Source: Desulfovibrio desulfuricans (GTDB lineage: Bacteria > Desulfobacterota > Desulfovibrionia > Desulfovibrionales > Desulfovibrionaceae). Taken from it: a stretch of DNA of 64,000 nucleotides. The stretch covers positions 30,954-94,953 of the forward strand of contig NZ_JANFYZ010000002.1 in assembly GCF_024460775.1 (NCBI RefSeq), written 5' to 3'. The translations under genes were made by a program, and so were the position numbers. Below the pieces are notes generated by a model. That model had not been told where the DNA came from and did not search any database. It was given only the letters and a program-made list of their open reading frames with translations. Below are positions 1 to 64,000 of this stretch, in pieces. Every line of letters starts with the position of its first letter. Within the stretch, counting starts at the first letter, position 1.

Positions 1-48
1 ACGCTGGACCGCGCCGCCAACGAAAAAGTGGGCCGCCGCCAGGGTTAA
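1..48 (+). CDS. 3-prime end of an upstream CDS (partial; identity unresolved, flagellar neighbourhood)
   Basis: Frame 1 is open from the window edge to TAA at 46-48. Only 15 codons are visible, so the product cannot be named. Confidence 0.3.
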   Translation, partial: TLDRAANEKVGRRQG

Positions 49-107
49 CCGGTGATGGTTTAGCAGCAACCGGCAGCCGCGCTGGTTATGTATAAGGAGA
101 AATTCCC

Positions 108-893
108 ATGATGCGATCGCTTTGGACAGGCGCCACCGGCATGGTGGCCCAACAGCTCAATATCGACGTGATTTCCAACAACCTGGCCAACGTCAACACC
201 ACGGGCTTTAAAAAGAGCAGGGCCGAGTTTGAAGATCTCATGTACCAGACCATGCGTATGGCCGGCGCCATCACCGAGGGTGACAACCGCCTGCCTGTCG
301 GTATTCAGGTCGGTATGGGCGCTCGTCCCACGGCTGTGCACAAGTTTTTTACGCAGGGCGATTTTCAGAACACCGGCAACACTCTCGACGTAGCCATTGA
401 AGGCGACGGCTTTTTCCAGGTGGATGTGAACGGCGAGCTCATGTACACGCGCGCCGGTTCCTTCAAGCTCAATCAGGACGGCACAGTGGTCACCGCCAAC
501 GGCTATATTCTGCAACCGCAGTTTGCCGTGCCCGCGCAAACCAAGACCATCTCCATTTCATCCTCGGGCCACATGGCGGCTCTGGATGCGCAGGGGCAGG
601 AACTGGCCGGGGCCGAATTGCCGCTCTACACCTTTATCAATCCGGCTGGCCTTGATGCCCGCGGGCGCAACCTCTACACGCCCACCCAGGCTTCGGGTGA
701 TGCCACAGAAGGCGTACCCGGCACAGACAATGTGGGCACCCTGGCTCAGGGTTTTCTGGAAATGTCCAACGTGGAAGTTGTGGACGAAATGGTGAATATG
801 ATTGTGGGTCAGCGCGCCTATGAAGTGAACTCGAAGTCCATCCAGACATCAGATTCCATGCTGGGCATCGCTGTGCAGCTCAAGCGCAGCTAG
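108..893 (+). CDS. flgG: flagellar basal-body rod protein FlgG
   Basis: 261 aa. The N-terminal motif SLWTGATGMVAQQLNIDVISNNLANVNTTGFKKSRAEFEDL and the C-terminal MVNMIVGQRAYEVNSKSIQTSD are canonical FlgG/FlgE rod-family motifs. AGGAG RBS 8 nt upstream of ATG. Confidence 0.93.
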   Translation: MMRSLWTGATGMVAQQLNIDVISNNLANVNTTGFKKSRAEFEDLMYQTMRMAGAITEGDNRLPVGIQVGMGARPTAVHKFFTQGDFQNTGNTLDVAIEGDGFFQVDVNGELMYTRAGSFKLNQDGTVVTANGYILQPQFAVPAQTKTISISSSGHMAALDAQGQELAGAELPLYTFINPAGLDARGRNLYTPTQASGDATEGVPGTDNVGTLAQGFLEMSNVEVVDEMVNMIVGQRAYEVNSKSIQTSDSMLGIAVQLKRS

Positions 894-1032
894 GGCTGAT
901 TATTGTTGAAAATGTCTGTGTTGCGCTGATTTTGAAAAAATCCGCGCCACGCAAGGCTTACTGGGAAATGGCAGCAATGCTGCCGTCGTCATGCAGGTAT
1001 TTGAGCGTGAAAAGATTTTAGGGGTATGCGTC

Positions 1033-2262
1033 ATGCGGTTTTTGCAGGTCATATGTGCAGTGCGGGATGGTCAGGTGCTGCCTTTGCGCGCGCTTCTGGC
1101 TGCGGCTCTGGTGTGCTGCCTGTGGGCTACGGCTTCCGTGGCGGCTCCGCAGGGCGGCGTCCCCAGCGCCACATGGCAGGATAATGACCGCAACCATCGC
1201 CGTTCGCCCAATCAGATAGTCACACAGTTGCGCACTCCGCAGGCGCAGGCAGGGCAAATGCCCCTTGCGGACGATGCGCAGGATCAGCGGGCCGCCAAGG
1301 CGCGCAACCAGCTTGCCGCAGGCGAAGCCCCCGTGGCGCAGGATGGACAGCTGAACATGCTTGGCCCTGACGATTGGCGGCTCAAAATCCTTTCAGCAGC
1401 GGTCACCAATTCAGATATGGTTTTGCTGGGTGATATTGCTGTTCCGCTGGGGCAGATGGGGCAGGATACCTGGGCGCAACTGCGCGCGCAGCAGCTTTGG
1501 CCTGCGCCCCCGGAAGAAGGCAAACCCTTGCAGATCAGTCATTCCCGCCTTTCTCAGGCTTTGCGGCAGGCCTTGGGCAAGGATGTTGCCGGGCGGTGCA
1601 TTTTACCATCTTCGCTGGTGATTCAGCGCGGGGGGCTGGTGTTTCATGAGGAAGACCTGCGCTCCTACGTGGTCAAAAGTCTGACGCCGCAATTGTCCGC
1701 CATGCCGGGGCAGGTGGAGCTGAGCGATTTTCGGCTGCCGGATTACATTTTTTTGGCCCATGCGCAGCAGCGGGTGCAGCTTGAACCGGGCAAACTGTCG
1801 CCCGGCCGCGTGCCCTTGCGCTTTGCTGTGCAGGAAGTGGACGGCAATGTGCTCCGGCGCATTTCCGGCACGGTCAACCTCACGCTCTGGATAACGGCTC
1901 CTGCGGCATCGCGCCCCATGAACAAAGGGGAAGCCCTGGCGGCAGAGTCCGTCACCTTTATGAAGGTCAACGCCAGCCAGTTGCGTGATCTGCCGTGGGA
2001 TGGGCGCGGCGGCCCCTGGCAGGTGAACCGCGCGCTGAATACCGGCGAGCCAATTTTGCAAAGCGACCTTGTGAGCCAGTTGATGGTAAGGCGCGGTGAT
2101 GTGGTCAACCTCATCTATATAAAGGGCAACCTGCGCATTGCCACGCAGGCCCAGGCCCTGGCCGACGGCGAGCCGGGGGCCACCATTGCGGTACGAAATC
2201 TGCAAACCAAAAAACAGGTATACGCCATTGTCAAAGATGGCAGCACCGTGGAAATCCACTAG
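1033..2262 (+). CDS. flgA: flagellar P-ring assembly chaperone FlgA (long N-terminal extension; start uncertain, ORF opens at 991)
   Basis: C-terminal SAF-like FlgA signature GDVVNLIYIKGNLRIATQAQALADGEPGATIAVRNLQTKKQVYAIVKDGSTVEI. Hydrophobic signal-like segment LRALLAAALVCCLWATASVAA. Sits between flgG and flgH. Confidence 0.8.
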   Translation: MRFLQVICAVRDGQVLPLRALLAAALVCCLWATASVAAPQGGVPSATWQDNDRNHRRSPNQIVTQLRTPQAQAGQMPLADDAQDQRAAKARNQLAAGEAPVAQDGQLNMLGPDDWRLKILSAAVTNSDMVLLGDIAVPLGQMGQDTWAQLRAQQLWPAPPEEGKPLQISHSRLSQALRQALGKDVAGRCILPSSLVIQRGGLVFHEEDLRSYVVKSLTPQLSAMPGQVELSDFRLPDYIFLAHAQQRVQLEPGKLSPGRVPLRFAVQEVDGNVLRRISGTVNLTLWITAPAASRPMNKGEALAAESVTFMKVNASQLRDLPWDGRGGPWQVNRALNTGEPILQSDLVSQLMVRRGDVVNLIYIKGNLRIATQAQALADGEPGATIAVRNLQTKKQVYAIVKDGSTVEIH

Positions 2263-2289
2263 CGTTTAAAGGTGGAAGGAGAGGAGCAT

Positions 2290-3009
2290 ATGCAGGCACG
2301 ATACATAATACCCGTTCTGGCGCTGAGCTATCTGTTCTGCGTCGCCTGCGGCGGCAGCCCAACCCGGCGACCTGCACTGCATCCGCCGGTAACACCGCCA
2401 CAGGAATATCGGCAGGAGGCCAATTCGGCCAACAATCCGGGGTCGATTTTTGCCGCCAGCGAAACAGATACCCTTTTTGAAGACAGCCGCGCCCGGCGCG
2501 TCGGTGATATTGTTGTGGTCAAACTGGTGGAAAATACCAAGGCCCAGAACAAGGCAGAAACCACAGCCAACAAGAAAGGCTCCAACGATTACGAAGTTTC
2601 CGCCATGTTCAACAAGGATCACGCAGGCTTCATTCCCTTTGTCGCTGTGGGGCCGCAACCAGCGGTGGGCTTGCCCATCCTGAATACGGGGTCTACCAGC
2701 GGTCTGACGGCCACGGGCAAGACCAAGCGTGAGAACTACGTGACCACCTCTCTGGCCACGCGTGTGCTCCGGGTGTTGCCGGGCGGCCTGATGGAGATTG
2801 AGGGCGCGCGTGAAATCCGCGTCAACGAAGAAACGGAATACATGGTCGTGCGCGGCATGATCCGTTCCAAGGACGTCAGCGCCGACAACAGCGTTCTTTC
2901 CACCCAGATTGCGGACGCAAGCATTGAATATTACGGCAAGGGCGTGCTGGCCGACAAGCAGAAGCCCGGCTGGTTCACACGGCTTATGGATAACGTCTGG
3001 CCCTTCTAG
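2290..3009 (+). CDS. flgH: flagellar L-ring lipoprotein FlgH
   Basis: Lipoprotein signal with lipobox (LFCVACGG). FlgH core FEDSRARRVGDIVVVKLVENT. GGAGGAGAGGAG RBS before ATG at 2290. Confidence 0.92.
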   Translation: MQARYIIPVLALSYLFCVACGGSPTRRPALHPPVTPPQEYRQEANSANNPGSIFAASETDTLFEDSRARRVGDIVVVKLVENTKAQNKAETTANKKGSNDYEVSAMFNKDHAGFIPFVAVGPQPAVGLPILNTGSTSGLTATGKTKRENYVTTSLATRVLRVLPGGLMEIEGAREIRVNEETEYMVVRGMIRSKDVSADNSVLSTQIADASIEYYGKGVLADKQKPGWFTRLMDNVWPF

Positions 3010-3304
3010 ACGCTTCATCCACCGTATGGGATGATACCTGCACACCCCGTCAGCGCTGCATGCGTTGGCGGGGTGTTTGCGTGAAGTCACCAGAAAACGG
3101 CAAATTAGGTCCTAGTTCCTGATTGCAAAGGGTTAAAAAATTATAGAAAAATAGTCGTTATTTTTTTACTATTATATTTAAATAGTTATCTGAGCGGATA
3201 AAAAGAAATGCGCAAAAAATATGTGAAAAATTGCGCAGCTCCTTGACCTAAGGATTCTTCCATTCTATGTTGATCGCAGTTCATTGAGCCCGTAGGCTGA
3301 AGAG

Positions 3305-3340
3305 CAGGGGCTTTGCGCCGAAGCCCCTTGTTTGTTTTGT
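3305..3340 (+). terminator. rho-independent terminator-like hairpin (CAGGGGCUU-UGCGCCG-AAGCCCCUG) followed by UGUUUGUUUUG
   Basis: Perfect 9-bp GC-rich stem plus T-rich tail read directly from the sequence. Lies ~300 nt after the flgH stop, inside an AT-rich island. Confidence 0.5.
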
Positions 3341-3560
3341 CTGTGCCCCGCGAGGGATTTTGTGGGCAAAAACAAAAAAGCTCCTGAATCTTGCGATCCA
3401 GGAGCCCCGGCGGAGAGTGGATTCAAACACCCGTCTGGCAATGCCAGTTTCGGAGTGTCCATATACAAGTGCCAGCGTCATAAGACGTTGACGTTCTTGT
3501 TTGTTTTTCCAGCCTCCTCCTGCGAACCAGACTGTTCTGCCGCAGTCTGGTTCCTATCCA

Positions 3561-3597
3561 AGCCCCTCCGTTACCCACGGGGGGCTTTTTTATTAGC
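3561..3597 (+). terminator. rho-independent terminator (GCCCCUCCG-uuaccca-CGGGGGGC + UUUUUUAUU)
   Basis: 8-9 bp GC stem with one G-U pair, followed by a U6 tract, read directly from the sequence. Confidence 0.55.
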
Positions 3598-3901
3598 ATG
3601 CTCACGGTAAAACGCCAAGCCCTGTCTTTTCTCTATTCCTTCTTTGATAAAAAAGTAACAATTTCATTCTTATAACGGTTTGGTTATCAAAAGCGCCGCA
3701 TTGCTGTCGTTTGCTTGGCGCAAAATGGCTTTGGACGGGCAGTACGAGGTATCTGCTGTTGCATTGGATTCAAAGTGCGGTGGGTTTGCGAGTATTGGGT
3801 TTGTATTTCCACTGGCGGCAGGCCCTCTGGCCGTATTGCGCACGGTGGACGCAGGGCGTATAGTAGAGGACGTTTGTCGTAACCTTCAACCCTGCGGCGG
3901 C

Positions 3902-4705
3902 ATGCCGCTTGATATGACTGTACATGAAATTCGCGCTCGGCTGGCGGCAGACAAGGCCACAGTTGGCACATGGCTGCAATTGCCCTCGCCTGACGTGGCC
4001 GAGCTTATGGCCCGCGCCGGTTATGACTGGGTTGCTGTTGATATGGAACACGGCTCTTTTGGCCGCACCGGGCTGCCGGATGTTTTCCGCGCCATCGAAT
4101 GCGGCGGCGCGGCGCCTTTCGCGCGCCTTGGCGAAGCCAGCAAAACCCAGATCAAGGCCGCGCTGGAAGCCGGGGCTCAGGGGCTTATCTTCCCCATGAT
4201 TGAAAGCCGCGCGCAGCTTGACCGGGCCATTGATCTTTCAGTGTACACGGGGCAGGACACCTGGCGAGCTGCGGGTGAAACCGCGCCCGAATACCGCGGC
4301 GTGGGCTACTGCCGGGCCAACGTGTTTGGCAAAAATTTTGACGAGTACCGCGCCAGCCGCGCGCCCGAGATATTTTTGGTGGCCCAGATCGAGCACATCC
4401 GTGCAGTAGAAAATCTGGAGGCCATTCTGGCGCATCCCCGTCTGGATGCCATCATGGTCGGCCCTTACGATCTTTCGGGTTCCATGGGGCTTACGGGCCA
4501 GTTTGACCACCCGGATTTCAAAGCTGCCATGGCGCGGATTGCCCAAGGTTGCGCCAAGGCAGGCGCTCGCATGGGCCTGCACATTGTGCAGCCTGACCCA
4601 GCGGAGCTTGCGCGGCAGATTGCCGCAGGCAGCCGTTTTATCGCTTATGGCATTGATTCGGTCTTTTTGTGGCGGGCGGCTGAACGCCCCAATTCGGGAG
4701 AATAA
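3902..4705 (+). CDS. HpcH/HpaI-family class II pyruvate aldolase (2-keto-3-deoxy-sugar-acid aldolase family); start uncertain (ORF opens at 3680)
   Basis: VGTWLQLPSPDVAELMARAGYDWVAVDMEHGS, GAQGLIFPMIES and DAIMVGPYDLSGSMG are diagnostic HpcH/HpaI aldolase motifs. The upstream 74 in-frame codons have no domain-like content. Confidence 0.8.
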   Translation: MPLDMTVHEIRARLAADKATVGTWLQLPSPDVAELMARAGYDWVAVDMEHGSFGRTGLPDVFRAIECGGAAPFARLGEASKTQIKAALEAGAQGLIFPMIESRAQLDRAIDLSVYTGQDTWRAAGETAPEYRGVGYCRANVFGKNFDEYRASRAPEIFLVAQIEHIRAVENLEAILAHPRLDAIMVGPYDLSGSMGLTGQFDHPDFKAAMARIAQGCAKAGARMGLHIVQPDPAELARQIAAGSRFIAYGIDSVFLWRAAERPNSGE

Positions 4706-4707
4706 CT

Positions 4708-5622
4708 GTGAATATTACCGTCTTTGGCGGGTCCGGTTTTCTGGGCTCGCATATCTGCGACAAGCTTTCTGAAGCCGGGCATGCGGTCACCATTGTTGAC
4801 CTGCATCCCTCGCCATTTCTGCGGCCCGACCAGACAATGCTTGCAGGCAATATTCTGGATGAAGAAACCGTCAACCGCGCCGTTGCCGGTGCGGATATGG
4901 TCTTCAACTATGCTGGCATTGCCGACATCGGCGAGGCCAACAACCGCCCGGTGGATACTGCGCGCATCAACGTGCTGGGCAACGTCATGGTGCTTGAGGC
5001 CTGCCGCAAGGCTGGCGTAAAGCGCTATGTTTTTGCCAGTTCCCTGTACGTGTACGGAAAGTCCGGCGGTTTTTACCGTTGCAGCAAACAGGCCTGCGAA
5101 CTGTATATCGAAAACTATCAGGCCATGCACAACCTGCCGTACACCATCCTGCGTTACGGCTCGCTGTACGGCCCGCGTTCCGACCGCCGCAACGCCATCA
5201 ACAGGTTTGTTTACGAGGCGCTTGCCAACGGCGCCATCACCTACTACGGCGCGCCCACGGCCCTGCGCGAATACGTGCACGTGGACGATGCCTCGGCAGC
5301 CACCCTGGCCGTGCTTGATCCCGAGTTTGAAAACCAGAACATCATCATCTCTGGCAACCAGCCCATGCGCGTGGGTGATCTGTTCAAGATGATCGGTGAA
5401 ATGCTCGGCAAGGAACTGACCATCAATTATCAGAATGATCCCAACAGCGGGCATTATCAGGTCACGCCTTATGCCTTTATGCCCAAGGTGGGCCGCAAGC
5501 TGGTGCCGCCGCTGACCGTTGATCTGGGGCAGGGCATCCTGCGCGTGATGGAAGAGGAACACAAGGAGCTGCACCCTGAACTGGCGTCTGAGGGCGGGTA
5601 CCTCGTATCCACTGACGACTAG
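4708..5622 (+). CDS. NAD-dependent sugar epimerase/dehydratase (SDR family), GTG start
   Basis: N-terminal Rossmann motif VFGGSGFLGSHICDKL and SDR catalytic region YxxxK (YRCSK). GGGAG RBS. Follows the aldolase gene after a 2-bp gap. Confidence 0.85.
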   Translation: MNITVFGGSGFLGSHICDKLSEAGHAVTIVDLHPSPFLRPDQTMLAGNILDEETVNRAVAGADMVFNYAGIADIGEANNRPVDTARINVLGNVMVLEACRKAGVKRYVFASSLYVYGKSGGFYRCSKQACELYIENYQAMHNLPYTILRYGSLYGPRSDRRNAINRFVYEALANGAITYYGAPTALREYVHVDDASAATLAVLDPEFENQNIIISGNQPMRVGDLFKMIGEMLGKELTINYQNDPNSGHYQVTPYAFMPKVGRKLVPPLTVDLGQGILRVMEEEHKELHPELASEGGYLVSTDD

Positions 5623-5727
5623 ACCTGGGAACGGCAGTTGCTGCCGCATGGGCCTGCGCCCGTTTGCGGCATGATTGGATGCAGTTTTTTACGTACACAA
5701 ATTATTGAGGCCACAAGGAGCCGTCAG

Positions 5728-6498
5728 ATGAACATCATTGCCATCATTCCCGCGCGTATGGGGTCCAGCCGTTACCCCGGCAAACCGCTCGCCCTTATCC
5801 ACAACGTTCCCATGGTAGGGCATGTGGCCTTTCGCACGGCCATGAGCAAGTGCCTTTCCGCCACCTATGTGGCCACCTGCGACGAGATCATTGAAAATTA
5901 CTGCAAGGACGCCGGACTCAAGAGCGTCATGACGGGCGACCATCACGTGCGCTGCTCAACGCGTACCGCAGAAGCCCTGCTGAAGATCGAAGCCGCCACC
6001 GGGCAGAAGGCCGATATCGTGGTCATGGTGCAGGGCGATGAACCCATGGTGCGCCCCGAAATGATCGATGCCGCCGTGGCCCCTATGCTGGCTGATCCTT
6101 CCATCAACGTGGTCAACCTCATGGCCGATATGGATACCCTTGAGGAATTTGAAGATCCCAACGAAGTCAAGGTCGTTGTGGACCACTTCAACAATGCGCT
6201 CTATTTCTCGCGCGAGCCCATTCCTTCGCGCAAAAAGGGGTCGGACAAGGTGCCCATGCGCAAGCAGGTCTGCATCATTCCCTTCCGCCGCGACTATCTG
6301 CTGCATTTCAACGAAATGCCCGAAAGCCCGCTGGAAATTTATGAATCCGTGGACATGATGCGCATCCTCGAACACGGCGAAAAGGTGCACATGGTGCCCA
6401 CCGACTGCCGTTCGTGGAGCGTGGACACCCCTGAAGATCTGGCCCGCGTGGCCCGCCTCATGGAAGGCGATGATCTTATGAAGGAATACCGCAAGTAA
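5728..6498 (+). CDS. KdsB/NeuA-family CMP-ulosonic acid cytidylyltransferase
   Basis: Recalled similarity across the whole length to E. coli KdsB (CMP-Kdo synthetase): IIPAR..S.R.PGKPL, VQGDEPM, NPN.VKVV.D...ALYFSR..IP, H.V......VDTPEDL. AGGAG RBS before ATG at 5728. Confidence 0.88.
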   Translation: MNIIAIIPARMGSSRYPGKPLALIHNVPMVGHVAFRTAMSKCLSATYVATCDEIIENYCKDAGLKSVMTGDHHVRCSTRTAEALLKIEAATGQKADIVVMVQGDEPMVRPEMIDAAVAPMLADPSINVVNLMADMDTLEEFEDPNEVKVVVDHFNNALYFSREPIPSRKKGSDKVPMRKQVCIIPFRRDYLLHFNEMPESPLEIYESVDMMRILEHGEKVHMVPTDCRSWSVDTPEDLARVARLMEGDDLMKEYRK

Positions 6499-7278
6499 AT
6501 GGCGGGCGAGTTTAATTCCGCCCCCGAGCAAGGGGACAAGGCCGCTGACGGTTCAACAAGCGCAAGCGCCGTGGGAGCACAGACCCACGGCGCTGCCGCC
6601 GAAACCTCGGCACCGGCAGGGCAGTCTGCCCAGTCCGAAGCCAAGGCCGCCCAGCCAAAGCCGCATGCAGGGCCCGGGTTGTTCAGCCGGGTGTCGGCGG
6701 CGCTTGAAGAATTATGGCTGGCCAGCTTTGCCTGGATCCCCACGCCGGTGGGTCTTGCCTTGCGCCTGTTTGCCTGGCGGTGGCTTTTCAAAAGTTGCGG
6801 TTCGGCGCGTTTTGGCACTGGCCTGAGCCTTGCGGGCTGCCGCAACATGCGCATTGGCAACGGTGTGCGCATGGGGCGCGGCTGTTTTGTTACCGCCTCT
6901 GACGGCGAGCTTGTGCTGCACGACTGCGTGGCCCTCTCGCCCAATGTGCATGTGGGGGCAGATGCGGGCCGCATAGAAATCGGGGCGCATACCGCCGTGG
7001 GGCCAGGAACGGTTATCCGCGCGGCCAACCACTGCATTGCGCGGCAAGATGTGCCAATCATGCATCAGGGACATGTTCCCGGCCAGATTATTATTGAAGA
7101 AGACGTGTGGATTGGCGCCAACTGCGTCGTTACGCCAGATGTGCGCATTGGCCGCGGGGCTGTGGTGGGCGCTGGCGCTGTGGTTACGCGCAATGTGGCC
7201 CCCTTCAGTATTGTGGGCGGCGTTCCGGCCAAGCTTATAGGCATGCGTGGGCAGGGCGGTCAGAAGCACTGGGATTAA
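6499..7278 (+). CDS. hexapeptide-repeat (left-handed beta-helix) sugar O/N-acetyltransferase with an N-terminal low-complexity and hydrophobic extension
   Basis: C-terminal half carries repeated [LIV]G.xxx[IV] hexapeptides (IGNGVRMG, IGANCVV, IGRGAVVGAGAVV) and HxGH-like HQGH. N-terminal 80 aa are Ala/Ser/Gln-rich, followed by a hydrophobic segment. Confidence 0.75.
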   Translation: MAGEFNSAPEQGDKAADGSTSASAVGAQTHGAAAETSAPAGQSAQSEAKAAQPKPHAGPGLFSRVSAALEELWLASFAWIPTPVGLALRLFAWRWLFKSCGSARFGTGLSLAGCRNMRIGNGVRMGRGCFVTASDGELVLHDCVALSPNVHVGADAGRIEIGAHTAVGPGTVIRAANHCIARQDVPIMHQGHVPGQIIIEEDVWIGANCVVTPDVRIGRGAVVGAGAVVTRNVAPFSIVGGVPAKLIGMRGQGGQKHWD

Positions 7279-7357
7279 TGGGAGCCTTTCATGCTGAAAT
7301 GCTCTGGCTAGCGGAGGCCATGCGGCCCCGGACTCGAACAGCTTTTCAAGGAATATT

Positions 7358-7993
7358 ATGTCACTGCAATGCCTTGTTTTTGACTGCGATGGCGTCATTC
7401 TTGACAGCGTGCCCGTGAAAACACGGGCCTTTGGCCGTCTGATGGAACCGTTTGGCCCCGAGGCGCGCGACCGCTTTTTGATGTACCACAAGGTGCACGG
7501 CGGCGTGAGCCGTTACAAGAAGTTTGAGTGGTTTTATGAAGAGGTGCTGGGCAAGACCATAACCCCTGAGGAATCAGAGGGACTTGGCAACCGCTTTGCC
7601 GAATATGTGCTGGACGAACTGCGCCGTTGCGAGCTGATACCCGGCATTCAGGAAACGCTTGATTCCTGGCGCGGCAAGCTGCCCATGTTTGTCTGCTCCG
7701 GCGCGCCGCACGAAGAAGTGCTGGCCGTGCTGCGCGAGCGCAAGCTGGATGGCTATTTTGACGCCATCCACGGCTCCCCGCCAGCCAAGGCAGTGCTGCT
7801 GGCGCAGATTGTGAACACGCAGAAGCTTGACCCCGCCGATGTGCTCATGGTGGGCGACGCCCCCACGGACAGGGACGCAGCCGAAACCGTGGGTACGCTG
7901 TTTTACGGCGTGGGGCCGGAACTCAAGGGCGGCTCGTTCCCCTGGGGCGAAGACCTCACGGGCCTGAACTCCTGGATAGCTGCCCGCGCCTAG
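7358..7993 (+). CDS. HAD-superfamily (subfamily IA) phosphatase
   Basis: Motif I FDCDGVILDS, motif II-like S/T, and VGDAPTDRDAA (motif IV DxxxD). Size and cap are consistent with beta-PGM/phosphoglycolate phosphatase-like enzymes. Confidence 0.8.
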   Translation: MSLQCLVFDCDGVILDSVPVKTRAFGRLMEPFGPEARDRFLMYHKVHGGVSRYKKFEWFYEEVLGKTITPEESEGLGNRFAEYVLDELRRCELIPGIQETLDSWRGKLPMFVCSGAPHEEVLAVLRERKLDGYFDAIHGSPPAKAVLLAQIVNTQKLDPADVLMVGDAPTDRDAAETVGTLFYGVGPELKGGSFPWGEDLTGLNSWIAARA

Positions 7994-8082
7994 GTATCCA
8001 GCCTGCGGGCAGATTTGCAACCACATGTAACCGCTACTGAACGTCCTGCCTTACAATGCGGGACGTTCGCTCATATACGCCG

Positions 8083-9081
8083 ATGAAAAAAATAGTTCTC
8101 GCTCTGCTGCTGGCCCTGAGTGTGGCCCTGCTTGTGACCGCCTGCGATTCCGGCAAAAAGGAAGAAGAAGGCGCAAACGGCAAGCCCGTTGCCGGATCTA
8201 CCTCCAGCGCGCCTAAGGCGGAAACTGCGGTTCAGGCACAAGCTGTGGAAGAAGCAACCCCGCCTCCCAGCCCTGAAGAACTGGACAGGGCAGACCGGCT
8301 GGTGGCTTTTTCCAACGCAGCTTCCATGGCGCTGGCAACAGGGCGCTATGCCCAGGCCGATGTGCTGGCGGCCTACACCAAGTATTATCTGGCAGAGTGG
8401 CAACTGGCCAAACGCCCGGAGCTGAATACGGATCAGGATGCCGCCCTTGCCCGCCGCCTGACGCCCCCGGTCAGCCTTTTTACTCCTGAACAGGCCCAAA
8501 AAATGGCCGCCTGCGTGCAGGATATGAATAAAGCCATCGTAGACATGCGGGCTGATTATCGCCTGCTCGAAAAGTACGTGTCCGACGAGAGCATTCAGGA
8601 TAACGGCGTCAAGGGCAAGGCCCTGGCTGCGGAAATACTCAAGGAACATGCGGCCTTTATTGTTGCCCGCGATGCCTATATGGCGATTGTGGAGGGCGAG
8701 GCTGCCCCGGCAGAAGATATCTTGCTGCGCAACCACCCGCTCAAACGGCAAATTCAGGCTGCGGAACGCATTTTCGCAGTGTTTGGCAAAACTGCAACCC
8801 TGCTTACACCCAGCAAGCCCGACAGAGATGCGCTGAAGGCCCAGCGTGACGAGCTTGCTGCAGCCATTGCAGACGGCGGGCGGCCTCCCTTTATGGCAGC
8901 GCCGGAACTGGAGCGCCAGTACCGTGCTTTTCTCAAGCAGGCAGGCAGCTACGCGCAGCTTTTTGACCAGGGGCTTGAAGAAGAATTTTACGTTCCTGTA
9001 CGGTTTGAAATGAATAAGGCCGCTCTGGCAAGTCGGGCCGCCTACAATGATTTTGTCAAGGTTGCCAATCAGATGCGCTGA
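8083..9081 (+). CDS. hypothetical lipoprotein
   Basis: MKKIVLALLLALSVALLVTAC is a classic signal peptide plus lipobox. No recognisable domain in the rest of the protein. Confidence 0.6.
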   Translation: MKKIVLALLLALSVALLVTACDSGKKEEEGANGKPVAGSTSSAPKAETAVQAQAVEEATPPPSPEELDRADRLVAFSNAASMALATGRYAQADVLAAYTKYYLAEWQLAKRPELNTDQDAALARRLTPPVSLFTPEQAQKMAACVQDMNKAIVDMRADYRLLEKYVSDESIQDNGVKGKALAAEILKEHAAFIVARDAYMAIVEGEAAPAEDILLRNHPLKRQIQAAERIFAVFGKTATLLTPSKPDRDALKAQRDELAAAIADGGRPPFMAAPELERQYRAFLKQAGSYAQLFDQGLEEEFYVPVRFEMNKAALASRAAYNDFVKVANQMR

Positions 9082-9223
9082 CGAGTCAATGTTCTGACTG
9101 AGCGCGTTGACTCTTTTGTAACGTGCTGTAATTTAATGATTAGGTTTGTTTGGCAAGGCCTTTGCAGTTTGAATGTAAACGGGTGTCAAATACCCGAACA
9201 TCCATCTGATCTGGAGGTTCAGC

Positions 9224-9643
9224 ATGTTTTTTTTGCTGGGAGGCCACGATAAAAAAAGCCGCAAGGCCGAGAGAACTGTGGGCATTTCTGACGCAAGCGC
9301 CAGGGTGCGTGAGGTTTTTCTGGCCGGGCGCTTTCCTGTGGTGACGACGCATCAGGTGGAGGGGAGGCGTATTGCCAAGGTGCTTGGCCTTGTCTGTTGC
9401 CGGGGGTTTGACTCGGAAGAAGCTTTTTTTGGCATGGCGGCAAGGGCCATGAACAAGGGCGCACAGGCTATTGTGGGCTATAATGAAAACGTGGCCTTTC
9501 ACCCCGATGGCAGCAAGTATTTTTCCTGCTTCGGCACTGCCGTGATGTTTGAGTATGACCCTGCCGACCCTGAATCATTGCCGCTCATGCTGCAACAGAA
9601 GTTCAAGGCGCAGGAACAATCCGGCCTCAGTGAAATCATCTGA
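9224..9643 (+). CDS. YbjQ/UPF0145 (DUF74) family protein
   Basis: Pattern VVTTHQVEGRRI..VLGLV...GFD...FFGM...A..GAQAIVGY.....F....GTAVMFE matches the YbjQ family. GGAGG RBS. Confidence 0.65.
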   Translation: MFFLLGGHDKKSRKAERTVGISDASARVREVFLAGRFPVVTTHQVEGRRIAKVLGLVCCRGFDSEEAFFGMAARAMNKGAQAIVGYNENVAFHPDGSKYFSCFGTAVMFEYDPADPESLPLMLQQKFKAQEQSGLSEII

Positions 9644-9661
9644 TCTGGCTGGTTTCTATAT

Positions 9662-9704
9662 ATGCAAAGCCCCCGCTCAATGTGAGCGGGGGCTTTGCAT
9701 TTGT
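9662..9704 (+). terminator. rho-independent terminator (17-bp near-perfect stem UGCAAAGCCCCCGCUCA-augu-GAGCGGGGGCUUUGCA, then UUUGU)
   Basis: Read directly from the sequence. Immediately downstream of the ybjQ-like gene. Confidence 0.7.
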
Positions 9705-9986
9705 AACAGGTGCAATGCTGAATGCTAGTTATGGGTGTCAGTTCAATTTTTTACTAATGGGTCTGAGCGCTGTACTACAAGGTTTGTGACTATTTTTGTG
9801 CATATCGTAATGGTGTGTTATGTATCATGTTGTTAAGACTAGATAAAAAATATTTTGAAATTATATAAAGTGTTGATAATGTTAAACGATAAGTATTATG
9901 AATGTTGCAGCCGTCTATAGAGAGTATATTCTTATACTTTGAATGGATAAACAGCGTAAATTTACAACAGTTTTGAGGGGCATATT

Positions 9987-11738
9987 ATGAGGCTTTCGAT
10001 AAAGCTCGTGTTTCTTGCAGTGTTATTAACGGCATTTTCGATAATTATTGGATTTTTTTCTGTTGCTGGGATGTCTTCTATAAATAAAGACGTCAAGGAT
10101 ATTTCTGAAAACTGGCTTCCAACAATCAAGGTTGCTGGTGAAATTAATAGCATGGTGAATGAATACAGGCGCAATGAGCTGGTTCACATTCTCACAACAG
10201 ATGAATCATTGATGCGTCAGTATGAAAACAAGATACAGAATTTGACCGGCAGTATTAATGAAAAAGTTAAAGAATATGAAAAACTAATCTCTGAGCCTGA
10301 AGAAAAAGTTGCATTCCCCAAGTTTCTTGCGGCATGGAAGACCTACACGGAAAATCACGCGAAGGTTGAGGCCCTATCCAAAAGCAACAATACCGAAGAA
10401 GCCGTCAAGTTGGTGCTTGGCCCGGCCAGAGCGCAGTATGTTGAAGCCCTTGATCAGCTAAAAGTTATTATTGATATCAATAACAAGGGGAGCAAGGCTT
10501 CAGCTGCTGACGCGGAAACTTCATACAAACGAGGGAAGCTGCTTACGATCTCGTTGATAATTGCGGTAATGCTCGCTGCCACAGCTATTTCCATTTTGAT
10601 TATCAGGGGTGTGACGAAGCAGCTTGGCGAGGATCCCGGTTATTTGCATCACGTGGCATCGGAAATAGCCGCCGGTCAGCTTGATCTGGCATTCAAGCCG
10701 TATTCCGGCGATGGCGGCGTTTACGGTGTGCTCATAAAAATGGTTGGCAACCTCAAAGCCAAAATTGCCGAAGCAGACAGCAAATCGCAGCAGGCCGCGC
10801 AACAGGCTAAAGCCGCGCAGGAAGCAACCGCTCTTGCCGAGGAGGCAACTCGCCGGGCAGAGCGGGCCAAGGCGGAAGGCATGCTCCAGGCTGCCCAGCA
10901 GCTTGAAGGGATTGTGCAGATCGTGTCGTCCGCGTCAGAAGCGCTTTCTGAACAGATTGTGCAGTCCAGCCGGGGGGCTGACGAGCAGTCTGGCCGTGTG
11001 CGTGAAACCGCAACGGCCATGGAGGAAATGAACGCCACTGTGCTGGAAGTGGCCAAGAATGCCCAGCAGGCAGCGGATGTTTCGCATCAGACCAGGGAAC
11101 AGGCCGTGGAAGGCTCGCAGATACTCGACGATGCTGTTAAGGGCATTGAATCCGTCCACACGCAGTCCATTGCCATCAAGGAAGATATGGATGCTCTGGG
11201 CAAGCAGGCGGAGAGCATCGGCCAGATTATGGGGGTCATTGCCGACATCGCCGACCAGACCAACCTGCTGGCGCTGAACGCCGCCATTGAGGCCGCTCGC
11301 GCGGGTGATGCTGGCAGAGGTTTTGCCGTCGTTGCGGATGAAGTGCGCAAACTGGCGGAAAAAACCATGTCTGCCACGCAAGAAGTGGGTCAGGCCATTA
11401 CGGGCATTCAGGCTGGCACCCGCAAGAATATCCAGAATGTCGAGCAGGTTGCCGTGACTATTGAAAGTGCAACCACCATGTCGGTACGTTCCGGCGAATC
11501 GCTCAAGAAAATCCTTGAGCTCGTCCATCTGGTCAACGATCAGGTTCAGTCCATTGCTACCGCCAGCGAGCAGCAATCCGCCGCCAGCGAAGAGATCAAT
11601 CAGTCTGTTGAGCAGGTGGCGACAATTTCTGTCCAAACCGCTCAAGCTATGGAGCAGGCTTCCGGTGCTGTTGCAGACCTGACGCAACAGGCTCAGTCAC
11701 TCCAGCGGGTTATAGAAAAAATGAAAAATCAGGCTTAG
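9987..11738 (+). CDS. methyl-accepting chemotaxis protein (4HB sensor-TM-HAMP-MCP signalling domain)
   Basis: Signal-anchor N-terminus, second TM at [25 protein letters not shown] region, and the highly conserved MCP signalling motif [35 protein letters not shown]. Confidence 0.93.
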
Positions 11739-11757
11739 TCAAAAGTCATTGGTAAAA

Positions 11758-11796
11758 GGAAAAGGCCGTTCAGAGATGGACGGCCTTTTGTATTTA
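11758..11796. terminator. bidirectional rho-independent terminator (AAAGGCCGU-ucagagaugg-ACGGCCUUUU) flanked by A/T runs on both sides
   Basis: Hairpin sits between the convergent MCP (+) and truA (-) genes. Confidence 0.6.
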
Positions 11797-11843
11797 TGGG
11801 CTTTTTGTTTGCGGCAGAGGGGGCACAACAATGTGTGCGGCTA

Positions 11844-12623
11844 TCAGGCCTCGGGGTACACCACGTTCACCAGTGCCAGCCCTTGCGGCGGCGCGGTGAC
11901 GGAGGGCACATCCCGGCGGTCGCGTGTGGCAAGCAGGGCGGGGATATCCTTTGGCTGCACCTTGCCTTGGCCGCAGGCAGCCAGCAAGCCCGCCATATTG
12001 CGCACCATCTGCTTGAGAAAGCCATCGGCAGTCACAATAAAGCGCAGCATGGGCGCGTGCGGCGGATAAAATTCGCAGGGGGGCATTGCGTGCAGCTCGG
12101 TTTGCAGCACCGTGCGCTCTGTGCTTTCCACATCCGTACCCACATTGCGTAGCGCGGCAAAGTCGTGCAGGCCCGTCAGGTGGGGCAGGGCGGCGCGCAT
12201 GGCCTCAATATTCATGGGGCCGCATTTCCACACAAAGGGTGTCAGTTGCGGCGGCATAAAGGTCTGTTCCAGCCAGAACTGATAGGCGTAAGTTTTGCGC
12301 AGGGCATCCTTGCGTGCGTGGAAGTCCGGCGCGGCCTGCATGGCTTCCAGCACGCGGATGTCGCGGGGCAAAACAGCGTTGAGGCTGCGCCGCCAGTCCA
12401 TGTTGGCCCGCGCATCGGGCACATCGCAGTGCACAACCTGCCCGTGGGCATGCACGCCGGAATCGGTGCGGCCCGAGCCGTGGGCGCGTATGTTCTGCCC
12501 TGTGATGGTGCGCAGGGCCTTTTCCATCTCGCCCTGAACTGTGGGCGGCGGGCTCGGCTTTTCCTGTATCTGCCAGCCGCTGTAGCAGGTGCCCACATAG
12601 GCGATCAAAAGCTTGAGGCGCAT
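11844..12623 (-). CDS. truA: tRNA pseudouridine(38-40) synthase TruA
   Basis: LLIAYVGTCYSGWQ.Q and the catalytic motif GSGRTDSGVHAHGQVVHCD (TruA RTDxGVHA signature). Confidence 0.9.
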   Translation of the reverse strand: MRLKLLIAYVGTCYSGWQIQEKPSPPPTVQGEMEKALRTITGQNIRAHGSGRTDSGVHAHGQVVHCDVPDARANMDWRRSLNAVLPRDIRVLEAMQAAPDFHARKDALRKTYAYQFWLEQTFMPPQLTPFVWKCGPMNIEAMRAALPHLTGLHDFAALRNVGTDVESTERTVLQTELHAMPPCEFYPPHAPMLRFIVTADGFLKQMVRNMAGLLAACGQGKVQPKDIPALLATRDRRDVPSVTAPPQGLALVNVVYPEA

Positions 12624-13852
12624 TAATCAGGTATCCTCATGCGGGTGATAAGCTCCGTAAGCTTGGCTGTCTTGGCCGGGGAAACGTAGGTGAGGATTTC
12701 GCCTGACTGCTTGGGCGACATGCCGGAAAGAATGCGGATGGCCACACGTTCGTCCATGCTTTCCAGAGCCTTGGCGGCTGCTTTGGGTTTCATCATGGAA
12801 TAGGTGAGAACCAGCCGGTGAACTTTTTCGTTTTCAATGCCCCTGGCCTCGCGGATCATGTCCTGCATTTTCTTTTCAGTTTCCTGAATGTCCTTGAGGC
12901 GCTGATCCATCTGCTGGCGCAGCACAAGAATATCCTGCTGCTGGCGCGCCAGTTCCTGGGCCTTGGTGTTGGGGTCGTTGGAATACGCGCCCTGAGGCTG
13001 CTGCACCGTGGGGACGGGCAGTGTGCCCGAGCTTTGCCCCTGCGGCAAGGGGGGCAAAAAGCCGTCGCTGTTGCCTGCCGCGCCGCGCGGCGGCAAAGGT
13101 GCGCCGTCCGTGCCCTGACCGCGCGGAATGTTTGCCGGTATGGGGGGGGCGCCGGGTATGGTCAGCGGGGCGGTTTGCTCTGCGGGAGCAAAGGGCGATT
13201 GCCCGCCAGTGGGCGTCTGGGGAACAGGCATGTCCAGCGCTGCCGCGTGTGCGGCCTGTACGCTGCCAAGGCCGGGGATGGGCAGATTGCTCAGGCCCAG
13301 GGCGTCCAGCCATTCGGATTCGCTGGCGCGGTTGGGTCTGGCAGAAACAATCAGGCTACCGGAAGGGGCGGATGTGCCCGGTTCCGCCTGTGGGGCAGGC
13401 AGGGCCTGCGGTTCGGGAAAATTTGGAGAAAATGTCTGGCTGGGAGCCTTGGAAGCCGCCGCAGTTTCAGGTGCGCCGCCTGAGGCCGTTGCACGGATAA
13501 GCGGTGCGGGCAGGGCGGCATCGGTCACGCTGGTGGTTTGATCAGCATGGGGTTTGACCGCTGCGGCCATGCGGGCGGCGGCAGAACCTTGCGGGTCGCT
13601 CTGGCTCTTTTCAGTTTTGTCCTTGATGTTGTCTACAACAGAATCAAGGGCCGAACCCATGGACGAAAGTGTAGAACTGACGCTTTGCGCCAGACCAGAG
13701 GGGGCCGCATCAGCAACAGGAGCCACGGTTTCAGCCTGCTCCTGCCCATTGCGCGGCTCGTTCACGGCTACCGTGGCATCCTTGGGCGATCCGCCAAGCC
13801 AGGAGGGCACGGGCACATCCAGCAGCAACAGGCCGAGGATGGTAAGCTTCAT
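12623..13852 (-). CDS. Pro/Ala/Gly-rich protein with a C-terminal MgtE-N-like (YlxF/MotE-like) flagellar domain; start uncertain (ORF extends to 13927, overlapping fliJ)
   Basis: C-terminal MKPKAAAKALESMDERVAIRILSGMSPKQSGEILTYVSPAKTAKLTELI resembles MgtE-N/YlxF-type domains. Position is immediately downstream of fliJ, as YlxF is in Bacillus. Long low-complexity P/A/Q/G linker. Confidence 0.55.
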   Translation of the reverse strand: MKLTILGLLLLDVPVPSWLGGSPKDATVAVNEPRNGQEQAETVAPVADAAPSGLAQSVSSTLSSMGSALDSVVDNIKDKTEKSQSDPQGSAAARMAAAVKPHADQTTSVTDAALPAPLIRATASGGAPETAAASKAPSQTFSPNFPEPQALPAPQAEPGTSAPSGSLIVSARPNRASESEWLDALGLSNLPIPGLGSVQAAHAAALDMPVPQTPTGGQSPFAPAEQTAPLTIPGAPPIPANIPRGQGTDGAPLPPRGAAGNSDGFLPPLPQGQSSGTLPVPTVQQPQGAYSNDPNTKAQELARQQQDILVLRQQMDQRLKDIQETEKKMQDMIREARGIENEKVHRLVLTYSMMKPKAAAKALESMDERVAIRILSGMSPKQSGEILTYVSPAKTAKLTELITRMRIPD

Positions 13853-13883
13853 AAAGCAGAGCACCGCCAGCCAGCGGAATAGC

Positions 13884-14321
13884 TTAGAGAGCCGGAGCTT
13901 TGTAGCGGAGTGTGGCTGTTTCGTCATTGACGCGTTGCTCCTTCAGTTGTTCCTCACGAATATACTGCTGGTTTTGGCGTTCCTTGAGCTTTTCCAGCAG
14001 TTTTTTTTCAATGGCGCGCGCAGCCAGCAGTTTGCGGGCTTCGTCAACAAGCTGTTCGTGCATGCGGGTCTGCAAGGCGGCATTGGCTACATCGCCCCGC
14101 AATCCTTTTACATACTGCTCCAGCAGCCAGCGTTCCGCCTGCGGCACAAGGGCTGATTCAAACAAACGGTCTTCGGTCTGTCGCAGTTCAGCCTTCAGGC
14201 GTTCAAAAAGTGCGCGCGCTTCTTCCAGGAGTTTCTGCTTGTTGGCCAGATCAACCTTGGCTTCTTCTTCAAGCTGTTCCCGGTAGTCGAGTATTTTCTG
14301 TAACTTGAAACGAAAAGGCAC
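13884..14321 (-). CDS. fliJ: flagellar export protein FliJ
   Basis: 145-aa coiled-coil protein. N-terminal FRFKLQKILDYREQLEEEAK is the characteristic FliJ opening. Confidence 0.8.
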   Translation of the reverse strand: MPFRFKLQKILDYREQLEEEAKVDLANKQKLLEEARALFERLKAELRQTEDRLFESALVPQAERWLLEQYVKGLRGDVANAALQTRMHEQLVDEARKLLAARAIEKKLLEKLKERQNQQYIREEQLKEQRVNDETATLRYKAPAL

Positions 14322-14441
14322 GCCGCACCGCCTTGATTTTGACGCCCTGAATATCCACAGGGGGAATCTGCAAACAGTGGGCCAATCCGCCTGCCATGCG
14401 GCGGCGGAAAAGGGCCCTGCGGCTGACAGGCGGGCAAATGC

Positions 14442-15245
14442 CTATTTGATGTTTAAATCCGCAGCGTGGTTTACCGGGCCGCAGCCCTTGCCGGGGGCAT
14501 AGCTTTTACGCAGGGCAAGATTAAGAAATTCCTGCGCCCGGGTTACAGCAACCTGTAGGGGCAAACCACGCCCAAGCCCTGTGGCGATGGCGGCAGAAAG
14601 CGTGCAGCCCGTGCCGTGGTTGTTTTCCGTCTCCACCTTGGCCTGAGGGAGGTGTTTGGGCTGTTCGCCGGGCACGCACAGGCAGTCTGTAACAACGATG
14701 GAGCTTTCCATGTGCCCGCCCTTGATGAGCACTGCGCGCGCACCCATGGCAAGCAGCTTCTGGCCTGCGGCCTCTGCGTCTTCAAGGCTGCTGATGCTCA
14801 TGCCGGTGAGCATTTCCGCCTCGGGGCGGTTGGGGGTCAGCAGGTCGCAGCCGGGCAGCATTTCTTCCACCAGTGCTGTCACGGCGTCTTCCTGCAACAG
14901 GCGGCTGCCGCTCTGGCTCACGGAAACAGGGTCAACCACAAGGGGGAAGTCGCGGTTGCGCAGTTCGTCCGCAACGGCGCGGATGATGGGGGCAGAAAAA
15001 AGCATGCCTGTTTTTGCGGCCTTGACGGAAAAACCTTCAAGCACCGTGCGCAGTTGCAAGCGCACAAAATCGGCATCCGGCGCATGAATTCCTGTAACGC
15101 CCAATCCGTTCTGCGCGGTAAGGGCGGTGATGACGCTCATGCCGTAACCGCCGAGCGCCATGATTGTTTTCAGGTCAGCCTGAATGCCGGCGCCGCCGCC
15201 GGAATCAGAACCGGCAATGGTGAGGATGTTGGCAGGGGTATGCAT
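14442..15245 (-). CDS. thiD: hydroxymethylpyrimidine/phosphomethylpyrimidine kinase ThiD
   Basis: ILTIAGSDSGGGAGIQADLKT (ThiD/PdxK N-terminal motif). ~267 aa ribokinase-fold kinase. Confidence 0.9.
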   Translation of the reverse strand: MHTPANILTIAGSDSGGGAGIQADLKTIMALGGYGMSVITALTAQNGLGVTGIHAPDADFVRLQLRTVLEGFSVKAAKTGMLFSAPIIRAVADELRNRDFPLVVDPVSVSQSGSRLLQEDAVTALVEEMLPGCDLLTPNRPEAEMLTGMSISSLEDAEAAGQKLLAMGARAVLIKGGHMESSIVVTDCLCVPGEQPKHLPQAKVETENNHGTGCTLSAAIATGLGRGLPLQVAVTRAQEFLNLALRKSYAPGKGCGPVNHAADLNIK

Positions 15246-15492
15246 AAAAAGCCTCTCATAAAAAACTGCGTACGAATTTGCCTACTATACCCCGCCGCCC
15301 GTTGGGGTGCAATGCGGGCAATGTCTGCCCCGTATCCAGAAACTCTCTGGAAAATGTCTTCACAGCGCAGGGAAGCAATGCTAGCATTTACGCGCAATAA
15401 ACGGAAATAATGGCTCGGTATGCCGTTTTTGCGGCGCTCAGGGCTGTACCCGTTGTGCCACGGCCCCATGCCTGCCGCATTAGGAGAATTTT

Positions 15493-16878
15493 ATGAAATT
15501 GGAAAAAAAGCCTCTGGACGTGCCGGACATTGTGAATATGCCCAAGCCCCGTCCCGCACGCGCGGGCGCGCGCAAGGCCGTGGTACTGGCGCTGCTGGCT
15601 GTTTTGGCGCTGGGCGGCGCGACCTACTGGCTTACACGCGATAAATCAACCCGCGACCAGTGGAAGGACAAAGCCGCCGACATCATAAACAATGCCACCA
15701 GCGGCACTCCGCTGGCCGGTGTGGGTGATGTGCTGCGCGATGCGCCGCCGCCCCCGCCCATTTCTGTTGTCAGCCCGCCCACCTCCCCCGGCACTCTGGC
15801 CGGGCAAACAGTGCAGGGCAGCGTGGGTGCGCCTGTAGATGGCTCAACGCCTGCCGGGATGTATCCGCAGCAGAACGGGGCGCAGATGCCCCAGAAGGTG
15901 ACGGAAGACAGCCACATCCGCATGGAATTTGTGGAAGATCTGGCGGCCTTTGTTGTGGCCCGGTTCAAGCCCGGCCCGCAGAGCGGCACGCTGAACGTTA
16001 GTGTGCAGGCGCTCAATCAGCGCTACGGTGCAAAGTTTGCCAATGTCACTGACGGCAAGGGCGGGCGCGAAGCCCTGCTGCGCTATGCCTTTCACCCCAC
16101 CATGCTGCGCGGGCTGTACACCCTCTATGCGGACCGCTTTCTGGACGCCGTCAACCGCGATGCTGCCTCCAAGGGCTTTACGCCAGAGCAGATCCGCCAG
16201 TTGCACATGGCGCTGGCCGGGCGTCTTGTGATTCTGGCTGGCGCGCTTGAAGGCGTGGCCACTGTTCCCAATCTTGATGCCCGCCTGCGCGAGCAGGACA
16301 AATCCGCGCAAGGGGTAGTGGAAATTAACGCCCAGATGGCCGAAGCCGTGTTTGCGGTAGACCAGTTGCGGGAGAGCAATGCTCCCGAAGCGCAGATATC
16401 CACAGCGCAACTGCGGGTGGACGGCCTGAGCGCCCGGTACCGCCGTGCGCTTGAGGAACGCGCCGCCTTGCAGCGCACCCTGGTTGCGGCCATACGCCAG
16501 AACGGCGGGCAGACGCTGGATGATGATTCCCTGCTGTTTGTGGCCCAGTGGGTTGACCGCCGCCTGCGCGCAGACGCTCAGGCCCTTGCCTCGGTGCAGG
16601 CCTCGGCGGGAGTGTTGCGCGATCTGGCGCGGCGCAGCGCACAGGCCGGAACAGGTACGCCGTTCCAGCCGCAAAGCCCCGCACCGGGGGCGATTCCTAA
16701 TGGCGCAGGCAATGCCGTGCCAAATGTGGCCCCTAATGCCGCACAAAACGCCGGGCATGTGCAGACCTCCCCGCAGCTGACCCCGCCGCAGGGGCATGCG
16801 GCCCCCGCGCTGCCTGCAGAAAACTCGCTTGGCGGCACAGAACGTGCGCCAGCCCCCCGCGTGGGCGGTCAGCAGTAA
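15493..16878 (+). CDS. hypothetical membrane-anchored Pro-rich protein
   Basis: AGGAG RBS. N-terminal TM anchor (AVVLALLAVLALGGATYWL). PPPPPP and Pro/Ala/Gly-rich C-terminal tail. No recognisable catalytic domain. Confidence 0.55.
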   Translation: MKLEKKPLDVPDIVNMPKPRPARAGARKAVVLALLAVLALGGATYWLTRDKSTRDQWKDKAADIINNATSGTPLAGVGDVLRDAPPPPPISVVSPPTSPGTLAGQTVQGSVGAPVDGSTPAGMYPQQNGAQMPQKVTEDSHIRMEFVEDLAAFVVARFKPGPQSGTLNVSVQALNQRYGAKFANVTDGKGGREALLRYAFHPTMLRGLYTLYADRFLDAVNRDAASKGFTPEQIRQLHMALAGRLVILAGALEGVATVPNLDARLREQDKSAQGVVEINAQMAEAVFAVDQLRESNAPEAQISTAQLRVDGLSARYRRALEERAALQRTLVAAIRQNGGQTLDDDSLLFVAQWVDRRLRADAQALASVQASAGVLRDLARRSAQAGTGTPFQPQSPAPGAIPNGAGNAVPNVAPNAAQNAGHVQTSPQLTPPQGHAAPALPAENSLGGTERAPAPRVGGQQ

Positions 16879-17441
16879 TGGGCGCAGCAGTTCTTTTTGT
16901 TGGCGGCACACGCAGCGGCAAAAGCGGTCTGGCACAGCGCTGGGCCGAGGCGCAAGCCCCGCAGCGGCTATATCTGGCCACGGGCCGCGCGGACGATGAA
17001 GAAATGGCGGCGCGTATTGCCCGGCACAAGCAGGAGCGCGGTCAGGGCTGGCATTGCCTTGAAGAGCCGCTTGACCCGGCTGGCGCTCTGGCATCGCAGA
17101 TGTCTGCGGCCCAGCCCGACGGCAAGGGGCCGGGGGTTGTGCTGTTTGACTGCGTGAGCCTGTGGGTAGCCAATCTTATGGCTGCGGACATGACGGAAAG
17201 GGATATTCTTGACCGCGTGGAGGCTCTGGCCGCCAGCATTGAGGCCTATCCCCTGCCGCTGGCGCTGGTGAGCGTGGAGGCTGGCCTTGGCATGGTTGCC
17301 ATGTCGAGCCTCGGACGTCGTTTTCAGGATACGCTGGGCCTTGCCAATCAGGCGCTGGCCCGCGTGTGCGGCACGGTACTTTTTGTAAGCTGCGGTCTGC
17401 CCCTTGTGCTCAAGGGCCAGTTGCCGGAGGAAATATGCTGA
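16878..17441 (+). CDS. cobU: adenosylcobinamide kinase / adenosylcobinamide-phosphate guanylyltransferase CobU
   Basis: P-loop GGTRSGKS, then LYLATG...DEEMAARIARHK, matches CobU/CobP along its length. Its start overlaps the previous stop (TAATG). Confidence 0.88.
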   Translation: MGAAVLFVGGTRSGKSGLAQRWAEAQAPQRLYLATGRADDEEMAARIARHKQERGQGWHCLEEPLDPAGALASQMSAAQPDGKGPGVVLFDCVSLWVANLMAADMTERDILDRVEALAASIEAYPLPLALVSVEAGLGMVAMSSLGRRFQDTLGLANQALARVCGTVLFVSCGLPLVLKGQLPEEIC

Positions 17442-18136
17442 ATTTTGTTGGGCGGACTGCCAGTGTGGAAGTGGGTGTAAAAGATGCGGGCTGCAGAGGC
17501 TTTGCTCGTGTGCCTTACCATTTCGCAGCGGCCCTGCTGTGGGCGGCGGTTGTGGTGCAGTCCGGCTTTGCCTTTGCCGCAAATGATCCGCGCCAGTGCA
17601 TTCTGGAAGCTGGCGGCGCTGTGGACAAGTCTGACGTGGCAGCTTTTGAGCGGCAGGTGGATGTGGACGCCATTCTTGAGCAGGCGCTGAATCTTTTTGT
17701 GCGCCGCGCGCAGGATCCGGAGGCGGCAAAGGATCTGCCGCCCATGGTTGCCTTGCTCTTTACGCAGGCGGCGTCCAAGGAGGGCAACGTGCGCTCCCTG
17801 TTGCTGAACGAAACCCGGGCCTTTGTGCTCAATGGCATTTCTTCCGGCGCATTTGCTGGCCGCAAGCCTTCGGGCAATACCGCGCAGGGGCTGCTTGCTC
17901 CGCTGTTTGCCGATGCCTCCACCGGGCGCAAGGAAATCAAAAACGTGGGGCAGGCCAGGCGCGATGGTGATGGCTGGCTTGTGCCCTTTGTGGTGCATGA
18001 CGGCGGCAACGGCGAATCCTATGACGTGACGGGCCGGGTGACATCCGCTAACGGCGAGATGCGCCTGACCTCTGTAGCCAATATGGAATCCCTGCTGCGC
18101 AAGGTGGCGGCAGAAAGCCGCGCTGTGGAGCCGTAG
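17435..18136 (+). CDS. hypothetical protein (start chosen at the ATG with GGAGG RBS; ORF opens at 17366)
   Basis: Overlaps the cobU stop by 7 nt (translational coupling). No recognised domain. Confidence 0.5.
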   Translation: MLNFVGRTASVEVGVKDAGCRGFARVPYHFAAALLWAAVVVQSGFAFAANDPRQCILEAGGAVDKSDVAAFERQVDVDAILEQALNLFVRRAQDPEAAKDLPPMVALLFTQAASKEGNVRSLLLNETRAFVLNGISSGAFAGRKPSGNTAQGLLAPLFADASTGRKEIKNVGQARRDGDGWLVPFVVHDGGNGESYDVTGRVTSANGEMRLTSVANMESLLRKVAAESRAVEP

Positions 18137-18180
18137 CAGATTCTGCTGACTTGGTGCACCAGGCACCAGCAAGGAATTAA

Positions 18181-18210
18181 AAAAGGGAGCCAGATGGCTC
18201 CCTTTTTTTA
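18181..18210. terminator. bidirectional rho-independent terminator (GGGAGCC-agau-GGCUCCC) flanked by A5 and U7
   Basis: Between the convergent hypothetical gene (+) and lon (-). Confidence 0.65.
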
Positions 18211-18240
18211 TCGCTGATTTTTTATCACTTTCGCCGTGCG

Positions 18241-20679
18241 CTACTGCGCAGGCTGATTCTTGTCGTCATCGTGCTTTTCGGGCCGCAGAATGCGGCTGAT
18301 GGGCAGCGCCGTGGCCCGGCCGGAGAAGATTTCTTCTGCCGTGGCGGCAAGGGCCTGAGGCAGCACTTCATCCACATGGTCAACAAAAACGATCTCCAGG
18401 TCGCGCAGCACTTCGTCCGGCACTTCCTTGAGGTCTTTTTCATTATCGCGGGGCATGATCACTTTTTTGATACCGCTGCGGCGCGCTGCCAGCAATTTCT
18501 CTCGCAGCCCGCCGATGGGCAGCACCCTGCCGCGCAAGGAGATTTCGCCGGTCATGGCTACATCGTTGCGCACGGGAATGCCCAGCAGGGCGGAGGTGAT
18601 GGACGTCGCCAGGGTGATGCCCGCCGAGGGGCCGTCCTTGGGCGTTGCGCCAGCAGGCACGTGCACGTGGATATCTATCTTGCGGTGGAAGCGGGGATCA
18701 AGGCCCAGCACTTCAGCCCGTGAACGCACATACGAAAGGGCCGCCTTGGCAGATTCCGTCATGACTTCGCCAAGCTGACCCGTAGTCACCACATGGCCGG
18801 AACCTGCCATGAGGCTGGTTTCGACCAGCAGAATTTCGCCGCCGCGCTGGTTATAGGCAAGGCCAGCGCACACACCCACCTGAGGTTCGCTTTCGCGTTC
18901 GTCATGGCGGTATTTTTTTACGCCCAGCATGGAAGGCAGGCTCTGGCGGGAGATGTTGACGCACTTTTCGGTGTCGTCGTCTTCCACAAGCTTGATGGCG
19001 GTTTTGCGGCACAGGGCGGCAATTTCGCGTTCAAGGTTACGCACCCCGGCCTCGCGCGTGTAGGAGCGGATGATCTCGAGAATGGCGTTGTCCGACACGC
19101 GGATGTTGCCTTCCTTGAGGCCGTGCTCCTCCAGCTGGCGGGGCAGCAGGAAGCGGCGGGCGATGTGGCGTTTTTCCGTTTCAAGGTAGCTGTTGAGCTC
19201 GATGATCTCCATGCGGTCAAGCAGCGGCACAGGGATGGAGTGCAGCGAGTTGGCCGTGGTGATAAAGAAAACTTTGGAAAGATCATACTCCAGATCAAGG
19301 TAGTGATCCATGAAGGTATTGTTCTGTTCCGGGTCGAGCACTTCCAGCAGGGCCGAGGCGGGGTCGCCACGGTAGTCGGAGGTCATCTTGTCCACTTCGT
19401 CCAGGCAGAAGAGGGGATTGTTGAACTTCACCCGCTTGAGGGACTGGATGATCTTGCCCGGCAGCGCGCCCACATAGGTGCGGCGGTGCCCCCGGATTTC
19501 GGCCTCGTCGCGCACGCCGCCAAGGGAGAGGCGCACAAAATCGCGCCCTGTGGCGCGGGCCACGGACTTGGCAAGCGAGGTTTTACCCACGCCGGGGGGG
19601 CCGACAAAGCAGAGGATGGGGCCTTTGAGCCCCTGGGAAAGCTTCTGCACGGCAAGGTATTCCAGAATGCGTTCCTTGGGCTTTTCAAGGCCAAAGTGGT
19701 CGCCGTCCAGAATTGCGCGCGCCTTTTCAAGGTTGATGTCTATCTGCTTGAGGTCGTTCCAGGGCAGATCCAGAATCCAGTCCACATAGTTGCGCACAAC
19801 CGTGTATTCCGCCGCAGAGGGCGGCATGCTGCGCAGCTTTCTGGCTTCGGAGAGCGCCTTTTCGCGCGCTTCTTCCGGCATATCGCGGGCCTTGAGCTTC
19901 TGCTCTATTTCGTCAACTTCGGCCTGGGGGTCGTCATCGCGCCCCATTTCCTTGTTGATGGCCTTGATCTGCTCATTGAGGTAATATTCGCGCTGGTTGC
20001 GCTCCATCTGCACCTTGACGCGGTTCTTGATGCGCTTTTCAACCGTGGCAAGGGCCACCTCGCCCTGCAAAAGCTCATAGGCAAGCTCAAGGCGCTGGGT
20101 GGCGTCGTCGATCTCAAGGGCTTCCTGCTTTTTGCGGTAATCAACCTTGAGGTGCGGGATGATGGCATCGGCCAGAGGGCCGATTTCCTGCAAGGCAAGA
20201 ATGGAGAGCACGGCCTCCTGCGAAATCTTTTTGTTGTTCTTGCCGTATTCTTCAAGCGCCTCGTGCACGGCGCGCACCAGAGCCTCGCGCTCTTCGGGGC
20301 GGCTCTGCTTTTCGGCGCGGCGGCGCACGCCCACCATGGCGCACTGCTCGTCTTCGTGCAGGTTTTCCCAAGTGGCGCGATATACGCCTTCAAACAGCAC
20401 CTTGATGGTGCCGTCGGGCAGGCGCAGCATCTGAAGCACCTTGCTGACCACGCCTACAGGCGAAAGATCCTGAGCATCGGGCTTTTCCAGCTCCGGCTCG
20501 CGCTGGGCCACAAGAAATATCTGCTTGCTGTAGGTGGCCTGTGCGGCTTCGATGGCCTTGATGGAGGCCTCGCGCCCCACAAAGAGCGGCATGATGGAGC
20601 GGGGGAACATGACCACCTCGCGCAAAGGCATGATGGGCAGTTCAATATAAGCGTCAGAGCCGCGCATTTCGTCTGTCAT
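18241..20679 (-). CDS. lon: ATP-dependent protease Lon (La)
   Basis: 812 aa. Lon N-terminal substrate domain. Walker [10 protein letters not shown]. Catalytic serine motif [14 protein letters not shown] and downstream lysine. Confidence 0.96.
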
Positions 20680-20979
20680 AATTCTCCCCTGAAAAAAAGC
20701 CGGACGGCGGCCTGCGCCGCCCGGCGGAACTTAGAGCTTTTTTGCCGTGAAATGCCTGCGTCAGGCGGGGTGTTTGCTGTTGCCCTGCGGCTGGCTGGCC
20801 GAAGAGCGCAAGGGTCGCCTTGCAGTCTATTCCACAGCGCGGATTTGAGGAAAACCCGCACGGTGCGCCGCAACTCTAATGTTGCCAACGCGCCAGCTTT
20901 AACCTGCGGGGTCAAGCCATTGGCGGTACCCCTTTACGTGCCTGCTGCATGGCAGAACGCGCGCAATTCAGGCGGCTGG

Positions 20980-22272
20980 CTAAGAGGCCTTGTCGCCCCC
21001 GGCCTGGGCCTTGGACGTATCGGCGTTTTCTGCCTTGTCGCCAAACAGCAGCACCGGTTCCTTGCCCTTGTCGATAACAGCCTGATTGATCAGGCATTCG
21101 CGCACATTGGGCAGGGAAGGCAGCTTGAACATGATGTCGAGCATGGTGCGTTCCATCACGTTGCGCAGGCCGCGAGCGCCCGTTTTGCGCTCAATGGCTT
21201 TGGCGGCAATGGCCTTGAGGGCATTGGGCGTAAAGCGCAGGTCAACATTCTCAAGCTCAAAAAGCTTCTGGTACTGGCGCACCAGAGCGTTCTTGGGTTC
21301 GGTGAGAATGCGCACCAGATCGGGTTCGTCCAATTCGTCCACATGGGTGATGATGGGGATACGGCCCACAAATTCGGGGATGAGGCCGAACTTCACCAGA
21401 TCTTGCGGATGCACCTTGTCGAGCAGTTCGCCAAGGGGCATTTCCTTGCTGGCGCGCACCTTGGCGCCAAACCCCATTGCGCCGCCGCTCATGCGGCCGC
21501 CCACGATCTTGTCCAGACCCACAAAAGCGCCGCCCACGATGAACAGGATGTTGCTCGTGTTCATGCGGATAAATTCCTGCTGGGGGTGCTTGCGCCCGCC
21601 CTTGGGAGGAATATTGGCCTCGGTGCCTTCGATGATCTTGAGCAGGGCCTGCTGCACGCCTTCGCCGGAGACGTCGCGCGTGATGGAGGGGCCATCGCCC
21701 TTGCGGGAAATCTTGTCGATTTCGTCAATATAAATGATGCCCTTGCTGGCGGCTTCCAGATCATAGTCCGCATTCTGGAGCAGTTGCACCAGGATGTTTT
21801 CCACGTCTTCGCCCACATAGCCAGCTTCCGTGAGGGTCGTGGCGTCGGCAATGGCAAAGGGCACGCGCAGAACGCGGGCCAAAGTTTTGGCAAGCAGGGT
21901 TTTACCGCTGCCCGAGGGGCCGACAAGGAGGATGTTGCTTTTTTCAAGCTCAACCTCGTCGCCCAGGGCGCTGGCGTAAAACACCCGCTTGTAGTGGTTG
22001 TGCACCGCTACAGAAAGGATTTTCTTGGCCTCGTTCTGTCCGATGACATACTGGTCAAGGCGATCCTTGATTTCCTGGGGCGAAAGAAGGCGTTCTTCGC
22101 TCTGGGGGCTTTCCATCTGGTCGCGGGCGATAATTTCGTTGCAGGCCTTGATGCATTTGTCGCAAATGCTGGCGCCGTCCTGCACGATGAGATTGCGAAC
22201 CTCAAGCTCGCTGCGCCCGCAAAAGGAGCAGCGCAGGGGTTCGCTCACCGTAGGTTTATCGTTCTTGGCCAT
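20980..22272 (-). CDS. clpX: ATP-dependent Clp protease ATP-binding subunit ClpX (start at MAKNDKP; ORF opens at 22326)
   Basis: N-terminal C4 zinc finger CSFCGRS...CDKC. Walker A GPSGSGKT. Signature IGFGA pore loop. Confidence 0.95.
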
Positions 22273-22273
22273 A

Positions 22274-22882
22274 TTACTCGCTCTTTTCCTGAGCCATTTC
22301 ATTGCGCGATACAAGCACGCGGTCAATGATGCCGAGTTCCTTGGCTTCCTCAGGAGTCAAAAAGTTATCGCGTTCGGTAGCTTTGACAATATCCTTGTAG
22401 GGACGGCCCGTGTTGTCGGCCAGCATGCGGTTGAGGCGTTCCTTGAGGCGCAGCACCTCGCGCGCGTGGATTTCAATATCCGTGGCCTGGCCCTGAAAAC
22501 CGCCCGAAGGCTGGTGAATCATGATCTGACTGTTGGGCAAAGCAAAACGCATGCCAGGCTTGCCAGCGGCCAGCAAGAATGCGCCCATGCTGGCGGCGCG
22601 GCCCATGCACACAGTCGCCACAGGCGAGGAGATAAAGCGCATGGTGTCATAAATGGCAAGCCCGGCGGTAACAGAGCCGCCGGGGGAATTTATGTAGAGA
22701 TAGATTTCTTTTTCGGGGTCTTGCGATTCAAGGAAGAGCAACTGGGCGCAGATGAGGGAAGCAACGGTATCGTTGACCTCGGAGCCAAGCAAAACGATGC
22801 GGTCCTTGAGCAGACGCGAATAGATGTCATAGGCCCGCTCGGAGCGGCCTGTGGTTTCAATAACCATGGGGACAAGCGACAT
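22274..22882 (-). CDS. clpP: ATP-dependent Clp protease proteolytic subunit ClpP (start at MSLVP; ORF opens at 22933)
   Basis: [12 protein letters not shown] (catalytic Ser region) and the ...MIHQPSGG... His region. Confidence 0.95.
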
Positions 22883-22979
22883 ATGAGCCTCTTGGCACGG
22901 CGTGTGGGCCGGTTGGGTGCGGTGTTGCCGCAAAATAAAACCAAAAGGCGGCCTTAAGGCCGCCTCCCTTATACTTCAG

Positions 22980-24323
22980 TTAGTCCTGAGCGCTGGCGGG
23001 TGCGCCCGGCGCGGCGTCGCCCTCGGCTGGCGCCTTGGGCTCCACTTCGGTCACCTTGGACTTGGCGTAGATCAGATCCATGGCCTTGTCGGCCAGCATG
23101 CGGTCACGCAGCACAAAGATCATTCCCGAGCGTTCATAGCTTTCACGCAGGGTCTTGAAATCTTCGCCAGTGCGCATGCTCATCTGGTAAATCTGAGTGT
23201 TGACCTCATTGTCGGTAACGTCAAGTGCTTCTTTCTTGGCGATGGAAAGCAGCAGAACCTGCGAGCGGGCCAGTTCGTCAGCCTGGGGCTGCACTTCGGC
23301 GCGCAGTTCGTCCATGCTTTTGCCAAGAGAATCAAGGCTGCGGCCCTGACGTTCAAAGCGGGCGGCCATGTCGCCCAGCAGGGTGCGCACCTGGGTGTCC
23401 ACAAGGCTGGGGGGCAGTTCAAATTCAACCATCTTCAGCAGACGGTCAAGCAGGGTCTTCTGCGCGGCGCTCTTGTTGAGGTTGACGCGGCTCTGGGTGT
23501 AGCTGCCGGTGATGGCTTCGCGCAGTTTTTCCACGCTTTCAAGGCCAACGGTCTTGGCGAGGTCGTCGTTCAGTTCAGGAAGCTTGCGCTCCTTGATGGC
23601 GTGCACGCGTACCTTCATGGTGACGGTTTTGCCTGCCAGATCCTTGGCAAGAAAATCTTCGGGGAAGGTGATCTGGCCTTCGCCTTCTTCGCCGTAGCGG
23701 ATGGTCTTCACCAGGGCTTCAAAATCTTCAAGAGCCTGACGTTCGCCAAGGGCGAGGTCAAAGCTTTCGGCCTTCACGCCTTCCAGGGGTTCGCCGTTTT
23801 CAAAGGCGGCAAAGTCGATGGTGGCAACCTGACCGTCCACAGCGGGGCCAGCGCCTTCAACGGGCACAAGCTCGCCACGGTCGCGGCGGATGCGGTCGAT
23901 AACTTCCTGCACTTCCTTTTCGTCCACGACCACTTTTTCCTGCTCCACTTCCATGCCTTCATAAGGAGGAAGGGTGAAGGAGGGCAGCACTTCAAATTCG
24001 ACGCTGTATTCGTAGCCCTGACCGCGTTCAAAGGTGCCCTTGGCGTCCACGTCAACGCCGGCGAGGGGCGAAACGTCGAGCTTCTGCATCACGTCGTTGA
24101 TGTGGACGTTGATCAGATCCTGGCGGGCTTCTTCATAAATCTTGTCGCGGAAGCGCTGCTCGATGACCGACGCCGGAACCTTGCCCTTGCGGAAACCGTC
24201 CAGCTGCACCGATGTTTTGTACAGCGCCACGGCGCCCATGATGGCTGCTTCCACTTCCTGGGCTTCGGTGGTGATGACGACCTTTTTTCTGACCGGCGAA
24301 ATGTCTTCTGCGCTATATTCCAC
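22980..24323 (-). CDS. tig: trigger factor (ribosome-associated PPIase chaperone)
   Basis: 447 aa. N-terminal ribosome-binding signature GFRKGKVP. Sits in the conserved position upstream of clpP-clpX-lon. Confidence 0.93.
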
Positions 24324-24351
24324 GAGGGACTCCTTTTCTTGGTGAGGTAGA

Positions 24352-24435
24352 TGGTGCGAGAGGGGGGACTTGAACCCCCATACCAGTGGTGCTGGATTCT
24401 AAGTCCAGTGCGTCTACCAATTCCGCCACTCTCGC
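24352..24435 (-). tRNA. tRNA-Leu (anticodon UAG)
   Basis: Hand-folded from the reverse complement: 7-bp acceptor GCGAGAG/CUCUCGC, U8, D-arm GGCGGAAUUGGUAGACGC, anticodon stem CUGGA/UCCAG with loop CU-UAG-AA, long variable arm, T-arm GGGGGUUCAAGUCCCCC, discriminator A plus CCA. Very similar to E. coli tRNA-Leu. Confidence 0.9.
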
Positions 24436-24680
24436 AAAGCGTGTTTCCATAGCACACTTGCCGGTGGGCTGCAAGCCGTGAGCGGCGCGCCTGATGCCGG
24501 GTCTGTGCCGGGCGGGAGGGCGTTAACCGAAAATCTCCGTCATAAATAAGTCGCAATGGCGGTACGGCAAGCAATTTTTTTTAAAAAACTGGCCGAAATT
24601 ACTATCCCGGTGCGGAGCGCGCGGCGCGTGGACGGCATGCGCCGCATATCCAGCTCAGACTCGGCCGCACCCGTGCGGCT

Positions 24681-25739
24681 TCAGCGCAGCACCAGGGCTG
24701 CGCCGTCAGGCCTTGGTGCAATAATCTCGCCCACCTCGCAGGCCAGATCACCCCCGGCCAGCAGCATTTCGCGGGCCTGCGGCACCAGCTCTGGCGGCAC
24801 GGCCAGCAGCAGCCCGCCGGAGGTCTGCGCGTCAAAGGCGAGGCTCGTGAGCGCTTCGTCCACGCCGTCTTCCACACGAGTGGAACAAGCCCAATATTTT
24901 CGGTTCAGGTGGCTGCCTGCGGGTATAAGCCCATCGCGCGCGTACTCAAGGGCCCGAGGCATGAGGGGCAGTGCCTCGGCATTCAAGACCACGGTAACGC
25001 CCGAGGCAAGGGCCATTTCAAGCGCGTGCCCGCCAAGGCCAAAGCCTGTTATGTCTGTGGCTGCGGCGATTTTGAGGTCGCGCACGACGCCTCCGGCAAC
25101 ACTGTTGAGGCGGGAGCACCAGCGTGTTACCTCGGCCTCGCTTTCTTCGGCTCCATCCCAGCGGGCCTTGACCGCAGTGGCGAGCACTCCCGTGCCCAGC
25201 GGTTTGGTCAGCAACAGGGTCTGGCCCGGTTTCAGGCCATCGTTGCGGGCCATGTGGGAGGGGTCTATGATGCCCGTGACCGCCAGACCGTACTTGAGTT
25301 CCTCGTCCTGCACCGTGTGGCCGCCAGCCAGCACGGCCCCGGCCTCATTCATGGCGTCAAGGCCGCCGCGCAAAATGTTTTCCAGTATGTGCTGCGGGTC
25401 GTCCTCTGCCAGAGCCTGCGGAAAAAAGGCCACGTTCATGGCGCTCCACGGCTGGCCGCCCATGGCGTAGACATCCGAAAGCGCGTTGGCGGCGGCAATG
25501 CGCCCAAAGGCAAAGGCATCGTTGACAATGGGCGCAAGAATATCCACGGTCTGCACCAGGGCGCAGCCAGGGGGAACGGTCAGCACCACGGCGTCTTCGT
25601 TCCGGGCGCGACCAGCCAGAACCCTGGCCTCAAGGTCAGGGCGCGTATCAGACGGCAGGCCGTGTAAAAGTCGCTCCAGGGCCCCTGGAGCCAGCTTGGC
25701 GGCTCAACCGGCCGCGCGGGCTTTTTCCAGCAGTTTCAT
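24681..25739 (-). CDS. selD: selenide, water dikinase (selenophosphate synthetase) SelD, a selenoprotein with in-frame UGA (Sec) at 25704-25706
   Basis: Hand translation upstream of the tracked ORF (24681-25589) stays in frame: AGGGAG RBS, ATG 25739, then MKLLEKARAAG-U-AAKLAPGALERLLHGLP... through a single TGA into ...VLTVPPGCALVQTVDILAPIVNDAFAFGRIAAANALSDVYAMGG and the rest of SelD (TDITGFGLGGH, DAQTSGGLLLAV). The UGA replaces the catalytic Cys of the E. coli GCGCK motif, as in Sec-type SelD. Confidence 0.85.
25660..25703 (-). promoter_or_regulatory. putative bacterial SECIS hairpin downstream of the selD UGA
   Basis: mRNA reads UGA GCC GCC AAG CUG GCU CCA GGG GCC CUG GAG CGA. That gives a GCUCCAG-GGGCC-CUGGAGC stem-loop starting ~10 nt after the UGA, with a G-rich apical loop ~20-25 nt downstream, the usual spacing for bacterial SECIS. 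Confidence 0.5.
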
Positions 25740-25906
25740 GCTGCGCTCCCTGGTATTTTTGTGTTCATCCGCCAAGTATGCCTTCTTGAAGGTAAAAGGT
25801 CAAAATGTGGCATATTGACGACTGAACCATTATAATGTGCAATGCCGAACTGGTGTAACGGGTTTTGCCGTCAGCGCAGGGTGCTGAAAAAATTAAGGAG
25901 ACGACC

Positions 25907-26608
25907 ATGATTGCGCGCCGTAAATGCGATCCGCTTCTTTTTTTGCAGATGTTGGTGCTGGCCTTGGGAATGCTGTTTCCTTGGCACGCGCAGGCGGCCA
26001 TGCACGATGGTTTTGTGCATGTCAGCGACAACTGCCAGAATATTATTCAGGAAATACGCTATTTTTCTTCCTATAACTTTGTTGGAGAGCGCATCAACGG
26101 ATATCTTGCGCCCCAGGCAATCTTGACCGAGCCTGCGGCGAATGCTCTGTGTAAGGCCGCAACTACGGCGGAAGAGAAAGGCTATACCCTGAAAATTTAT
26201 GACGCCTACCGCCCCCAGTCAGCAGTGGATCATTTTGTGCGCTGGGGCATGAACGCCGCCGACACCCGCATGAAGACGATTTTTTACCCGCAGGTGGACA
26301 AGGCGCGGGTTTTTGATCTGGGTTATGTTGCCACGCGCTCCGGGCATTCGCGCGGCAGCACGGTAGACCTCACCCTTGTTGACAGGCAGAGCGGCAAAGA
26401 GGTGGACATGGGCACCCCCTTTGACTTTTTTGGCGCGGCCTCGCACCACGGGGCCAAGGGGCTGAGCCCGCAGCAGGAGGCCAACCGGGCTGTGCTTCTG
26501 GGCCTTATGGAGAATGCCGGGTTCAAGCGCTATGAGGAAGAGTGGTGGCACTACACGCTTAAAAATGAGCCTTACACCGATACCTATTTCAATTTTCCGG
26601 TGGAATAA
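25907..26608 (+). CDS. VanX/DdpX-family D-alanyl-D-alanine dipeptidase (peptidase M15D)
   Basis: Signal-like N-terminus. M15D motifs YDAYRP, SGHSRGSTVDLTL (Zn-binding H/D) and EWWHY. AGGAG RBS before ATG at 25907 (ORF opens at 25865). Confidence 0.85.
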   Translation: MIARRKCDPLLFLQMLVLALGMLFPWHAQAAMHDGFVHVSDNCQNIIQEIRYFSSYNFVGERINGYLAPQAILTEPAANALCKAATTAEEKGYTLKIYDAYRPQSAVDHFVRWGMNAADTRMKTIFYPQVDKARVFDLGYVATRSGHSRGSTVDLTLVDRQSGKEVDMGTPFDFFGAASHHGAKGLSPQQEANRAVLLGLMENAGFKRYEEEWWHYTLKNEPYTDTYFNFPVE

Positions 26609-26703
26609 AATGAGGTACAGCGCATAACTACGGTAGATTTCTTCTTTTCATGCATAACCTTGCGGCGTAGCATGCTGGGCAATGTTCCTCGAAAGGATAT
26701 GCC

Positions 26704-27573
26704 GTGAAAGTTGTCGTTTGCGCGAAGAAGGATCTTGCAGGATGTGTCGCCCTTAACAGACTGCTGGCAGCCATTGCCCCCAGGCACGATGTTTTTGTGG
26801 TTCTTTCAGATTACGTGCTGGACGCGGAGTGCAGCAATGCCTATGCGGCAAGCCTTGTGGCCCATGAGCGGAACATGGTGCTTGAGCACATTCTGCCCTG
26901 GCTGGAAGCCCGCTTTCCCGAGGGCAATGAGGCGCAGTGTCAGACCTATGCGGGCCTGAAAAAGCGTTACGGCATTGATATGGAGATGTGGGGGCCCATG
27001 CGGTCGCCAGCCTCCCGGCAAGCCATGCGCGACCTTGCGCCTGACGTTGTCATCTCCTGCCGCTACGACTATGTTATTCCCACTGAAGTTATCGATATGC
27101 CCCGGCTTGGCACCTACGGCATGCATCCCGGCGCGCTGCCTGATCTGCAAGGTTTGTGCAGCCCTTTTCGGGCGATGGAGCATGGCAATGAACGCTCTGG
27201 CTGCACGCTTTTCCACCTTGACGCAGGGCTGGATACCGGCCCCATAGTGGAGATCGGCTGGTGGCCCATCAACTATGACCGCTCCCTGCTGTGGAACTTT
27301 GTGCATACCTATTTTGCGGGTATAGACGCCCTGCTGCGCCATCTGCCGGAACTGGAGGCGGGGCGCGAGCTGACAACCCATGTGCAGAGCAGCGAAGGGC
27401 GAAAATACTTCAGCTATCCCACCGAAGACGAGTTCCGCAGGTTTATCCGGAAGGGCGGGCAAATCGTCCTGCCCGAAGATTATCATGAAGTGCTGTCATG
27501 GTTTCTGCCCGGGGGCCTGGCAGATCCCGCCATGCCCGAACTGCGGGCGCTGGTCAGTTCGCTGGAGTCCTGA
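26704..27573 (+). CDS. Fmt-like formyltransferase (formyl_trans_N + C-terminal domain), GTG start
   Basis: Core SCRYDYVIPTEVIDMPRLGTYGMHPGALPDLQG..TLFHLDAGLDTGPIV matches the N10-formyl-THF-dependent formyltransferase fold (HxSLLPxxRG-like region and DxGxI). AGGA RBS. Confidence 0.75.
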   Translation: MKVVVCAKKDLAGCVALNRLLAAIAPRHDVFVVLSDYVLDAECSNAYAASLVAHERNMVLEHILPWLEARFPEGNEAQCQTYAGLKKRYGIDMEMWGPMRSPASRQAMRDLAPDVVISCRYDYVIPTEVIDMPRLGTYGMHPGALPDLQGLCSPFRAMEHGNERSGCTLFHLDAGLDTGPIVEIGWWPINYDRSLLWNFVHTYFAGIDALLRHLPELEAGRELTTHVQSSEGRKYFSYPTEDEFRRFIRKGGQIVLPEDYHEVLSWFLPGGLADPAMPELRALVSSLES

Positions 27574-29956
27574 GCCGCCACATCAGGTGGAACAGCAAGG
27601 AAAGCGCGCAGACGATGCCGCCCATGAGCAGCAGCGCGCTGGCTGGAGCCATGACGGTTACGGCAATGCCAAACACCACAGGCCCCGCTACCTGCCCCAT
27701 GCGCTCCAGGCCACGGTAAATCGAGGCTGTCTTTTCGCGGCCCAGGGTTTGCGCCGAAGCAAGAGTGAGAACGCAGATCATGGATGCCGGGGCAGCCAGA
27801 CACTGGGCCAGCCCCAGGGAGATGACCGCAGCGGCCGCCCCGGCCATATTTGTAGCCGTTGCCGCAATGAGCAGCGTAATGCCGGAGAGCAGGCCCGTGA
27901 GCGTCAGGAACAGGGATTTGTCTTTTCTGCGATCTATCCATTTGCCAAGCAATGGCCCCGCCGTAATAAAACACAGGCCGTAGAGCATGAATATGCGGCC
28001 GATATCCGACTGATCCACATGGGCGTTTGCCAGCCTCAACGGCAGCAGATAGTGCAAAAATCCGGTCAGACACATGGCGGCGGGTATGCCCACCAGCCAG
28101 AGTATCATGTGCATGCGCGGGTCTTGCAGCAATTGCATGCAGCCTGAAAACATGTGCCCCTGTGCGGCTGTTTGCGCACCAGACCCCTGACAGGCCGCGT
28201 TGCCGGCACTGCCTGCTGCGGCCTCCGCGGGTTCCTTGCCAAGCATCACGGTGAACAGAGCCAGCAAGATGGTGCAGGCCCCGGTCGCCAGCACCGCCTG
28301 AAACGAAACATGATCCGCCAGCATGGCCCCCGCTGCTGAGCCGCAGATGCTGCCGGAAAATATGCCTGCGAATACGCTGGTGAGCCCTGCCCCGGCATTG
28401 GCCTTGCCCAGTGTGCCGATCTGCCCGGCCATGAGCACAAGGCCAAAGCCGAAGCCTGTGGCAACGCGCCCCAGAATGAGCAGAAGCAGGCTGTTGGCCA
28501 TGCCGCCCATCATCAGCCCCACGGCCGCAGCCAGAGTGCCTGCGGCAAAGACCTTTCGCCAGCCGTAGCGCAATGAAAATCCGCCGGAAAACAGCAGGGC
28601 AAAGCCCGCGCTGACCATCTCTGCCGAGATGGGCAGGCCAATGGCCACATCACGGCTCAGGCCCATGAACGGCTCGTACAGCTGGCGGGCCAGCAGGGGA
28701 ATGAACGATATGCCCATGTCGTAGCCCAAAAAGAACACAAAGCCCGCTGCCCGCAAGGCCTGCACGGCGAGGGAGTGGTGGCTGCTTCCAAGGGCGTTCG
28801 CCGCAGCATCTGGCGGGAGGTTGCGTTGCGCGATAAGGCCCAGCAGTTTTGAGAGTTCCAGCAGCAGCAAAAAGCTGATGAGCAGTGAGGCCCCAAGGTC
28901 AAGGGCCAGCGCCGATATGCGGGTTGTGATGGCCTGGGGCTGCACGGCCAGTTGCAGGCGCAGCACTTCCTGTTTTTGGCGGAAGCGGCTGGGCCAGTAG
29001 GTGCTCAGTGATTTTTCAACTGTGAGCGCCGGGTCGGGCACGTGCCCGGCAGAGGCCACAGACTTGCCTTCAGGCGTCAGCAGCTGCGCGCCCGCAAGCT
29101 CGCTGTTGGCCGCAAGCAGCTGCTCAAGCGCCTGATCCTTGCCGCGCAGGCTGGCGATATCCACGCCTTTGTGGATAAGGTATTCAAAATCGCGCCCTGT
29201 GCCCTCGGCGAGGATGTCTGCCTTGGTGCGTACGGCCTGCTTGACGAAGGTATCGAACAGCACCAGCGTGCCGCAGGCGTAGAGCAATTGCGATGTGCCG
29301 ATGATGACGAGCAGCATTCTGGTCATGCCCGAAAGGCTTGTGCCCACAGCGCGTTGCCCGGTCAAGAGGCCAAGACGCCCGGCCAGAATCAGCCCCGCCA
29401 CAAGGCAGGCCGCTGCCAGCAACAGGGATGACAGCCGCAGAAAATCTTCTGTAGCCGCATTGATGGGCTTGCCGTCAATGTCCACCAGCAGTTGGCCCAC
29501 AGGCGTTTTGTTCCTCAGGGGGATGCTCAGGCGATAACCATCAGCGGTTTTGATCGCGCCTTGCGGCCCGTCTTTGCCCTCTCTGGTTTGGGATGCCGCA
29601 CCGGGGGGCAACGTGCTATCAGCCTTTGAATCTTGGGCAGGCTGTTCATAGAGAGTGGAACCCCTGGCATCAATAATGGTCACACGCCTGATGCCCGCCG
29701 CGCTCTGACCCAGTTCCGCCAGCATCTCGTCCATTCCGGCGAACGAAGCCAGCGGTTTGCCAAAGCGCATGCCGCGTTCAATATCACGGGCCAGACGTTC
29801 AGCACCGCTGCGATAGCCGGAAAGCACCATGTCGGTTGCCAGCGTATTCAGCGTGGAAACCGAGAGCAGCACGTTAAAGCCCAGGGTGACCAGCAGGACT
29901 CCAAGCCCGAGCAGCAGGGCATTGATGCGCAGTTTGCGCGTGGCGCGGATAAGCAC
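27554..29956 (-). CDS. MFS transporter (12-TM, C-terminal ~420 aa) fused to a ~330-aa N-terminal extracytoplasmic/sensor-like domain bounded by two TM helices
   Basis: C-terminal half shows alternating hydrophobic helices and MFS signature-like loops (GRVATGFGFG, LGREKTASIYRGLERMGQVAGP). N-terminal TM1 LLLGLGVLLVTLGF and TM2 after a long soluble segment. Overlaps the formyltransferase 3-prime end by 20 nt (convergent). Confidence 0.7.
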   Translation of the reverse strand: MLIRATRKLRINALLLGLGVLLVTLGFNVLLSVSTLNTLATDMVLSGYRSGAERLARDIERGMRFGKPLASFAGMDEMLAELGQSAAGIRRVTIIDARGSTLYEQPAQDSKADSTLPPGAASQTREGKDGPQGAIKTADGYRLSIPLRNKTPVGQLLVDIDGKPINAATEDFLRLSSLLLAAACLVAGLILAGRLGLLTGQRAVGTSLSGMTRMLLVIIGTSQLLYACGTLVLFDTFVKQAVRTKADILAEGTGRDFEYLIHKGVDIASLRGKDQALEQLLAANSELAGAQLLTPEGKSVASAGHVPDPALTVEKSLSTYWPSRFRQKQEVLRLQLAVQPQAITTRISALALDLGASLLISFLLLLELSKLLGLIAQRNLPPDAAANALGSSHHSLAVQALRAAGFVFFLGYDMGISFIPLLARQLYEPFMGLSRDVAIGLPISAEMVSAGFALLFSGGFSLRYGWRKVFAAGTLAAAVGLMMGGMANSLLLLILGRVATGFGFGLVLMAGQIGTLGKANAGAGLTSVFAGIFSGSICGSAAGAMLADHVSFQAVLATGACTILLALFTVMLGKEPAEAAAGSAGNAACQGSGAQTAAQGHMFSGCMQLLQDPRMHMILWLVGIPAAMCLTGFLHYLLPLRLANAHVDQSDIGRIFMLYGLCFITAGPLLGKWIDRRKDKSLFLTLTGLLSGITLLIAATATNMAGAAAAVISLGLAQCLAAPASMICVLTLASAQTLGREKTASIYRGLERMGQVAGPVVFGIAVTVMAPASALLLMGGIVCALSLLFHLMWRLRTPAN

Positions 29957-29965
29957 GGAAAATCC

Positions 29966-31111
29966 TTAGGGTGTACCGGGGTGCGGCTGGCTGATGGTTT
30001 CGTGCAGTTCGTCCGCCGTTACCAGCACGTCAAAGGGAAAATCAAAGCCGATGGCCTTGGCGGTGGCAAGGTTCAGGGCGATGGAAGGCTCGGACTGGTC
30101 AAGCATGGGCAGGGTGCGCGGCTGCGTGCCGCCCAGTATGGCGTGGGCCTGCCCGGCAAGAGCTATGCCGCTGGGGCCGAAATTCCAGGTGGAAAAGCCC
30201 ATGAGCGCTCCGGCTTTGACATATTCCGACCCATCACGCGCAAAGGTGGGGATTTTCCACTGATTCAGCTTTTGCAGCAGCGGGGCCATGCCCTCGCCGC
30301 CGATATCAAAGCAGTTCAGCGGGCCGATAAAAAAGGCGTCCATGCCCTGTTTGCGCAGGTCGTCCAGCCCCTTGCGGCATTCCTCAGCACTTTCGGCGGA
30401 GGAAAGGCCATCGTAGAGTACAAGGGAAAATCCCAGCTCCGAGGCAATGGCCTGGGCATCGCCAAGTGCGGCGTACACGCGGCCTTCCTGACTGTTCTGG
30501 AACATGATGCCCATTTTGTGAAAGCGCACCACATCGTAAAAAACGCGGAACATGGAAGACCAGCGGTCAACTTCCACCCGGCAGGTGAAGTTGTCCACGC
30601 CGGAATCCTGCGCGCTTTTGACAACCCCGGCAGCCACAGGGTCAGCCATGCCCATGCCCAGAATGGGCAAACGGCCATCGTTGACTGCCAGCAGCGCCTT
30701 GACCGCCGCCGTGCCCATGCCCACCACAAGGTCGAGATCCTTGCGCTGCAAAAGCTGTTTTGCCATTTCAGGCAGGCGGCGCATCTGCGCTGGTTCCCAG
30801 CCGGGGCTGAAGCGCGCGTCAGATGGATATTCGCAGCGTATGTCGTCATACTTGCCCATACCATCGCGAAAGGCGTTCCAGGTGTTGTCAAACAGCCAGA
30901 ACGGCCCGGCTTCGAGATAGCCAATGCGTTTTACGGGCGGATTGGCGCAGGCGGGCTGGCAGAAGACGAAAAACAGGCCGCCCAGTAAAAGCATGGTAAG
31001 AATCAGCGTGGTCAGGCGCTGCAGAAATGCGCTTGCATGGGGCCGTTGCCCCTGGTTTTTCTGCGGGCGCAGCAAAAGACATGGGCCATTGGCTGTAATT
31101 GGAAAAAGCAT
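29966..31111 (-). CDS. periplasmic ABC-type substrate-binding protein, PF04392 (ABC_sub_bind/BMP-like) family; start uncertain
   Basis: DLVVGMGTAAVKALLAVNDGRLPILGMGMADPVAAGVV matches the PF04392 core. Signal-anchor LLTMLLLGGLFFVFCQPACA. Confidence 0.7.
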   Translation of the reverse strand: MLFPITANGPCLLLRPQKNQGQRPHASAFLQRLTTLILTMLLLGGLFFVFCQPACANPPVKRIGYLEAGPFWLFDNTWNAFRDGMGKYDDIRCEYPSDARFSPGWEPAQMRRLPEMAKQLLQRKDLDLVVGMGTAAVKALLAVNDGRLPILGMGMADPVAAGVVKSAQDSGVDNFTCRVEVDRWSSMFRVFYDVVRFHKMGIMFQNSQEGRVYAALGDAQAIASELGFSLVLYDGLSSAESAEECRKGLDDLRKQGMDAFFIGPLNCFDIGGEGMAPLLQKLNQWKIPTFARDGSEYVKAGALMGFSTWNFGPSGIALAGQAHAILGGTQPRTLPMLDQSEPSIALNLATAKAIGFDFPFDVLVTADELHETISQPHPGTP

Positions 31112-31165
31112 GCCTACTGCGCCGCGTGAAAGAGTGTGTTCATCAGAACCGTATCCCTATGCAGC

Positions 31166-31333
31166 CTAGCAGCGAGTGGGCTTTTTGGGGCTCGAGGCTA
31201 TGACAAGCAGCAGCCCCACCAGGGGGGTCAGCAGAACACTGGCAAAAAAATTGCCCCAGAATCCCAGCCGGGAATTGATGCCCAAAAACCCGACCAGCAG
31301 GCTCATGCCCAGTATGAGAGCGAACAGTAGCAC
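31166..31333 (-). CDS. small hydrophobic protein (55 aa, two predicted TM helices); below the ORF-track length cutoff
   Basis: GGGAGG RBS 7 nt upstream of a GTG start. Translation MLLFALILGMSLLVGFLGINSRLGFWGNFFASVLLTPLVGLLLVIASSPKKPTRC. Lies between the SPFH and SBP genes on the same strand. Confidence 0.35.
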   Translation of the reverse strand: MLLFALILGMSLLVGFLGINSRLGFWGNFFASVLLTPLVGLLLVIASSPKKPTRC

Positions 31334-31345
31334 AGCGGGCCTCCC

Positions 31346-32656
31346 TTACTGTCTGACAGCGCCGCCACGGTGCGGTTGCAGCAGTGTTTTATTCAACCTC
31401 TGGATATAATCCGATACATTTTCTCCGGGGGCGATCCAGCCAGCCCCGGCGGGTGTTTGGGCTTCGGCAGACGCGGCAGAATCCTGCTTTGCTGAGTCGC
31501 TACGCGGCCCGTACTTCGGCGCATACTGCGCCCCGGATTGGGAATCGTACTGGATTTGGGGGCGCAGGCCGGAATGTGAATTGGGGCGGAACGGGGGCGT
31601 TCTGCCGGGTTCGGGCCGCATCTGCCCTGGCTGAATTTGGCCAGGCCGCATATCCTCGGGCCGCTTCTGGTCTGGGCTGACCGAATCTGTTCCCGACATA
31701 TCTGGTTTGGCAGGCGTCTGCTGGGTGCCTTGCACGGGAGCCTTGGGGGCCGCCCCCTGATTGGCCGCCTTGCCAGCGTTTGCGGTATCTGGCGCGGCTG
31801 CGCCTGTGGGCGAATCTGCATTGAGGATAACAGGCAGGCCGTCCTTGCCGCCGATCACAACCACCTTGGCATTGGGCGACGTGGCAAGCTCCTTGGTGGC
31901 CTGAATACCTTCATAGCGCAAGAAGTTCTGCGTCATGTTCTCGTTGACAAGCGTCTGGTAGGCCTTGATGCCTTCGCCTTCAATTGTCTTGCGGCGGGCC
32001 TCCTGCTGGGCTTCAAGCAGAATGTACTTGTAGCGCAGGTAGTCCTGCTCCGCTATGAGCTTGCGTTCAATGGCCTCGCGCAGCACTTCGGGCAGGGTGA
32101 TGCTCTTGACCACAAAACCCTGAATAAGAACGGGGATGCGCCCCATTTCTTCCACTGCGTCCACCAGCATCTGGTCTTGCAGTTCCTGCCGCGCCGTGGA
32201 GTAGAGGTCGTCTGGCCGATAGCTGCCGATTGTTTGCCGCACGGCGGAATTCATGATGGGGATCACGACCTTGTCGCGGTAGTTCGGCCCGATTTCCTGA
32301 TGCAGGTTGGGCAGGCGGTCGCGGATGATCTGAAAACGCAGCGAAATCTGCACGTTGATGGTCAGGCCGTCCACGGTCAGCACATCGATGTTCTGGGTTT
32401 CTTCCTGCACGCGCACATCATAGATATACATGATGTTCCACGGCTGGATGAAATGTATGCCTTCCTCGTAGGTGTGCTGCAACTGTGTGCCGCCGCGAAA
32501 GCGCGCGTACAGCACGCCCAGCTCGCCGGGCTTGATGGAAATGACAATACTCGGCCAGAGAAACAGGAGCAGCAGCGTTGCAACAACGCCCGCGACTATG
32601 ATCCGCAGACGGTTGCGGCGCAACACTTCCCGTATATTTGCACAGACGCTTTTCAT
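31346..32656 (-). CDS. SPFH/band-7 (prohibitin/flotillin-like) membrane protein with a Pro/Gln/Ala-rich C-terminal tail
   Basis: N-terminal TM. SPFH core GELGVLYARFRGG...IHFIQPWNIMYIYDVRVQE...LTVDGLTINVQISLRFQI. Confidence 0.8.
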   Translation of the reverse strand: MKSVCANIREVLRRNRLRIIVAGVVATLLLLFLWPSIVISIKPGELGVLYARFRGGTQLQHTYEEGIHFIQPWNIMYIYDVRVQEETQNIDVLTVDGLTINVQISLRFQIIRDRLPNLHQEIGPNYRDKVVIPIMNSAVRQTIGSYRPDDLYSTARQELQDQMLVDAVEEMGRIPVLIQGFVVKSITLPEVLREAIERKLIAEQDYLRYKYILLEAQQEARRKTIEGEGIKAYQTLVNENMTQNFLRYEGIQATKELATSPNAKVVVIGGKDGLPVILNADSPTGAAAPDTANAGKAANQGAAPKAPVQGTQQTPAKPDMSGTDSVSPDQKRPEDMRPGQIQPGQMRPEPGRTPPFRPNSHSGLRPQIQYDSQSGAQYAPKYGPRSDSAKQDSAASAEAQTPAGAGWIAPGENVSDYIQRLNKTLLQPHRGGAVRQ

Positions 32657-33144
32657 TGATCCAACCGGTAGGTTTGCTGTGTATATTGCGCGGAGCCGCG
32701 CCAGAACATATCAAGCGTATAGTCTATGCACTGCCTTTCAAACAGAATGCAGCGTTCTTTGTCGTCTTCCGTCTGGCCCATGCAGATATTGTAAAGAATG
32801 GGGCACATATCAACATTGAGCACAAATTCGCCAAGACTGGGGCGCGAATGGATTCCTTTGCGGGCGTGGCGCACGAGGCTCTTGACATATTTGTTATTGC
32901 AAATCTGGATGCGCTGCCCGTAATCGTGGTTTTCTTCGTAGCACTTCAGCCTGTTCTGAATGGTCTGCGTGTTTTCCGCAGCATTCACTTCAGAGGGCAT
33001 GGTGTCGCGCACATTGTTGTACAGTTGGCGCACAAGCTGGATATTGGTATTTCCCGTAAGATCCTTGCCTTCTACCTTGGGTGCGGCGCACAGGCACAGC
33101 AGGGCCGTCAGGGGGAGGGCAAGCCGCAGAAAATGATCGGTCAT
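32653..33144 (-). CDS. secreted Cys-rich small protein of unknown function
   Basis: Signal peptide LALPLTALLCLCAAPKVEG. Mature ~140 aa with 7 Cys and an N/Y/K/Q-rich composition atypical for this genome. Overlaps SPFH (ATGA) and the ABC exporter (4 nt): operonic. Confidence 0.55.
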   Translation of the reverse strand: MTDHFLRLALPLTALLCLCAAPKVEGKDLTGNTNIQLVRQLYNNVRDTMPSEVNAAENTQTIQNRLKCYEENHDYGQRIQICNNKYVKSLVRHARKGIHSRPSLGEFVLNVDMCPILYNICMGQTEDDKERCILFERQCIDYTLDMFWRGSAQYTQQTYRLDQ

Positions 33145-34823
33145 GCCTGCGCCCCTTCGCCTGAGGGTTCTTCCACAAAGCCGCCTTCGCGCATGGTCAG
33201 CACCCTGTCGGCCACATGGAAATAGCGGTCGTCATGGGATATGGCCAGTATTGTGCCGCCCTGACGGATGATGTCAGGCAGCAGTTCTTCGTAAAAATAA
33301 CGGCGGAAAACAGGGTCGAAGTCTGCGGCCACTTCGTCAAACAGGTAGATATGGCGCTTTTCAAGCAGCGCACAGGCCAGGGCAAGGCGTTTGCGCTGCC
33401 CGGCGGAGAGATCAAGCGTGGAGAACGTGCCGTCTTCCAGCAGGCTCACCTTGGTTTCCATGTGCAGGGTGCGCAGCACGTCCGTGAGCTGGGCCGGGGT
33501 GATGTTCAGGCCGAGGGGCCGCGAAAACAGGTGGTAGTCTGTGGGCACAATGGTGAAGAGGTTGCGGTAGGATTCCATGTTAACATCGGAAAGCATGACG
33601 TTGTTCAGGAACATTTCTCCGCTCTCGGGCGCATACAACCCGGCCAGCACCTTCATGAAGGTGGACTTTCCCGATCCGTTGCCACCGCGAATGAACACCA
33701 GTTCGCCTTTGCGCAGCTCAAAGCTGTCTACAGCAATGCCAAAAAGCCGCATGCCGTTGCGGTCATGGTAGTCAAAACGCACATCGCGCAGAGCGATGGA
33801 GTCAAAATCCGGCACAGTGGGGTCGGCCTGCTGCCAGCGCGCCTTGACCCCCGCGTTTTCAAATGGCTCCGTCACGGCGTCTATCTGCGATTCCACGGCT
33901 GCAAGTTCCTGCAGGCTCATTTCTACCTTTGCCATCATGGGAACCGAGGTGATAAGGCTGATGAGCGGGCTCAGGCTGAACATACACAGTACCAGCAGCG
34001 AGGAAGTTTCCGACGTTTCGAGGTTCAGAACCTTGGGCATGATAAAAAGTATCAGCCCAAGAATCAGCAGATTGAACATGGCAAAAAATGATATGCCAAG
34101 GGCGTGCCTGTGCTCTGTGGCATCGCGGGCTTCTGATGCCACAGAAAGGTCAGGGATGATCTGCTCGCCAAACAGCGCCGTTGTCCTTGGCTTGTGCATC
34201 TTGAGTTGCAGCAGCCCGGCGTAAAGGTCGCGCAGCCCCGCGCAGAAGCGCTGGTCGGCCTGCATGGCTGGCCCCATGTGGGCATGCACCTTGTTGATAA
34301 GGTGCAGAAAAATCCAGAACCCCATAGCAAGAAAAAGAAAAACGCCCAGCGTACCGGGAATGGAGACCGTTGCCATCTTGGCAAACGAGAGCACAACCAT
34401 CACCGTATTGGCCGAGGCCGCAACCAGCATTCGGGCCGCTTCAACCACCATTTCGCGCCCGTCCAGCAGGGCGGACTGAATACGGTTTTTATCCAGCTTT
34501 TCATATTCCAGCAGAGAAACGCCGCGCAGCTTGGCGGCAATGCGCATGCGCCATTCCATGATGCCGCGCAGGGCAATCTGCGCCGAGCGCCCTGTGATGT
34601 AGCGGAAGAGAAAATAAAAGGAGGCGAGGCTCACCAGAAAAGCAAGAAAGGTGCTGAATTCCAGCCCGTCTTCAGAAAGCTGCTGCAAGCCCTGAAGCAC
34701 CGAAAATACGGCAAGCCCCTGCATGATGCCTGAGCCGAGGCACGCGGCGGCAATTTTTTTGCCTTCCTCGCCGGCCTGTTCCCACAGAAGTTTCAGAAAA
34801 AGAGATTCTTTCAGTTGCAGCAT
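33141..34823 (-). CDS. ABC transporter, fused permease/ATPase of the cyclic-peptide exporter type (SyrD/YojI-like)
   Basis: 560 aa. Six-TM N-terminal half. Walker A GGNGSGKST. ABC signature LSAGQRKRLALACALL. Walker B IYLFDEVAADFD. Size and architecture match the cyc_pep_trnsptr family. Confidence 0.8.
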   Translation of the reverse strand: MLQLKESLFLKLLWEQAGEEGKKIAAACLGSGIMQGLAVFSVLQGLQQLSEDGLEFSTFLAFLVSLASFYFLFRYITGRSAQIALRGIMEWRMRIAAKLRGVSLLEYEKLDKNRIQSALLDGREMVVEAARMLVAASANTVMVVLSFAKMATVSIPGTLGVFLFLAMGFWIFLHLINKVHAHMGPAMQADQRFCAGLRDLYAGLLQLKMHKPRTTALFGEQIIPDLSVASEARDATEHRHALGISFFAMFNLLILGLILFIMPKVLNLETSETSSLLVLCMFSLSPLISLITSVPMMAKVEMSLQELAAVESQIDAVTEPFENAGVKARWQQADPTVPDFDSIALRDVRFDYHDRNGMRLFGIAVDSFELRKGELVFIRGGNGSGKSTFMKVLAGLYAPESGEMFLNNVMLSDVNMESYRNLFTIVPTDYHLFSRPLGLNITPAQLTDVLRTLHMETKVSLLEDGTFSTLDLSAGQRKRLALACALLEKRHIYLFDEVAADFDPVFRRYFYEELLPDIIRQGGTILAISHDDRYFHVADRVLTMREGGFVEEPSGEGAQA

Positions 34824-35106
34824 GTGGTTCTGTGGCCCCGGTGTTCAGGTGCGCCGCGCATTACAGCATGCCCGGCGGTCTTGTATGCGCCCCTTTGCAG
34901 TGCAGGGGGCCTGGTAAATCAAGCGTCAACGCTGCCGCAGCGGCAGCCACGGCCTTTGCCAAGGCCTGAAAGTTATGCTCTGTCAGCCAATTTGGGCATA
35001 AGCGCGGCTGGGTACGGCGAGCGTAATAGCCAACACTTCCGTAAGGGCCAGTTGCCCGGCCCATACGGAAGGCTCCGATTCCCGAAACCGCCAGAGGTCG
35101 CCGATA

Positions 35107-35730
35107 TTAGGCCGCGCTGGTGTCCGCTTCTTTGGCGGGGGCTTCAGCGGCGGCTTCGTCCTTGGTTTCTTTTTTCATCTTGTTCTTGATCTTGCCGACC
35201 AATGTTTTGCCTTCCTCAACCTTTTCCTTGAAGTAGGTCTTGGCTTCTTCGGCATTGAAATCAATCAGGTTGCCGCCCTTTCTGAAATGGCGGTCAAAAA
35301 CCCAGCCAAGGGCATAGGTACTGGCGCCGCCCATAATGCTGATGGTGGCCGCGCCCGCGGTGAAGCCAATGACCGGAATGCTTTTCAGCAGCGAGGCGGC
35401 CAGGGGCACGCTTGCCGTGGTCAGAAAACCGCCGCAGAGCGAAGAAACGATGGATTTGACGCGTTCTTTTTTGAATTCAACGCCGTGAGCCTCGGCCAGT
35501 GCGTGGATAAGCTCAATCTGGAGGGCGGAGAGACCCAGAAAATCTACAAGGGGCACCGGCACAAAGCCAATGCCGATAGCGCCGTATACGCGCTTGCGGA
35601 TGATGGCGTCCACCACTTCTTCCGAAGGGCAGGCGCGTTCGCACGTTTCTGCTTCAGCAGCGGTTTCGGCCTGGCAGGCCATCTGATCTTCAACGCCGTC
35701 GACCTTGTTTTCCAACGTATCTTTTGTCAT
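35107..35730 (-). CDS. DUF697-like membrane-associated protein (start at MTKDT; ORF opens at 35817)
   Basis: Core VPVPLVDFLGLSALQIELIHALAEAHGV...SIPVIGFTAGAATISIMGGASTYALG resembles DUF697 (YcjF-type) domains. Lys/Glu-rich tail. Confidence 0.5.
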   Translation of the reverse strand: MTKDTLENKVDGVEDQMACQAETAAEAETCERACPSEEVVDAIIRKRVYGAIGIGFVPVPLVDFLGLSALQIELIHALAEAHGVEFKKERVKSIVSSLCGGFLTTASVPLAASLLKSIPVIGFTAGAATISIMGGASTYALGWVFDRHFRKGGNLIDFNAEEAKTYFKEKVEEGKTLVGKIKNKMKKETKDEAAAEAPAKEADTSAA

Positions 35731-35770
35731 GTGCAACCTCGTTGTGGCCGGTTTCAGGGTTACGGGAATT

Positions 35771-36904
35771 CTATTGGGGAACGGCCGTTTTATCAACGCC
35801 CGCCAGTGTGACGTCAAAGAGTTCGTCTGCCGAAATGAGCAGAATCAGCGGCAAATCCATGCCCATCTTCTGGGCAGTCACCAGATTCAGTGCAATCTTG
35901 GGCGTGTAGGCCGCTGTTTCAAGCTGGGTATTTGGCGGCAACAGGCCAAGCTGGGTGGCAATATGGTCAGCATAAAATTTGCCAAGAGGAACATAATCAA
36001 GGGTCGAAAGCCCCATGAGCGCGCCTCTGCGCACATGAACGCTGCCGTCGCGCGCAAAGGTCTTGATGTGGTGGGCGTTGAGCGTGTCAAAGATGGCCTG
36101 GGGGTTGGCCTGCGTCCAGTCAAAGCAGTTGAGGGCCGAAATGTAAAAGGCATCCACGCCAGCGGTCAGCAGCCTGTCCACGCCCTTGGTGCACGATTCC
36201 ATGCTCTCCGCTTTGTCCAGAAAGGGGTATTCCACAAGGGTAAAGCCACGCTCGCGCGCAACTTCGCGCGCTTCCCGCACATTGGAGTATGAAAGGCCCT
36301 CGGGGCTGTCGTGATACATGATGCCAAGGCGAAGAAAGGGCAGCGCCTCATGAAACAGGGCAAAGACCTTGAACCATTTATCCTTGGTGTAGCGGATTGT
36401 CAGGTTGGCCGCGCCCTTGCCAGTGGCGCGATCCACAATGCCGGCGCCTGCCGGGTCGGCCACGTCAACGCTCATGATGGGCGTTTTGCCGTTGTTTTCA
36501 GCCAGCAGGGCCTTGGTGGCCTCTGTTCCCATGCTTATGATGACGTCGATATCCGGATTTTGCATCAGTTTGCGTGCCTCTGCGCGGTAAACGCTCTCAG
36601 AGGCATCCCAGCCGGGGCTGATGTACAGTTCGTCCGGCAGGGTGATGCGGTCGGCAACCCCGCGTTGCCGCAGGGCCTTGATGATTTCTTTTTGCAGCAG
36701 GGTAAATTCCCAGTACGGCCCGGCTTCAAAATAGGCCGCAACCTTGGGGCGCGAGGGTTTGGGCTGGGAGGACGCCGGGGCAGGCGCTGCCATCTGTTCC
36801 ACAGGCGCGCGCGGGGGGGCTGCCTGCACATTTGCGCACAGGCATACTGCGCAGCAAAGTGCTGCGGCAAGTGCGGGGAAGAACGATCCGAGGCTGCTGC
36901 TCAT
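35771..36904 (-). CDS. periplasmic ABC-type substrate-binding protein, PF04392 family (second copy; start at MSSSLG, ORF opens at 36994)
   Basis: Signal peptide FFPALAAALCCAVCLCANVQA. DIDVIISMGTEATKALLAENNGKTPIMSVDVADPAGAGIV is the same family as 29966-31111, but only recognisably paralogous (about 35-40% identity by eye). Confidence 0.7.
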   Translation of the reverse strand: MSSSLGSFFPALAAALCCAVCLCANVQAAPPRAPVEQMAAPAPASSQPKPSRPKVAAYFEAGPYWEFTLLQKEIIKALRQRGVADRITLPDELYISPGWDASESVYRAEARKLMQNPDIDVIISMGTEATKALLAENNGKTPIMSVDVADPAGAGIVDRATGKGAANLTIRYTKDKWFKVFALFHEALPFLRLGIMYHDSPEGLSYSNVREAREVARERGFTLVEYPFLDKAESMESCTKGVDRLLTAGVDAFYISALNCFDWTQANPQAIFDTLNAHHIKTFARDGSVHVRRGALMGLSTLDYVPLGKFYADHIATQLGLLPPNTQLETAAYTPKIALNLVTAQKMGMDLPLILLISADELFDVTLAGVDKTAVPQ

Positions 36905-37185
36905 GGAACAAAATACCCTATGATGCGTTCTTGGTGACACAGAGTGTCCGCCGCTCGGCGGTTCTACCCCAAAACTGGAGTGGAGTTCTTCCAAAATCCG
37001 TGCAGAGCAGACAAACGTTTTTTTATGGTAATCTGCGCTATTGGCGGCGTTGGGCCATCCGGATTTTCACACGGGCGCAAAACCATGCGCGCATGTTTCA
37101 ACATATCAGAGGAAAAGCGGTATCGTCCACATGAATTTGGGGCGCGCATCGGCATTTCTGCATGTTTTTTGGCGGGTTGCAGGGA

Positions 37186-37929
37186 TCAACAGGCAAGGTG
37201 GACCACGACGTCCAGGCAGGGGCTATGGGCCGCAACGCTGCACTGGTAACCATCTGTTGTTCTGATGTCGCGGCTTGTCCACTGCCCGCCACCCTCAAGC
37301 ATTGCAGCCATGCCGTGAACAGCATTTGCAGTGAAGGATGCTATCCAGCCGCTCTCTTGCGGCCCGGTGTGCACGCTGAAGCTTTGCAAGGGCATGCTCA
37401 GGCCCATGCCCACAGCCTTGATTACGGCCTCCTTGCGCGTCCAGCAGCGGTAAAAGGCCGCTTGCAGTTCCCCAGGGGGCAGGGACAGCAGGTCTTTTTG
37501 CTCCTGCGGATGCAGCTGGCTGGTCAGCTCCGCCGCATCGGGCAGAGGGCGCATCCTTTCCACATCAATGCCCACGCTTGCGCAGCGGCAAAGGGCCACC
37601 CACACCATGCTGCCCGAATGGCTGATGGAAAAATCAGCGGATATTCCGGGGCAAAAGGGCTTGCCGTAAGGGGAGCGGGCTAACTCTGCGGCACTGTTCT
37701 GCCCAAAGGCGGCGAGCAGCAAACGCCGCGCCAAAGCTCTGCCTGCCAGATGCCGCGCCGCATCTTCTATGCGTACGTAGCGCCCGGCCTCCTGCTGCTC
37801 CTGCGGGGAGGTGTGGGGCGCGCACTTGCTGGGCCAGTCCGCAATATTTTCAAGCTCCAGGCCAACGCACAAAATGGATTTTTCCGGGGCGGACGGCGCG
37901 CGCCAGTTGCAAAAACGTTGCGCCAGCAC
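37186..37929 (-). CDS. Sfp-type 4-phosphopantetheinyl transferase
   Basis: Motifs SPYGKP, FSISHSGSMVWVAL, GIDVERM (PPTase GxDxE) and WTRKEAVIKAVG (W/KEA.xK). Confidence 0.85.
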   Translation of the reverse strand: MLAQRFCNWRAPSAPEKSILCVGLELENIADWPSKCAPHTSPQEQQEAGRYVRIEDAARHLAGRALARRLLLAAFGQNSAAELARSPYGKPFCPGISADFSISHSGSMVWVALCRCASVGIDVERMRPLPDAAELTSQLHPQEQKDLLSLPPGELQAAFYRCWTRKEAVIKAVGMGLSMPLQSFSVHTGPQESGWIASFTANAVHGMAAMLEGGGQWTSRDIRTTDGYQCSVAAHSPCLDVVVHLAC

Positions 37930-37932
37930 CGC

Positions 37933-38649
37933 CTAATCCGTTGTTTGAAGGGTGCGGGTCATGTGGTCTGCCAGTTCCTGCCAGTGGTCCTGAACGTAAA
38001 AATGGCCGCCGCTGAAGGTGCGTACCGTGCATTGCGCGTCTGTCAGGTTTTGCCACTGCAGGGCGTCAGCCTCGGTAACGAGGTCGTGGCTGCCGATGGT
38101 GGTGTGGATAGGCAAGGGCAATGGGCTGTAGGGGGCGGGCTGCCAGCCCTCGATGGCCATAAAATCAGCGCAGAGCACAGGTTCAAGGTAGTTTCTGAAA
38201 TCCTGCGACTGCGCAATCTCGGGCGGGATGCCGCCCATGCGGGCCACGTAGTCCCACAGCGCGCCTGGGGGAAGCTGATCAACAGGGCGTGAAATCCCGG
38301 TGCGCATCAGCCCTGGCGTGGTGGCGGACGAAATGAACAGGGCCTTGGGCAAGGGCAGTGCCGCATCGCAGGCGAAGCGCGCGCAAAGAAAGGCCAGCAG
38401 GCCGCCCATGCTGTGGCCAAAAAGGGCGTAAGGGCCAGTGTGGGCGGCGGGGTGTATCTGCTCAAGCAGGTCGCGCCCCATGCTTTCCATGTTGGTAAGC
38501 AGCCGCTCCCGGCAGCGGCGGCCTTTGCCCGGCAGTTCCAGAGGTCTTGTAGTGATCCATGCCGGAAAAAGCTCGTTGAACCTCGCATAAAAGGCGGTAT
38601 TGCCTCCGGCGTGGGGAATGCAGAAAAGTGTTGTAGCCGAGTGTTGCAT
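37933..38649 (-). CDS. type II thioesterase (alpha/beta hydrolase, editing TE)
   Basis: LFCIPHAGGNTAFY, GHSMGGLLAFLCA (GxSxG) and C-terminal His. 238 aa, typical TEII size. Confidence 0.85.
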   Translation of the reverse strand: MQHSATTLFCIPHAGGNTAFYARFNELFPAWITTRPLELPGKGRRCRERLLTNMESMGRDLLEQIHPAAHTGPYALFGHSMGGLLAFLCARFACDAALPLPKALFISSATTPGLMRTGISRPVDQLPPGALWDYVARMGGIPPEIAQSQDFRNYLEPVLCADFMAIEGWQPAPYSPLPLPIHTTIGSHDLVTEADALQWQNLTDAQCTVRTFSGGHFYVQDHWQELADHMTRTLQTTD

Positions 38650-38658
38650 GTGTTGCGC

Positions 38659-39795
38659 CTACAGTTCAACCCATCCGGCATCGTCAGCAAGCTTTTGGAT
38701 GATGATGCGCGAGGCCTGTTCTTCGTGTCCGATGCGGGCATGCATCTGTTTGAGAACAATATTGCCCTCGCTGATGCCGCAGATTTCCAGTTTGCCGATG
38801 TCGTGCCCGATTATGTACTTGAAGCGTTTTCCATAGCCGCTGAGTTGCGCCTTGGCCTTATCCACAATGGCAATGCCCTGCTTGAGAGGCAGTTGAAAAT
38901 GGTGCCGTACCCGCGAAACAGGCATGCACTGGTACAGATAATACGGGTTCACCCCAATGGAAAGCAGGCGGTTCATAAGTTCGACAATGTCTTCCACACT
39001 GTCGTTGACGCCGCGCAGCAGCACCGCCTGATTGTTGATGGTGGCCCCGCACAGGCGCAGCCTCTTGATGGCCTCGGTCGAGGTGAGCGTGATCTCTCGC
39101 GCATGGTTGTAGTGCGTGGCAATGTACAGAGCCTTGCGCTCGGCAAAGGCGCGCAGGGCGTCCATGAGGGCGTCTTCAAAGATGCGCAGCGGGTAGGTGA
39201 CAGGAATGCGCGTACCGATACGCACAAAATCCACATGGTCGATCTCGGCCAGCCCCTCCAGCATTTTTTGCAGCACCGGGGTTGCCAGAGTCAGTGGATC
39301 GCCGCCGGAAAGAATGACGTTGTTGATCTTGGGATTGTCGGCAATGTATTGCAGCGCCCCGGCAAAGTTGCGCAAGGTCTGCTGGCTGGAGTGCCCCACA
39401 ATACGGCGGCGAAAGCAGTGGCGGCAGTGCATGGCGCAGCATTCTGTTGTGATCAGCAGTGCAGTGCAGTCGTATTTATGCAGTACGCCATTGCCCTTGT
39501 CGTGCTTGTCATCACCGTAGGGATCGGCAGTAGTCGCGCCCATGGATCCGGCAACCACCAGTTCTTCCGCATCAGGAAAGCACATGCGACGGATGGGATC
39601 ATTGGGATCGTTTTTATCTATAAGGCTCAGATAATAGCGGGGAATGTTGACCGGGTGCACCTTGGCGACTTCACGAAGCGTTGCTTCCTCTTGTGGACTG
39701 AAGGTGGCGTATTGCTTCAACTGGTCGATGGTGACGACGTTGTTTGCAAGTTCCTTTTTCCAGTCAAGGCATTTCCAGCAAGGTTCAGCGTCCAT
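38659..39795 (-). CDS. KamA-family radical-SAM amino acid 2,3-aminomutase (lysine 2,3-aminomutase-like; start at MDAEPCWK with GAGG RBS, ORF opens at 39891)
   Basis: CxxxCxxC cluster CAMHCRHCFRRR. Recalled similarity to lysine 2,3-aminomutase over ~350 aa: RYYLSLIDKNDPNDPIR, ALLITTECCAMHC, ILSGGDPLTL, VRIGTRIPV, LLRGVNDSVE, NPYYLYQC. Confidence 0.85.
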   Translation of the reverse strand: MDAEPCWKCLDWKKELANNVVTIDQLKQYATFSPQEEATLREVAKVHPVNIPRYYLSLIDKNDPNDPIRRMCFPDAEELVVAGSMGATTADPYGDDKHDKGNGVLHKYDCTALLITTECCAMHCRHCFRRRIVGHSSQQTLRNFAGALQYIADNPKINNVILSGGDPLTLATPVLQKMLEGLAEIDHVDFVRIGTRIPVTYPLRIFEDALMDALRAFAERKALYIATHYNHAREITLTSTEAIKRLRLCGATINNQAVLLRGVNDSVEDIVELMNRLLSIGVNPYYLYQCMPVSRVRHHFQLPLKQGIAIVDKAKAQLSGYGKRFKYIIGHDIGKLEICGISEGNIVLKQMHARIGHEEQASRIIIQKLADDAGWVEL

Positions 39796-40032
39796 TATTC
39801 CGGCCTCTGTTTGCGGATGGATTTTCTGTTGTTCAGGTGTGTTGGACGTTCCAGAACAACCGGATACAGAGTTATTGTTGAGGAAATGCATTCAATATCC
39901 GGTTTGCGTTCTGTTTGTGAATTTACGGCAAAAACTGCCCAAAGTATATGTAAAACTTGCTAATATACAGGCCGTGAGCTATTTTGCCCACCATATTGCA
40001 CTAAGCGCATTAAAGCCGCAGTGGGGGACGGA

Positions 40033-43000
40033 ATGGCAAAGATTGTGCCTTTAACCGGTTGTCAAAAAGAACTGTGGCTCTCGGCAAAAGCGGCGCTGTC
40101 CGACTATGCCGAAACCTCCATTCGGGGCTGTTATCACATTGACGCCCTGCTTGATCCCGATTTGTTGCGCCAGGCCATCAAGCGCACCCTGCATTTCACG
40201 CCTCTGCCCGCCGCCTCCCTGTGTCAGGATGAAGCCGAACCGTACTTTCTTGTGGGTGAACCGCAGGAACCTGATTTCAGGGTCCTGGACGCCGCTACGC
40301 AGCCGGACCCCGATGCCGCTGCCGACCGCATGATCGACGAGTTTTTTGAAGAACCGGTCGAAAATCCCCTTATGCGTTATGCCCTTGTCATCACTGGCGA
40401 GGCAAGCTGCATCGTTGCCATGAAGTGCTCGCACGTGGTGCTGGACGGGCTGGCATTCTTTTTTCACATAGCTGTTATTGCGGACGTTTACACAGCACTC
40501 GCACGTGGTGAAACGCCAGAACTTGGCGAGCCGTGCTCCTGCGAAGAAGCCTACCTTGAAGATCAGGCGCACTGCGCTTCGCCGCGGTTTCAGAAAGACA
40601 TGACCTTTTGGCAGGAGCACCTTGCCCGCCTGCCAGAAAAGCGCCTGCTGCGCGCCCTGCCGGGGCGGCCCGATGTGCTTGGCGAGAGCCGCCACCAGAA
40701 GTTTGTGCTGTCAGAAAAAACCTCGAGTGAAACGTCCGCGCTCATTGCCGCCCACAAGGTCAGCCCTGCGGTGTTTTTTACAGGCATCTACGCACTCATC
40801 GTGTCGTTCATGAGCGGAGAAAAGGACATTGTGGCTCTTGCCCCAGTGGCCTATGGGGAGCGCAAGGTGCTGTACCGGCGGCAGGGGGCCATGATGTCGC
40901 TGCCGCCACTGCTGGTAAACGTGGCCGCGCACGATACCTTTGCAGGGCTGCTGGAGGCCGTCAGCGCCCAGAACGGATCCTTTTACCGCCATGTGCGCAC
41001 GCCTTACCAACTGGCTGCCCGCCAGCTTGAAGGCAAAAATTTTGCCTTTCTGGCAGATACCTTTGTCAATTTTCTGCCCAATACACCTCCCGGCACGCCA
41101 GAATTCCCGATTGTCGAGGCGGAGCAGCGGCACAGCGCCAAGGAGCCGATCCTTTTCGGTACCCTGGTCATGCAGGAGCTGCGCTCGGGCTGCTTTTCGC
41201 TCACGGTGCGCAACAGCCGCAACCACCTGAGCGACAGGGATGTGGAGCGTTTTGTCGCCCGCGTTGAGAGCGTGGTGGCCCAGCTTGCCGCTGGCATTGA
41301 GCCGCCGCAGCTTGATTATCTGCTGGAAGAAGAAAAGCGGGAACTCGCGCAATGGCGCAGCGGCCCTGCCAGAAAGTATGATATCCGTTCCCTGCCCGAA
41401 CTTTTTGACGCGGCGGCGGATGCCTTTGCCGGGCGCGTTGCAGTCAGGGACGAATGGGGCAACTCCCTTTCGTACGCGCAGGTGCGCGAAAATTCCCTGC
41501 GTTGCGCCTCGTGGCTGGCAGGGCAGGGCGTTGCACGGGGCGGCATTGTGGCTGTGGCGGCGCAGCGCACGGCCAATCTGCCCGAAGTTGTTCTGGGCAT
41601 ACAGCGGCTTGGCGCGGTCTATCTGCCCATAGACCCCAAGGCCGCACCCGACCGCATGGCCTATATTGTGGAAGACGCCGGGGCAGACATCACGCTTGAC
41701 CTTGCCGATCTTGCCTACCGCCAAGCCCCCATAAGTCCCTTGCCGCAAGCACCCCGGGCAGAGGATGGGGCCTACCTGATCTACACCTCCGGCTCCACAG
41801 GCAAGCCCAAGGGCGTGCTGGCTCCGCACGGCGGCTTTGCCAACATGATCCAGGGGCAGATCGAGCTTTTTGGCGTGCAGGCCGATGACCATGTGCTGCA
41901 GTTTGCGCCGCCCATTTTTGACGCCTCGCTGTCGGAAATGTTCATGGCTCTGCTGGCAGGGGCCGCCCTGTATCCGGTGAGCGACCAGTGCCGCAACGCC
42001 CCCTGGACGTTGCGGCAGTACATGATCGATAACGACATCAGCATTGTCACCCTGCCGCCCTCGTACCTCAATCTTTTTGAGGGAGAGCCCTTTCCCGGAT
42101 TGCGCGTGCTCATAACGGCGGGCGAGCCGCCGGTGGTGGGCGATGCCCTGCACTATGCCAAGGGCCTGCGTTATTTCAACGCCTACGGCCCTACGGAAAC
42201 CTGCGTCTGCGCGGCAATGAAGGAAGTTTCGCCCTTTGAGCCGCAACCCATTGGCGTGGGCAGCCCCATCCCCAACGTGACGCTTTCCATCCGCAATGCC
42301 GAGGGGCGCGAGCTGCCCGCAGGCATGGCGGGCGAACTGTGGATAGGCGGGGCCAGCCTTGCCCTTGGCTACCACAACAAGCCTGAAATGACGGAGCAGC
42401 GTTTTGTCCATCTGCCGCAGGAAGGAAACGCCCGCTTTTACGCGTCCGGCGATCTGGCCTTGTGGTCGGACAAGGGTGAGATTCTGCTGCTGGGCCGCGC
42501 AGACGATCAGGTGAAGATTCGCGGCAACCGGGTGGAGCTGGCCGAGGTGGCCTGCCTGCTTGAGAGCTGCGAAAGCGTCAGTCAGGCGGCGGTGCTGGCC
42601 GTCAAGGATGCGGGCGGTCAGGCCAGCCTTGCGGCGTTTTTTGTGCTGCGGCCCGGCGCATCCATAGAAGCGGTGGTTTCGTGGAGCAGAACAAGCCTGC
42701 CGCCCTACATGGTGCCCTCAGCCTGGCATGTGCTGGAAGCTATGCCTCTTGCCCCCACAGGCAAGATAGACCGCAAGGCACTGCAAAGCCTTGCACGGCG
42801 GGGCGATGCTCAGGGCGGCAGTGTCCGCAAGCCCCATGCTGGCCTTCTGGAGATATTTGAGCGCGTGCTTGGCCGGGCCTATGATCCCGAAAAGAGCTTT
42901 TTTGCCCAGGGCGGCAACAGCCTTAACGCCATGTCGTTGCTGCACGCCATCCGAAAAACCTTTGACGTTGATATTTCCTTCCGCAGTTTTGTCAGCTGTG

Positions 43001-46000
43001 AAACGCTGTTTGATGTGGAATCCCTGCTTGGCGGCGTCCGTGCGGAGTCGGCCCTTGCAGGCATTGAAAGCGCGCCGCTCAGCACCGGGCAGTTCCGCAT
43101 CTGGGCCTACCAGCAGGTTAACGAAGGCTCCATTGACTACAATATGCCCCTGCTGCTTGAACTGCGGGGCGACAAAACTGCGGATTTTCTGGAAGGCCTG
43201 CGCAGGGCTGCCAACGCGCAGGAGCTTTTTCACTGCACGGTGGCGGGCGATATAGACAATCCCCATTTTGCGCGGGGCAAGGGCGAGGTCTACCTGTGCA
43301 GCGTGGCCATTGCCGATGCGCGCGAAGCGGCGGTATTTTTTGACCAGCAGATACACACGCCTTTTGACCTGCGTGTGGAGCCGCCTGTGCGCCTTGTGGC
43401 CGCTGTTTTGCCGCAGTGCGTTCAGGTGCTTGTGCTGGTGCACCATGTGGCGGGCGATGGCGAAACCCTTGAAATCCTGCTGCAAAATGCCTTGCGCTAT
43501 TTGCGCGGCGAGCCGCCCGCGTGCGGTCTGCTGGCTGTGCAGGAGGCTTTTTGCCGCAGGCAGGCCGCCTATGCGGCATCGCCAGCCTGCGCAGATGATG
43601 CGGCCTACTGGCAGGAGGTGCTTACGCCGCCCGTGCCCACTGTGAATCCGGCCACAGGGGCCGCCAGCCGCAAAGGCGCCATGATCGGCGTTGATCTTGA
43701 TGCGGAAACCGCGCAGGGATTTGAAATTCTGGCAAGAAATTCTGGCGCGAGCGTGCTGGCCTGCTTTGTGGCCTTGGCGGGGCGCGCACTCTGCCGCCGC
43801 TTTGACAGAAAAGAACTGTTGCTGGGCGTGCCTATGGGGCTGCGCGAAACGCAGGACGAATTTTGCGCTGCCGGATTCTACGTCAACACCGTCCCCCTGC
43901 GTGTGCGCCTTGACGGCCTTGAAGACAGCGCCGCAGTGGCCGATGCCGCCCGGCAGATGCGGCAGGCCATTGAACACAGCCGTTACTGCGCTGCGGATAT
44001 TGTACCCGAATTTCTGGCAACGCATGCGCATTTTGAACCTGTGGGAGTTCCGGGGCTTGAACTGAACAGGCTGGAGCTGGAATTGCGGGCCAGCAAGCTC
44101 ACAGCCAGCTTTACCCTCGTAACAGGCACGGCTTCGCGCATTGTGCTGGAGTACGACGCGGGTTGCATAGCCGATGCCCCGGCTTTGCTGGATGATCTGG
44201 CGCAGAGCATGCGACGTGCCTGCGAAGGCCTTGCCCGCCGCAATCCCCGGCAGGTACTGGCCGATGCCTGGCGCGAGATTCTGCACCCCGGCAGTTCCAG
44301 CGCAGTGCAGGAAGAAAGCGACTTTTTCCGCGATGGCGGTGATTCCATCAAGGCTATCCAGATAACGGGCATTCTGCGCCGCAGCGGCATAACCGCCTTG
44401 AGCGCGCCGGATTTTTTGCGCAAGCCCCACTTTGGCGACCTCTGCACCCTGCTGGAAAGCGCCGACAGCGAGCTTTCTGCCGCGCAGGCGATGGACTACA
44501 CGCCTGTTGCCCCTGGCGAGCAGGTTCCCTTGCTGCCATTTGCCCGCTATTTTCTGGGTGCGCATCCCAGTCACTGGCGGCAGTTCTTCATGCTGCTGCC
44601 GCTGGAAATTCGCTCGGATGTGCCAACGGCAAGCATTGAAGCATGGCTGCAAACCCTGCCGGAAAATCACGAATCCCTGCGCATGGCCTTTGCGCCGGAT
44701 CATGCCGTGCTGCTGGCCGAACCGCAAAAAATAACCCTGCACTGCCGCGATTTCGCCGACACTGTGGAGCAGACAAGCCTGCTGCGCAAGGCGGTGGCGG
44801 AGATCACAGAGGGCCTTGATGCGGCATGCGGCAAAACTCTGGGGGCCATGCTGGCCCGGCAGGGCGAGAGGCGCTTCTTGCTGCTGGTGGGGCATCACCT
44901 TGCGCTGGACGCGCTTTCGCTTGAAACCCTGCGGCAGGGCTTGCTCCATTACTGCCGCACAGGCAAAGCCCAGTGCGAAGCGCACGGCCTTGCCCTGCGC
45001 GCCCGCGAGGTTGAGCGGCTGCGCGCCGCCGGGGTATTCCCGTCTGAGGAACAGCGCGCCTTGTGGCGGGCTGCCTGCGCCGAACCATGCGAACCCTTGC
45101 GGGCTCTTTTGCCCCAGAGCAGGGACAGGGGCCGGGACAGCGCCGCCAGCCGTGCCCGTCTGTCCGCGCAGCTTGAGGGCTTCCGGCAGGAATACAGCAC
45201 CGATGCCAAGGCCGATCTGCTGGCCGCGCTTGCCTGCGCCCTGCACGCCCAGGGGCAGAAGGCGGCGGTGCGCGTAACACTTGAAAGCCACGGGCGCGAT
45301 GAACTTTTGTCGGGCTTTGACGCCAGCCGCAGCCTTGGCTGGTTTACGGCGGTCTGCCCCATGCCGCTTGGGCCTTCCCTGAACTACGCGCAGGCCCGCG
45401 AAGCCCTCGGCCCGTGGCTTGCGCAGCATTTCAGCCCGGAAAACTGCAATGCCTATGGGTATCTGCGGCAGGAAAATCCGGCTGAATTTGGCTATGCGGC
45501 CCAGATTGCCTTTAACTATCTGGGGCGTTTGACGGGTCAGCCTGACGAAGAGGCCTCCCTGATGCTCTCGGCTCTGGCTCCGGGGCTTATCCCCGAGCTT
45601 GTCCACGCCGACATGGAGGCGGATGCTCCGCTGGAGCTTTCGGTTTTTTTTGACCAGCAGGGCATCCTGCATCTCGGGGCGTGGTTCAGCCCGCAGTGCC
45701 TGCCGCAGGATTGGGTTTCCGGCTTGCTCCAGAGTTGGCGTGCCGCCCTGAAAACCCTGCCCGCCTATCTGCCGCAGCAGACCCTGGATGCCATTTTTGC
45801 CGCCTGCGGCTGCCATGCGGAGGATGTGGAGCGCATCGCACAGCCGGATGCAGGGCATGCGCCCTTGCTGTATCAGTCCCTGCTTGCGCAATCTGGGGTT
45901 TACACCCAGCAGGTGGAATTTCATTTTCGCGGCCCGGTGGATGTTTTTGCGCTCATGCGCGCGTGGGAAGCGCTCACCGCGCGGCACGAAAGCCTGCGTT

Positions 46001-49000
46001 CGCTCTTTCCCATGCCGGTGGAGGGCGAGTTTTACCGCGTGGTGTTGCTCAAGGGCCGCACCAGCCTTGAGTTCCACGACTTTTCCCATTTGCCGGAGGC
46101 CGAGGCCGAGGCGGAAGCACAGGCCCTGCTGCGCGCGGAGCGGCAGCGCGGCTTTGACGTGCAGCGCGGCCCTCTGCTGCGGGCGCGCTTTTTCCGCCGG
46201 GGTGCCGACCGCGTGGTCATGAGCTGGTGCTTCCACCACCTGCTTATGGACGGCTGGTGCATGGGCGTGCTGCTGCGGGAGCTTTTTGCCCTGGCCGGGG
46301 CCAAGGGTGGGCCGGAAAACAGCCGTTTGCCGGAGCCTTTCCCGCTGGAGACCTATTCCCGCTGGCGCGCGCAATTTGATGAGCGTGCGGCGCGGGCCTA
46401 CTGGGCTGGATTGTTGCAGGATTTCAGCGGGCCAACCGGGGTTGAGCTGGCCCAACCGGCTCCCCGCGCTGCCGCCCCCGGGGAATTTGACGAACCGCTG
46501 ACAGTGGAACTGGAGCTGGACGCCGCCCTGAGCGCCAGCCTGCAAGAACTGGCAAAAACAGAGGCGGTGACGCTCTCCGCCCTTGTTCAGATGCTGTGGG
46601 CCATTGTGCTCGGCAATGCCAACAATGGCTGCCGCGATGTGGTCTTTGGCGTGGTTACTTCGGGCCGTCCGGCGGAGCTGGCGGGCATTGAGTCCGCCGT
46701 GGGGCTGTTCATCCAGACCTTGCCCCTGCGGGCGCGCTGGACAGCCAGCGACTCCCTCGGCGCGCTGCTGGCCCAGGTGAAAGAGCAGAATCTGCAACAG
46801 ATGCGCTATGGCTATGTGCCCCTGTCGACACTGGGCAGAAACCTGCTCGACCACCTGATGGTCTTTGAAAATTATCCTGTGGACACGAGTTTTGATCACA
46901 ATCGTGTTGAACTGCGCGACATGCGCGGTTTTGAAAAGCTGCCTTACGCCCTGGGCATTTCGGTTATTCCTGGCGTGAATCTGCGTTTCCGCTTTTTATA
47001 TGATCCCGAGCGCTTGCCCGAAGAGAGGGCGCTTGCCCTGCGCAATGGGCTGCATGCCGTGCTTGCGGCAGCAGCCTCAGGGCGCGCGCGTACCTGCCTT
47101 GCGCTGGAAGAAGCGGCGAACAACGCTGGGGCAGGCGCAGAAAGGCCCGCAGGAGAACATGGCGGCGCAGAACTGGGCGGGGCAGAAAATGCGCCCGGTG
47201 ACGCTGCCGCCGCAACCGGGCAAGCCCAGGTCCCGCAGGGGCCGGATGTGGCGGCTCTGGCGGAAACCGTGCGCGCTGCCTATGCCGCCGTGCTTGGTTG
47301 CCCTGTGGATTCTGTGGATGCGGATTTTTTCCAGCTTGGAGGGCACAGCCTGATAGCCATGAGTCTGCTCTCGCAGTTGAGCAAAAGCCTCTCCGTGGCA
47401 GTGGGCATAGAGGATGTGATGGGCTACCCCAGCCCGCGCGCCCTTGCCGCCCGCATTGGCAGTCTGGCAAAGCCGGATGCTGTTATTCCGCGAGTGGAAG
47501 AGCTTGCAGCCTACCCCCTGTCGCCAGCCCAGCAGCGCATCTGGTTTCTGCAAAAGCTGCATGAGGGCGGTCAGGTTTATGTGATTCCCTTTGCGGCCCG
47601 GTTGCGCGGCCCCGTGGATGCAGTGGCCCTGCAAAAGGCCCTGACATTGCTTGAGGAAAGGCACGATGCCCTGCGCCTGCGCGTGGCGCTGGATGCACCG
47701 GAGCAAAGCCTTGCCCCTGCTGGCGGTCTGCGGCTTGAAAGCTACGATACGCCCCTGACTGATGCAGCCTACCTAGGCATGAGCCTGCCTCTGGGGCCGG
47801 AAAGGCCCTTGGTGCGCGTGGCCCTGTTCCGGCAGGAGGACGGCAGCCATGCGCTGGTGTTCTGCTTCCATCACATCATATTTGACGGCTGGTCGGCGGA
47901 AGTTATCACCCGCGAACTCAACGAAGCCTACGGCGCGGTGTTGCAAGGCCGTGTGCCGCAGTGGCGGCCTCTGGATCTGGATTTTGCAAGCTACGCCCTG
48001 TGGGAATCGCAGCGGGAGGCGGAAGGGCTTGAGCAGATATGCAGCGACCTCGCGCCCCTGCCGGAGCGTTTGCGCCTGCCGCTGGATTACCCCCGCCCGG
48101 CGGTACAGCGTTTTGAAGGGGCCGTGCAGAGTTTTGATCTGGGGCTTGAGCGCAGCCACGCCCTCAAGGACTGGGCCCAGCGGGCCGGGGTAACGGTATT
48201 TCCCGTGCTGCTTGCGCTGGTGGATGCCTTTTTGCTCCGCCATACCGGGCAGGACGACATTATTGTGGGTTGCCCTGCGGCAAACAGGGAGCATGAGCAG
48301 GTTCAGGGCGTTGTGGGCCTCTTTGTCAACACCCTCGCAGTGCGGGCGCGCATGAACGCGCAGGGCGGCTTTGCCGAGTTGGCAGGCACGGTGGATGCCG
48401 CATTCAGAAAATCTTTGGCCGTGCAAAGCTGCCCCTTTGAAAAAGTTATCGAAGCCGTGGGGGTGGAGAGAAATGCCGCGCGCAATCCCGTATTTGACGT
48501 GTTTGCCGCGCTGGAAGACGCAAGCTGGAACAATTTTGGCCGTGCGCCCCTGTGCATGGAGCCTCTGCCCCTGCCGCACCAGAGCAGCAAGTTTGACCTG
48601 AGTTTTTACTTCAAGGAGCGGGCGGACGGCGGCTATACGGTGGATGTGGAATACTGCACCGAGCTGTTCAGCCCGCAGACAGTCCGCCGCATGGCGGAGC
48701 GCCTGCTGACCCTTGCGGACGCCGTGCTGGCTGATGATGCAAAACCCTTGGCCGAACTGGATATTCTGCCAGCGCGGGAGCGCGCAGAACTTGCCAGCTT
48801 TAATGATACGGCGGAACCGCTGGATGTCGCCGCCGACATGGACAGCCGTTTTCGCGCTCAGGCTGCCCGCACTCCCCATGCTCCGGCAGTGCTGGACGCC
48901 GCAGGCACGGCTGTTTCCTATACGCAGTTCAACGCGCAGGTGGATGCCGTGTGCGCATGGCTGCAAGGGCAGGGCGTGGAGCGCGGGCAGTATGTGTGCA

Positions 49001-52000
49001 TGTGTTTTGAACGCTCGCCCGCTATGCTGGCCTGCATTTTTGCAGTTTTGCGGCTTGGGGCAGTCTATGTGCCGCTTGCCGCCACTTTGCCCGCCGAGCG
49101 CATGCGGTCTGTGTTTGAAGACCTCGGGCAGTGCGTGGTGCTGTGCGAAGCGCGCTTTGCGGAGGCCTTCCGCAAAAATTTGCAGGACGGGCAGAATGGG
49201 CAGTACGGCCAGCGCGTGCTCTCGCCTGATTTTGAGGCGCTGGTCGCTGGCGCGCAGGTGCCGGGCGCTGTTCCTCATTATGAAGCGGACCCCTTGCCGC
49301 CGGATTCCCCGGCCTACGTGATCTTTACTTCCGGTTCCACCGGGCGGCCCAAGGGCGTGCCTATCGGACACGCCAGCGTTGCCAACCGTCTGTTGTGGAT
49401 GCAGTCGCGCTTTCCCATCGGGCAGGGCGACGTGGTGCTGCAAAAAACCACCATCACCTTTGACGTGTCGGTATGGGAGCTGTTCTGGTGGTCGTGGCAG
49501 GGCGCTGGCATTGCCCTGCTGGAACCGAATGCGGAGAAAAATCCTGCCCTTATTGTGCAGGCCATAGAGAGCCGCCGGGTCACGGTGCTGCATTTTGTGC
49601 CGTCCATGCTGCGGGCCTTTCTGGATCATCTTGAGGCGCATCCCGGCGATGTGCGCAGACTGCGGTCATTACGCTATGTGTTCACCAGCGGCGAGGCCTT
49701 GCCCCGCGAGCTTGTGGCGCGGTGGAACGCCCTGACGCATGCGGATCAGTTGCAGGTGGAACTGCACAATCTCTACGGCCCCACCGAGGCTACCGTGGAC
49801 GTCTCTTGGCAGCCCTGCCTGAACACGCCGCCCCATGCGGTACCCATTGGCCGCCCGGTCAGCAATACCCGGCTATACGTGCTGGATGCCTGCAAGAACC
49901 CTGTGCCGCTGGGCGTAACGGGTGAGATTTATATCTCGGGCATACAGGTTGCCAGAGGTTATCTGAATAGGCCCGACCTCACGGCCCAGCGTTTTATGGA
50001 TGATCCTTTTGCCCACGGCAGCCGTATGTACCGCACGGGCGATCTGGGGCGATGGCTGACTGATGGCAGCATTGAATACCTCGGGCGCAACGATGATCAG
50101 GTGAAAATTCGCGGCTACCGCATTGAGCTTGGCGAGGTCGAGGCGGCGCTTGGGCGCTGCCGGGGCGTCTCGCAGGCGGTGGTGAGGATGGGGCGCATTG
50201 GCGAATACGCGGCGCTTGAGGCCTTTTTGCTGCCGCAGGGCGGCGCGCGGCTTGATCTGGCAGGCATCCGCGCGGAGCTTGCGGCCCTGCTGCCCAACTA
50301 CATGTGTCCGTCCCGCTTTTTTGTGGTGCAAGACATCCCGCTGAGTCCCTCGGGCAAGGCAGACCGCAAGCGCTTGCAGGGCCAGCCCCTGCTGGCGGGT
50401 GGAGAAAGGAGCGCCGTCCCTGAGCATGCCCCGGATGCATTGCAGTCTGGCCCTCAGTCTGGTCTGGAATCCGGCCTCTCCCCCACATTGATCGAAGCCG
50501 TGCGCGAAGTGTGGCGGCAGGTTATGCCAGAAGTGGAAGCGGGTTCTGATTTGGGATTTTTTGACGCGGGGGGCAATTCGCTCCTGCTGGTGCGGCTGCA
50601 CACCCTGCTGGACAAGCAGTGGCCGGGAGTATTCACGCTGGCCGGGCTTTTTTCAGAAAGCACCATCCGCGCGCAGGCCACCTTTATTGCGCGTGTGCAG
50701 CAGGTTGGCAGCACGGTTGCAACCCGCCATGCAACCACAGCGCCCATAGCCATTATCGGTATGGCCGTGCGCCTTGGCGATTATGCCGATGTGCAGAGCT
50801 TCTGGCGCGATCTTGCCAGAGGCGCGGACAAGAATATTCCCATGCCCGAAAAAAGGCGCGGCGAAACGCGGCAGATATTTGATGCCGTGGGCCTTGCCTT
50901 TGACAAGGCCCGCCTGCGCGAGGCCGCCTATCTTTCGGACATTTCCTCCTTTGATTACCGGCGGTTCGGTCTTTCGCCCAACGATGCCAGCCTGCTTGAC
51001 CCGGCCCAGCGCGTGTTTCTTGAAACAGCCCTGCGTGCCCTGGACGATGCGGGCTACGGCGGCAGCGCCCTGGAAAACGCCGATGTGGGCGTTTTTGTGG
51101 GCGCAAGCCCGGTGCGCCTGTTCCAGACTGCCGTGACGCGGGCCTTTCCCGATCTGGCGGAGCAGACCTACCTGCTCAATGTGCCTTCCAACGTGCTGGC
51201 CCGTCTGAGCTACATGAAAAACTGGCACGGCCCTGCGGCCAGCGTCGATACGGCCTGTTCGTCTGTGCTGGCGGCCCTGCATCAGGCCTGCCGCAGCCTG
51301 CACGAGGGCGAGTGCGCCGTGGCCCTTGTGGGCGGCGCGCATGTTATTGATCTGCCTGTAAAGGCCGATGCGGCCTTTGCCATCGAGTCTGTCTCTGGCC
51401 GTACAAGAACCTTTGACGCCGAGGCCGAAGGCGTTGGCGCGGGCGAAGGGGCGGCGGTATTTCTGCTCAAGCCGCTGGATGCCGCACTGCGCGATCATGA
51501 TGCCATACATGCGGTGATCCCCGGCAGCGCCGTCAATCAGGACGGCAAGTCCTCCAGCATGGCCGCGCCCAATCCCGAGGCGCAGGCCGAGGTCATTGAC
51601 CGCGCTGCACGGAACGCGGGCGTCTCACTGGCGGACATCCAGTTTTTTGAGGCCCACGGCACGGCTACTGTTCTGGGCGACCCGGTGGAAATCGAGGGCC
51701 TGCGCAGGGCCTTTGCGCGGCAGGGCGCGCGGCGGGAGCACAAGGCACTTATCGGTTCGGTCAAGGGTAATCTGGGGCATCTGGATGCCGCCGCTGGCGC
51801 TGCCGGCCTTGCCAAGGCCGTGCTCTGCCTTGAAAACGGCCTTGTGCCGCCGCAGCCGCATTTTGAGCGGCCCAATCCCCATATCGATTTTGAGGCCGCG
51901 CCCGTGCGCGTGGCGCAGATGCTTGAGCCGTTGCCTCCGCAGGAGCGCCCCTGGCGTTGCGGCGTCAGTTCCTTTGGCCTCAGCGGCGTAAATACCCATG

Positions 52001-55000
52001 TGATTGTGGCGGAGCATCAGGCGCAGCCTTTGCCGCAGGACGACGGGCACTGGCAGTGCGTTGTGTTTTCCGCCCCGGACGAAACCTCGTTGCAGGACTA
52101 CGCCAAGGCGGTCGCGGCGGCTGTGGCGCGCAACGAGGGCTGGCCCCTGCATGCCATTGCCGCCACCCTCATGACCGGGCGGGATGCCCTGCCTGTGCGT
52201 GCGGCTCTTGTGGCGCGTTCCCGGCAGGAGCTACTTGAGCAGCTTGAGGCCGGACTCACGGGCGTTGCCGCGGGCAATGCGGCACGCCATGACAGCCGGA
52301 GCAGTATGGAAAATCCGCTCCCCGGCGCATTCTTTGCCTCGCAGGAAGCGGCGCAGGCAGCCGCCAGCGCCTACCTTGCCGGGGCAAGGATTGCGTGGCC
52401 CGCAGAAAAGCCCGTCTACAGGGTGCATCTGCCCGCAGCCCCCCTCGCCGCCGCTACGTTGTGGCCGCGTTTTGCAGCGCACTTTCTTTCCGAACCCGTC
52501 ATAACGCCTGCCGGAAAGGCCTTTGCCCTTGCCGTGGACAGGCCGGATTTCTGGCCTGCGGCGGAGCACAGGCTTGAGGGCACCCCCTTGCTGGTGGGCA
52601 TGAGCCTGCTGGATTGTCTTGGATGGATCGGCGGAGCCGCCCCCCTGAGCCTGCACGACCTGCGCTGGCGCAAGCCAGTAACCTGCGGCCCAGGACGCCG
52701 CGTGGTGCTGCTGGCGCAGGAGCAGGGCGATGCCCTTGCCGTGGAACTGCACCATTTTGAGCCTGCCGACCACAAGGCTGGCGAGACTTCTACTAAGTGG
52801 CAGGCCACTGGCACGTGGAGCGTGGCCGCCAGCGGCCTTGTGCGCGGCGGGACTGCCCGCCCTGCGGCGTTGAATCTGGCTACAGTGCGCGAAAGTCTGC
52901 GCGAAATTGCGCAGCAAGATACGCCGGAAGATTCGCCGCTCATGGTCAGCGGGCGCTGGCAGTGCCGCAAGGCGCTCTGGGTGGCGGAGGACGGCAATAC
53001 CCTGCTGGCAGAGCTGTGCCTGCCCGAGGCCTATCGTGCGGATTTCAATACCTTCCGCTGGCATCCGGCCATGATGGATATTGCCGCAAGCCTTGCCCTG
53101 CGCGACGCTTACGGGTTTGTGCCCGCTGGTTGCCGCATGGCGCGGCTCCACAGCCCCCTGACCGCGCAGGCCTTTGCGCTGGTGCGTATCACTGACCGTC
53201 AGCAGGGCATGATTGTGGCCGACTGCGCGGTGACGGACGCCTCGGGCCAGATTGTTGCGGAGCTTGAAGGAATGACCTTTATGGCCCTTCGCAAGGGACA
53301 GGCCGTTGGCAAATCCGGCCCGGATACGCCGCAGATTCATTCTTTGCATAGTGACCAGCCTCAGTCGGAACTGTACGCCATTGGGTGGAAGCAGGCCGAT
53401 CTGGAAGGCTCTGTTGCCGGGCCGCAAAACATCATCTTGCTTGGCGGGCAGGGGAGCCTTTTGGGTGAAACCCTGGAGCCGCTTGCGCACGCGCACCGTC
53501 CCTTGCCCTTGCTGGCGGATGAAGCCCGCGCTCTGGCGCGTGAAATCCTTGCTGGCCCCACAGATCATCTGCTCTGGCTGCCTGCATCACAGTCTGCTGG
53601 ACAGCATGGCGGGCAAAACGACACGTGGCCGCTCTGCGCCCTGCTGCAAGAGATTTGCAGCGGTGGTCTGCGCCGCCCCCTGCGCGTCACCGTTGTGGGC
53701 AGGGGGGCCTTTGTGGCAGGCGGTTCTACCCCTGAACCGCATCAGGAATGTTTGCCGCAGGGTGCGTTGTACATGGGGCCGCTTCTCTGCCTGCCGTGGG
53801 AAGAACCCAGAATTTCCTGCGCCTATGTGGAGCTTGAGGAGCAGAACGCAGCTTCCGTAGCGGCCTTTGCGGCCAGCCTCGGGCTGGTTGACGGGCCGTA
53901 TGTGGCGGCACACGATGGCACGGTGCGTGTGCGTGAGCTGGTCAAGCTGCCATCTGCGCCTGCGCTAACCACTATGCCCGTTATAACAAAGAACGGTTGC
54001 GTGGTGATCACCGGCGGCCTCGGAGGCATGGGCCAGACGCTGGCGCGCCAGATTTATGAGCGCCACGGCGCGCACGTGGTTTTGCTGCACAGAAGCAGCC
54101 AGTTGCCGCCCCATGCGCTGGAGGGCGTGCCCTTTGTCGCCTTCCGCTGCGATGTCGCGGACGCCGCGCAGGTTGAAGAGGTTTTTGCAAAAATCCGGCG
54201 CGAGGTCGGCCCGGTGCAGGGCGTCATTCATACGGCTGGCGTGGCTGGCAGGGGCTATCTGCTGACCAGCGACAGGCAGGGATATGAATCCGTACTGGCC
54301 CCCAAGGTGGCTGGCACCTGGAATCTGCACAAGGCAACCCTTGGCGATGATCTGGCCTTCTTTGTGCTGGCTTCATCGCGCACGGCCCTTGTGGGTGCGC
54401 CGGGGCAGAGCGACTACACCGCCGCCAATGCCTTTTTGAACGCTTTTGCCCGGTATCGCCGCCGCCTTGGGCTGCCCGCGCTTTCCATTAACTGGAACAC
54501 ATGGTCGGGCGTGGGCATGGCCGTTCGCGAGGGGCTTGGCAACGGGCCGGAGGCCGCAAACATGCTTGCGCCGCAGCAGGCCCTTGCCGTGCTTGAAGCC
54601 GCACTTGCCAGCGGTGAGGAACTTGTGGCTGTGGGCATGACGGGCGAAAGCGTAGAGGATTTTGCCCTTAACGGCCTGCCCGGGAGCGAGTTGCCCGGCA
54701 GCATGTTGGGCAGCGCGTCAATCAGCAGCAGTGCGGCGAAGGGCAATGCCACGCAGGCGCAACCCGGCGTTAATGCCGACAGTCTTGATGGGGCGGCCCT
54801 GCTTGAGATTATCCGCGATTGCCTTGGATATGACAGACCGCTGACCAGAGAGGACGACTTTTTTGATCTGGGCGGTGATTCCATTGCCGCAACGCGCATT
54901 GTGAACAGGCTGGACAAGGAGGCGGGGCTTGCCCTCGCTGTGGCGGATCTGCTGGAAAGCGACACCCTCGGCGATATTGTTGACTGCGCCCTTGCCTCGT

Positions 55001-56853
55001 GCAAGCCAACGCAGCCGCTGCAACAAACCGAGGAAACAACGCCAGTTCTGGATAAGTACCCCGTGGGCAACGAGCAGCTTGCCATCCTGTATGCCGACAT
55101 GGTCAGCGAGGGTGATCTGGGTTTCAACCTGCCAGCATTCCTTGTGATGCCGCCTGATGCGGACGCGGCGCGGCTTGAAAAGGCCCTTGCCCAGATTGTG
55201 GAACGGCACGAGGCGTTGCGCACGAGCTTCTGCGATTTTGAGGCCGAGCGTCCGGCCATGATTATTCATCCCTTTACGGGATTTACCCTTGAAGAAAGGC
55301 GCATCCCAGATCTTGCGCACAAGGATGACATTATCCGGCCCTTTAACCTGCGGAACGAAACGGGCTTTCGCGCCTGCCTGCTTGTGACCGATGCGGGTGA
55401 AAAGGTGTTGTTCATTGATCTGCACCACGCCCTTGGGGACGGCAGAACCATGTCGCTGCTCAATGTGGAGCTGTACCGCCTGTATCACGGGCTGGAGCTT
55501 GCGCCTGTGACCGCGCAGATGAAGGATATTGCCTGGCGGCAGGTCATGCATCCCGATGCCGAAGCCGCAGCCTACTGGCAGAATATTTACAAGGACGAAT
55601 TGCCCCGGTTGGACCTGCCCGCATCGCATCCCCGCCCCCGGGTTCATACCGGCAGGGGCGGCACGTATGAATTTGATCTCGCACCGGAGCTTGTACAGGC
55701 CATCAAGAGCCTGGCCCGCAGGGAAGGGCTGACCAACTATCAGGTTTCGCTCTGCGCCTGGAGCCTGCTGGCGCAGGCCTACACCGGCTCGCAGGATATC
55801 GTGGTCGCTGTTTCGATGGACGCGCGGGGCGAACATCTCAACACCGCGGGCATGCTGGCGTCAGTGCTGCCGCTGCGTTTCAGCGTAGATCCCGACAAGC
55901 CTCTTTCCGCCCTGCTGCGCGCCACGCGGCAGGTAAGCAACGAAGGCATGCGCCACCGTGCCTACATTCTGAACAGCCTGCTGGCGGACCTCCGGCAGAC
56001 CGCATGGCCGGACAGATCGCCCCTGTCGGAGATCATTCTCTCATACATGAACTTTGAATTTGCCGCCGAAGGGCAGGGCCTGTTTGAATCCCTGCGGTTC
56101 AGCAAATTTTCCAGCAAGACGGATCTTTCCATCTTTGTGAGCGATATTGGCGAGAGCATAAGCATTGCCATTGAATACTACGCAGATCTGTTCAGTGAGG
56201 CCGATGTGCTGCGCATGGCCCGCGACTATGTGCGCATGCTTGAACTCATGACCTCCGCGCCTGTGGACGCGCCGCTGCGCTTTATGCCCACTGATTTGCC
56301 GTGCGCCGCTGGCGGCGCGGTAAGCCTCGAGCAGTGCGAAGCCTTGGCCCCGGCAGCCTTGCAACAGGGCATTGAAGCCTTGGCTGCGGGCAAGGGAGCA
56401 TCTGCCGAAGCGGTGCTGCTGACGGTGTTTGCCGTACTGATGGGCAAGGTGACCCAGCAGGAGCAATTTGTGGTGGAAGTGCCGCCAGAGTGCGCCATCA
56501 GGTTCAGCATTGACGACAATATGGAGTTTGATGAACTGCTGGCCTTCACGCAAAAGAGGCTGACGGAAAAGGCTGGTATGGGGGGGGCTGACCACGGTGA
56601 TTCTGGCCCTGCCGATACTGACATGCCCGCCATGCAAAGCGGCCTGCGTTTGGGCTTTGCTTTGGCAGAGGGGAGTATCTCCACACCTGCGCAGGGCAAG
56701 GGTTACGGCCTGTTCTGCTCGGTTCGGGAACAGGAGGAAGGTCTGGCCCTTTATTTTGCGTATGATCCGCAGCAGGTTGGCGCGGAAACAGCTCAGGACT
56801 GGCTGACCTATTACGGGAATTTTCTTGAAGGCATAATTGAAGGGGCGGCATGA
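40033..56853 (+). CDS. hybrid NRPS / AT-less PKS megasynthase (~5606 aa): Cstarter-A-T, C-T-E, C-T, C-A-T, KS-DH-KR-ACP, C, plus a ~170-aa C-terminal tail
   Basis: Single uninterrupted ORF (opens at GTG 40021; ATG 40033 has a GGGGGA RBS). Domain motifs were read directly (see domain entries below). The stop overlaps the next NRPS start (ATGATGA). Confidence 0.9.
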   Translation: MAKIVPLTGCQKELWLSAKAALSDYAETSIRGCYHIDALLDPDLLRQAIKRTLHFTPLPAASLCQDEAEPYFLVGEPQEPDFRVLDAATQPDPDAAADRMIDEFFEEPVENPLMRYALVITGEASCIVAMKCSHVVLDGLAFFFHIAVIADVYTALARGETPELGEPCSCEEAYLEDQAHCASPRFQKDMTFWQEHLARLPEKRLLRALPGRPDVLGESRHQKFVLSEKTSSETSALIAAHKVSPAVFFTGIYALIVSFMSGEKDIVALAPVAYGERKVLYRRQGAMMSLPPLLVNVAAHDTFAGLLEAVSAQNGSFYRHVRTPYQLAARQLEGKNFAFLADTFVNFLPNTPPGTPEFPIVEAEQRHSAKEPILFGTLVMQELRSGCFSLTVRNSRNHLSDRDVERFVARVESVVAQLAAGIEPPQLDYLLEEEKRELAQWRSGPARKYDIRSLPELFDAAADAFAGRVAVRDEWGNSLSYAQVRENSLRCASWLAGQGVARGGIVAVAAQRTANLPEVVLGIQRLGAVYLPIDPKAAPDRMAYIVEDAGADITLDLADLAYRQAPISPLPQAPRAEDGAYLIYTSGSTGKPKGVLAPHGGFANMIQGQIELFGVQADDHVLQFAPPIFDASLSEMFMALLAGAALYPVSDQCRNAPWTLRQYMIDNDISIVTLPPSYLNLFEGEPFPGLRVLITAGEPPVVGDALHYAKGLRYFNAYGPTETCVCAAMKEVSPFEPQPIGVGSPIPNVTLSIRNAEGRELPAGMAGELWIGGASLALGYHNKPEMTEQRFVHLPQEGNARFYASGDLALWSDKGEILLLGRADDQVKIRGNRVELAEVACLLESCESVSQAAVLAVKDAGGQASLAAFFVLRPGASIEAVVSWSRTSLPPYMVPSAWHVLEAMPLAPTGKIDRKALQSLARRGDAQGGSVRKPHAGLLEIFERVLGRAYDPEKSFFAQGGNSLNAMSLLHAIRKTFDVDISFRSFVSCETLFDVESLLGGVRAESALAGIESAPLSTGQFRIWAYQQVNEGSIDYNMPLLLELRGDKTADFLEGLRRAANAQELFHCTVAGDIDNPHFARGKGEVYLCSVAIADAREAAVFFDQQIHTPFDLRVEPPVRLVAAVLPQCVQVLVLVHHVAGDGETLEILLQNALRYLRGEPPACGLLAVQEAFCRRQAAYAASPACADDAAYWQEVLTPPVPTVNPATGAASRKGAMIGVDLDAETAQGFEILARNSGASVLACFVALAGRALCRRFDRKELLLGVPMGLRETQDEFCAAGFYVNTVPLRVRLDGLEDSAAVADAARQMRQAIEHSRYCAADIVPEFLATHAHFEPVGVPGLELNRLELELRASKLTASFTLVTGTASRIVLEYDAGCIADAPALLDDLAQSMRRACEGLARRNPRQVLADAWREILHPGSSSAVQEESDFFRDGGDSIKAIQITGILRRSGITALSAPDFLRKPHFGDLCTLLESADSELSAAQAMDYTPVAPGEQVPLLPFARYFLGAHPSHWRQFFMLLPLEIRSDVPTASIEAWLQTLPENHESLRMAFAPDHAVLLAEPQKITLHCRDFADTVEQTSLLRKAVAEITEGLDAACGKTLGAMLARQGERRFLLLVGHHLALDALSLETLRQGLLHYCRTGKAQCEAHGLALRAREVERLRAAGVFPSEEQRALWRAACAEPCEPLRALLPQSRDRGRDSAASRARLSAQLEGFRQEYSTDAKADLLAALACALHAQGQKAAVRVTLESHGRDELLSGFDASRSLGWFTAVCPMPLGPSLNYAQAREALGPWLAQHFSPENCNAYGYLRQENPAEFGYAAQIAFNYLGRLTGQPDEEASLMLSALAPGLIPELVHADMEADAPLELSVFFDQQGILHLGAWFSPQCLPQDWVSGLLQSWRAALKTLPAYLPQQTLDAIFAACGCHAEDVERIAQPDAGHAPLLYQSLLAQSGVYTQQVEFHFRGPVDVFALMRAWEALTARHESLRSLFPMPVEGEFYRVVLLKGRTSLEFHDFSHLPEAEAEAEAQALLRAERQRGFDVQRGPLLRARFFRRGADRVVMSWCFHHLLMDGWCMGVLLRELFALAGAKGGPENSRLPEPFPLETYSRWRAQFDERAARAYWAGLLQDFSGPTGVELAQPAPRAAAPGEFDEPLTVELELDAALSASLQELAKTEAVTLSALVQMLWAIVLGNANNGCRDVVFGVVTSGRPAELAGIESAVGLFIQTLPLRARWTASDSLGALLAQVKEQNLQQMRYGYVPLSTLGRNLLDHLMVFENYPVDTSFDHNRVELRDMRGFEKLPYALGISVIPGVNLRFRFLYDPERLPEERALALRNGLHAVLAAAASGRARTCLALEEAANNAGAGAERPAGEHGGAELGGAENAPGDAAAATGQAQVPQGPDVAALAETVRAAYAAVLGCPVDSVDADFFQLGGHSLIAMSLLSQLSKSLSVAVGIEDVMGYPSPRALAARIGSLAKPDAVIPRVEELAAYPLSPAQQRIWFLQKLHEGGQVYVIPFAARLRGPVDAVALQKALTLLEERHDALRLRVALDAPEQSLAPAGGLRLESYDTPLTDAAYLGMSLPLGPERPLVRVALFRQEDGSHALVFCFHHIIFDGWSAEVITRELNEAYGAVLQGRVPQWRPLDLDFASYALWESQREAEGLEQICSDLAPLPERLRLPLDYPRPAVQRFEGAVQSFDLGLERSHALKDWAQRAGVTVFPVLLALVDAFLLRHTGQDDIIVGCPAANREHEQVQGVVGLFVNTLAVRARMNAQGGFAELAGTVDAAFRKSLAVQSCPFEKVIEAVGVERNAARNPVFDVFAALEDASWNNFGRAPLCMEPLPLPHQSSKFDLSFYFKERADGGYTVDVEYCTELFSPQTVRRMAERLLTLADAVLADDAKPLAELDILPARERAELASFNDTAEPLDVAADMDSRFRAQAARTPHAPAVLDAAGTAVSYTQFNAQVDAVCAWLQGQGVERGQYVCMCFERSPAMLACIFAVLRLGAVYVPLAATLPAERMRSVFEDLGQCVVLCEARFAEAFRKNLQDGQNGQYGQRVLSPDFEALVAGAQVPGAVPHYEADPLPPDSPAYVIFTSGSTGRPKGVPIGHASVANRLLWMQSRFPIGQGDVVLQKTTITFDVSVWELFWWSWQGAGIALLEPNAEKNPALIVQAIESRRVTVLHFVPSMLRAFLDHLEAHPGDVRRLRSLRYVFTSGEALPRELVARWNALTHADQLQVELHNLYGPTEATVDVSWQPCLNTPPHAVPIGRPVSNTRLYVLDACKNPVPLGVTGEIYISGIQVARGYLNRPDLTAQRFMDDPFAHGSRMYRTGDLGRWLTDGSIEYLGRNDDQVKIRGYRIELGEVEAALGRCRGVSQAVVRMGRIGEYAALEAFLLPQGGARLDLAGIRAELAALLPNYMCPSRFFVVQDIPLSPSGKADRKRLQGQPLLAGGERSAVPEHAPDALQSGPQSGLESGLSPTLIEAVREVWRQVMPEVEAGSDLGFFDAGGNSLLLVRLHTLLDKQWPGVFTLAGLFSESTIRAQATFIARVQQVGSTVATRHATTAPIAIIGMAVRLGDYADVQSFWRDLARGADKNIPMPEKRRGETRQIFDAVGLAFDKARLREAAYLSDISSFDYRRFGLSPNDASLLDPAQRVFLETALRALDDAGYGGSALENADVGVFVGASPVRLFQTAVTRAFPDLAEQTYLLNVPSNVLARLSYMKNWHGPAASVDTACSSVLAALHQACRSLHEGECAVALVGGAHVIDLPVKADAAFAIESVSGRTRTFDAEAEGVGAGEGAAVFLLKPLDAALRDHDAIHAVIPGSAVNQDGKSSSMAAPNPEAQAEVIDRAARNAGVSLADIQFFEAHGTATVLGDPVEIEGLRRAFARQGARREHKALIGSVKGNLGHLDAAAGAAGLAKAVLCLENGLVPPQPHFERPNPHIDFEAAPVRVAQMLEPLPPQERPWRCGVSSFGLSGVNTHVIVAEHQAQPLPQDDGHWQCVVFSAPDETSLQDYAKAVAAAVARNEGWPLHAIAATLMTGRDALPVRAALVARSRQELLEQLEAGLTGVAAGNAARHDSRSSMENPLPGAFFASQEAAQAAASAYLAGARIAWPAEKPVYRVHLPAAPLAAATLWPRFAAHFLSEPVITPAGKAFALAVDRPDFWPAAEHRLEGTPLLVGMSLLDCLGWIGGAAPLSLHDLRWRKPVTCGPGRRVVLLAQEQGDALAVELHHFEPADHKAGETSTKWQATGTWSVAASGLVRGGTARPAALNLATVRESLREIAQQDTPEDSPLMVSGRWQCRKALWVAEDGNTLLAELCLPEAYRADFNTFRWHPAMMDIAASLALRDAYGFVPAGCRMARLHSPLTAQAFALVRITDRQQGMIVADCAVTDASGQIVAELEGMTFMALRKGQAVGKSGPDTPQIHSLHSDQPQSELYAIGWKQADLEGSVAGPQNIILLGGQGSLLGETLEPLAHAHRPLPLLADEARALAREILAGPTDHLLWLPASQSAGQHGGQNDTWPLCALLQEICSGGLRRPLRVTVVGRGAFVAGGSTPEPHQECLPQGALYMGPLLCLPWEEPRISCAYVELEEQNAASVAAFAASLGLVDGPYVAAHDGTVRVRELVKLPSAPALTTMPVITKNGCVVITGGLGGMGQTLARQIYERHGAHVVLLHRSSQLPPHALEGVPFVAFRCDVADAAQVEEVFAKIRREVGPVQGVIHTAGVAGRGYLLTSDRQGYESVLAPKVAGTWNLHKATLGDDLAFFVLASSRTALVGAPGQSDYTAANAFLNAFARYRRRLGLPALSINWNTWSGVGMAVREGLGNGPEAANMLAPQQALAVLEAALASGEELVAVGMTGESVEDFALNGLPGSELPGSMLGSASISSSAAKGNATQAQPGVNADSLDGAALLEIIRDCLGYDRPLTREDDFFDLGGDSIAATRIVNRLDKEAGLALAVADLLESDTLGDIVDCALASCKPTQPLQQTEETTPVLDKYPVGNEQLAILYADMVSEGDLGFNLPAFLVMPPDADAARLEKALAQIVERHEALRTSFCDFEAERPAMIIHPFTGFTLEERRIPDLAHKDDIIRPFNLRNETGFRACLLVTDAGEKVLFIDLHHALGDGRTMSLLNVELYRLYHGLELAPVTAQMKDIAWRQVMHPDAEAAAYWQNIYKDELPRLDLPASHPRPRVHTGRGGTYEFDLAPELVQAIKSLARREGLTNYQVSLCAWSLLAQAYTGSQDIVVAVSMDARGEHLNTAGMLASVLPLRFSVDPDKPLSALLRATRQVSNEGMRHRAYILNSLLADLRQTAWPDRSPLSEIILSYMNFEFAAEGQGLFESLRFSKFSSKTDLSIFVSDIGESISIAIEYYADLFSEADVLRMARDYVRMLELMTSAPVDAPLRFMPTDLPCAAGGAVSLEQCEALAPAALQQGIEALAAGKGASAEAVLLTVFAVLMGKVTQQEQFVVEVPPECAIRFSIDDNMEFDELLAFTQKRLTEKAGMGGADHGDSGPADTDMPAMQSGLRLGFALAEGSISTPAQGKGYGLFCSVREQEEGLALYFAYDPQQVGAETAQDWLTYYGNFLEGIIEGAA
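40036..41330 (+). other. NRPS condensation domain, N-terminal (starter-type position)
   Basis: HHxxxDG core as SHVVLDGLAFF at ~40423-40455. First domain of the protein, preceding A1. Confidence 0.7.
41380..42790 (+). other. NRPS adenylation domain A1
   Basis: A3 LIYTSGSTGKPKGV (41776-41817), A5 NAYGPTETC, A7 YASGDLA, A8 GRADDQVKIRGNRVEL, A10 PLAPTGKIDRKAL. Confidence 0.85.
42830..43030 (+). other. thiolation (PCP) domain T1
   Basis: FFAQGGNSLNAMSL with phosphopantetheine-attachment serine. Confidence 0.8.
43070..44290 (+). other. condensation domain C2
   Basis: C1-like LSTGQFRIWAYQQ and HHVAGDGETL at ~43441. Confidence 0.75.
44290..44480 (+). other. thiolation domain T2 (directly after C2, no A domain)
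   Basis: DFFRDGGDSIKAIQITGIL. Confidence 0.75.
44500..45770 (+). other. epimerization-type domain (E), C-domain superfamily
   Basis: Position after a T domain. E1-like PLLPFARYFLG (cf. PxxPxQxWF) and E2-like HHLALDALSLE (HHxxxDxxS) at ~44887. Confidence 0.5.
45800..47090 (+). other. condensation domain C4
   Basis: HHLLMDGWCMGVLL at ~46231. C-domain length and secondary motifs (YPLS/NYLGRL-type). Confidence 0.7.
47250..47460 (+). other. thiolation domain T3 (after Ala/Gly-rich linker; no A domain in this module)
   Basis: FFQLGGHSLIAMSLLSQL at ~47329. Confidence 0.8.
47490..48790 (+). other. condensation domain C5
   Basis: YPLSPAQQRIWFLQ (C1) and HHIIFDGWS (C3) at ~47866. Confidence 0.8.
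48800..50380 (+). other. adenylation domain A2
   Basis: A3 VIFTSGSTGRPKGV (49321-49359), A5 NLYGPTEAT, A7 YRTGDLG, A8 GRNDDQVKIRGYRIELGEVE, A10 LSPSGKADRKRL. Confidence 0.85.
50480..50700 (+). other. thiolation domain T4
   Basis: FFDAGGNSLLLVRLH at ~50557. Confidence 0.8.
50737..52030 (+). other. ketosynthase (KS) domain
   Basis: PIAIIGMAVRL. Active-site DTACSSVLAAL (Cys). Catalytic His motifs EAHGTATVLGDPVE and GSVKGNLGHLDAAAGAAG. Confidence 0.9.
52470..53300 (+). other. dehydratase-like (DH) domain; no AT domain between KS and DH
   Basis: HxxxGxxxxP-like HRLEGTPLLVGMSLLD (~52563) and downstream D-motif region DIAASLALRD. No GHSxG acyltransferase motif anywhere in the 52030-53990 interdomain region. 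Confidence 0.5.
53990..54540 (+). other. ketoreductase (KR) domain
   Basis: Rossmann motif VVITGGLGGMGQTLAR, then the SDR catalytic region ending ...NWNTWSGVGMA. Confidence 0.8.
54790..54990 (+). other. acyl carrier protein (ACP/T) domain
   Basis: FFDLGGDSIAATRIVNRL. Confidence 0.8.
55030..56330 (+). other. condensation domain C6 (pairs with the A-T-TE of the next protein)
   Basis: HHALGDGRTM at ~55423. C6/C7-like SKTDLSIFV and IEYYADLF. Confidence 0.8.
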
Positions 56854-59800
56854 TGAAGCTATCGGATTTTTCCTTTGCCGCTCCTGCAAAAAATTCTGCA
56901 AGGCCTGAATCTGCCGGTATTTCAGGTTCTGGCCCGCAGACAGCGGGCACCACGCAGGCAGAGCAGGACTTTGTCAGCCTTGAGCACCTGTTCCGCAGCA
57001 TTGCCGACGCAAGGCCAGAGGTCCAAGCCCTGACCGGGGGCGGCCTGGGGCTGACCTTCAGGGAACTGGACGTTCTTTCGGAGCGTATTGCCCGTTTTAT
57101 CCTTACGCAGGGGTATGGGCACGAGGCTGTGGTGGGCGTGCTGTGTGCGCGCGGCGCGGTGTATCTGGCTGCGGCCCTTGGCGTCATGCGGGCCGGGGCG
57201 GTGTATCTGCCCGTGGAGCGCGAGCAGCCGCAAAGCCGCAAAGAGGCCATGCTGCGGCCCGCAAGCCTGATTATTGCCGACAGCGCCTGCCTGCGCGAGG
57301 CCGAGTATTTTCATTACAGAAATCCCGGCATCCGGCACGTACTCTGCCTTGATGCGCAGGAGTATGACGATGCCGCCGAAAAAGGCACAGGCCTTGTAAG
57401 CACGGAATACTGGGAGCAGGTGGCGCAGGCGGGCAGCGACATGGGCTGGAAGAGCGATTTTGACGCCGCCCCCTGCCCGCAAAGCGAGCTTGCTGCCTTG
57501 GCCGCTGCCGTGCTTGAAAAATGCGGGCTGGCTCGCAAAGCAGAGGCTTACAGTGCAAAGGCATTTGCGGCAGGCCGCAAGGTGCTGGATGTGGGCAGCG
57601 GGTCTGGCTGCGTGGCGCAGGCGCTTGCCGGGGCCGCGCAGGAATATGCGGCCGTGGATCTGGCCCGCAATGAACTCAGCCGCCTTGCCGGTTTTGACGC
57701 TGCCGCCAGGGTGACGCCGTATCGTATGGAGGCGGCGGACATACATTTTCTTGAAGGCCAGACCTTTGACGTGGTGGTCATGAACGGCGTGGTGGAAAAT
57801 TTCCCCGGCTACAATTATCTGCGCAGGGTGCTGAATCACGCCGTACAGATGCTCACGCCAGAAGGTCTGGTTTTTGTGGGTGCTGTGCGCGATCTGGATT
57901 GCCGCAATGATCTGCGGGCAGCCTTGCAGGCCCATGCCCTTGCCACCGGCGATCAAACCGGCCTGCTGCGGCTTGATGCCTCTGCCGAGCTGTTTGTTCC
58001 CCGGCAGTTTTTTATGGAGTGGGCGGCGCGCTGCCCTGTGCCGGTGGAAGTGACGTTCTCCCCCTGCGGTCTGGGGCAAAACTCTAGCCAGAGCGCGGGG
58101 CAGACCTGCCCGGAGAGCGAAAGCCAGCATGGAGTGCAGGCCTTCCGCTATGATGTGGTCATCCGCCCCGGCGGCAGCCGTCCTCAGGTTCCGGTTTCGC
58201 TCTCGCGTTTTGGCGCGCAGCATCTGCCGCCTGCGGGCGGGCAAGCCCTGCCCCCATGCGATCCCGCCCAGGCTGCCTATATCGTCTATACCAGCGGTTC
58301 AACGGGCACTCCCAAGGGGGTGGTGGTAGAGCACCGCAACCTCATGCACATTTTGCGCGCCCTGCGGCCCTATGCGGCGGGCTGCGAGAGGGTGGGGCTG
58401 GTTGCGCCCCTGTCGTTTGACGCTTCTGTGCAGCAGTTGGCCGTGTCTGTCTTCAGCGGCAAAAGCCTGCATGTGCTGTCAGACGAAGAACGCAAGAACC
58501 CCTCGCTTTTTTGCGCCTGCGCGCGTGAGCGCGGGCTTGACCTGTGCGACATGACACCCGCGTTTTTCAACGTGCTTACAGACTGGCTTGCCGGGCAGCG
58601 CCAGCCGTTGCCGCTCAAGGCGTTGCTGCTGGCGGGCGAGGTGCTGCGGCCCGATGTTATCCGCAAATTTTACGCCATCCCCGGCAACGAGGGCGTGGTG
58701 CTGTTCAATGTGTACGGCCCCACGGAATGCACGGTGGACAGCAGCGCCTTTCGCATAGATGTGGGCAACCATCAGGATTTTACCGCCTATCCCATTGGCA
58801 GGCCTCTTGAAGGCGTGCGCATCTGCGCGATGGACAAAAATTGTCAGGAGTTGCCCGATTCCGTCACTGGCGAACTGTGGATTTTTGGCGATGGCGTGTC
58901 GCGCGGCTACCTGAACAACGCCAGCCCCGGTGCGTTTGTGGAAAAAAACGGCCAGCCCTGCTATCGCACGGGTGACAACGGTTATGTGCAAAATGGCCTT
59001 GTTTTTTACCGTGGACGCGAAGACCAGCAGGTGAAGATACGCGGCAACCGGGTGGAGCTTGGCGAGGTGGAAAAAGCCGTTGCGGGTTTTCCCGGCGTGC
59101 GTCAGGTGGCGGTGGTGGCGGATACATTTCGCGCCGGGGAGGAAAAGACCCTTGCGGCCTATGTGGTGGGCACTATCGATATGGCCGTGCTGCGCGGGTA
59201 TCTTGAGCAACACCTGCCGCCGTACTGCGTGCCCGCTTATTTTGTCCCCATGATGGAACTGCCGTTTTCGCTCAACCGCAAGATAGACAAAAAGGCTCTG
59301 CCGTCACCCCTGGGCGGGGTGGAAATTCAGCGTGGGCGCATGCCTGCCGGGCCTGTGGAAGAAAAACTGGCCGAGATATGGAAGCGCCTGCTGGGCGTTG
59401 ATATTACCGATGCCGATGCTGGTTTCTTCAGTCTGGGAGGTCACAGCATTCTTTCCATCAGGCTTATTGCCATGATTGAAAAGGAAATGGGCGTGCATGT
59501 GGCTGTGAACGAGCTGGTCACGCATTCAAGCATCGCGCAGCTTGCGGCCCTGCTGGCCGGAAAGACCGAAAAGCGCGAAAGCCCTGTTATCCAACTGCAA
59601 CACTGCGAGGGCGGCAAGAACCTTGTGCTGTTTCACCCTGTTGGCGGCAGCGTGTTCTGCTACAGCGACCTCGCGCGCCTGCTTGGCGGCAAATATACGG
59701 TCTACGCTGTTGAGGCGGCGGGATTCAGTCAGCGCCGCACATCGCTTACCACAGAGCTGCACACGGTTGAAAGTCTGTCGGAGTATTATCTGGACGAAAT

Positions 59801-60401
59801 GCTCAAGGTCGAGAGCCGGGATATCATCTGGGGCGGCTGGAGTTTCGGCGGCCTGCTGGCCTATGAATGCTCCCGGCGGTATGCGGCGATGGGCAACCGC
59901 AGCGAGCCTGTCATCATTCTCGATACCGTGGCCGACAATACCCGCGCAAAACAGATGGCGGCCAAGGATGACATCGAACTCTTGCAGCTCATTTTGCAGC
60001 AAGGTATGGCCTTTGACCCCGTAAAGCTGCGCGCCATGCCGCGTGAGCAGCAACTGGGCTATCTTGTGGAGTGCGGGGAGAAAAGCGGATTGTTGCCTGC
60101 CGGGTTCAGCGCCGTGCAGATGGACAACCTGCTGCTGACCTATCGCGGCAATACCCTGGCGGCTGCACGCTATGAGCGGCCAAGCCCTTCCGACTGCAAT
60201 CTGTTGCTGGTGCGCGCGCTGGATTTTGCAAGCAACCCGCAGATAATAATGAATGACGACTATCAGGGTTGGGGCCGCTTTTTGAAAAAGGAAAACATCT
60301 CGCTGCGCTGGACGCAAGGCACCCATGAAACCATGCTTTCTGCTGGCCTTGCCGCAAATGTGGCCCAGCTCATACTGGAATATCTTGAATGTGAAAAATA
60401 G
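56850..60401 (+). CDS. NRPS termination module: adenylation domain interrupted by a SAM-dependent methyltransferase (between A2 and A3), T domain, thioesterase (TE)
   Basis: ATG overlaps the stop of the upstream megasynthase (ATGATGA). A1 LTFRELD, A2 MRAGAVYLPVE, MT motif I VLDVGSGSGCVAQAL, A3 AYIVYTSGSTGTPKGV, A8 GREDQQVKIRGNRVELGEVE, A10 NRKIDKKAL, T FFSLGGHSILSIRL, TE GWSFGG (GxSxG). Confidence 0.9.
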   Translation: MMKLSDFSFAAPAKNSARPESAGISGSGPQTAGTTQAEQDFVSLEHLFRSIADARPEVQALTGGGLGLTFRELDVLSERIARFILTQGYGHEAVVGVLCARGAVYLAAALGVMRAGAVYLPVEREQPQSRKEAMLRPASLIIADSACLREAEYFHYRNPGIRHVLCLDAQEYDDAAEKGTGLVSTEYWEQVAQAGSDMGWKSDFDAAPCPQSELAALAAAVLEKCGLARKAEAYSAKAFAAGRKVLDVGSGSGCVAQALAGAAQEYAAVDLARNELSRLAGFDAAARVTPYRMEAADIHFLEGQTFDVVVMNGVVENFPGYNYLRRVLNHAVQMLTPEGLVFVGAVRDLDCRNDLRAALQAHALATGDQTGLLRLDASAELFVPRQFFMEWAARCPVPVEVTFSPCGLGQNSSQSAGQTCPESESQHGVQAFRYDVVIRPGGSRPQVPVSLSRFGAQHLPPAGGQALPPCDPAQAAYIVYTSGSTGTPKGVVVEHRNLMHILRALRPYAAGCERVGLVAPLSFDASVQQLAVSVFSGKSLHVLSDEERKNPSLFCACARERGLDLCDMTPAFFNVLTDWLAGQRQPLPLKALLLAGEVLRPDVIRKFYAIPGNEGVVLFNVYGPTECTVDSSAFRIDVGNHQDFTAYPIGRPLEGVRICAMDKNCQELPDSVTGELWIFGDGVSRGYLNNASPGAFVEKNGQPCYRTGDNGYVQNGLVFYRGREDQQVKIRGNRVELGEVEKAVAGFPGVRQVAVVADTFRAGEEKTLAAYVVGTIDMAVLRGYLEQHLPPYCVPAYFVPMMELPFSLNRKIDKKALPSPLGGVEIQRGRMPAGPVEEKLAEIWKRLLGVDITDADAGFFSLGGHSILSIRLIAMIEKEMGVHVAVNELVTHSSIAQLAALLAGKTEKRESPVIQLQHCEGGKNLVLFHPVGGSVFCYSDLARLLGGKYTVYAVEAAGFSQRRTSLTTELHTVESLSEYYLDEMLKVESRDIIWGGWSFGGLLAYECSRRYAAMGNRSEPVIILDTVADNTRAKQMAAKDDIELLQLILQQGMAFDPVKLRAMPREQQLGYLVECGEKSGLLPAGFSAVQMDNLLLTYRGNTLAAARYERPSPSDCNLLLVRALDFASNPQIIMNDDYQGWGRFLKKENISLRWTQGTHETMLSAGLAANVAQLILEYLECEK
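57420..58060 (+). other. embedded class I SAM-dependent methyltransferase domain inside the A domain
   Basis: Motif I VLDVGSGSGCV (57583-57612), post-I acidic residue (AAVDLA), motif II-like VVVMNGVVENFP, motif III-like LTPEGLVFVG. Located between A2 (LPVE) and A3 (YTSGSTG). Confidence 0.7.
59340..59560 (+). other. thiolation domain (terminal T)
   Basis: FFSLGGHSILSIRLIAMIEKE. Confidence 0.8.
59600..60398 (+). other. type I thioesterase (TE) release domain
   Basis: LVLFHPVGGSVFCYSDLA and the nucleophile motif GWSFGG. alpha/beta-hydrolase length. Confidence 0.8.
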
Positions 60402-61258
60402 CCTGAAATATTTTCTATAAAAAGTCTAGATATCGTCCTGGAGAATTTCTTAACAATGTTGTAAAACTGTTGTTGGTTAAAAATGAGAGTTGTTTCTATT
60501 TAGAGTAAGTGTGACGCCCGTTTTACAAAGTGCTTTTGCACGTCATTTGTGCCAAGAAATGCTTTTTCTGATTCAGCGAAAGTTTTTTTTTATTTTCCCC
60601 TAAAGTTTTTGCTTGAATTTTATGTTCCGGAATGAAACAGTCGTCCTTACGCTTGCAAGGCTGTTTTTTTCCGGTATTTTTTTTATTTTGTCGCCCTCCA
60701 GGCATGGATGGCGTGCGGCCACGCGCAGAAGTTGCCCCTTGAACTCAAAATGTCTGTTAAGGCAACAGCCTGTCAGGCAAGCAGAATTGTGCTGATGTGT
60801 TTTTTCGCCCCCCTTTTGCTAAGTGCGCATCGGGGACTTGCTTTGCTGGTACATGTGCAGCGTTGAAGTTGTGTCTGTATATATTGGTGCGTAATTGTAA
60901 TTGTTTATTCTTGCACAACAGTATTCATATAATCGTTTTATGTGTGTTGTGGGGTTTGCCTTTTATTTTGCATCAAGGCTCTTATTTTTATTCAGTTCTT
61001 TTGTCTGATTATTGCAGGATATGGCATTAAGGAGTGTGGTCTCGTATTGATACCTTCTTGTTGCCAATAAATAAATATCTACTTTTATATTAAGCTGCGC
61101 CGATTTTAAGGTTCATTTGGTATTAGTTATTAAAGATTACAGGCTATTGTCTTTGTTCCGGGTTTTCGTATATGAGAGGCTTTGAGTTCAGGCATCTGCC
61201 TGGGCAAGTTGTGTTACCGTGCGCAGGGGCAGTGCAAACCCTAGCTCAGGATTTTGCC

Positions 61259-62164
61259 ATGCAATCTCAAAAAGAGTCCAGGCTGTTTTTGCAAAAGCTT
61301 TTGCAAAATCCGCCGACGCTTCCGTTTGAACCCAAGCTGCTTCCCCTGCTGTTTGCGGTTACCCAGGAAGGCTCCAATGCCTCGGTGCGCTCGGTCGTTG
61401 CACTGATTGAAAAAAGCCCACGGCTCGCAACACGTGTGCTCACAGTGGCCAATTCGGCTGCATATGGGCTTGAATTCAAGGTTTCTACCCTGCAAAGAGC
61501 CATCAGCATCATGGGCCTGCGCGAAGTGCGCCTGCTTGTGCTCATGGTGGGCATGTCGTCGTTTATACGCGAGGCCCAGCTTCCCAAGAGTTTTGATACT
61601 GCTGCATTCTGGAAACACCTGCTTTTTGTGGCAACCATTGCCCGAACCCTGGCGGATGTGCTTGGCGGAGATAACGGCGTATGCGGAGCCTCTGCCTGCG
61701 CTGGCGAGCGCCTGGTTATGGTGCCGGACGAGGCATATATAGCTGGCTTGCTGCACGATGTGGGCAAGATTTTTTTTGCTGCCGCACGCCCAGACCTCTG
61801 GGAAAAGACGGCAGAAATGGAACAGGCCGAAAATTGCGGCAGTTCCGAGGCTGAAACCGCGCAGCTTGGCATGGACCACGGGCTTATTGGGGCGGCAGTG
61901 ATGCACCAGTGGAAGCTGCCTCTGGTGCTTACCGAACCCATAAACCTGCACCACTCGCCCGAGCTTGCCACAACGTACAAAATGGAGGCGCGCCTGCTTG
62001 CTGCGGCCAACGCCCTGGCGCATTGCAGCCACGATGCGCTCATACTGAGGAGCAAGGCGGGCGAACACCTGCCCGAGGGGTGTGATCTTGATGCCGTGAG
62101 CGCGGCTGTGCTTGAAAGTATGGTCAGAATACAGGAAACCGGTTTTGCTGAGCTTGATGCATAG
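61259..62164 (+). CDS. HDOD-domain signalling protein (start uncertain; ORF opens at 61172)
   Basis: HDOD hallmarks: LP.LP..FAVTQEGSNASVRSVVALIEKSPRLATRVLTVANSAAYG, ISIMGLREVRLLV, and a HD-like LLHDVGKIFF. Confidence 0.75.
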   Translation: MQSQKESRLFLQKLLQNPPTLPFEPKLLPLLFAVTQEGSNASVRSVVALIEKSPRLATRVLTVANSAAYGLEFKVSTLQRAISIMGLREVRLLVLMVGMSSFIREAQLPKSFDTAAFWKHLLFVATIARTLADVLGGDNGVCGASACAGERLVMVPDEAYIAGLLHDVGKIFFAAARPDLWEKTAEMEQAENCGSSEAETAQLGMDHGLIGAAVMHQWKLPLVLTEPINLHHSPELATTYKMEARLLAAANALAHCSHDALILRSKAGEHLPEGCDLDAVSAAVLESMVRIQETGFAELDA

Positions 62165-62234
62165 CCCGTGCGTGGGCCTGATGCCGCATCTGTTTTTTTC
62201 AACTTTTCTTGAGGCTCACACTTGAGGCGCGCAC

Positions 62235-63893
62235 ATGGATATTGAAACCGGCCTTGATAATCTGCTGCGCGGGCAATTCGACGCTGCGCTGGCTGAATTT
62301 GAAGGCTGCGGGCAGCAGCCCACAGCAGAGAAACTGTGCGAGCTCACGCGGGCCTGCGCTGATCTTTCTGCCTACGCAGCAGCACTGGCAGAGGGGGATC
62401 TGTCTGTCCGCCCGCCCAAATCCTGCCGTCACTTTTCCATGCACCTTGAAAGCCTGCACGCCAAGCTCAAGCGTCTGGCGCGGCAACTGCTCATATTCAG
62501 CGCGGGGTACCCCATGCCTGCGGTTGACGATATGGGTGACCTCTCTGACGGACTGACCTTTCTTATCAATCAGGCGCAGACCTGCAAAAAGCAGGTCGAG
62601 CACGACCAGAATCACGATGTGGAAACCGGCCTCATGAACCGCCGGGCCTTTGTTCGCGGCGTGCGCGAAGCCTTGCAGATGCAGCCCGGCAAATTTGGCG
62701 TGCTGCTTTCGTGCGGTCTGGATAATCTCAAGTACGTAAATGAGTCGCATGGATACGATGGGGGCGATCTGTACATAAGCAAGGTGGTCGAAGCCTTGCA
62801 GATGTGCGAAAATGACGCAGTGTTGCTGGCTCGCACGGCAGGCAGCGAATTTGCAGTGTTTGCCCACGGTTTTGATAATGAAGAAAGCGCCTTGCGCTTT
62901 GCGCAGGATAACCGCAAGACCCTGCTGAACACCACCATTGAACTGCCCAACGAGATAGTGCGTATACGCGCCTCGCTCGGGGTGGCCGTGTATCCCAGCG
63001 ATGCCATGACCGGCGATGTGCTCATGAATTACGCCAGCCACGCCATGTTTGAAGTGCAGAACTTCAATCGCGGCACGCTCATGCGGTTCAATCCTGAAGT
63101 TTACCGGGCCAAGGCCAATATCCTGAGCCGGCAGGAACGCCTGGACGAATTGCTTGAAGGCCAGTTGATCCGCTTTGCCTTTCAGCCCATCGTGAGCCTG
63201 AAAGATGGCGCCATTTATGGCTATGAGGCGCTCATGCGCTCCACAACGCCGCATTTTGCCTCGCCGCTTGATGTGCTGCAACTGGCAGAGGCGCAGTCAA
63301 AACTGCCCCAGCTGGAGTATCTGACGTTCAGGATGATTTTTGACTGGATGGGCAAAAACTTCCCTTCGCTCGGCGCCAGAAAGATATTTTTCAACGCCAT
63401 TTCCGCCCAGTATCTGGATGCTCGGGAGCTGCGCACCATGCACCCGCGCTATGAAGACATATGCCGCAACATGGTGTTTGAAATCATAGAAACCGCCAGC
63501 AGCGAGGAGGGCCTTGCCCAAAAGGTGCGCGAGCTGCGCACGGAGCTGGCGGCCTTTATCGCCATTGACGATTTTGGCTGCGCCCATTCAAATGCGCTGC
63601 GGCTTTTGAATATTTCGCCCGAAATTCTCAAGATCGACAGTTTTTTTATCCGCGCCATCCACAAGGCCCCCGCATCCAAGAGGGAATTTCTTTCAAATAT
63701 TCTTGTATATTGCCGTTCAAAGGGCATTCTCACCGTGGCGGAGGGAGTGGAAACCCGCGAGGAACTTGCCAGCGTGGTTGCTCTGGGTTTTGATCTTGCG
63801 CAGGGCTTTTATCTGGCAAGGCCGGAATTTGCCCTGCAAGAGCTTACACAAAGCCAGATTGAAGAAATCACCGCGCTCAGGCGCACAGTTTGA
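62235..63893 (+). CDS. GGDEF (degenerate A-site, AGSEF)-EAL domain protein, c-di-GMP phosphodiesterase-type
   Basis: GGDEF-fold region ETGLMNRRAF...LDNLKYVNESHGYDGGD...ARTAGSEFAVF, with the RxGGDEF motif altered. EAL domain with YEALMR, NAIS, EIIE, DDFGCAHSN and KIDSFFI motifs intact. Confidence 0.8.
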   Translation: MDIETGLDNLLRGQFDAALAEFEGCGQQPTAEKLCELTRACADLSAYAAALAEGDLSVRPPKSCRHFSMHLESLHAKLKRLARQLLIFSAGYPMPAVDDMGDLSDGLTFLINQAQTCKKQVEHDQNHDVETGLMNRRAFVRGVREALQMQPGKFGVLLSCGLDNLKYVNESHGYDGGDLYISKVVEALQMCENDAVLLARTAGSEFAVFAHGFDNEESALRFAQDNRKTLLNTTIELPNEIVRIRASLGVAVYPSDAMTGDVLMNYASHAMFEVQNFNRGTLMRFNPEVYRAKANILSRQERLDELLEGQLIRFAFQPIVSLKDGAIYGYEALMRSTTPHFASPLDVLQLAEAQSKLPQLEYLTFRMIFDWMGKNFPSLGARKIFFNAISAQYLDARELRTMHPRYEDICRNMVFEIIETASSEEGLAQKVRELRTELAAFIAIDDFGCAHSNALRLLNISPEILKIDSFFIRAIHKAPASKREFLSNILVYCRSKGILTVAEGVETREELASVVALGFDLAQGFYLARPEFALQELTQSQIEEITALRRTV

Positions 63894-64000
63894 TTCTGTT
63901 CTTTTCTTTCTCCGCCTCCTTCTTCTCCCCATTCTTCTTTTTCCCCGTTTCCTGCCTGCTCAGCCTGCAAGCTGGCTGCTTCCGTCCGCTCTCATTCCGC

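Follow-up and report, generated by a model that had tools for sequence, protein, structure and literature searches.

The selD locus

The 64-kb window, that is, the whole stretch of DNA analysed here, carries on its minus strand a full-length selD coding sequence (24681–25739) of 352 sense codons plus a stop, read through an in-frame UGA at codon 12 (25704–25706, minus strand) that is predicted to specify selenocysteine (Sec). An initial reading made from the letters alone (the sequence-only reading) had stated that the open reading frame track lists only 24681–25589, a frame with no ATG start, and had extended this frame through one TGA to an ATG preceded by AGGGAG. Each of these points held. 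The listed frame, on the same strand, encodes 302 aa and begins at GTG, and translation of the extended frame gave a single internal TGA; the start codon lies at 25737–25739 and the Shine–Dalgarno-like AGGGAG at 25746–25751 (both minus strand), separated by a 6-nt spacer. The extended translation opens MKLLEKARAAG*AAKLAPGALE, the full start being MKLLEKARAAG*AAKLAPGALERLL. The terminal stop of selD, read directly in the sequence at 24681–24683 (minus strand), is also UGA, and discrimination between the two UGAs must therefore be local. A signal local to codon 12 would fit with one triplet being read in two ways in the selD mRNA.

For comparison, a scan of related loci that kept one genome per species yielded 41 loci. 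The closest of these belong to Desulfovibrio desulfuricans-group genomes (98% identity), including the complete chromosome NZ_CP176628.1, and the SelD product is 98% identical to that of D. desulfuricans SFAD67. The ATG at 25739 is conserved as the first codon in the relatives, most of which carry GGAG or AGGAG at the place equivalent to the AGGGAG; in the same upstream-region comparison the sequences 5′ of the ATG diverge, with in-frame stops in many loci. A TTG at 25775, in frame and 12 codons 5′ of the ATG, was considered as a start and rejected, since the segment upstream is not conserved as protein and is interrupted by stops in relatives.

A consensus scan picked out a promoter-like pair, TTGACC–17 nt–CATACT, upstream of selD (25775–25803, minus strand), which also occurs upstream of the gene in four relatives (L010, L011, L012 and L017) whose sequences there have otherwise diverged. 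Downstream, the scan returned a terminator-like hairpin with a T-run (24584–24610, minus strand); the regional count of terminator-like hairpins around selD was not above that of shuffled sequences. With a predicted promoter on one side and a predicted terminator on the other, selD looks like a monocistronic unit. Its upstream neighbour is divergent and encodes a VanX-type D-Ala-D-Ala dipeptidase, and downstream lie tRNA-Leu(TAG), tig, clpP, clpX and lon.

SelD family and active site

Profile and structure comparisons of the 352-aa product were made with Cys replacing the UGA. The NCBIfam equivalog TIGR00476 (selD), alignment to which had been proposed as a check on the extended translation, matched residues 3–317 of 352 with 322.2 bits against a cutoff of 125; the score on NF002098, a further SelD equivalog model, was 270.6 bits, under its cutoff of 299. 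Pfam domains AIRS (PF00586, 79.9 bits) and AIRS_C (PF02769, 60.6 bits) were both found. In a phmmer comparison, Escherichia coli SelD (PDB 3u0o) aligned with residues 2–349 (E = 3.7e-57). The extension of the frame thus restores the conserved SelD N terminus, as had been claimed.

The alignment with E. coli SelD places the codon-12 UGA exactly on Cys17 (G-A-G-C-G-C-K), with G11-U12-A-A-K15 of the glycine-rich N-terminal loop opposite G-C17-G-C-K20 and K15 at the position of Lys20. Cys17 and Lys20 of the E. coli enzyme are catalytic residues. Asp residues 49, 66 and 89 align with E. coli Asp51, Asp68 and Asp91, and the Asp of the motif AATDITGFGL aligns with Asp227; these four E. coli residues are the metal- and ATP-binding aspartates. 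The two proteins share fold and family over a full-length alignment, including Lys20 and Asp51/68/91, and differ in that E. coli has Cys17 where the gene here has a UGA, and has no recoding hairpin. The position of the UGA and the Sec/Cys dichotomy among homologues bear out the proposal that Sec replaces the catalytic Cys.

SelD of Aquifex aeolicus (2YYE/2ZOD) carries a near-identical motif, SSG-C-AAKV against AAG-U-AAKL here, and the engineered Cys in the SSGCAAK of 2yye aligns with the codon-12 UGA. The native A. aeolicus protein is a selenoprotein that was crystallized as a Sec-to-Cys variant. It comes from another phylum and is the weaker phmmer match (E = 3e-48 versus 3.7e-57), with an alignment that ends at residue 321.

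A hairpin downstream of the UGA

A SECIS-type hairpin occupies 25673–25691 on the minus strand, its stem formed by 25691–25684 paired with 25680–25673 around a GGC loop at 25683–25681. The sequence, GCUCCAGG-GGC-CCUGGAGC, forms a perfect 8-bp stem with a 3-nt loop, which reads GGGCC if the closing pair opens. The sequence-only reading had described a GC-rich hairpin with a G-rich loop about 10 nt after the UGA: the hairpin and its loop were recovered, and the offset was adjusted to 12 nt, or 10 nt when the U25693–A25671 pair across a G·G mismatch is counted as the start of the stem. The 23-nt hairpin core has a minimum free energy (MFE) of −14.9 kcal/mol (z = −3.1), a value reached by none of 200 shuffles. 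Windows of 42–71 nt around the hairpin showed no exceptional stability in this GC-rich DNA (z = −0.66 to −0.80), and the support for the hairpin is therefore comparative.

The element agrees with the bacterial SECIS (bSECIS) consensus model (PMC13188914, Fig. 2A), in which a loop of 3–9 nt, with a G at its first or second position or at both (as a rule GG or GU), tops an upper stem of 4–16 bp, the UGA and the loop are 16–37 nt apart, and the MFE is no higher than −7.5 kcal/mol. Here the loop is 3 nt (GGC) on an 8-bp stem, the 23-nt core has the energy given above, the loop opens with GG, and the loop lies 20 nt from the UGA (25703–25684). Both loop guanines are widely kept, alignment columns 24–25 being G in at least 90% of 32 distinct Sec-form sequences. 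In the E. coli fdhF SECIS, the paradigm of bacterial SECIS elements, and in the bSECIS consensus (Zhang & Gladyshev 2005, summarized in PMC13188914), a stem-loop lies within the reading frame immediately 3′ of the UGA, as it does here; the likeness extends to a stem that starts about 11 nt after the UGA, a G(G/U) that opens a small apical loop and a UGA-to-loop distance within 16–37 nt. The hairpin here differs in its upper stem, a perfect, GC-rich 8-bp palindrome, and in its 3-nt GGC loop, with no bulged U seen. In the fdhF SECIS, a bulged U is important. A search of Rfam returned no SECIS family at the gathering threshold or at E values up to 10, only chance miRNA-like and CRE-like matches, a miss that carries little weight for so short and family-specific an element.

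Most of the 32 Sec-form sequences, which were aligned from the UGA, come from close relatives, and a conserved peptide is encoded by the stem itself; shared ancestry therefore accounts for part of the conservation. In this set, RNAalifold folded the same stem, pairing columns 17–23 with columns 27–33. The register is fixed: for the structure derived from the window, 80.9% of cells were paired, compared with 29–47% when the 3′ side was slid by 1–3 nt. The covariation score and the counts of double changes both lay above all 500 shuffles, and one locus (L024) carries a compensatory change of G–C to A–U in the stem. Among 30 distinct Desulfovibrio-type coding sequences, synonymous diversity over codons 17–22, which make up the stem-loop, was 0.058 against a gene mean of 0.49, the lowest of any six-codon window. 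Together, these results support the proposed SECIS-like hairpin, at the right distance and in a fixed register, with covariation and with synonymous constraint at the RNA level.

The hairpin might instead be a by-product of the conservation of the peptide A-P-G-A-L-E and have no function as RNA. This peptide is indeed conserved in the majority of Sec forms from Desulfovibrio, and the set offers few compensatory changes that are truly independent. However, the synonymous sites of the stem are nearly frozen, whereas flanking codons for the same amino acids, and Ala, Lys, Leu and Arg codons on either side, vary freely. In the distant Sec forms L036, L037 and L039 both the stem sequence and the peptide differ and a hairpin is still found at the equivalent place, while the Cys forms lack the APGALE peptide and have no more than a weakened remnant of the stem (in L021, the 42-mer has −10 kcal/mol). 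Such remnants have a precedent, as Sec-to-Cys conversions leave SECIS-like hairpins behind (PMC1794560), and the Cys form of L021 resembles them. We regard an origin of the hairpin in peptide conservation as very unlikely, although it is the best placed of the alternatives to a functional SECIS in a Sec-encoding selD.

Translation start and public gene calls

Gene callers take the first UGA as a stop and therefore report, in place of the full gene, the 302-aa product that starts at the downstream GTG (24681–25589, minus strand), as in both the ORF list and the public annotation. In GenBank and UniProt this product is deposited in exactly that form, under SBV94800.1 / UniRef100_A0A212J5T3 and with the title Selenide, water dikinase [uncultured Desulfovibrio sp.]. 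It is without the essential first 50 residues of the protein, and in the alignment with 3u0o it lacks the catalytic residues Sec12, Lys15 and Asp49, the equivalents of E. coli Cys17, Lys20 and Asp51. Contigs in 76 blocks of the sequence collection carry the exact gene (23 contigs read). The 302-aa call is the one given on the metagenomic contigs that were inspected, many of them from human gut samples, and on all four contigs shown. N-terminal truncation is general among relatives: it affects 119 of the 120 best homologues listed, which cover 84–96% of the query. An exact look-up of the full-length product with X at codon 12 gave no entry in the protein collection.

Every automatic gene call would be right if the real start lay downstream of the TGA, at the GTG (25589) or another codon, with the hairpin in a 150-nt untranslated leader and in another role, such as attenuation or protein binding. 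The protein evidence argues against such an arrangement. The 150 nt upstream are conserved at the protein level and fit both the Cys-type homologues and TIGR00476 from position 2, and a 302-aa product would be missing three active-site equivalents. The called starts are themselves inconsistent among relatives (302, 313, 328 and 337 aa), whereas the ATG and the Shine–Dalgarno sequence are conserved and the sequence 5′ of both is not. A downstream start consequently appears even less probable than a hairpin shaped by its peptide, and initiation at the ATG at 25739 remains by far the better reading.

The sequence-only reading had also warned that other selenoproteins may be mis-split in this genome. 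Among the other ORFs of the 64-kb window that were scanned, there was no further selenoprotein candidate and no known selenoprotein family. The expectation is reasonable for the rest of the genome. A GC3 scan of the window for TGA-split ORF pairs proved non-discriminating, because antisense frames in DNA of 59% GC are equally high in GC3, and the UGA of selD itself ranked near the bottom.

Sec-decoding genes in relatives

The 64-kb window yielded no tRNA-Sec, selA or selB. Three related Desulfovibrio metagenome-assembled genomes (MAGs; L018, L019 and L032) have a tRNA-SeC(TCA) some 2 kb 3′ of selD. The gene between the two in L018 encodes a 657-aa SelB, and the Sec form of selD, selB and tRNA-SeC are clustered in all three; selA was not found upstream of selD in L018. 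D. desulfuricans genomes encode orthologous SelB proteins (QCC84554.1, and QTO40077.1 on CP072608.1) that have the winged-helix domains specific to SelB, and at three D. desulfuricans loci (L046–L048) no tRNA-Sec was found beside selB. The samples listed for SelB proteins P0282 and P0278 do not overlap with the four samples listed for selD. The presence of selB holds, therefore, at the level of species and lineage (other D. desulfuricans genomes and related MAGs) and not of the strain.

These genes bear on the identity of the residue at codon 12. The UGA could be read through by near-cognate Trp, Cys or Arg tRNA, with the hairpin acting as a generic stimulator: in other systems, a stable hairpin 3′ of a stop codon can promote read-through, and Sec insertion at this locus is itself a prediction. 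Generic read-through, however, gives no account of a UGA placed exactly at the catalytic Cys/Sec site, of a loop that conserves the GG expected of a SelB-binding SECIS with spacing that fits the bacterial model, or of selB and tRNA-Sec adjoining selD in related MAGs. We consider decoding by an amino acid other than Sec to be as improbable as a start downstream of the UGA.

Codon 12 in relatives

Of the 41 related loci, which come from independent genomes and MAGs, 38 have TGA at the position that aligns with codon 12. The TGA-bearing loci span Desulfovibrio, Mailhella and other Desulfovibrionaceae, a Thermodesulfobacteriota MAG, two Gemmatimonadota MAGs and a Planctomycetota MAG. The remaining three have Cys codons: TGT in a Desulfovibrio MAG (L021), and TGC in a Gemmatimonadota (L035) and an Acetobacteraceae (L040) locus. 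A further homologue, P0040, 71% identical, is a full-length Cys form that spans the N-terminal extension and reads TRAAGCAAKL / MNLLEKTRAAGCAAKL there. On the alignments, this distribution of TGA against TGT and TGC is the classic Sec/Cys signature.

The weakest alternative, that the TGA arose through faulty sequencing or assembly, or through a nonsense mutation of recent date, in what is really a Cys-type selD or a pseudogene, draws on the single base that separates TGA from TGC and TGT and on the existence of Cys-type homologues (L021, L035, L040 and P0040). However, 38 of 41 genomes, each assembled independently, have TGA at the equivalent codon and the rest have TGT or TGC, a pattern that excludes a sequencing error, and the finding of the exact gene on contigs in 76 blocks, a frame that is intact on both sides of the TGA and strong purifying selection on the downstream hairpin leave a mutational accident scarcely credible.

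Discussion

Taken as a whole, the comparisons make it very probable that the locus is a complete and functional selD of the D. desulfuricans group, encoding selenide, water dikinase (selenophosphate synthetase), in which the UGA at codon 12 is recoded to Sec in a SelB- and SECIS-dependent manner. We suggest that translation initiates at the ATG at 25739 and that the codon-12 UGA is recoded with the help of the hairpin 12 nt downstream, which would act as a bacterial SECIS. SelB·GTP·Sec-tRNA(Sec) would bind this hairpin and, competing with release factor 2, bring Sec into the A site of the ribosome. The resulting G-U-A-A-K may then form the selenium-binding loop of SelD that transfers the γ-phosphate of ATP. 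The terminal UGA, which has no such hairpin, would end translation. Binding of SelB and the actual insertion of Sec are predictions, as are the promoter and terminator and any feedback that depends on selenium.

As to kind, family and genus, a Sec-type selD is nothing new. Among bacterial selenoproteins, SelD is second only to one in how widely it occurs (Zhang et al. 2006, Genome Biol 7:R94; PMC1794560), and it belongs to the selenoproteomes of both Desulfovibrio vulgaris and D. desulfuricans (PMC1794560). The Sec-SelD proteins of Deltaproteobacteria are of the same family and have the Sec position in the same N-terminal loop, with a UGA and a downstream hairpin as here, and the window comes from the same genus and, going by the name, the same species; nothing substantive differs apart from the strain or MAG lineage. 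The D. desulfuricans genome of the 2006 study is said to be probably that of strain G20, since reclassified.

The practical value of the finding lies in annotation only. Public records carry a truncated and catalytically incomplete SelD, and metabolic reconstructions and protein-family alignments built from such calls inherit a catalytically dead N terminus. Other UGA-containing genes in such genomes, among them those for FdhA, [NiFeSe] hydrogenase and HesB-like proteins, are probably split or shortened by standard ORF calling in the same way.

The sequence-only reading had further called the gene autoregulated, which is plausible, since making SelD requires what SelD itself produces. A more speculative and, in our judgement, rather unlikely extension is that the UGA and SECIS of gut Desulfovibrio form a putative selenium-sensing switch with positive feedback, since the synthesis of SelD needs Sec-tRNA derived from selenophosphate, possibly combined with a lineage-specific mode of SECIS recognition by SelB. 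The idea of lineage-specific recognition comes from the unusually perfect 8-bp stem and the GGC loop with no bulge. If such a switch operated, selenium starvation would leave only an 11-residue peptide and would shut down all use of selenium, and a renewed supply of selenium would re-ignite the loop from residual SelD.

The selD reading frame and its database records

The selenide, water dikinase gene selD, in which an in-frame UGA at codon 12 is read as Sec, also ends in UGA (window 24681–24683, minus strand), so that the recoded codon and the stop codon are the same triplet. With two UGAs that are read differently, the gene conveniently carries its own control for the effect of context on decoding. 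GenBank records SBV94800.1, MPL56987.1 and KAF5075207.1 carry the shortened 302-aa product of window 24681–25589 (minus strand) under the label "Selenide, water dikinase". False starts vary among close SelD homologues, giving shortened products of 302, 313, 328 and 337 aa.

A Cys-type selD (TGT), nested among Sec-type Desulfovibrio relatives, was found in Desulfovibrio sp. Hs463_bin8 (locus L021, 3001–4053; protein P0040, a full-length protein-database homologue). In this form, ASEDLE replaces APGALE, the peptide encoded at the SECIS-type hairpin (25673–25691, minus strand, in the window), and of the hairpin itself the L021 gene retains no more than a weakened remnant. The L021/P0040 selD looks like a recent Sec-to-Cys conversion.

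Genes around selD and selB in relatives

In three Desulfovibrio metagenome-assembled genomes (MAGs) from rumen or caecum (L018, L019 and L032), tRNA-SeC(TCA) lies about 2 kb downstream of Sec-type selD on the opposite strand. In L018 (3001–6209), selB (657 aa) sits between the two, forming a compact selD–selB–selC cluster. The corresponding position downstream of selD is occupied by tRNA-Leu and tig in the window and in most relatives. At L032 (3001–4055), from a water-buffalo rumen MAG, the selD frame from the ATG ends after 249 codons, and this early closure points to either a frameshift or a misassembly in the record.

At the selB locus of D. desulfuricans CP072608.1 (L046), selB is immediately followed by a 569-aa pyridine-nucleotide-disulfide oxidoreductase (8076–9785), an order kept in every contig seen. 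The copies of this oxidoreductase at two further selB loci (L052 and L053) gave a faint rhodanese-domain match. A tie between the selB-adjacent enzyme and selenium or sulfur delivery is possible.

Other features of the window

Opposite selD, tig, clpX and lon, the plus strand carries long ORFs (24556–25470, 24909–25667, 22902–24350 and 18793–22329) that range from 250 to 1178 aa. These are a side effect of the DNA's 59% GC composition; GC content at third codon positions fails to distinguish sense from antisense frames in the window. The interval 108–3090 contains genes of the flagellar rod and ring (flgG-like, flgA and flgH). At 3680–7993 lies a sugar-nucleotide block that encodes an HpcH-type aldolase, an epimerase, a cytidylyltransferase, a hexapeptide acyltransferase and a HAD phosphatase; its gene content is reminiscent of a CMP-nonulosonic-acid or flagellin-glycosylation pathway.

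Finally, window 37186–60401 holds a large hybrid NRPS–PKS biosynthetic cluster. Its uninterrupted 5610-aa megasynthase ORF (40021–56853, plus strand), with condensation, adenylation, PCP, KS, DH and KR domains, is followed by a 1183-aa protein (56850–60401, plus strand) whose domains are adenylation, methyltransferase, PCP and thioesterase. Upstream, on the minus strand, are genes for a PPTase (37186–37929), a type II thioesterase (37933–38649) and a radical SAM protein (38659–39891). A literature search for a hybrid NRPS–PKS cluster in D. desulfuricans returned nothing relevant. That a sulfate reducer of the gut has a megasynthase for secondary metabolites may merit separate study.

What the first reader, a model, noticed from the sequence alone, without database searches (positions are those of the whole stretch)
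25865..60401. Large hybrid NRPS / AT-less PKS gene cluster with dedicated precursor, tailoring, export and regulatory genes in a Desulfovibrio-like genome
About 35 kb of this window is a secondary-metabolite assembly line. One side holds a 5606-aa NRPS-PKS megasynthase (40033-56853) and a coupled 1183-aa NRPS with MT-interrupted A domain and TE (56850-60401). Divergently transcribed are a KamA-type 2,3-aminomutase, type II thioesterase, Sfp-type PPTase, cyclic-peptide-class ABC exporter, two PF04392 SBPs, a DUF697 protein, a secreted Cys-rich protein, an SPFH protein and an MFS fusion protein. A VanX-like dipeptidase and an Fmt-like formyltransferase lie at the edge. Well-characterised modular NRPS/PKS lines are rare in sulfate-reducing deltaproteobacteria, so the product is most likely an undescribed lipopeptide/polyketide hybrid, possibly formylated and beta-amino-acid-containing. 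The cluster is bracketed by AT-rich islands (about 60.4-61.2 kb) and c-di-GMP signalling genes, which suggests an acquired or specially regulated locus.
Basis: partly seen in the sequence, partly recalled or inferred. Interest (0 to 1): 0.9.

Follow-up and report, generated by a model that had tools for sequence, protein, structure and literature searches.

The report
Thalassospiramide-like lipopeptide cluster in Desulfovibrio
A gut-type Desulfovibrio carries an intact ~34-kb gene cluster for an unknown lipopeptide; its assembly line is a distant relative of the one that makes the marine protease inhibitors thalassospiramides, and the cluster family is widespread in sulfate reducers with no product found in the literature I could search.

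Summary
Window 40033-60401 encodes an intact 5606-aa NRPS/PKS and a coupled 1183-aa A(MT)-T-TE protein.

The domain order is Cstarter-A-T | C-T-E | C-T | C-A(Ser)-T | KS-DH-KR-ACP | C + A(MT)-T-TE. That gives three A domains for five peptidyl carriers, and no AT anywhere in the window.

The closest characterised system I found is the thalassospiramide synthetase TtmA/TtmB of Tistrella mobilis:
- One 2051-residue alignment at 41% identity covers T-C-A(Ser)-T-KS-DH.
- The terminal protein is collinear at 34% identity, with the MT inserted at the same place.

That system is shown experimentally to load A-less modules with borrowed A domains and to use a primary-metabolism AT.

The cluster is not rare. 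Orthologues occur in at least six Desulfovibrionales genera, and the terminal NRPS also in Rhodocyclaceae and Chromatiaceae. I found no product described.

The Fmt-like gene travels with the cluster; VanX, HDOD and GGDEF-EAL do not. One relative has selD directly next to HDOD, an empty site.

The KamA-like enzyme lacks lysine 2,3-aminomutase's lysine-binding aspartates, and its substrate is unresolved.

Verdict: a real, uncharacterised new variant of a known kind.

The parts
26704..27573 (+). Fmt-like formyltransferase-fold gene (289 aa); left edge of the conserved cluster
   Evidence: Pfam Formyl_trans_N. Best PDB hits are Met-tRNA formyltransferases; His and Asp are kept but the NxH Asn is Gly. 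It stays next to the MFS gene in L092-L094 (66-71% identity), where VanX and selD are absent.
27554..29956 (-). 800-aa fusion protein: about 400-aa N-terminal membrane/periplasmic region of unknown family plus an MFS transporter
   Evidence: MFS_1 at aa 404-738; no family hit for aa 1-400. An 800-aa homologue ends the same gene block in Desulfomicrobium.
29966..31111 (-). PF04392 periplasmic binding protein (381 aa)
   Evidence: Pfam ABC_sub_bind. 72-75% identical across several genera.
31166..31333 (-). 55-aa two-helix membrane peptide
   Evidence: Called in the source genome. Conserved in Desulfomicrobium at the same position.
31346..32656 (-). SPFH/Band-7 membrane protein (436 aa)
   Evidence: Pfam Band_7.
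32653..33144 (-). Exported 163-aa protein with six Cys in the mature part; no family
   Evidence: No Pfam or NCBIfam hit. Signal-peptide-like N-terminus. 69-72% identical (about 85% of its length) in five loci from other genera, 47-49% in three more.
33141..34823 (-). Fused permease/ATPase ABC exporter (560 aa) of the cyclic-peptide exporter type
   Evidence: ABC_tran. TIGR01194 scores 277 bits against a cut-off of 286.
35107..35730 (-). DUF697 membrane protein (207 aa as called)
   Evidence: Pfam DUF697; gene call. Also near the NRPS in Desulfomicrobium and Rhodocyclaceae.
35771..36904 (-). Second PF04392 periplasmic binding protein (377 aa as called)
   Evidence: Pfam ABC_sub_bind; gene call.
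37186..37929 (-). Sfp-type 4'-phosphopantetheinyl transferase
   Evidence: Pfam AASDHPPT_N + ACPS.
37933..38649 (-). Type II (editing) thioesterase
   Evidence: Pfam Thioesterase over the full length.
38659..39891 (-). KamA-family radical SAM/PLP 2,3-aminomutase-like enzyme. Not lysine-specific. Most homologues start at Met33 (378 aa).
   Evidence: Passes only the generic TIGR00238; fails the Lys, Arg, Glu and EpmB equivalogs. 2A5H alignment: D293 is not conserved (YQCMPVS), and D330 appears not to be, by my own register beyond the end of that alignment and in a partly misaligned MAFFT block. Adjacent to the megasynthase in 20 of the 80 fetched loci.
40033..41352 (+). Megasynthase module 1: starter-type C domain (SHVVLDG)
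   Evidence: Pfam Condensation; motif. Best PDB hits are 7C1H/7C1K/7C1P and CDA-C1 4JN3.
41404..43032 (+). A1 (code DASTIAAVCK, Tyr-like) and carrier T1
   Evidence: The code is invariant in 19 orthologous loci.
43045..45822 (+). A-less module 2: C2 (HHVAGDG) - T2 - E domain (HHLALDALS, FNYLG)
   Evidence: No A motifs between aa 1000 and 2940. The E piece's best PDB hits include bacitracin synthase 3 and PvdL, then the Tyc/Grs E domains. Weak TIGR01720 hit.
45874..47457 (+). A-less module 3: C4 (HHLLMDG; aligns to the C that follows an E domain in PRK05691) - T3
47500..50691 (+). Module 4: C5 - A2 (code DVWHFSLVDK, Ser) - T4
   Evidence: The code is identical to the Ser domain of TtmA. Lies inside the 41%-identity HSP with TtmA.
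50740..54987 (+). PKS module 5: KS (C-H-H intact) - KS/AT linker only - DH - KR - ACP; no AT
   Evidence: The DH motifs AEHRLEGTPLLVG and HPAMMDIAASL match Ttm DH4.
55051..56853 (+). C6 (HHALGDG) plus a conserved ~200-aa tail that resembles half a C domain
   Evidence: C6's best match is the C domain after the PKS module in TtmA.
56850..60401 (+). Terminal NRPS: A3 interrupted by an MT between motifs a2 and a3 (VLDVGSGSG at aa 245; code DAQDLAVVDK) - T - TE (GWSFG). Start overlaps the megasynthase stop.
   Evidence: Collinear with T. mobilis TMO_RS31725 at 34% identity over 1126 aa.

Best explanation
The cluster (about 26.7-60.4 kb) encodes a nonlinear hybrid NRPS / trans-AT PKS assembly line of the thalassospiramide type. 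It most likely makes an N-acylated short peptide containing a serine-derived vinylogous (alpha,beta-unsaturated gamma-amino) unit.

Proposed steps:
1. The Sfp-type PPTase primes six carrier domains.
2. The starter C domain acylates the residue that A1 (Tyr-like code) loads on T1.
3. Two modules without A domains (C-T-E and C-T) are loaded by A domains borrowed from other modules of the same enzyme. The residue on T2 is epimerised.
4. A2 loads serine on T4.
5. The AT-less KS-DH-KR-ACP module adds one malonyl unit supplied by an AT encoded elsewhere, probably FabD. It reduces and dehydrates it to a 4-amino-5-hydroxypent-2-enoyl unit.
6. C6 hands the chain to the separate A(MT)-T-TE protein. That protein adds a last, probably N-methylated, residue and releases the product.
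7. The type II TE edits misprimed carriers, and the ABC and MFS proteins export the product.
8. The KamA-like enzyme supplies a beta-amino acid that is not beta-lysine.

Shown here: domain content, order, intact motifs, homology and collinearity with TtmA/TtmB, conservation, and purifying selection.
Inferred: which A domain loads T2 and T3, the KamA substrate and where its product goes, the N-acyl group, the mode of release, and the bioactivity.
For: - Domain map and motifs.
- Three A domains for five PCPs plus one ACP.
- No AT in the megasynthase or anywhere in the 64-kb window. The Imhoffiella and Rhodocyclaceae variants carry a discrete AT right after the terminal NRPS.
- The best hit among 72,556 plasmids is T. 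mobilis KA081020-065 pTM1 TMO_RS20815. I equate it with ttmA from the strain and its 15.6-kb length.
- One 2051-aa HSP at 41.5% identity spans T-C-A(Ser)-T-KS-DH. KR is 37% identical and ACP-C 31%.
- The terminal protein is collinear with the adjacent Tistrella gene, including the MT inserted at the same place.
- The Ser code is identical, and the KS and DH active-site variants are shared.
- For Ttc/Ttm, the paper 10.1101/560987 shows five things experimentally: the starter C is needed for acylation, A domains load T domains of other modules, no cognate AT or stand-alone A gene is needed, the single MT is an N-methyltransferase, and DH4 is functional.
- C1's best solved relatives are, from memory, the starter C domains RzmA-Cs and CDA-C1.
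- The E identity rests.
- The architecture and the A1 and A3 codes are conserved across genera.
- dN/dS is 0.12-0.18, including the A-less part.
Against: - No product, transcript or mutant data exist for this cluster.
- Identity to Ttm is moderate (31-41%), and the upstream half (C-A-T-C-T-E-C-T) has no counterpart in TtmA.
- Ttm has an extra C-T module between the PKS module and the last C. The 12-membered thalassospiramide ring therefore cannot form the same way here.
- The A3 code looks Gln-like, but the homologous Tyr-activating TtmB domain has the non-canonical code DAIDVGAVGK. The A3 prediction is therefore weak.
- None of the three A codes points to a beta-amino acid, so the KamA product has no assigned entry point.
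- ttc/ttm have no KamA and none of the membrane-protein block.
- Starter-C assignment rests on best PDB hits of 52-63 bits and only 27% identity to Ttm C1.
Confidence: 0.7

Rival explanations
1. The line is collinear but depends on enzymes outside the cluster. T2 and/or T3 are loaded by a stand-alone adenylating enzyme encoded elsewhere in the genome. That enzyme activates the beta-amino acid made by the KamA-like protein, so the product has one or two beta-residues in the middle.
For: - KamA sits next to the megasynthase in all 20 fetched loci that carry the megasynthase N-terminus, including Magnetospirillum; in the Verrucomicrobia MAG L037 it lies beside the terminal modules instead.
- None of the three A codes resembles a beta-amino-acid code.
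- The A-less part is under purifying selection.
Against: - No stand-alone A gene appears in the window or in the gene contexts inspected in relatives.
- In the homologous Ttm line, A-less modules are served by in-line A domains, and no external A is needed in a heterologous host.
Confidence: 0.2
2. The product is a metallophore. It is exported by the ABC/MFS proteins and recaptured through the two PF04392 binding proteins.
For: - Two periplasmic binding proteins, an ABC exporter of the PvdE/SyrD type and an MFS protein form a conserved block.
- The A2 code is, by my recollection, the EntF serine code, and C1 and C2 weakly hit EntF/MxcG C domains.
Against: - There are no genes for catechol, hydroxamate, thiazoline or carboxylate ligands.
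- There is no TonB-dependent receptor or importer permease in the block.
- The core is homologous to a protease-inhibitor line, not a siderophore line.
Confidence: 0.07
3. The cluster is a decaying relic, and the missing A and AT domains reflect loss of function.
For: Two modules lack A domains, the PKS module lacks an AT, and this variant lacks the AT and beta-lactamase-fold genes that other variants carry.
Against: - Both reading frames (5606 and 1183 aa) are uninterrupted.
- All C, E, KS, DH, T and TE motifs are intact.
- The same architecture is kept at 42-61% identity across genera.
- dN/dS is 0.12-0.18.
- The same 'missing' domains are dispensable in the working Ttm line.
Confidence: 0.03

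Closest known systems
Thalassospiramide synthetase Ttm (TtmA/TtmB) of Tistrella mobilis KA081020-065, and Ttc of Thalassospira sp. CNJ-328
   Same: - Both are nonlinear NRPS plus an AT-less KS-DH-KR-T module with no AT or stand-alone A gene in the cluster.
- Both have modules without A domains and a starter C domain.
- The Ser-specific A domains have the identical code DVWHFSLVDK.
- The gene split is the same: a megasynthase ending in a C domain, then a separate ~1170-aa A(MT)-T-TE protein with the MT between a2 and a3.
- Identity is 41% over 2051 aa, and 34% over the terminal protein.
- Ttc module 1a, like module 1 here, is starter C - A(Phe/Tyr) - T.
   Different: - The window's line has an E domain and two consecutive A-less modules upstream that TtmA lacks.
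- It lacks the C-T (Val) module between the PKS module and the last C.
- It has one ACP instead of a tandem pair.
- The terminal A code is DAQDLAVVDK, against DAIDVGAVGK in TtmB.
- It is accompanied by a KamA-like enzyme, a type II TE, an Fmt-like protein and a conserved membrane-protein block. ttc/ttm have none of these; the paper reports no shared flanking genes.
- The host is a strict anaerobe.
- No Thalassospira or Tistrella protein is among the 120 best hits to the terminal NRPS, so the relationship is distant.
Barnesin A cluster of Sulfurospirillum barnesii
   Same: An NRPS-PKS hybrid of an anaerobe that makes a lipopeptide with a vinylogous amino acid and acts as a protease inhibitor (abstracts).
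   Different: The barnesin product is a lipodipeptide with vinylogous arginine, far smaller than what six carriers predict here. No sequence comparison was possible, so this is an analogy only.
Lysine 2,3-aminomutase (KamA, PDB 2A5H) and the glutamate and arginine 2,3-aminomutases
   Same: Radical SAM CxxxCxxC motif and a candidate PLP-lysine motif, read by eye (GHDIGK). 240 bits to 2A5H over about 310 residues. Passes the KamA-family model TIGR00238.
   Different: - It scores far below every equivalog cut-off: AblA 263/525, Arg 251/600, Glu 241/650, EpmB 240/369.
- Lysine-binding D293 is replaced (YQCMPVSRV); D330 appears replaced too (FKYIIGHDIGK), but the phmmer alignment stops before it and the MAFFT block is partly misaligned.
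- It belongs to a separate clade that is widespread in Desulfobacterota, mostly without an NRPS.

Membership tests
Modular (type I) NRPS | C, A and T domains with intact core motifs (HHxxxDG, A3/A8/A10, GGxS) and a releasing TE | tested here: met
   Pfam hits. Motifs at aa 130, 1137, 1621, 2068, 2613 and 5131 (C/E), three A domains, six GGxS carriers, GWSFG in the TE.
Modular (type I) NRPS | One A domain per peptidyl carrier (linear, collinear type) | tested here: not met
   Three A domains serve five PCPs, and modules 2 and 3 have none. This is the nonlinear type.
trans-AT PKS module | KS with the Cys-His-His triad and an ACP but no embedded AT; only the KS/AT linker remnant | tested here: met
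   DTACSS, EAHGTAT and GNLGH. RhiE-like/CurL-like linker only, with no Acyl_transf_1.
trans-AT PKS module | A discrete AT encoded in or near the cluster | tested here: not met
   tblastn with the discrete ATs of the Imhoffiella and Rhodocyclaceae variants finds nothing in the window (E >= 0.8). The same holds for the working ttc/ttm clusters.
Thalassospiramide-type assembly line (Ttc/Ttm) | Homologous, collinear C-A(Ser)-T-KS-DH-KR-T-C core followed by a separate A(MT)-T-TE protein | tested here: met
   A 41.5% HSP of 2051 aa, KR 37%, ACP-C 31%. Terminal protein 34% over 1126 aa with the MT at the same site.
Thalassospiramide-type assembly line (Ttc/Ttm) | A C-(A)-T valine module between the PKS module and the last C domain, giving the 12-membered ring | tested here: not met
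   C6 matches Ttm C5 best (198 bits) and is followed directly by the terminal protein. There is no carrier after it.
Thalassospiramide-type assembly line (Ttc/Ttm) | Product is a cyclic lipodepsipeptide with an alpha,beta-unsaturated unit that inhibits calpain | not testable with these tools
   This needs isolation of the product and enzyme assays.
Lysine 2,3-aminomutase (KamA/AblA) | Score above the equivalog cut-off, and Asp293/Asp330 binding the epsilon-amino group | tested here: not met
   263 bits against a 525 cut-off. D293 is not conserved; the D330 equivalent, read in my own register beyond the phmmer alignment, also appears not to be Asp.
KamA family radical SAM (TIGR00238) | Family-level model score, and the CxxxCxxC cluster motif | tested here: met
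   260.5 bits against a 199.2 cut-off. CAMHCRHC is present.
Formyltransferase (Fmt/PurN/ArnA fold) | Catalytic Asn-x-His...Asp triad | tested here: inconclusive
   The fold is matched (51 bits to Fmt 5UAI). His and Asp are conserved, but Asn is replaced by Gly (TYGMHPGALP). All NCBIfam equivalog scores are far below their cut-offs.
VanX D-Ala-D-Ala dipeptidase as a cluster member | Co-occurrence with the cluster across relatives | tested here: not met
   The family match is good (Peptidase_M15 149 bits; VanX 232 bits against a 320 cut-off). The gene is nevertheless absent next to Fmt/MFS in L092-L094 and absent at the empty site in L100.

The most novel reading that the evidence does not exclude
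The KamA-like protein belongs to a so far uncharacterised clade of radical SAM 2,3-aminomutases with a non-basic substrate. Candidates are an aromatic amino acid or glutamine. In this reading, its beta-amino acid enters the peptide through one of the shared A domains or the A-less carriers. The product would then be a beta-amino-acid-containing lipopeptide with a Michael-acceptor warhead, made by common gut and environmental sulfate reducers, that covalently inhibits cysteine proteases of hosts or competitors. The conserved SBP-DUF697-ABC-SPFH-MFS block would be a dedicated export or self-protection apparatus.
Probability: 0.25. Interest if true: 0.8.

Novelty: new variant of a known kind. Interest (0 to 1): 0.58.

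Why it matters
Desulfovibrio of the D. desulfuricans group are common gut sulfate reducers. Proteins of this cluster recur in many public assemblies: clusters of 126 and 355 near-identical sequences.

A conserved assembly line that builds the same vinylogous-serine unit as the thalassospiramides gives a concrete hypothesis. Those compounds are nanomolar calpain inhibitors, and the alpha,beta-unsaturated unit was proposed as their pharmacophore (abstract). The hypothesis is that sulfate reducers make a covalent protease inhibitor under anoxic conditions.

The cluster is also a second, phylogenetically distant example of the 'borrowed A domain, no cognate AT' logic, now with two consecutive A-less modules and an E domain. 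It links that logic to an uncharacterised KamA clade and to a membrane-protein block of unknown function. All of this is testable by standard genetics, heterologous expression and LC-MS.

Tried and rejected
1. Literature. Four Desulfovibrio/NRPS term sets, an aminomutase set and a glutamate aminomutase set found no description of this cluster. Passages checked in PMC4306944, PMC8865925, PMC7738495, PMC6712304, PMC8540375 and PMC12918008 were irrelevant. One exception is a 1955 report of an unidentified biosurfactant from D. desulfuricans DSM 1926, which is only a lead.

2. KamA as a lysine, arginine or glutamate aminomutase or EpmB: rejected on equivalog scores and pocket residues. I tried to infer the substrate from neighbours of the non-NRPS homologues. 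That gave only ProV-like and polar-amino-acid ABC transporter genes and RpiR-type regulators, which is not decisive.

3. O-methylation by the a2-a3 MT, which was my recollection for interrupted A domains: set aside. The homologous MT of TtcC at the same position is an N-methyltransferase.

4. The Gln call for A3: downgraded after the homologous Tyr-activating TtmB domain gave a non-canonical code.

5. Promoter and terminator scans of the divergent region and the AT-rich flank were at chance level. Rfam found only a tRNA-Leu.

6. A search for an AT or a beta-lactamase-fold gene in the window found none.

7. MIBiG and antiSMASH could not be run.


Full report
**Observation.** The two large reading frames exist as described: 40021/40033-56853 (+, 5606 aa from the ATG) and 56850-60401 (+, 1183 aa), with overlapping stop and start. 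Pfam finds Condensation, AMP-binding, PP-binding, KS, PS-DH, KR, Thioesterase and a methyltransferase inside the last A domain. It finds no acyltransferase. The window is from chromosome LT598928.1 (GCA_900079715.1), labelled 'uncultured Desulfovibrio sp.'. Its nearest named relative is D. desulfuricans.

**Anatomy.** I combined motif searches, family searches on single domains and alignments. The line reads:
- C1 (SHVVLDG) - A1 - T1
- C2 - T2 - E
- C4 - T3
- C5 - A2 - T4
- KS - linker - DH - KR - ACP
- C6 - about 200-aa tail
- second protein: A3 interrupted by an MT between motifs a2 and a3, then T and TE

All six carriers keep FFxxGGxS. The KS keeps Cys/His/His, and the DH keeps a His and an Asp motif. 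The region after T2 is an E domain: it carries FNYLG and HHxxxDxxS, hits TIGR01720 weakly, and among its best solved relatives are the tyrocidine and gramicidin E domains, after bacitracin synthase 3 and PvdL.

C1's best solved relatives are 7C1H/7C1K/7C1P and CDA-C1. From memory, these are lipoinitiation starter C domains.

I extracted specificity codes on a GrsA reference that reproduces DAWTIAAICK:
- A1: DASTIAAVCK (Tyr-like)
- A2: DVWHFSLVDK (Ser)
- A3: DAQDLAVVDK (Gln-like)

There are thus three A domains for five peptidyl carriers and no AT. tblastn with discrete ATs from related clusters finds nothing in the whole window.

**Relatives.** The KamA gene with the megasynthase next to it occurs in Desulfovibrio, Nitratidesulfovibrio, Humidesulfovibrio, Desulfocurvus, Halodesulfovibrio and Pseudodesulfovibrio. 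It also occurs in Magnetospirillum fulvum and, rearranged, in a Verrucomicrobia MAG. The terminal A(MT)-T-TE protein has about 100 full-length relatives at 36-99% identity. These include Desulfomicrobium, Rhodocyclaceae, Azospira and Imhoffiella, and none carries a product name.

The A1 code is invariant in 19 loci. The A3 code is DAQDLAVVDK or DAQDIGAVDK in 88 of 97 proteins. dN/dS against three orthologues is 0.12-0.14, and 0.15-0.18 in the A-less part. The unusual architecture is therefore maintained by selection, not decaying.

**Cluster limits.**
- Left flank: selD, tRNA-Leu, tig, clpP, clpX and lon are housekeeping genes.
- The Fmt-like gene remains convergent with the MFS gene in contigs at 66-71% identity. 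There VanX and selD are absent and the upstream neighbours are unrelated. Fmt therefore belongs to the cluster and VanX does not.
- Right flank: in a relative with 66% HDOD identity the order is cobU-lon-clpX-clpP-tig-selD | HDOD-GGDEF/EAL, with nothing in between. In a 75% relative, NRPS2 precedes HDOD as in the window. HDOD and GGDEF-EAL are therefore flank, and the roughly 35-kb block is an insertion or relocation relative to that genome.
- The scaffold name of the empty site equals that of L092, which carries the cluster in another context. The two tools report different lengths, so identity of the scaffolds is probable but unverified.
- In Magnetospirillum a transposase fragment follows KamA.

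The block SBP-DUF697-ABC-(163-aa protein)-SPFH-55-aa peptide-SBP-MFS fusion is collinear in Desulfomicrobium but sits downstream of the terminal NRPS, without the 163-aa gene. It is thus a linked module of unknown function. Other variants carry a beta-lactamase-fold gene and, in Imhoffiella and Rhodocyclaceae, a discrete AT after the terminal NRPS. Neither is present here.

**Closest known system.** I ran a protein search with A2-T-KS-DH-KR-ACP against 72,556 plasmids. The clear best hit was T. mobilis KA081020-065 pTM1. The gene (TMO_RS20815, 5215 aa, 15.6 kb) is followed across the record origin by a 1166-aa 'AMP-binding protein'. This strain and this gene size are those of ttmA/ttmB in the thalassospiramide study.
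- One HSP of 2051 residues at 41.5% identity covers T3-C5-A2-T4-KS-DH. KR (37%) and ACP-C6 (31%) follow in order.
- The terminal proteins align end to end at 34% identity, including the MT at the same insertion point.
- The Ser codes are identical, and the KS and DH motif variants are shared.
- C6 corresponds to the Ttm C domain that follows the PKS module.

That study shows by mutation and heterologous expression that:
- the starter C is required for acylation;
- A domains load carriers of other modules;
- neither a cognate AT nor a stand-alone A gene is needed;
- the single MT is an N-methyltransferase;
- DH4 acts on the Ser-C2 unit.

These results are the basis for the mechanism proposed here.

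**Differences.** The upstream C-A-T-C-T-E-C-T has no counterpart in TtmA, although Ttc module 1a is also starter C - A(Phe/Tyr) - T. The valine C-T module between the PKS module and the last C is missing, so the thalassospiramide ring cannot be formed in the same way. TtmB's Tyr domain has the code DAIDVGAVGK, which shows that codes in this interrupted A family are unreliable. The Gln call for A3 is therefore weak.

**KamA.** The protein passes only the generic family model. Against 2A5H, D293 falls in YQCMPVSRV. By my own register, beyond the end of the phmmer alignment, D330 falls in FKYIIGHDIGK. Both motifs are the same in NRPS-linked and unlinked homologues. The unlinked homologues (about 60% identity) are widespread in Desulfobacterota and often sit next to ProV-like and polar-amino-acid ABC transporter genes. 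The substrate is not lysine. An aromatic residue (matching A1) and glutamine (matching A3) are both open possibilities.

**Verdict.** The finding is real. It is better described as a widespread, uncharacterised, thalassospiramide-related nonlinear NRPS/trans-AT PKS cluster than as a rare strain-specific island. It is a new variant of a known kind, of moderate to good interest.

Noticed in passing
window 24681-25739 (-), TGA at 25704-25706: selD has an in-frame TGA in the motif AAG*AAK near its N-terminus, so it is most likely a selenocysteine-containing SelD. The mechanical ORF (302 aa) is truncated for that reason.
   Followed up: partly
window 27554-36904 (-); L096 14871-23405: The block SBP(PF04392)-DUF697-ABC-163-aa exported protein-SPFH-55-aa peptide-SBP-MFS fusion travels with the NRPS. 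In several genera most of its proteins are more conserved than the synthetase (about 69-82% against 47-61% identity over the aligned stretch; DUF697 and MFS are lower). In Desulfomicrobium it is collinear but lies on the other side of the cluster, without the 163-aa gene. Its function is unknown.
   Followed up: partly
window 31166-31333 (-): A 55-aa two-helix peptide is conserved with Desulfomicrobium (SLLVGFLG...FGFWGNFFAS). It is a real small gene that ORF lists with a 100-aa cut-off miss.
   Followed up: yes
window 56248-56850 (+), aa 5406-5606 of the megasynthase: The ~200-aa C-terminal tail after C6 is conserved in orthologues (31-49%). It is weakly similar to the C-terminal half of C domains. 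It could be a docking element or the remnant of a lost module.
   Followed up: partly
L024-L081 (KamA homologues without an NRPS): A clade of KamA-family proteins (about 56-65% identical) is widespread in Desulfobacterota and other anaerobes and has the same pocket motifs. Recurrent neighbours are ProV-like ATPases, polar-amino-acid ABC components and RpiR-type regulators. It fits no known equivalog.
   Followed up: partly
L095 13459-14382; L103 13619-15918; L096 13398-14537; L104 13473-14672: Other variants of the cluster have a discrete AT (Imhoffiella, Rhodocyclaceae) and/or a beta-lactamase-fold gene translationally coupled to the terminal NRPS (Desulfomicrobium, Nitratidesulfovibrio, Rhodocyclaceae). 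The window's variant has neither.
   Followed up: yes
L100 8321-10912, compared with window 24681-62164: A relative has an empty site: selD lies directly upstream of HDOD-GGDEF/EAL. The scaffold name is the same as for L092, which carries the cluster in another context. The reported scaffold lengths differ (79,400 against 272,691).
   Followed up: partly
window 60401-61171: A 770-bp AT-rich non-coding spacer (GC about 0.46) lies between the terminal NRPS and HDOD. It has no ORF, no Rfam match and no above-chance promoter or terminator signal.
   Followed up: yes
window 9000-11800: A second low-GC stretch (0.46-0.49) holds a methyl-accepting chemotaxis protein gene (9987-11738). It is unrelated to the cluster.
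   Followed up: no
PMC8540375, Table 2: A review lists D. desulfuricans DSM 1926 (1955) as producing an unidentified biosurfactant under anaerobic conditions. This is a possible historical link to a lipopeptide, but nothing connects it to this cluster.
   Followed up: no

What the first reader, a model, noticed from the sequence alone, without database searches (positions are those of the whole stretch)
38659..39795. KamA-family radical-SAM 2,3-aminomutase encoded divergently from the megasynthase: likely beta-amino acid (beta-lysine-type) building block
The gene is similar to lysine 2,3-aminomutase by recalled alignment (CxxxCxxC, YYLSLID.NDPNDP, GGDPL, VRIGTR, LRGVND). It shares a ~240-bp AT-rich divergent promoter region with the NRPS and sits in one operon with the TEII and PPTase. 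In streptothricin, viomycin and capreomycin pathways such enzymes supply beta-lysine. Here it could explain how one of the A-less modules or the starter unit is provisioned.
Basis: partly seen in the sequence, partly recalled or inferred. Interest (0 to 1): 0.6.

Follow-up and report, generated by a model that had tools for sequence, protein, structure and literature searches.

The report
Non-lysine KamA aminomutase in NRPS-PKS cluster
The gene is a real radical-SAM amino-acid 2,3-aminomutase that travels with a conserved Desulfovibrio peptide-polyketide gene cluster, but it lacks the residues that bind lysine, so the beta-amino acid it makes is probably not beta-lysine and may be beta-glutamine or beta-glutamate.

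Summary
Window 38659-39795 (-) encodes a 378-aa KamA-family radical-SAM/PLP protein, above the family cutoff, with the Fe-S cysteines, the PLP lysine and the carboxylate-binding arginine intact. It is packed against a type II thioesterase and an Sfp-type PPTase, and sits divergent from a 5,610-aa NRPS-PKS across 237 bp of AT-rich DNA. The link is conserved: 21 of 25 distinct loci in its clade show the NRPS, and the gene stays in the cluster when the cluster is rearranged.

The beta-lysine reading is not supported. The protein is below the cutoffs for the Lys, Arg, Glu and EpmB enzymes. LAM Asp293 is Met and Asp330 is Gly, invariant in 84 relatives. No efp gene is nearby. The three A-domain codes look like Tyr, Ser and Gln, none basic.

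The gene belongs to an uncharacterised clade. Its sister clade (57-65% identical, no fixed differences) lies outside NRPS clusters. About 17 of its 57 loci sit beside a GlnHPQ-type glutamine transporter, and some sit beside glutamine synthetases and a second KamA paralogue.

My best guess is a Glu/Gln-type 2,3-aminomutase feeding the assembly line, perhaps the Gln-like terminal A domain. This substrate call is inferred, not shown. I rate it a new variant of a known kind, of moderate interest.

The parts
38659..39795 (-). KamA-family radical-SAM/PLP amino-acid 2,3-aminomutase gene (378 aa). It belongs to an uncharacterised clade.
   Evidence: TIGR00238 scores 260.5 bits against a cutoff of 199.2, and all substrate-specific equivalogs are below cutoff. 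PDB 2A5H matches at E=3.5e-70. Homologues are 374-379 aa.
39415..39438 (-). CxxxCxxC [4Fe-4S]/SAM cluster motif (C120, C124, C127; CAMHCRHC), followed by R129, the equivalent of the LAM R134 carboxylate binder.
   Evidence: These columns are invariant.
38896..38928 (-). Specificity loop C290-MPVSRVRHH-F300. Met291 replaces LAM Asp293, and the loop carries two Arg and two His.
   Evidence: Alignments. The loop is at least 97% conserved in 84 clade members.
38791..38811 (-). IGHDIGK segment. Lys335 is the PLP lysine (LAM K337), and Gly330 sits at the position of LAM Asp330.
   Evidence: K335 is invariant across all KamA-family references.
37933..38649 (-). Type II thioesterase, 9 nt downstream of the KamA gene.
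   Evidence: Pfam Thioesterase 126 bits. It is conserved next to KamA in relatives.
37186..37929 (-). Sfp-type 4'-phosphopantetheinyl transferase, 3 nt downstream of the TEII gene.
   Evidence: Pfam ACPS plus AASDHPPT_N. Conserved in relatives.
39796..40032 (.). Divergent intergenic region, 237 bp at 44% GC, between the KamA gene and the megasynthase.
   Evidence: Composition and sequence. Two weak sigma-70-like matches on the minus strand are not above shuffle expectation.
40021..56853 (+). NRPS-PKS megasynthase (5,610 aa from GTG 40021; the likely start is ATG 40033). Layout: C-A1-T-C-T-C/E-like-C-T-C-A2-T-KS-(DH-like)-KR-T-C. There is no AT domain.
   Evidence: Pfam domains and motif positions.
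41404..42765 (+). A1 adenylation domain, specificity code DASTIAAVCK (Tyr-like).
   Evidence: with the PheA reference verified against 1AMU. The code is identical in 16 related clusters.
44344..44346 (+). Carrier serine of T2 (S1442, FFRDGGDSI), in an A-less C-T module.
   Evidence: There is no A domain between C2 and T2.
47347..47349 (+). Carrier serine of T3 (S2443, FFQLGGHSL), in a second A-less C-T module.
48850..50358 (+). A2 adenylation domain, code DVWHFSLVDK (Ser, EntF-type).
56850..60401 (+). Terminal subunit A3(MT)-T-TE. The A domain is interrupted by a methyltransferase domain (Pfam, residues 233-352) inserted upstream of the SGSTGTPKG motif at residue 481. Code DAQDLAVVDK (Gln-like).
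   Evidence: Pfam, translation and code. The same code occurs in L040 and L094.
26704..36994 (.). Conserved accessory block of the same cluster: formyltransferase-like gene, 800-aa MFS, two PF04392 binding proteins, a Band_7 protein, a 163-aa ORF, a cyclic-peptide-type ABC exporter and a DUF697 protein.
   Evidence: Pfam and NCBIfam. Co-conserved with KamA in relatives.

Best explanation
The gene encodes a PLP- and [4Fe-4S]/SAM-dependent amino-acid 2,3-aminomutase. It would bind a free L-alpha-amino acid through the conserved Arg129 and form the external aldimine after release from Lys335. The 5'-deoxyadenosyl radical would then move the amino group from C2 to C3.

It belongs to a previously uncharacterised KamA clade whose side-chain pocket differs from every characterised member. 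Met replaces LAM Asp293, Gly replaces Asp330, and an Arg/His-rich loop follows.

In this Desulfovibrio it is a dedicated part of a conserved NRPS-PKS cluster. It is co-transcribed with the TEII and the PPTase, and it supplies a beta-amino acid that is not beta-lysine.

The most likely substrate class is glutamine or glutamate. The most likely acceptor is the Gln-like terminal A3(MT)-T-TE subunit, or one of the two A-less carrier domains loaded in trans.

Shown: family membership, intact catalytic residues, loss of the lysine-binding residues, and co-inheritance with the cluster. Inferred: the aminomutase activity itself, the substrate, and the point of entry into the assembly line.
For: Family and catalytic residues:
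- KamA family model above cutoff, and 2A5H matches at E=3.5e-70.
- CxxxCxxC, the GGD motif, R129 (LAM R134) and K335 (LAM K337) are invariant.

Not lysine:
- All four substrate-specific equivalogs are far below cutoff.
- At LAM D293 the references have D in LAM, AblA, EpmB and BlsG, K in a validated Eam-type sequence, and M here. At D330 the residue here is G.
- The CMPVxRVRxHF loop is at least 97% conserved in 84 clade members.

Cluster link:
- 21 of 25 distinct N-clade loci show the NRPS. TEII and PPTase are adjacent in most.
- The gene is retained in rearranged clusters. In Verrucomicrobia L040 it lies directly after A3(MT)-T-TE. In Desulfomicrobium it lies at the far end of the same cluster.
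- The NRPS-linked sequences form one clade in an NJ tree.

Glu/Gln hint:
- The sister clade shows no fixed residue differences.
- About 17 of its 57 loci lie beside an ABC transporter. Its binding protein passes the GlnH equivalog cutoff (335 and 328 bits against 303), and GlnP and GlnQ score at the cutoff.
- Glutamine synthetases are nearby in some of these loci.
- The specificity loop is basic, as in Eam, rather than acidic, as in the Lys and Arg enzymes.
- The A3 code DAQDLAVVDK is Gln-like and is conserved at 56-60% protein identity.
Against: - No activity data exist for any member of the clade.
- The Glu/Gln inference rests on synteny of the sister clade, seen in about 30% of its loci. 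Other loci show unrelated neighbours.
- It also rests on a code-to-substrate table that I recalled from the literature.
- The characterised glutamate enzyme uses Lys and Asn at the two pocket positions, and these are not present here.
- LAM Arg116, conserved in all the other references, is Thr in this clade. The consequence is unknown.
- A1 and A3 keep the canonical Asp235 and Lys517 and look like alpha-amino-acid codes. No stand-alone A domain that could load the A-less modules is in the window.
- More distant homologous clusters (Imhoffiella, Rhodocyclaceae) show no KamA gene in the flanks that could be seen.
Confidence: 0.55

Rival explanations
1. One reading: a lysine 2,3-aminomutase that makes beta-lysine for the NRPS, as in the streptothricin, viomycin and capreomycin pathways.
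For: The best-scoring NCBIfam model by a small margin is lysine 2,3-aminomutase at 263.5 bits. The only PDB hit is LAM. Some database sources name relatives 'lysine 2,3-aminomutase'. An Asp (D332) lies three residues before the PLP lysine and could in principle contact a basic group.
Against: 263.5 bits is half the curated cutoff of 525.4, and the Arg, Glu and EpmB models score about the same. Asp293 is Met and Asp330 is Gly, invariantly. All Lys- and Arg-acting references keep an acidic residue at position 293. None of the three A-domain codes carries the acidic pocket residues typical of Lys, Orn or Arg codes.
Confidence: 0.07
2. An aminomutase acting on an aromatic or hydrophobic amino acid. 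One example is Tyr to beta-Tyr for the strictly conserved Tyr-like A1 of the starter module. Others are Leu, Met or Ala.
For: The two pocket positions become hydrophobic or small (Met, Gly). The A1 code DASTIAAVCK is identical in 16 clusters whose A1 proteins are only 51-60% identical. From recalled patent literature, engineered LAMs with the D330-equivalent mutated accept alanine.
Against: Nothing in the sister-clade neighbourhoods points to aromatic or branched substrates, apart from one Liv-type transporter in L089. The loop gains two Arg and two His, which suits a polar or acidic side chain better. No radical-SAM tyrosine 2,3-aminomutase is known to me.
Confidence: 0.15
3. The gene is a primary-metabolism or osmolyte enzyme that merely neighbours the cluster, or serves it indirectly through regulation or self-protection. 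It would not be a building-block supplier.
For: A sister clade 57-65% identical, with no fixed differences, lives outside any NRPS context, next to amino-acid transporters, regulators and glutamine synthetases. The KamA gene has a lower GC (55%) than its neighbours (61-62%).
Against: NRPS-linked copies form their own clade. They stay inside the cluster through rearrangements and across phyla. They are translationally packed with the TEII and PPTase genes.
Confidence: 0.1
4. An EpmB/YjeK-type enzyme that makes (R)-beta-lysine for EF-P modification.
For: EpmB is the nearest outgroup in a crude NJ tree. Like EpmB, the protein lacks the C-terminal Zn/Cys domain of LAM.
Against: The EpmB model scores 240 against a cutoff of 369. 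The EpmB Asp at the D293 position is Met here. No efp gene is in the window or within 10 kb in any of 85 related loci. Identity to E. coli EpmB is only 33-34%.
Confidence: 0.02

Closest known systems
Lysine 2,3-aminomutase (Clostridium subterminale KamA, PDB 2A5H; AblA)
   Same: Same fold family. It shares the CxxxCxxC cluster, the GGD SAM motif, the Arg that binds the substrate carboxylate and the PLP lysine. Identity is 36% over residues 42-354.
   Different: Asp293 is Met and Asp330 is Gly. Arg116 is Thr. The Zn-site Cys268 is Ser and the C-terminal Cys-rich domain is absent. A clade-specific segment, GxMGxTTxDPYGDDxHxKGNG, is present. The lysine model scores half its cutoff.
Glutamate 2,3-aminomutase (Eam, TIGR04368; IdnL4 in the incednine cluster as the secondary-metabolism example, PMC11284099)
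   Same: It is a KamA-family enzyme in which the acidic pocket of LAM is replaced and the 293-loop carries basic residues. IdnL4 is a precedent for a radical-SAM aminomutase feeding a non-lysine beta-amino acid to an assembly line.
   Different: Eam has Lys and Asn at the two pocket positions and a roughly 40-aa N-terminal extension (reference sequence validated at 714 bits). Here the residues are Met and Gly, and the Eam model scores 241 against a cutoff of 650. If the substrate is glutamate, this would be a convergent solution.
Arginine 2,3-aminomutase BlsG (blasticidin S)
   Same: It is a cluster-embedded KamA-family enzyme. It shares the two-residue deletion before the PLP lysine and lacks Asp330 (Thr).
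   Different: BlsG keeps Asp at position 293, and here it is Met. The model scores 251 against a cutoff of 600.
EpmB (YjeK)
   Same: A short KamA-family protein without the Zn/C-terminal domain.
   Different: EpmB keeps Asp and Glu at the two pocket positions and is linked to efp and epmA. Neither is true here.
VioP / CmnP and the streptothricin beta-lysine suppliers (from my own knowledge)
   Same: The logic is the same: an aminomutase gene inside an NRPS cluster provides a beta-amino acid building block.
   Different: Those enzymes act on lysine and are paired with beta-lysine-specific A domains. Here no such A domain and no lysine-binding residues are present.

Membership tests
KamA family radical SAM proteins (TIGR00238) | Score above the curated family cutoff | tested here: met
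   260.5 bits against a cutoff of 199.2.
KamA family radical SAM proteins (TIGR00238) | CxxxCxxC [4Fe-4S] motif and GGD/E SAM-binding motif | tested here: met
   C120, C124, C127 and G164-G165-D166 are invariant in alignments with LAM, AblA, EpmB, BlsG and Eam.
KamA family radical SAM proteins (TIGR00238) | PLP-binding lysine (LAM K337) and alpha-carboxylate-binding arginine (LAM R134) | tested here: met
   K335 and R129 are invariant.
KamA family radical SAM proteins (TIGR00238) | 2,3-amino migration activity | not testable with these tools
   This needs anaerobic reconstitution and an assay.
Lysine 2,3-aminomutase (TIGR03820; KamA/AblA) | Equivalog score cutoff | tested here: not met
   263.5 bits against 525.4. 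The recalled LAM control scores 638.5.
Lysine 2,3-aminomutase (TIGR03820; KamA/AblA) | Asp293 and Asp330 binding the lysine epsilon-ammonium | tested here: not met
   Met291 and Gly330 at these positions. Invariant in the clade.
Lysine 2,3-aminomutase (TIGR03820; KamA/AblA) | Zn site (Cys268 plus C-terminal Cys) and C-terminal domain | tested here: not met
   Ser at the Cys268 position. The protein ends about 40 residues after the PLP lysine without the Cys cluster.
EpmB, EF-P beta-lysylation (TIGR03821) | Equivalog cutoff, acidic pocket residues, and linkage to efp/epmA | tested here: not met
   240 bits against 369.3. The Asp is Met here. No efp gene is in the window or in 85 loci.
Glutamate 2,3-aminomutase Eam (TIGR04368) | Equivalog cutoff, and Lys/Asn at LAM positions 293/330 | tested here: not met
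   240.7 bits against 650. Met/Gly here against Lys/Asn in a sequence that scores 714 bits. This excludes membership of the Eam family. It does not exclude glutamate as the substrate.
Arginine 2,3-aminomutase BlsG (TIGR04468) | Equivalog cutoff, and Asp at position 293 | tested here: not met
   251.5 bits against 600. Met here against Asp in BlsG.
Building-block enzyme of an NRPS-PKS biosynthetic gene cluster | Conserved physical linkage with the synthetase across taxa and rearrangements | tested here: met
   21 of 25 distinct loci of the clade show the NRPS. Linkage is kept in L040 and in Desulfomicrobium despite a different gene order. The NRPS-linked copies form one clade in an NJ tree.
Building-block enzyme of an NRPS-PKS biosynthetic gene cluster | A matching activating domain for the product, or the product found in the metabolite | tested here: inconclusive
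   The codes are Tyr-, Ser- and Gln-like, with canonical Asp235 and Lys517. There are two A-less carrier domains and no stand-alone A domain in the window. The metabolite is unknown.

The most novel reading that the evidence does not exclude
The clade is a new specificity class of radical-SAM 2,3-aminomutase. It would act on glutamine, which would be the first glutamine 2,3-aminomutase, or on glutamate through an Arg/His loop convergent with Eam.

In Desulfovibrionaceae it has been recruited to feed beta-Gln or beta-Glu into a widespread but unstudied NRPS-PKS product.

Its sister clade occurs in marine and sediment Desulfobacterota, Desulfuromonadales, Nitrospinota and others. It sits next to GlnHPQ, glutamine synthetases and a second KamA paralogue. 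That clade would then be a bacterial route to the beta-glutamate and beta-glutamine long observed in anoxic marine sediments and halophiles.
Probability: 0.3. Interest if true: 0.7.

Novelty: new variant of a known kind. Interest (0 to 1): 0.45.

Why it matters
Radical-SAM 2,3-aminomutases with proven substrates cover only lysine, arginine and glutamate. A conserved, widely distributed clade with a different pocket would extend that list and give a new biocatalyst for beta-amino acids.

It also corrects the building-block prediction for an NRPS-PKS cluster conserved across Desulfovibrionaceae, a family that includes gut-associated species, whose product I could not find described. Anyone predicting that product as a beta-lysine peptide would be misled.

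If the Glu/Gln guess is right, the sister clade makes the origin of bacterial beta-glutamate and beta-glutamine directly testable.

Tried and rejected
- **Literature.** Five searches found nothing on this clade or this cluster. They covered Desulfovibrio NRPS clusters, KamA in Desulfovibrio, and antiSMASH surveys. The magnetotactic-bacteria review does not mention an aminomutase.
- **Key papers not held.** Ruzicka & Frey 2007 and Tunckanat et al. 2022 could not be read. What I say about them is from memory.
- **Riboswitches.** Rfam found none upstream of KamA in the window or in seven sister-clade loci. The only hits were tRNAs and an unrelated SAM riboswitch.
- **Reference sequences.** The plasmid collection gave BlsG, AblA and EpmB but no Eam. 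I therefore typed an Eam-type sequence from memory and accepted it only after it passed the TIGR04368 cutoff.
- **Clade-specific residues.** I looked for residues that separate NRPS-linked from non-NRPS copies. None are fixed.
- **Correlation of KamA with the A3 code.** I tried to correlate KamA presence with A3 code variants in distant homologous clusters. DNA upstream of those NRPS genes could not be retrieved, so the comparison is undecided.
- **Promoter scan.** Matches in the intergenic region are not above shuffle expectation.
- **Structure prediction.** Not run. The tools return no coordinates, so pocket geometry could not be examined, and the fold assignment was already secure.
- **Rejected ORFs.** The longer 410-aa ORF start (39891) and the 516-aa antisense ORF 38413-39963 are artefacts of GC-rich sequence.
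Full report
**1. What is there**

The minus-strand ORF 38659-39891 is listed. The internal ATG at 39795 is the supported start. It gives 378 aa, which matches the 374-379-aa homologues at 98-100% coverage. An AGAGG sequence lies upstream of it.

The protein passes the curated cutoff of the KamA family model, TIGR00238, at 260.5 bits against 199.2. It hits Pfam Radical_SAM. It aligns to lysine 2,3-aminomutase 2A5H at E=3.5e-70.

Two genes follow on the same strand:
- A type II thioesterase (37933-38649) lies 9 nt downstream.
- An Sfp-type PPTase (37186-37929) lies a further 3 nt downstream.

On the other side, 237 bp at 44% GC (window average 59%) separate the gene from a 5,610-aa megasynthase.

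**2. The megasynthase**

Pfam hits and motif positions give this layout:
- First protein: C-A1-T-C-T-(C/E-like, HHLALDA)-C-T-C-A2-T-KS-(DH-like)-KR-T-C.
- Second protein (56850-60401), translationally coupled to the first: A3(MT)-T-TE. Its A domain is interrupted by a methyltransferase domain (Pfam, residues 233-352), inserted upstream of the SGSTGTPKG motif at residue 481.

Two carrier domains, with serines S1442 and S2443, have no cognate A domain. There is no AT domain and no stand-alone A domain in the window.

I extracted specificity codes against a GrsA-PheA reference that I first verified against 1AMU:

| Domain | Code | Recalled assignment |
|---|---|---|
| A1 | DASTIAAVCK | Tyr / beta-hydroxy-Tyr type (DASTVAAVCK) |
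| A2 | DVWHFSLVDK | Ser (EntF) |
| A3 | DAQDLAVVDK | Gln type (DAQDLGVVDK) |

The assignments come from the Stachelhaus table as I recall it. None of the three is a basic-substrate code.

**3. Is the gene really part of the cluster?**

A scan of one genome per species found 174 relatives, of which the best 80 were kept. The closest, at 96-98% identity, are Desulfovibrio desulfuricans and Desulfovibrio MAGs, so the window is from that group.

Every relative at 66% identity or more, plus L040 (63%) and Desulfomicrobium escambiense (65%), belongs to the same kind of cluster. The taxa are Desulfovibrionaceae, Desulfomicrobium, Magnetospirillum fulvum, and Verrucomicrobia and Lentisphaerae MAGs. 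The cluster contains the NRPS, TEII, PPTase, two PF04392 binding proteins, an 800-aa MFS, Band_7, DUF697 and a cyclic-peptide-type ABC exporter.

Of 25 distinct loci, 21 show the NRPS. Two of the other four have under 350 nt of upstream sequence.

Desulfomicrobium escambiense looked like an exception at first. Its NRPS-PKS and A3(MT)-T-TE turn out to lie on the same contig, in a rearranged order. In a Verrucomicrobia MAG (L040) the gene follows A3(MT)-T-TE directly.

In an NJ tree the cluster-linked copies form one clade, which I call N. A dedicated role in the pathway is therefore well supported.

**4. Why not lysine**

The Lys, Arg, Glu and EpmB equivalog models all score 240-264 bits, far below their cutoffs of 369-650. 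None is favoured.

I aligned the protein with these references:
- AblA and BlsG, taken from annotated plasmids.
- E. coli EpmB.

| Enzyme | Residue at LAM Asp293 | Residue at LAM Asp330 |
|---|---|---|
| LAM | Asp | Asp |
| AblA | Asp | Asp |
| EpmB | Asp | Glu |
| BlsG | Asp | Thr |
| Eam-type | Lys | Asn |
| This protein | Met | Gly |

The loop after position 293 reads MPVSRVRHHF here, DLSLGLEHF in LAM and KHVKGTKHF in Eam. It has lost its acidic residues and gained two Arg and two His.

This signature is at least 97% conserved in all 84 clade members examined. LAM Arg116 is Thr in this clade only. The Zn-site cysteine and the C-terminal domain of LAM are absent.

The catalytic core is intact: the Fe-S cysteines, the GGD motif, Arg129 (LAM R134) and the PLP lysine K335. 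An aminomutase acting on a free alpha-amino acid remains the sensible chemistry.

EpmB is excluded by its score, by the pocket residue, and by the absence of efp from the window and from all 85 loci.

**5. What the substrate might be**

The 57 relatives at 57-65% identity form the sister clade, which I call x. They come from Desulfobacterales, Desulfuromonadales, Syntrophobacteria, Sedimenticola, Campylobacterota, Nitrospinota and others. None has an NRPS, TEII or PPTase nearby.

No alignment column is fixed differently between the N and x clades. The same reaction is therefore likely in both.

The x-clade neighbourhoods show several recurring features:
- In about 17 of 57 loci the gene lies directly beside a three-gene ABC transporter. 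Its binding protein passes the GlnH (glutamine) equivalog cutoff at 335 and 328 bits against 303. The permease and ATPase score at the GlnP and GlnQ cutoffs.
- RpiR or GntR regulators are present.
- In several loci there is a bona fide GlnA plus a second GS-like gene.
- In at least 18 loci there is a second KamA paralogue of 358 aa, with Glu at the 293 position.
- Other loci have unrelated neighbours: an Lrp/AsnC regulator with a DAO-type oxidoreductase, MoaE and others.

Glutamine synthetase is known to convert beta-glutamate to beta-glutamine in a methanogen (PMC1224877).

Three lines of evidence point in the same direction: the basic loop, the glutamine-transporter and GS synteny, and the Gln-like A3 code. 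That code is kept unchanged in clusters only 56-60% identical. Together they make Glu or Gln the best single guess.

Each line is indirect. I put about 0.3-0.35 on this sub-claim. The main alternative is a hydrophobic or aromatic substrate serving the invariant Tyr-like A1.

**6. Comparison with what is known**

Radical-SAM aminomutases inside biosynthetic clusters are a known idea. Examples are beta-Lys in streptothricin, viomycin and capreomycin, beta-Arg through BlsG, and beta-Glu through IdnL4 in incednine (PMC11284099).

What differs here is the specificity signature, the clade, and the host cluster. I found no description of that cluster in the literature. The protein is a member of the KamA family. 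It is not a member of any characterised specificity family (see the membership table).

**7. Verdict**

The building-block aminomutase linked to the cluster holds. The beta-lysine assignment does not.
- Novelty: a new variant of a known kind.
- Interest is moderate, at 0.45. The concept is familiar, but the pocket is unprecedented and the clade is widespread.
- If the clade proves to be a glutamine 2,3-aminomutase, or a convergent glutamate one, interest would rise to about 0.7.

Noticed in passing
L088:3248-4324 (-) and L089:1220-2296 (+); also L030, L032, L036, L038, L041, L042, L044, L046, L048, L049, L055, L063, L065, L068, L070, L071, L073: A second uncharacterised KamA-family paralogue (358 aa, with the LAM_C domain and Glu at the LAM Asp293 position) sits next to the sister-clade gene in at least 18 of 57 loci. 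It scores below all equivalog cutoffs; the best is Arg at 370 against 600. Two different aminomutases in one operon with GlnHPQ and glutamine synthetases suggests an undescribed beta-amino-acid pathway.
   Followed up: partly
window 43300-47400 (+): There are two A-less C-T modules (carrier serines S1442 and S2443). A degenerate condensation/epimerisation-like domain (HHLALDA at residue 1625) follows a GGDSI-type carrier domain. How these carriers are loaded is unknown, and no stand-alone A domain is in the window.
   Followed up: partly
window 56850-60401 (+): The terminal A domain is interrupted by a methyltransferase domain (Pfam, residues 233-352), inserted upstream of the SGSTGTPKG motif at residue 481. 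This architecture is conserved in more than 100 homologues down to 36% identity, including Imhoffiella and Rhodocyclaceae.
   Followed up: partly
window 50740-54900 (+); L092:13459-14382, L093:13619-14665: The KS-(DH-like)-KR-T module has no AT domain, and the window has no AT gene. More distant homologous clusters carry a stand-alone Acyl_transf_1 gene right after A3(MT)-T-TE. The module is therefore trans-AT type and presumably borrows an AT, possibly FabD, in this organism.
   Followed up: partly
window 26704-36994: An unusual accessory set is co-conserved with the cluster across genera. It contains two PF04392 'ABC_sub_bind' proteins without cognate permeases nearby, an 800-aa MFS protein, a Band_7/SPFH protein, DUF697, a cyclic-peptide-type ABC exporter (TIGR01194, 277 bits against a cutoff of 286) and a formyltransferase-like gene. 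Function is unknown; it could be export, uptake or self-protection.
   Followed up: partly
window 38659-39795: The KamA gene is 55% GC, while the adjacent TEII and PPTase genes are 61-62% and the NRPS is 62.5%. This may reflect a different origin or strong sequence constraint.
   Followed up: no
window 25865-26608 (+): A VanX-like D-Ala-D-Ala dipeptidase (Peptidase_M15, 149 bits) lies just outside the cluster's left edge, next to the formyltransferase-like gene. Whether it belongs to the cluster was not tested.
   Followed up: no
L004:2735-9495 (Desulfomicrobium escambiense): Upstream of KamA in this rearranged cluster lie an MprF-like aminoacyl-phosphatidylglycerol synthase, a VirJ-family protein, a small methyltransferase and a FemAB-family protein. 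They are probably unrelated neighbours.
   Followed up: no
window 38413-39963 (+), 42718-46899 (-), 40711-42411 (-): Very long ORFs run antisense to the KamA and NRPS genes (516, 1,393 and 566 aa). I took them to be by-products of GC-rich coding sequence; none was submitted to a family search.
   Followed up: partly
window 61172-63893 (+); 18241-24435: The flanks are ordinary. An HDOD protein and a GGDEF-EAL protein lie to the right. Lon protease, trigger factor, a tRNA (24355-24435, minus strand), CobU and ThiD-like kinase genes lie to the left.
   Followed up: yes
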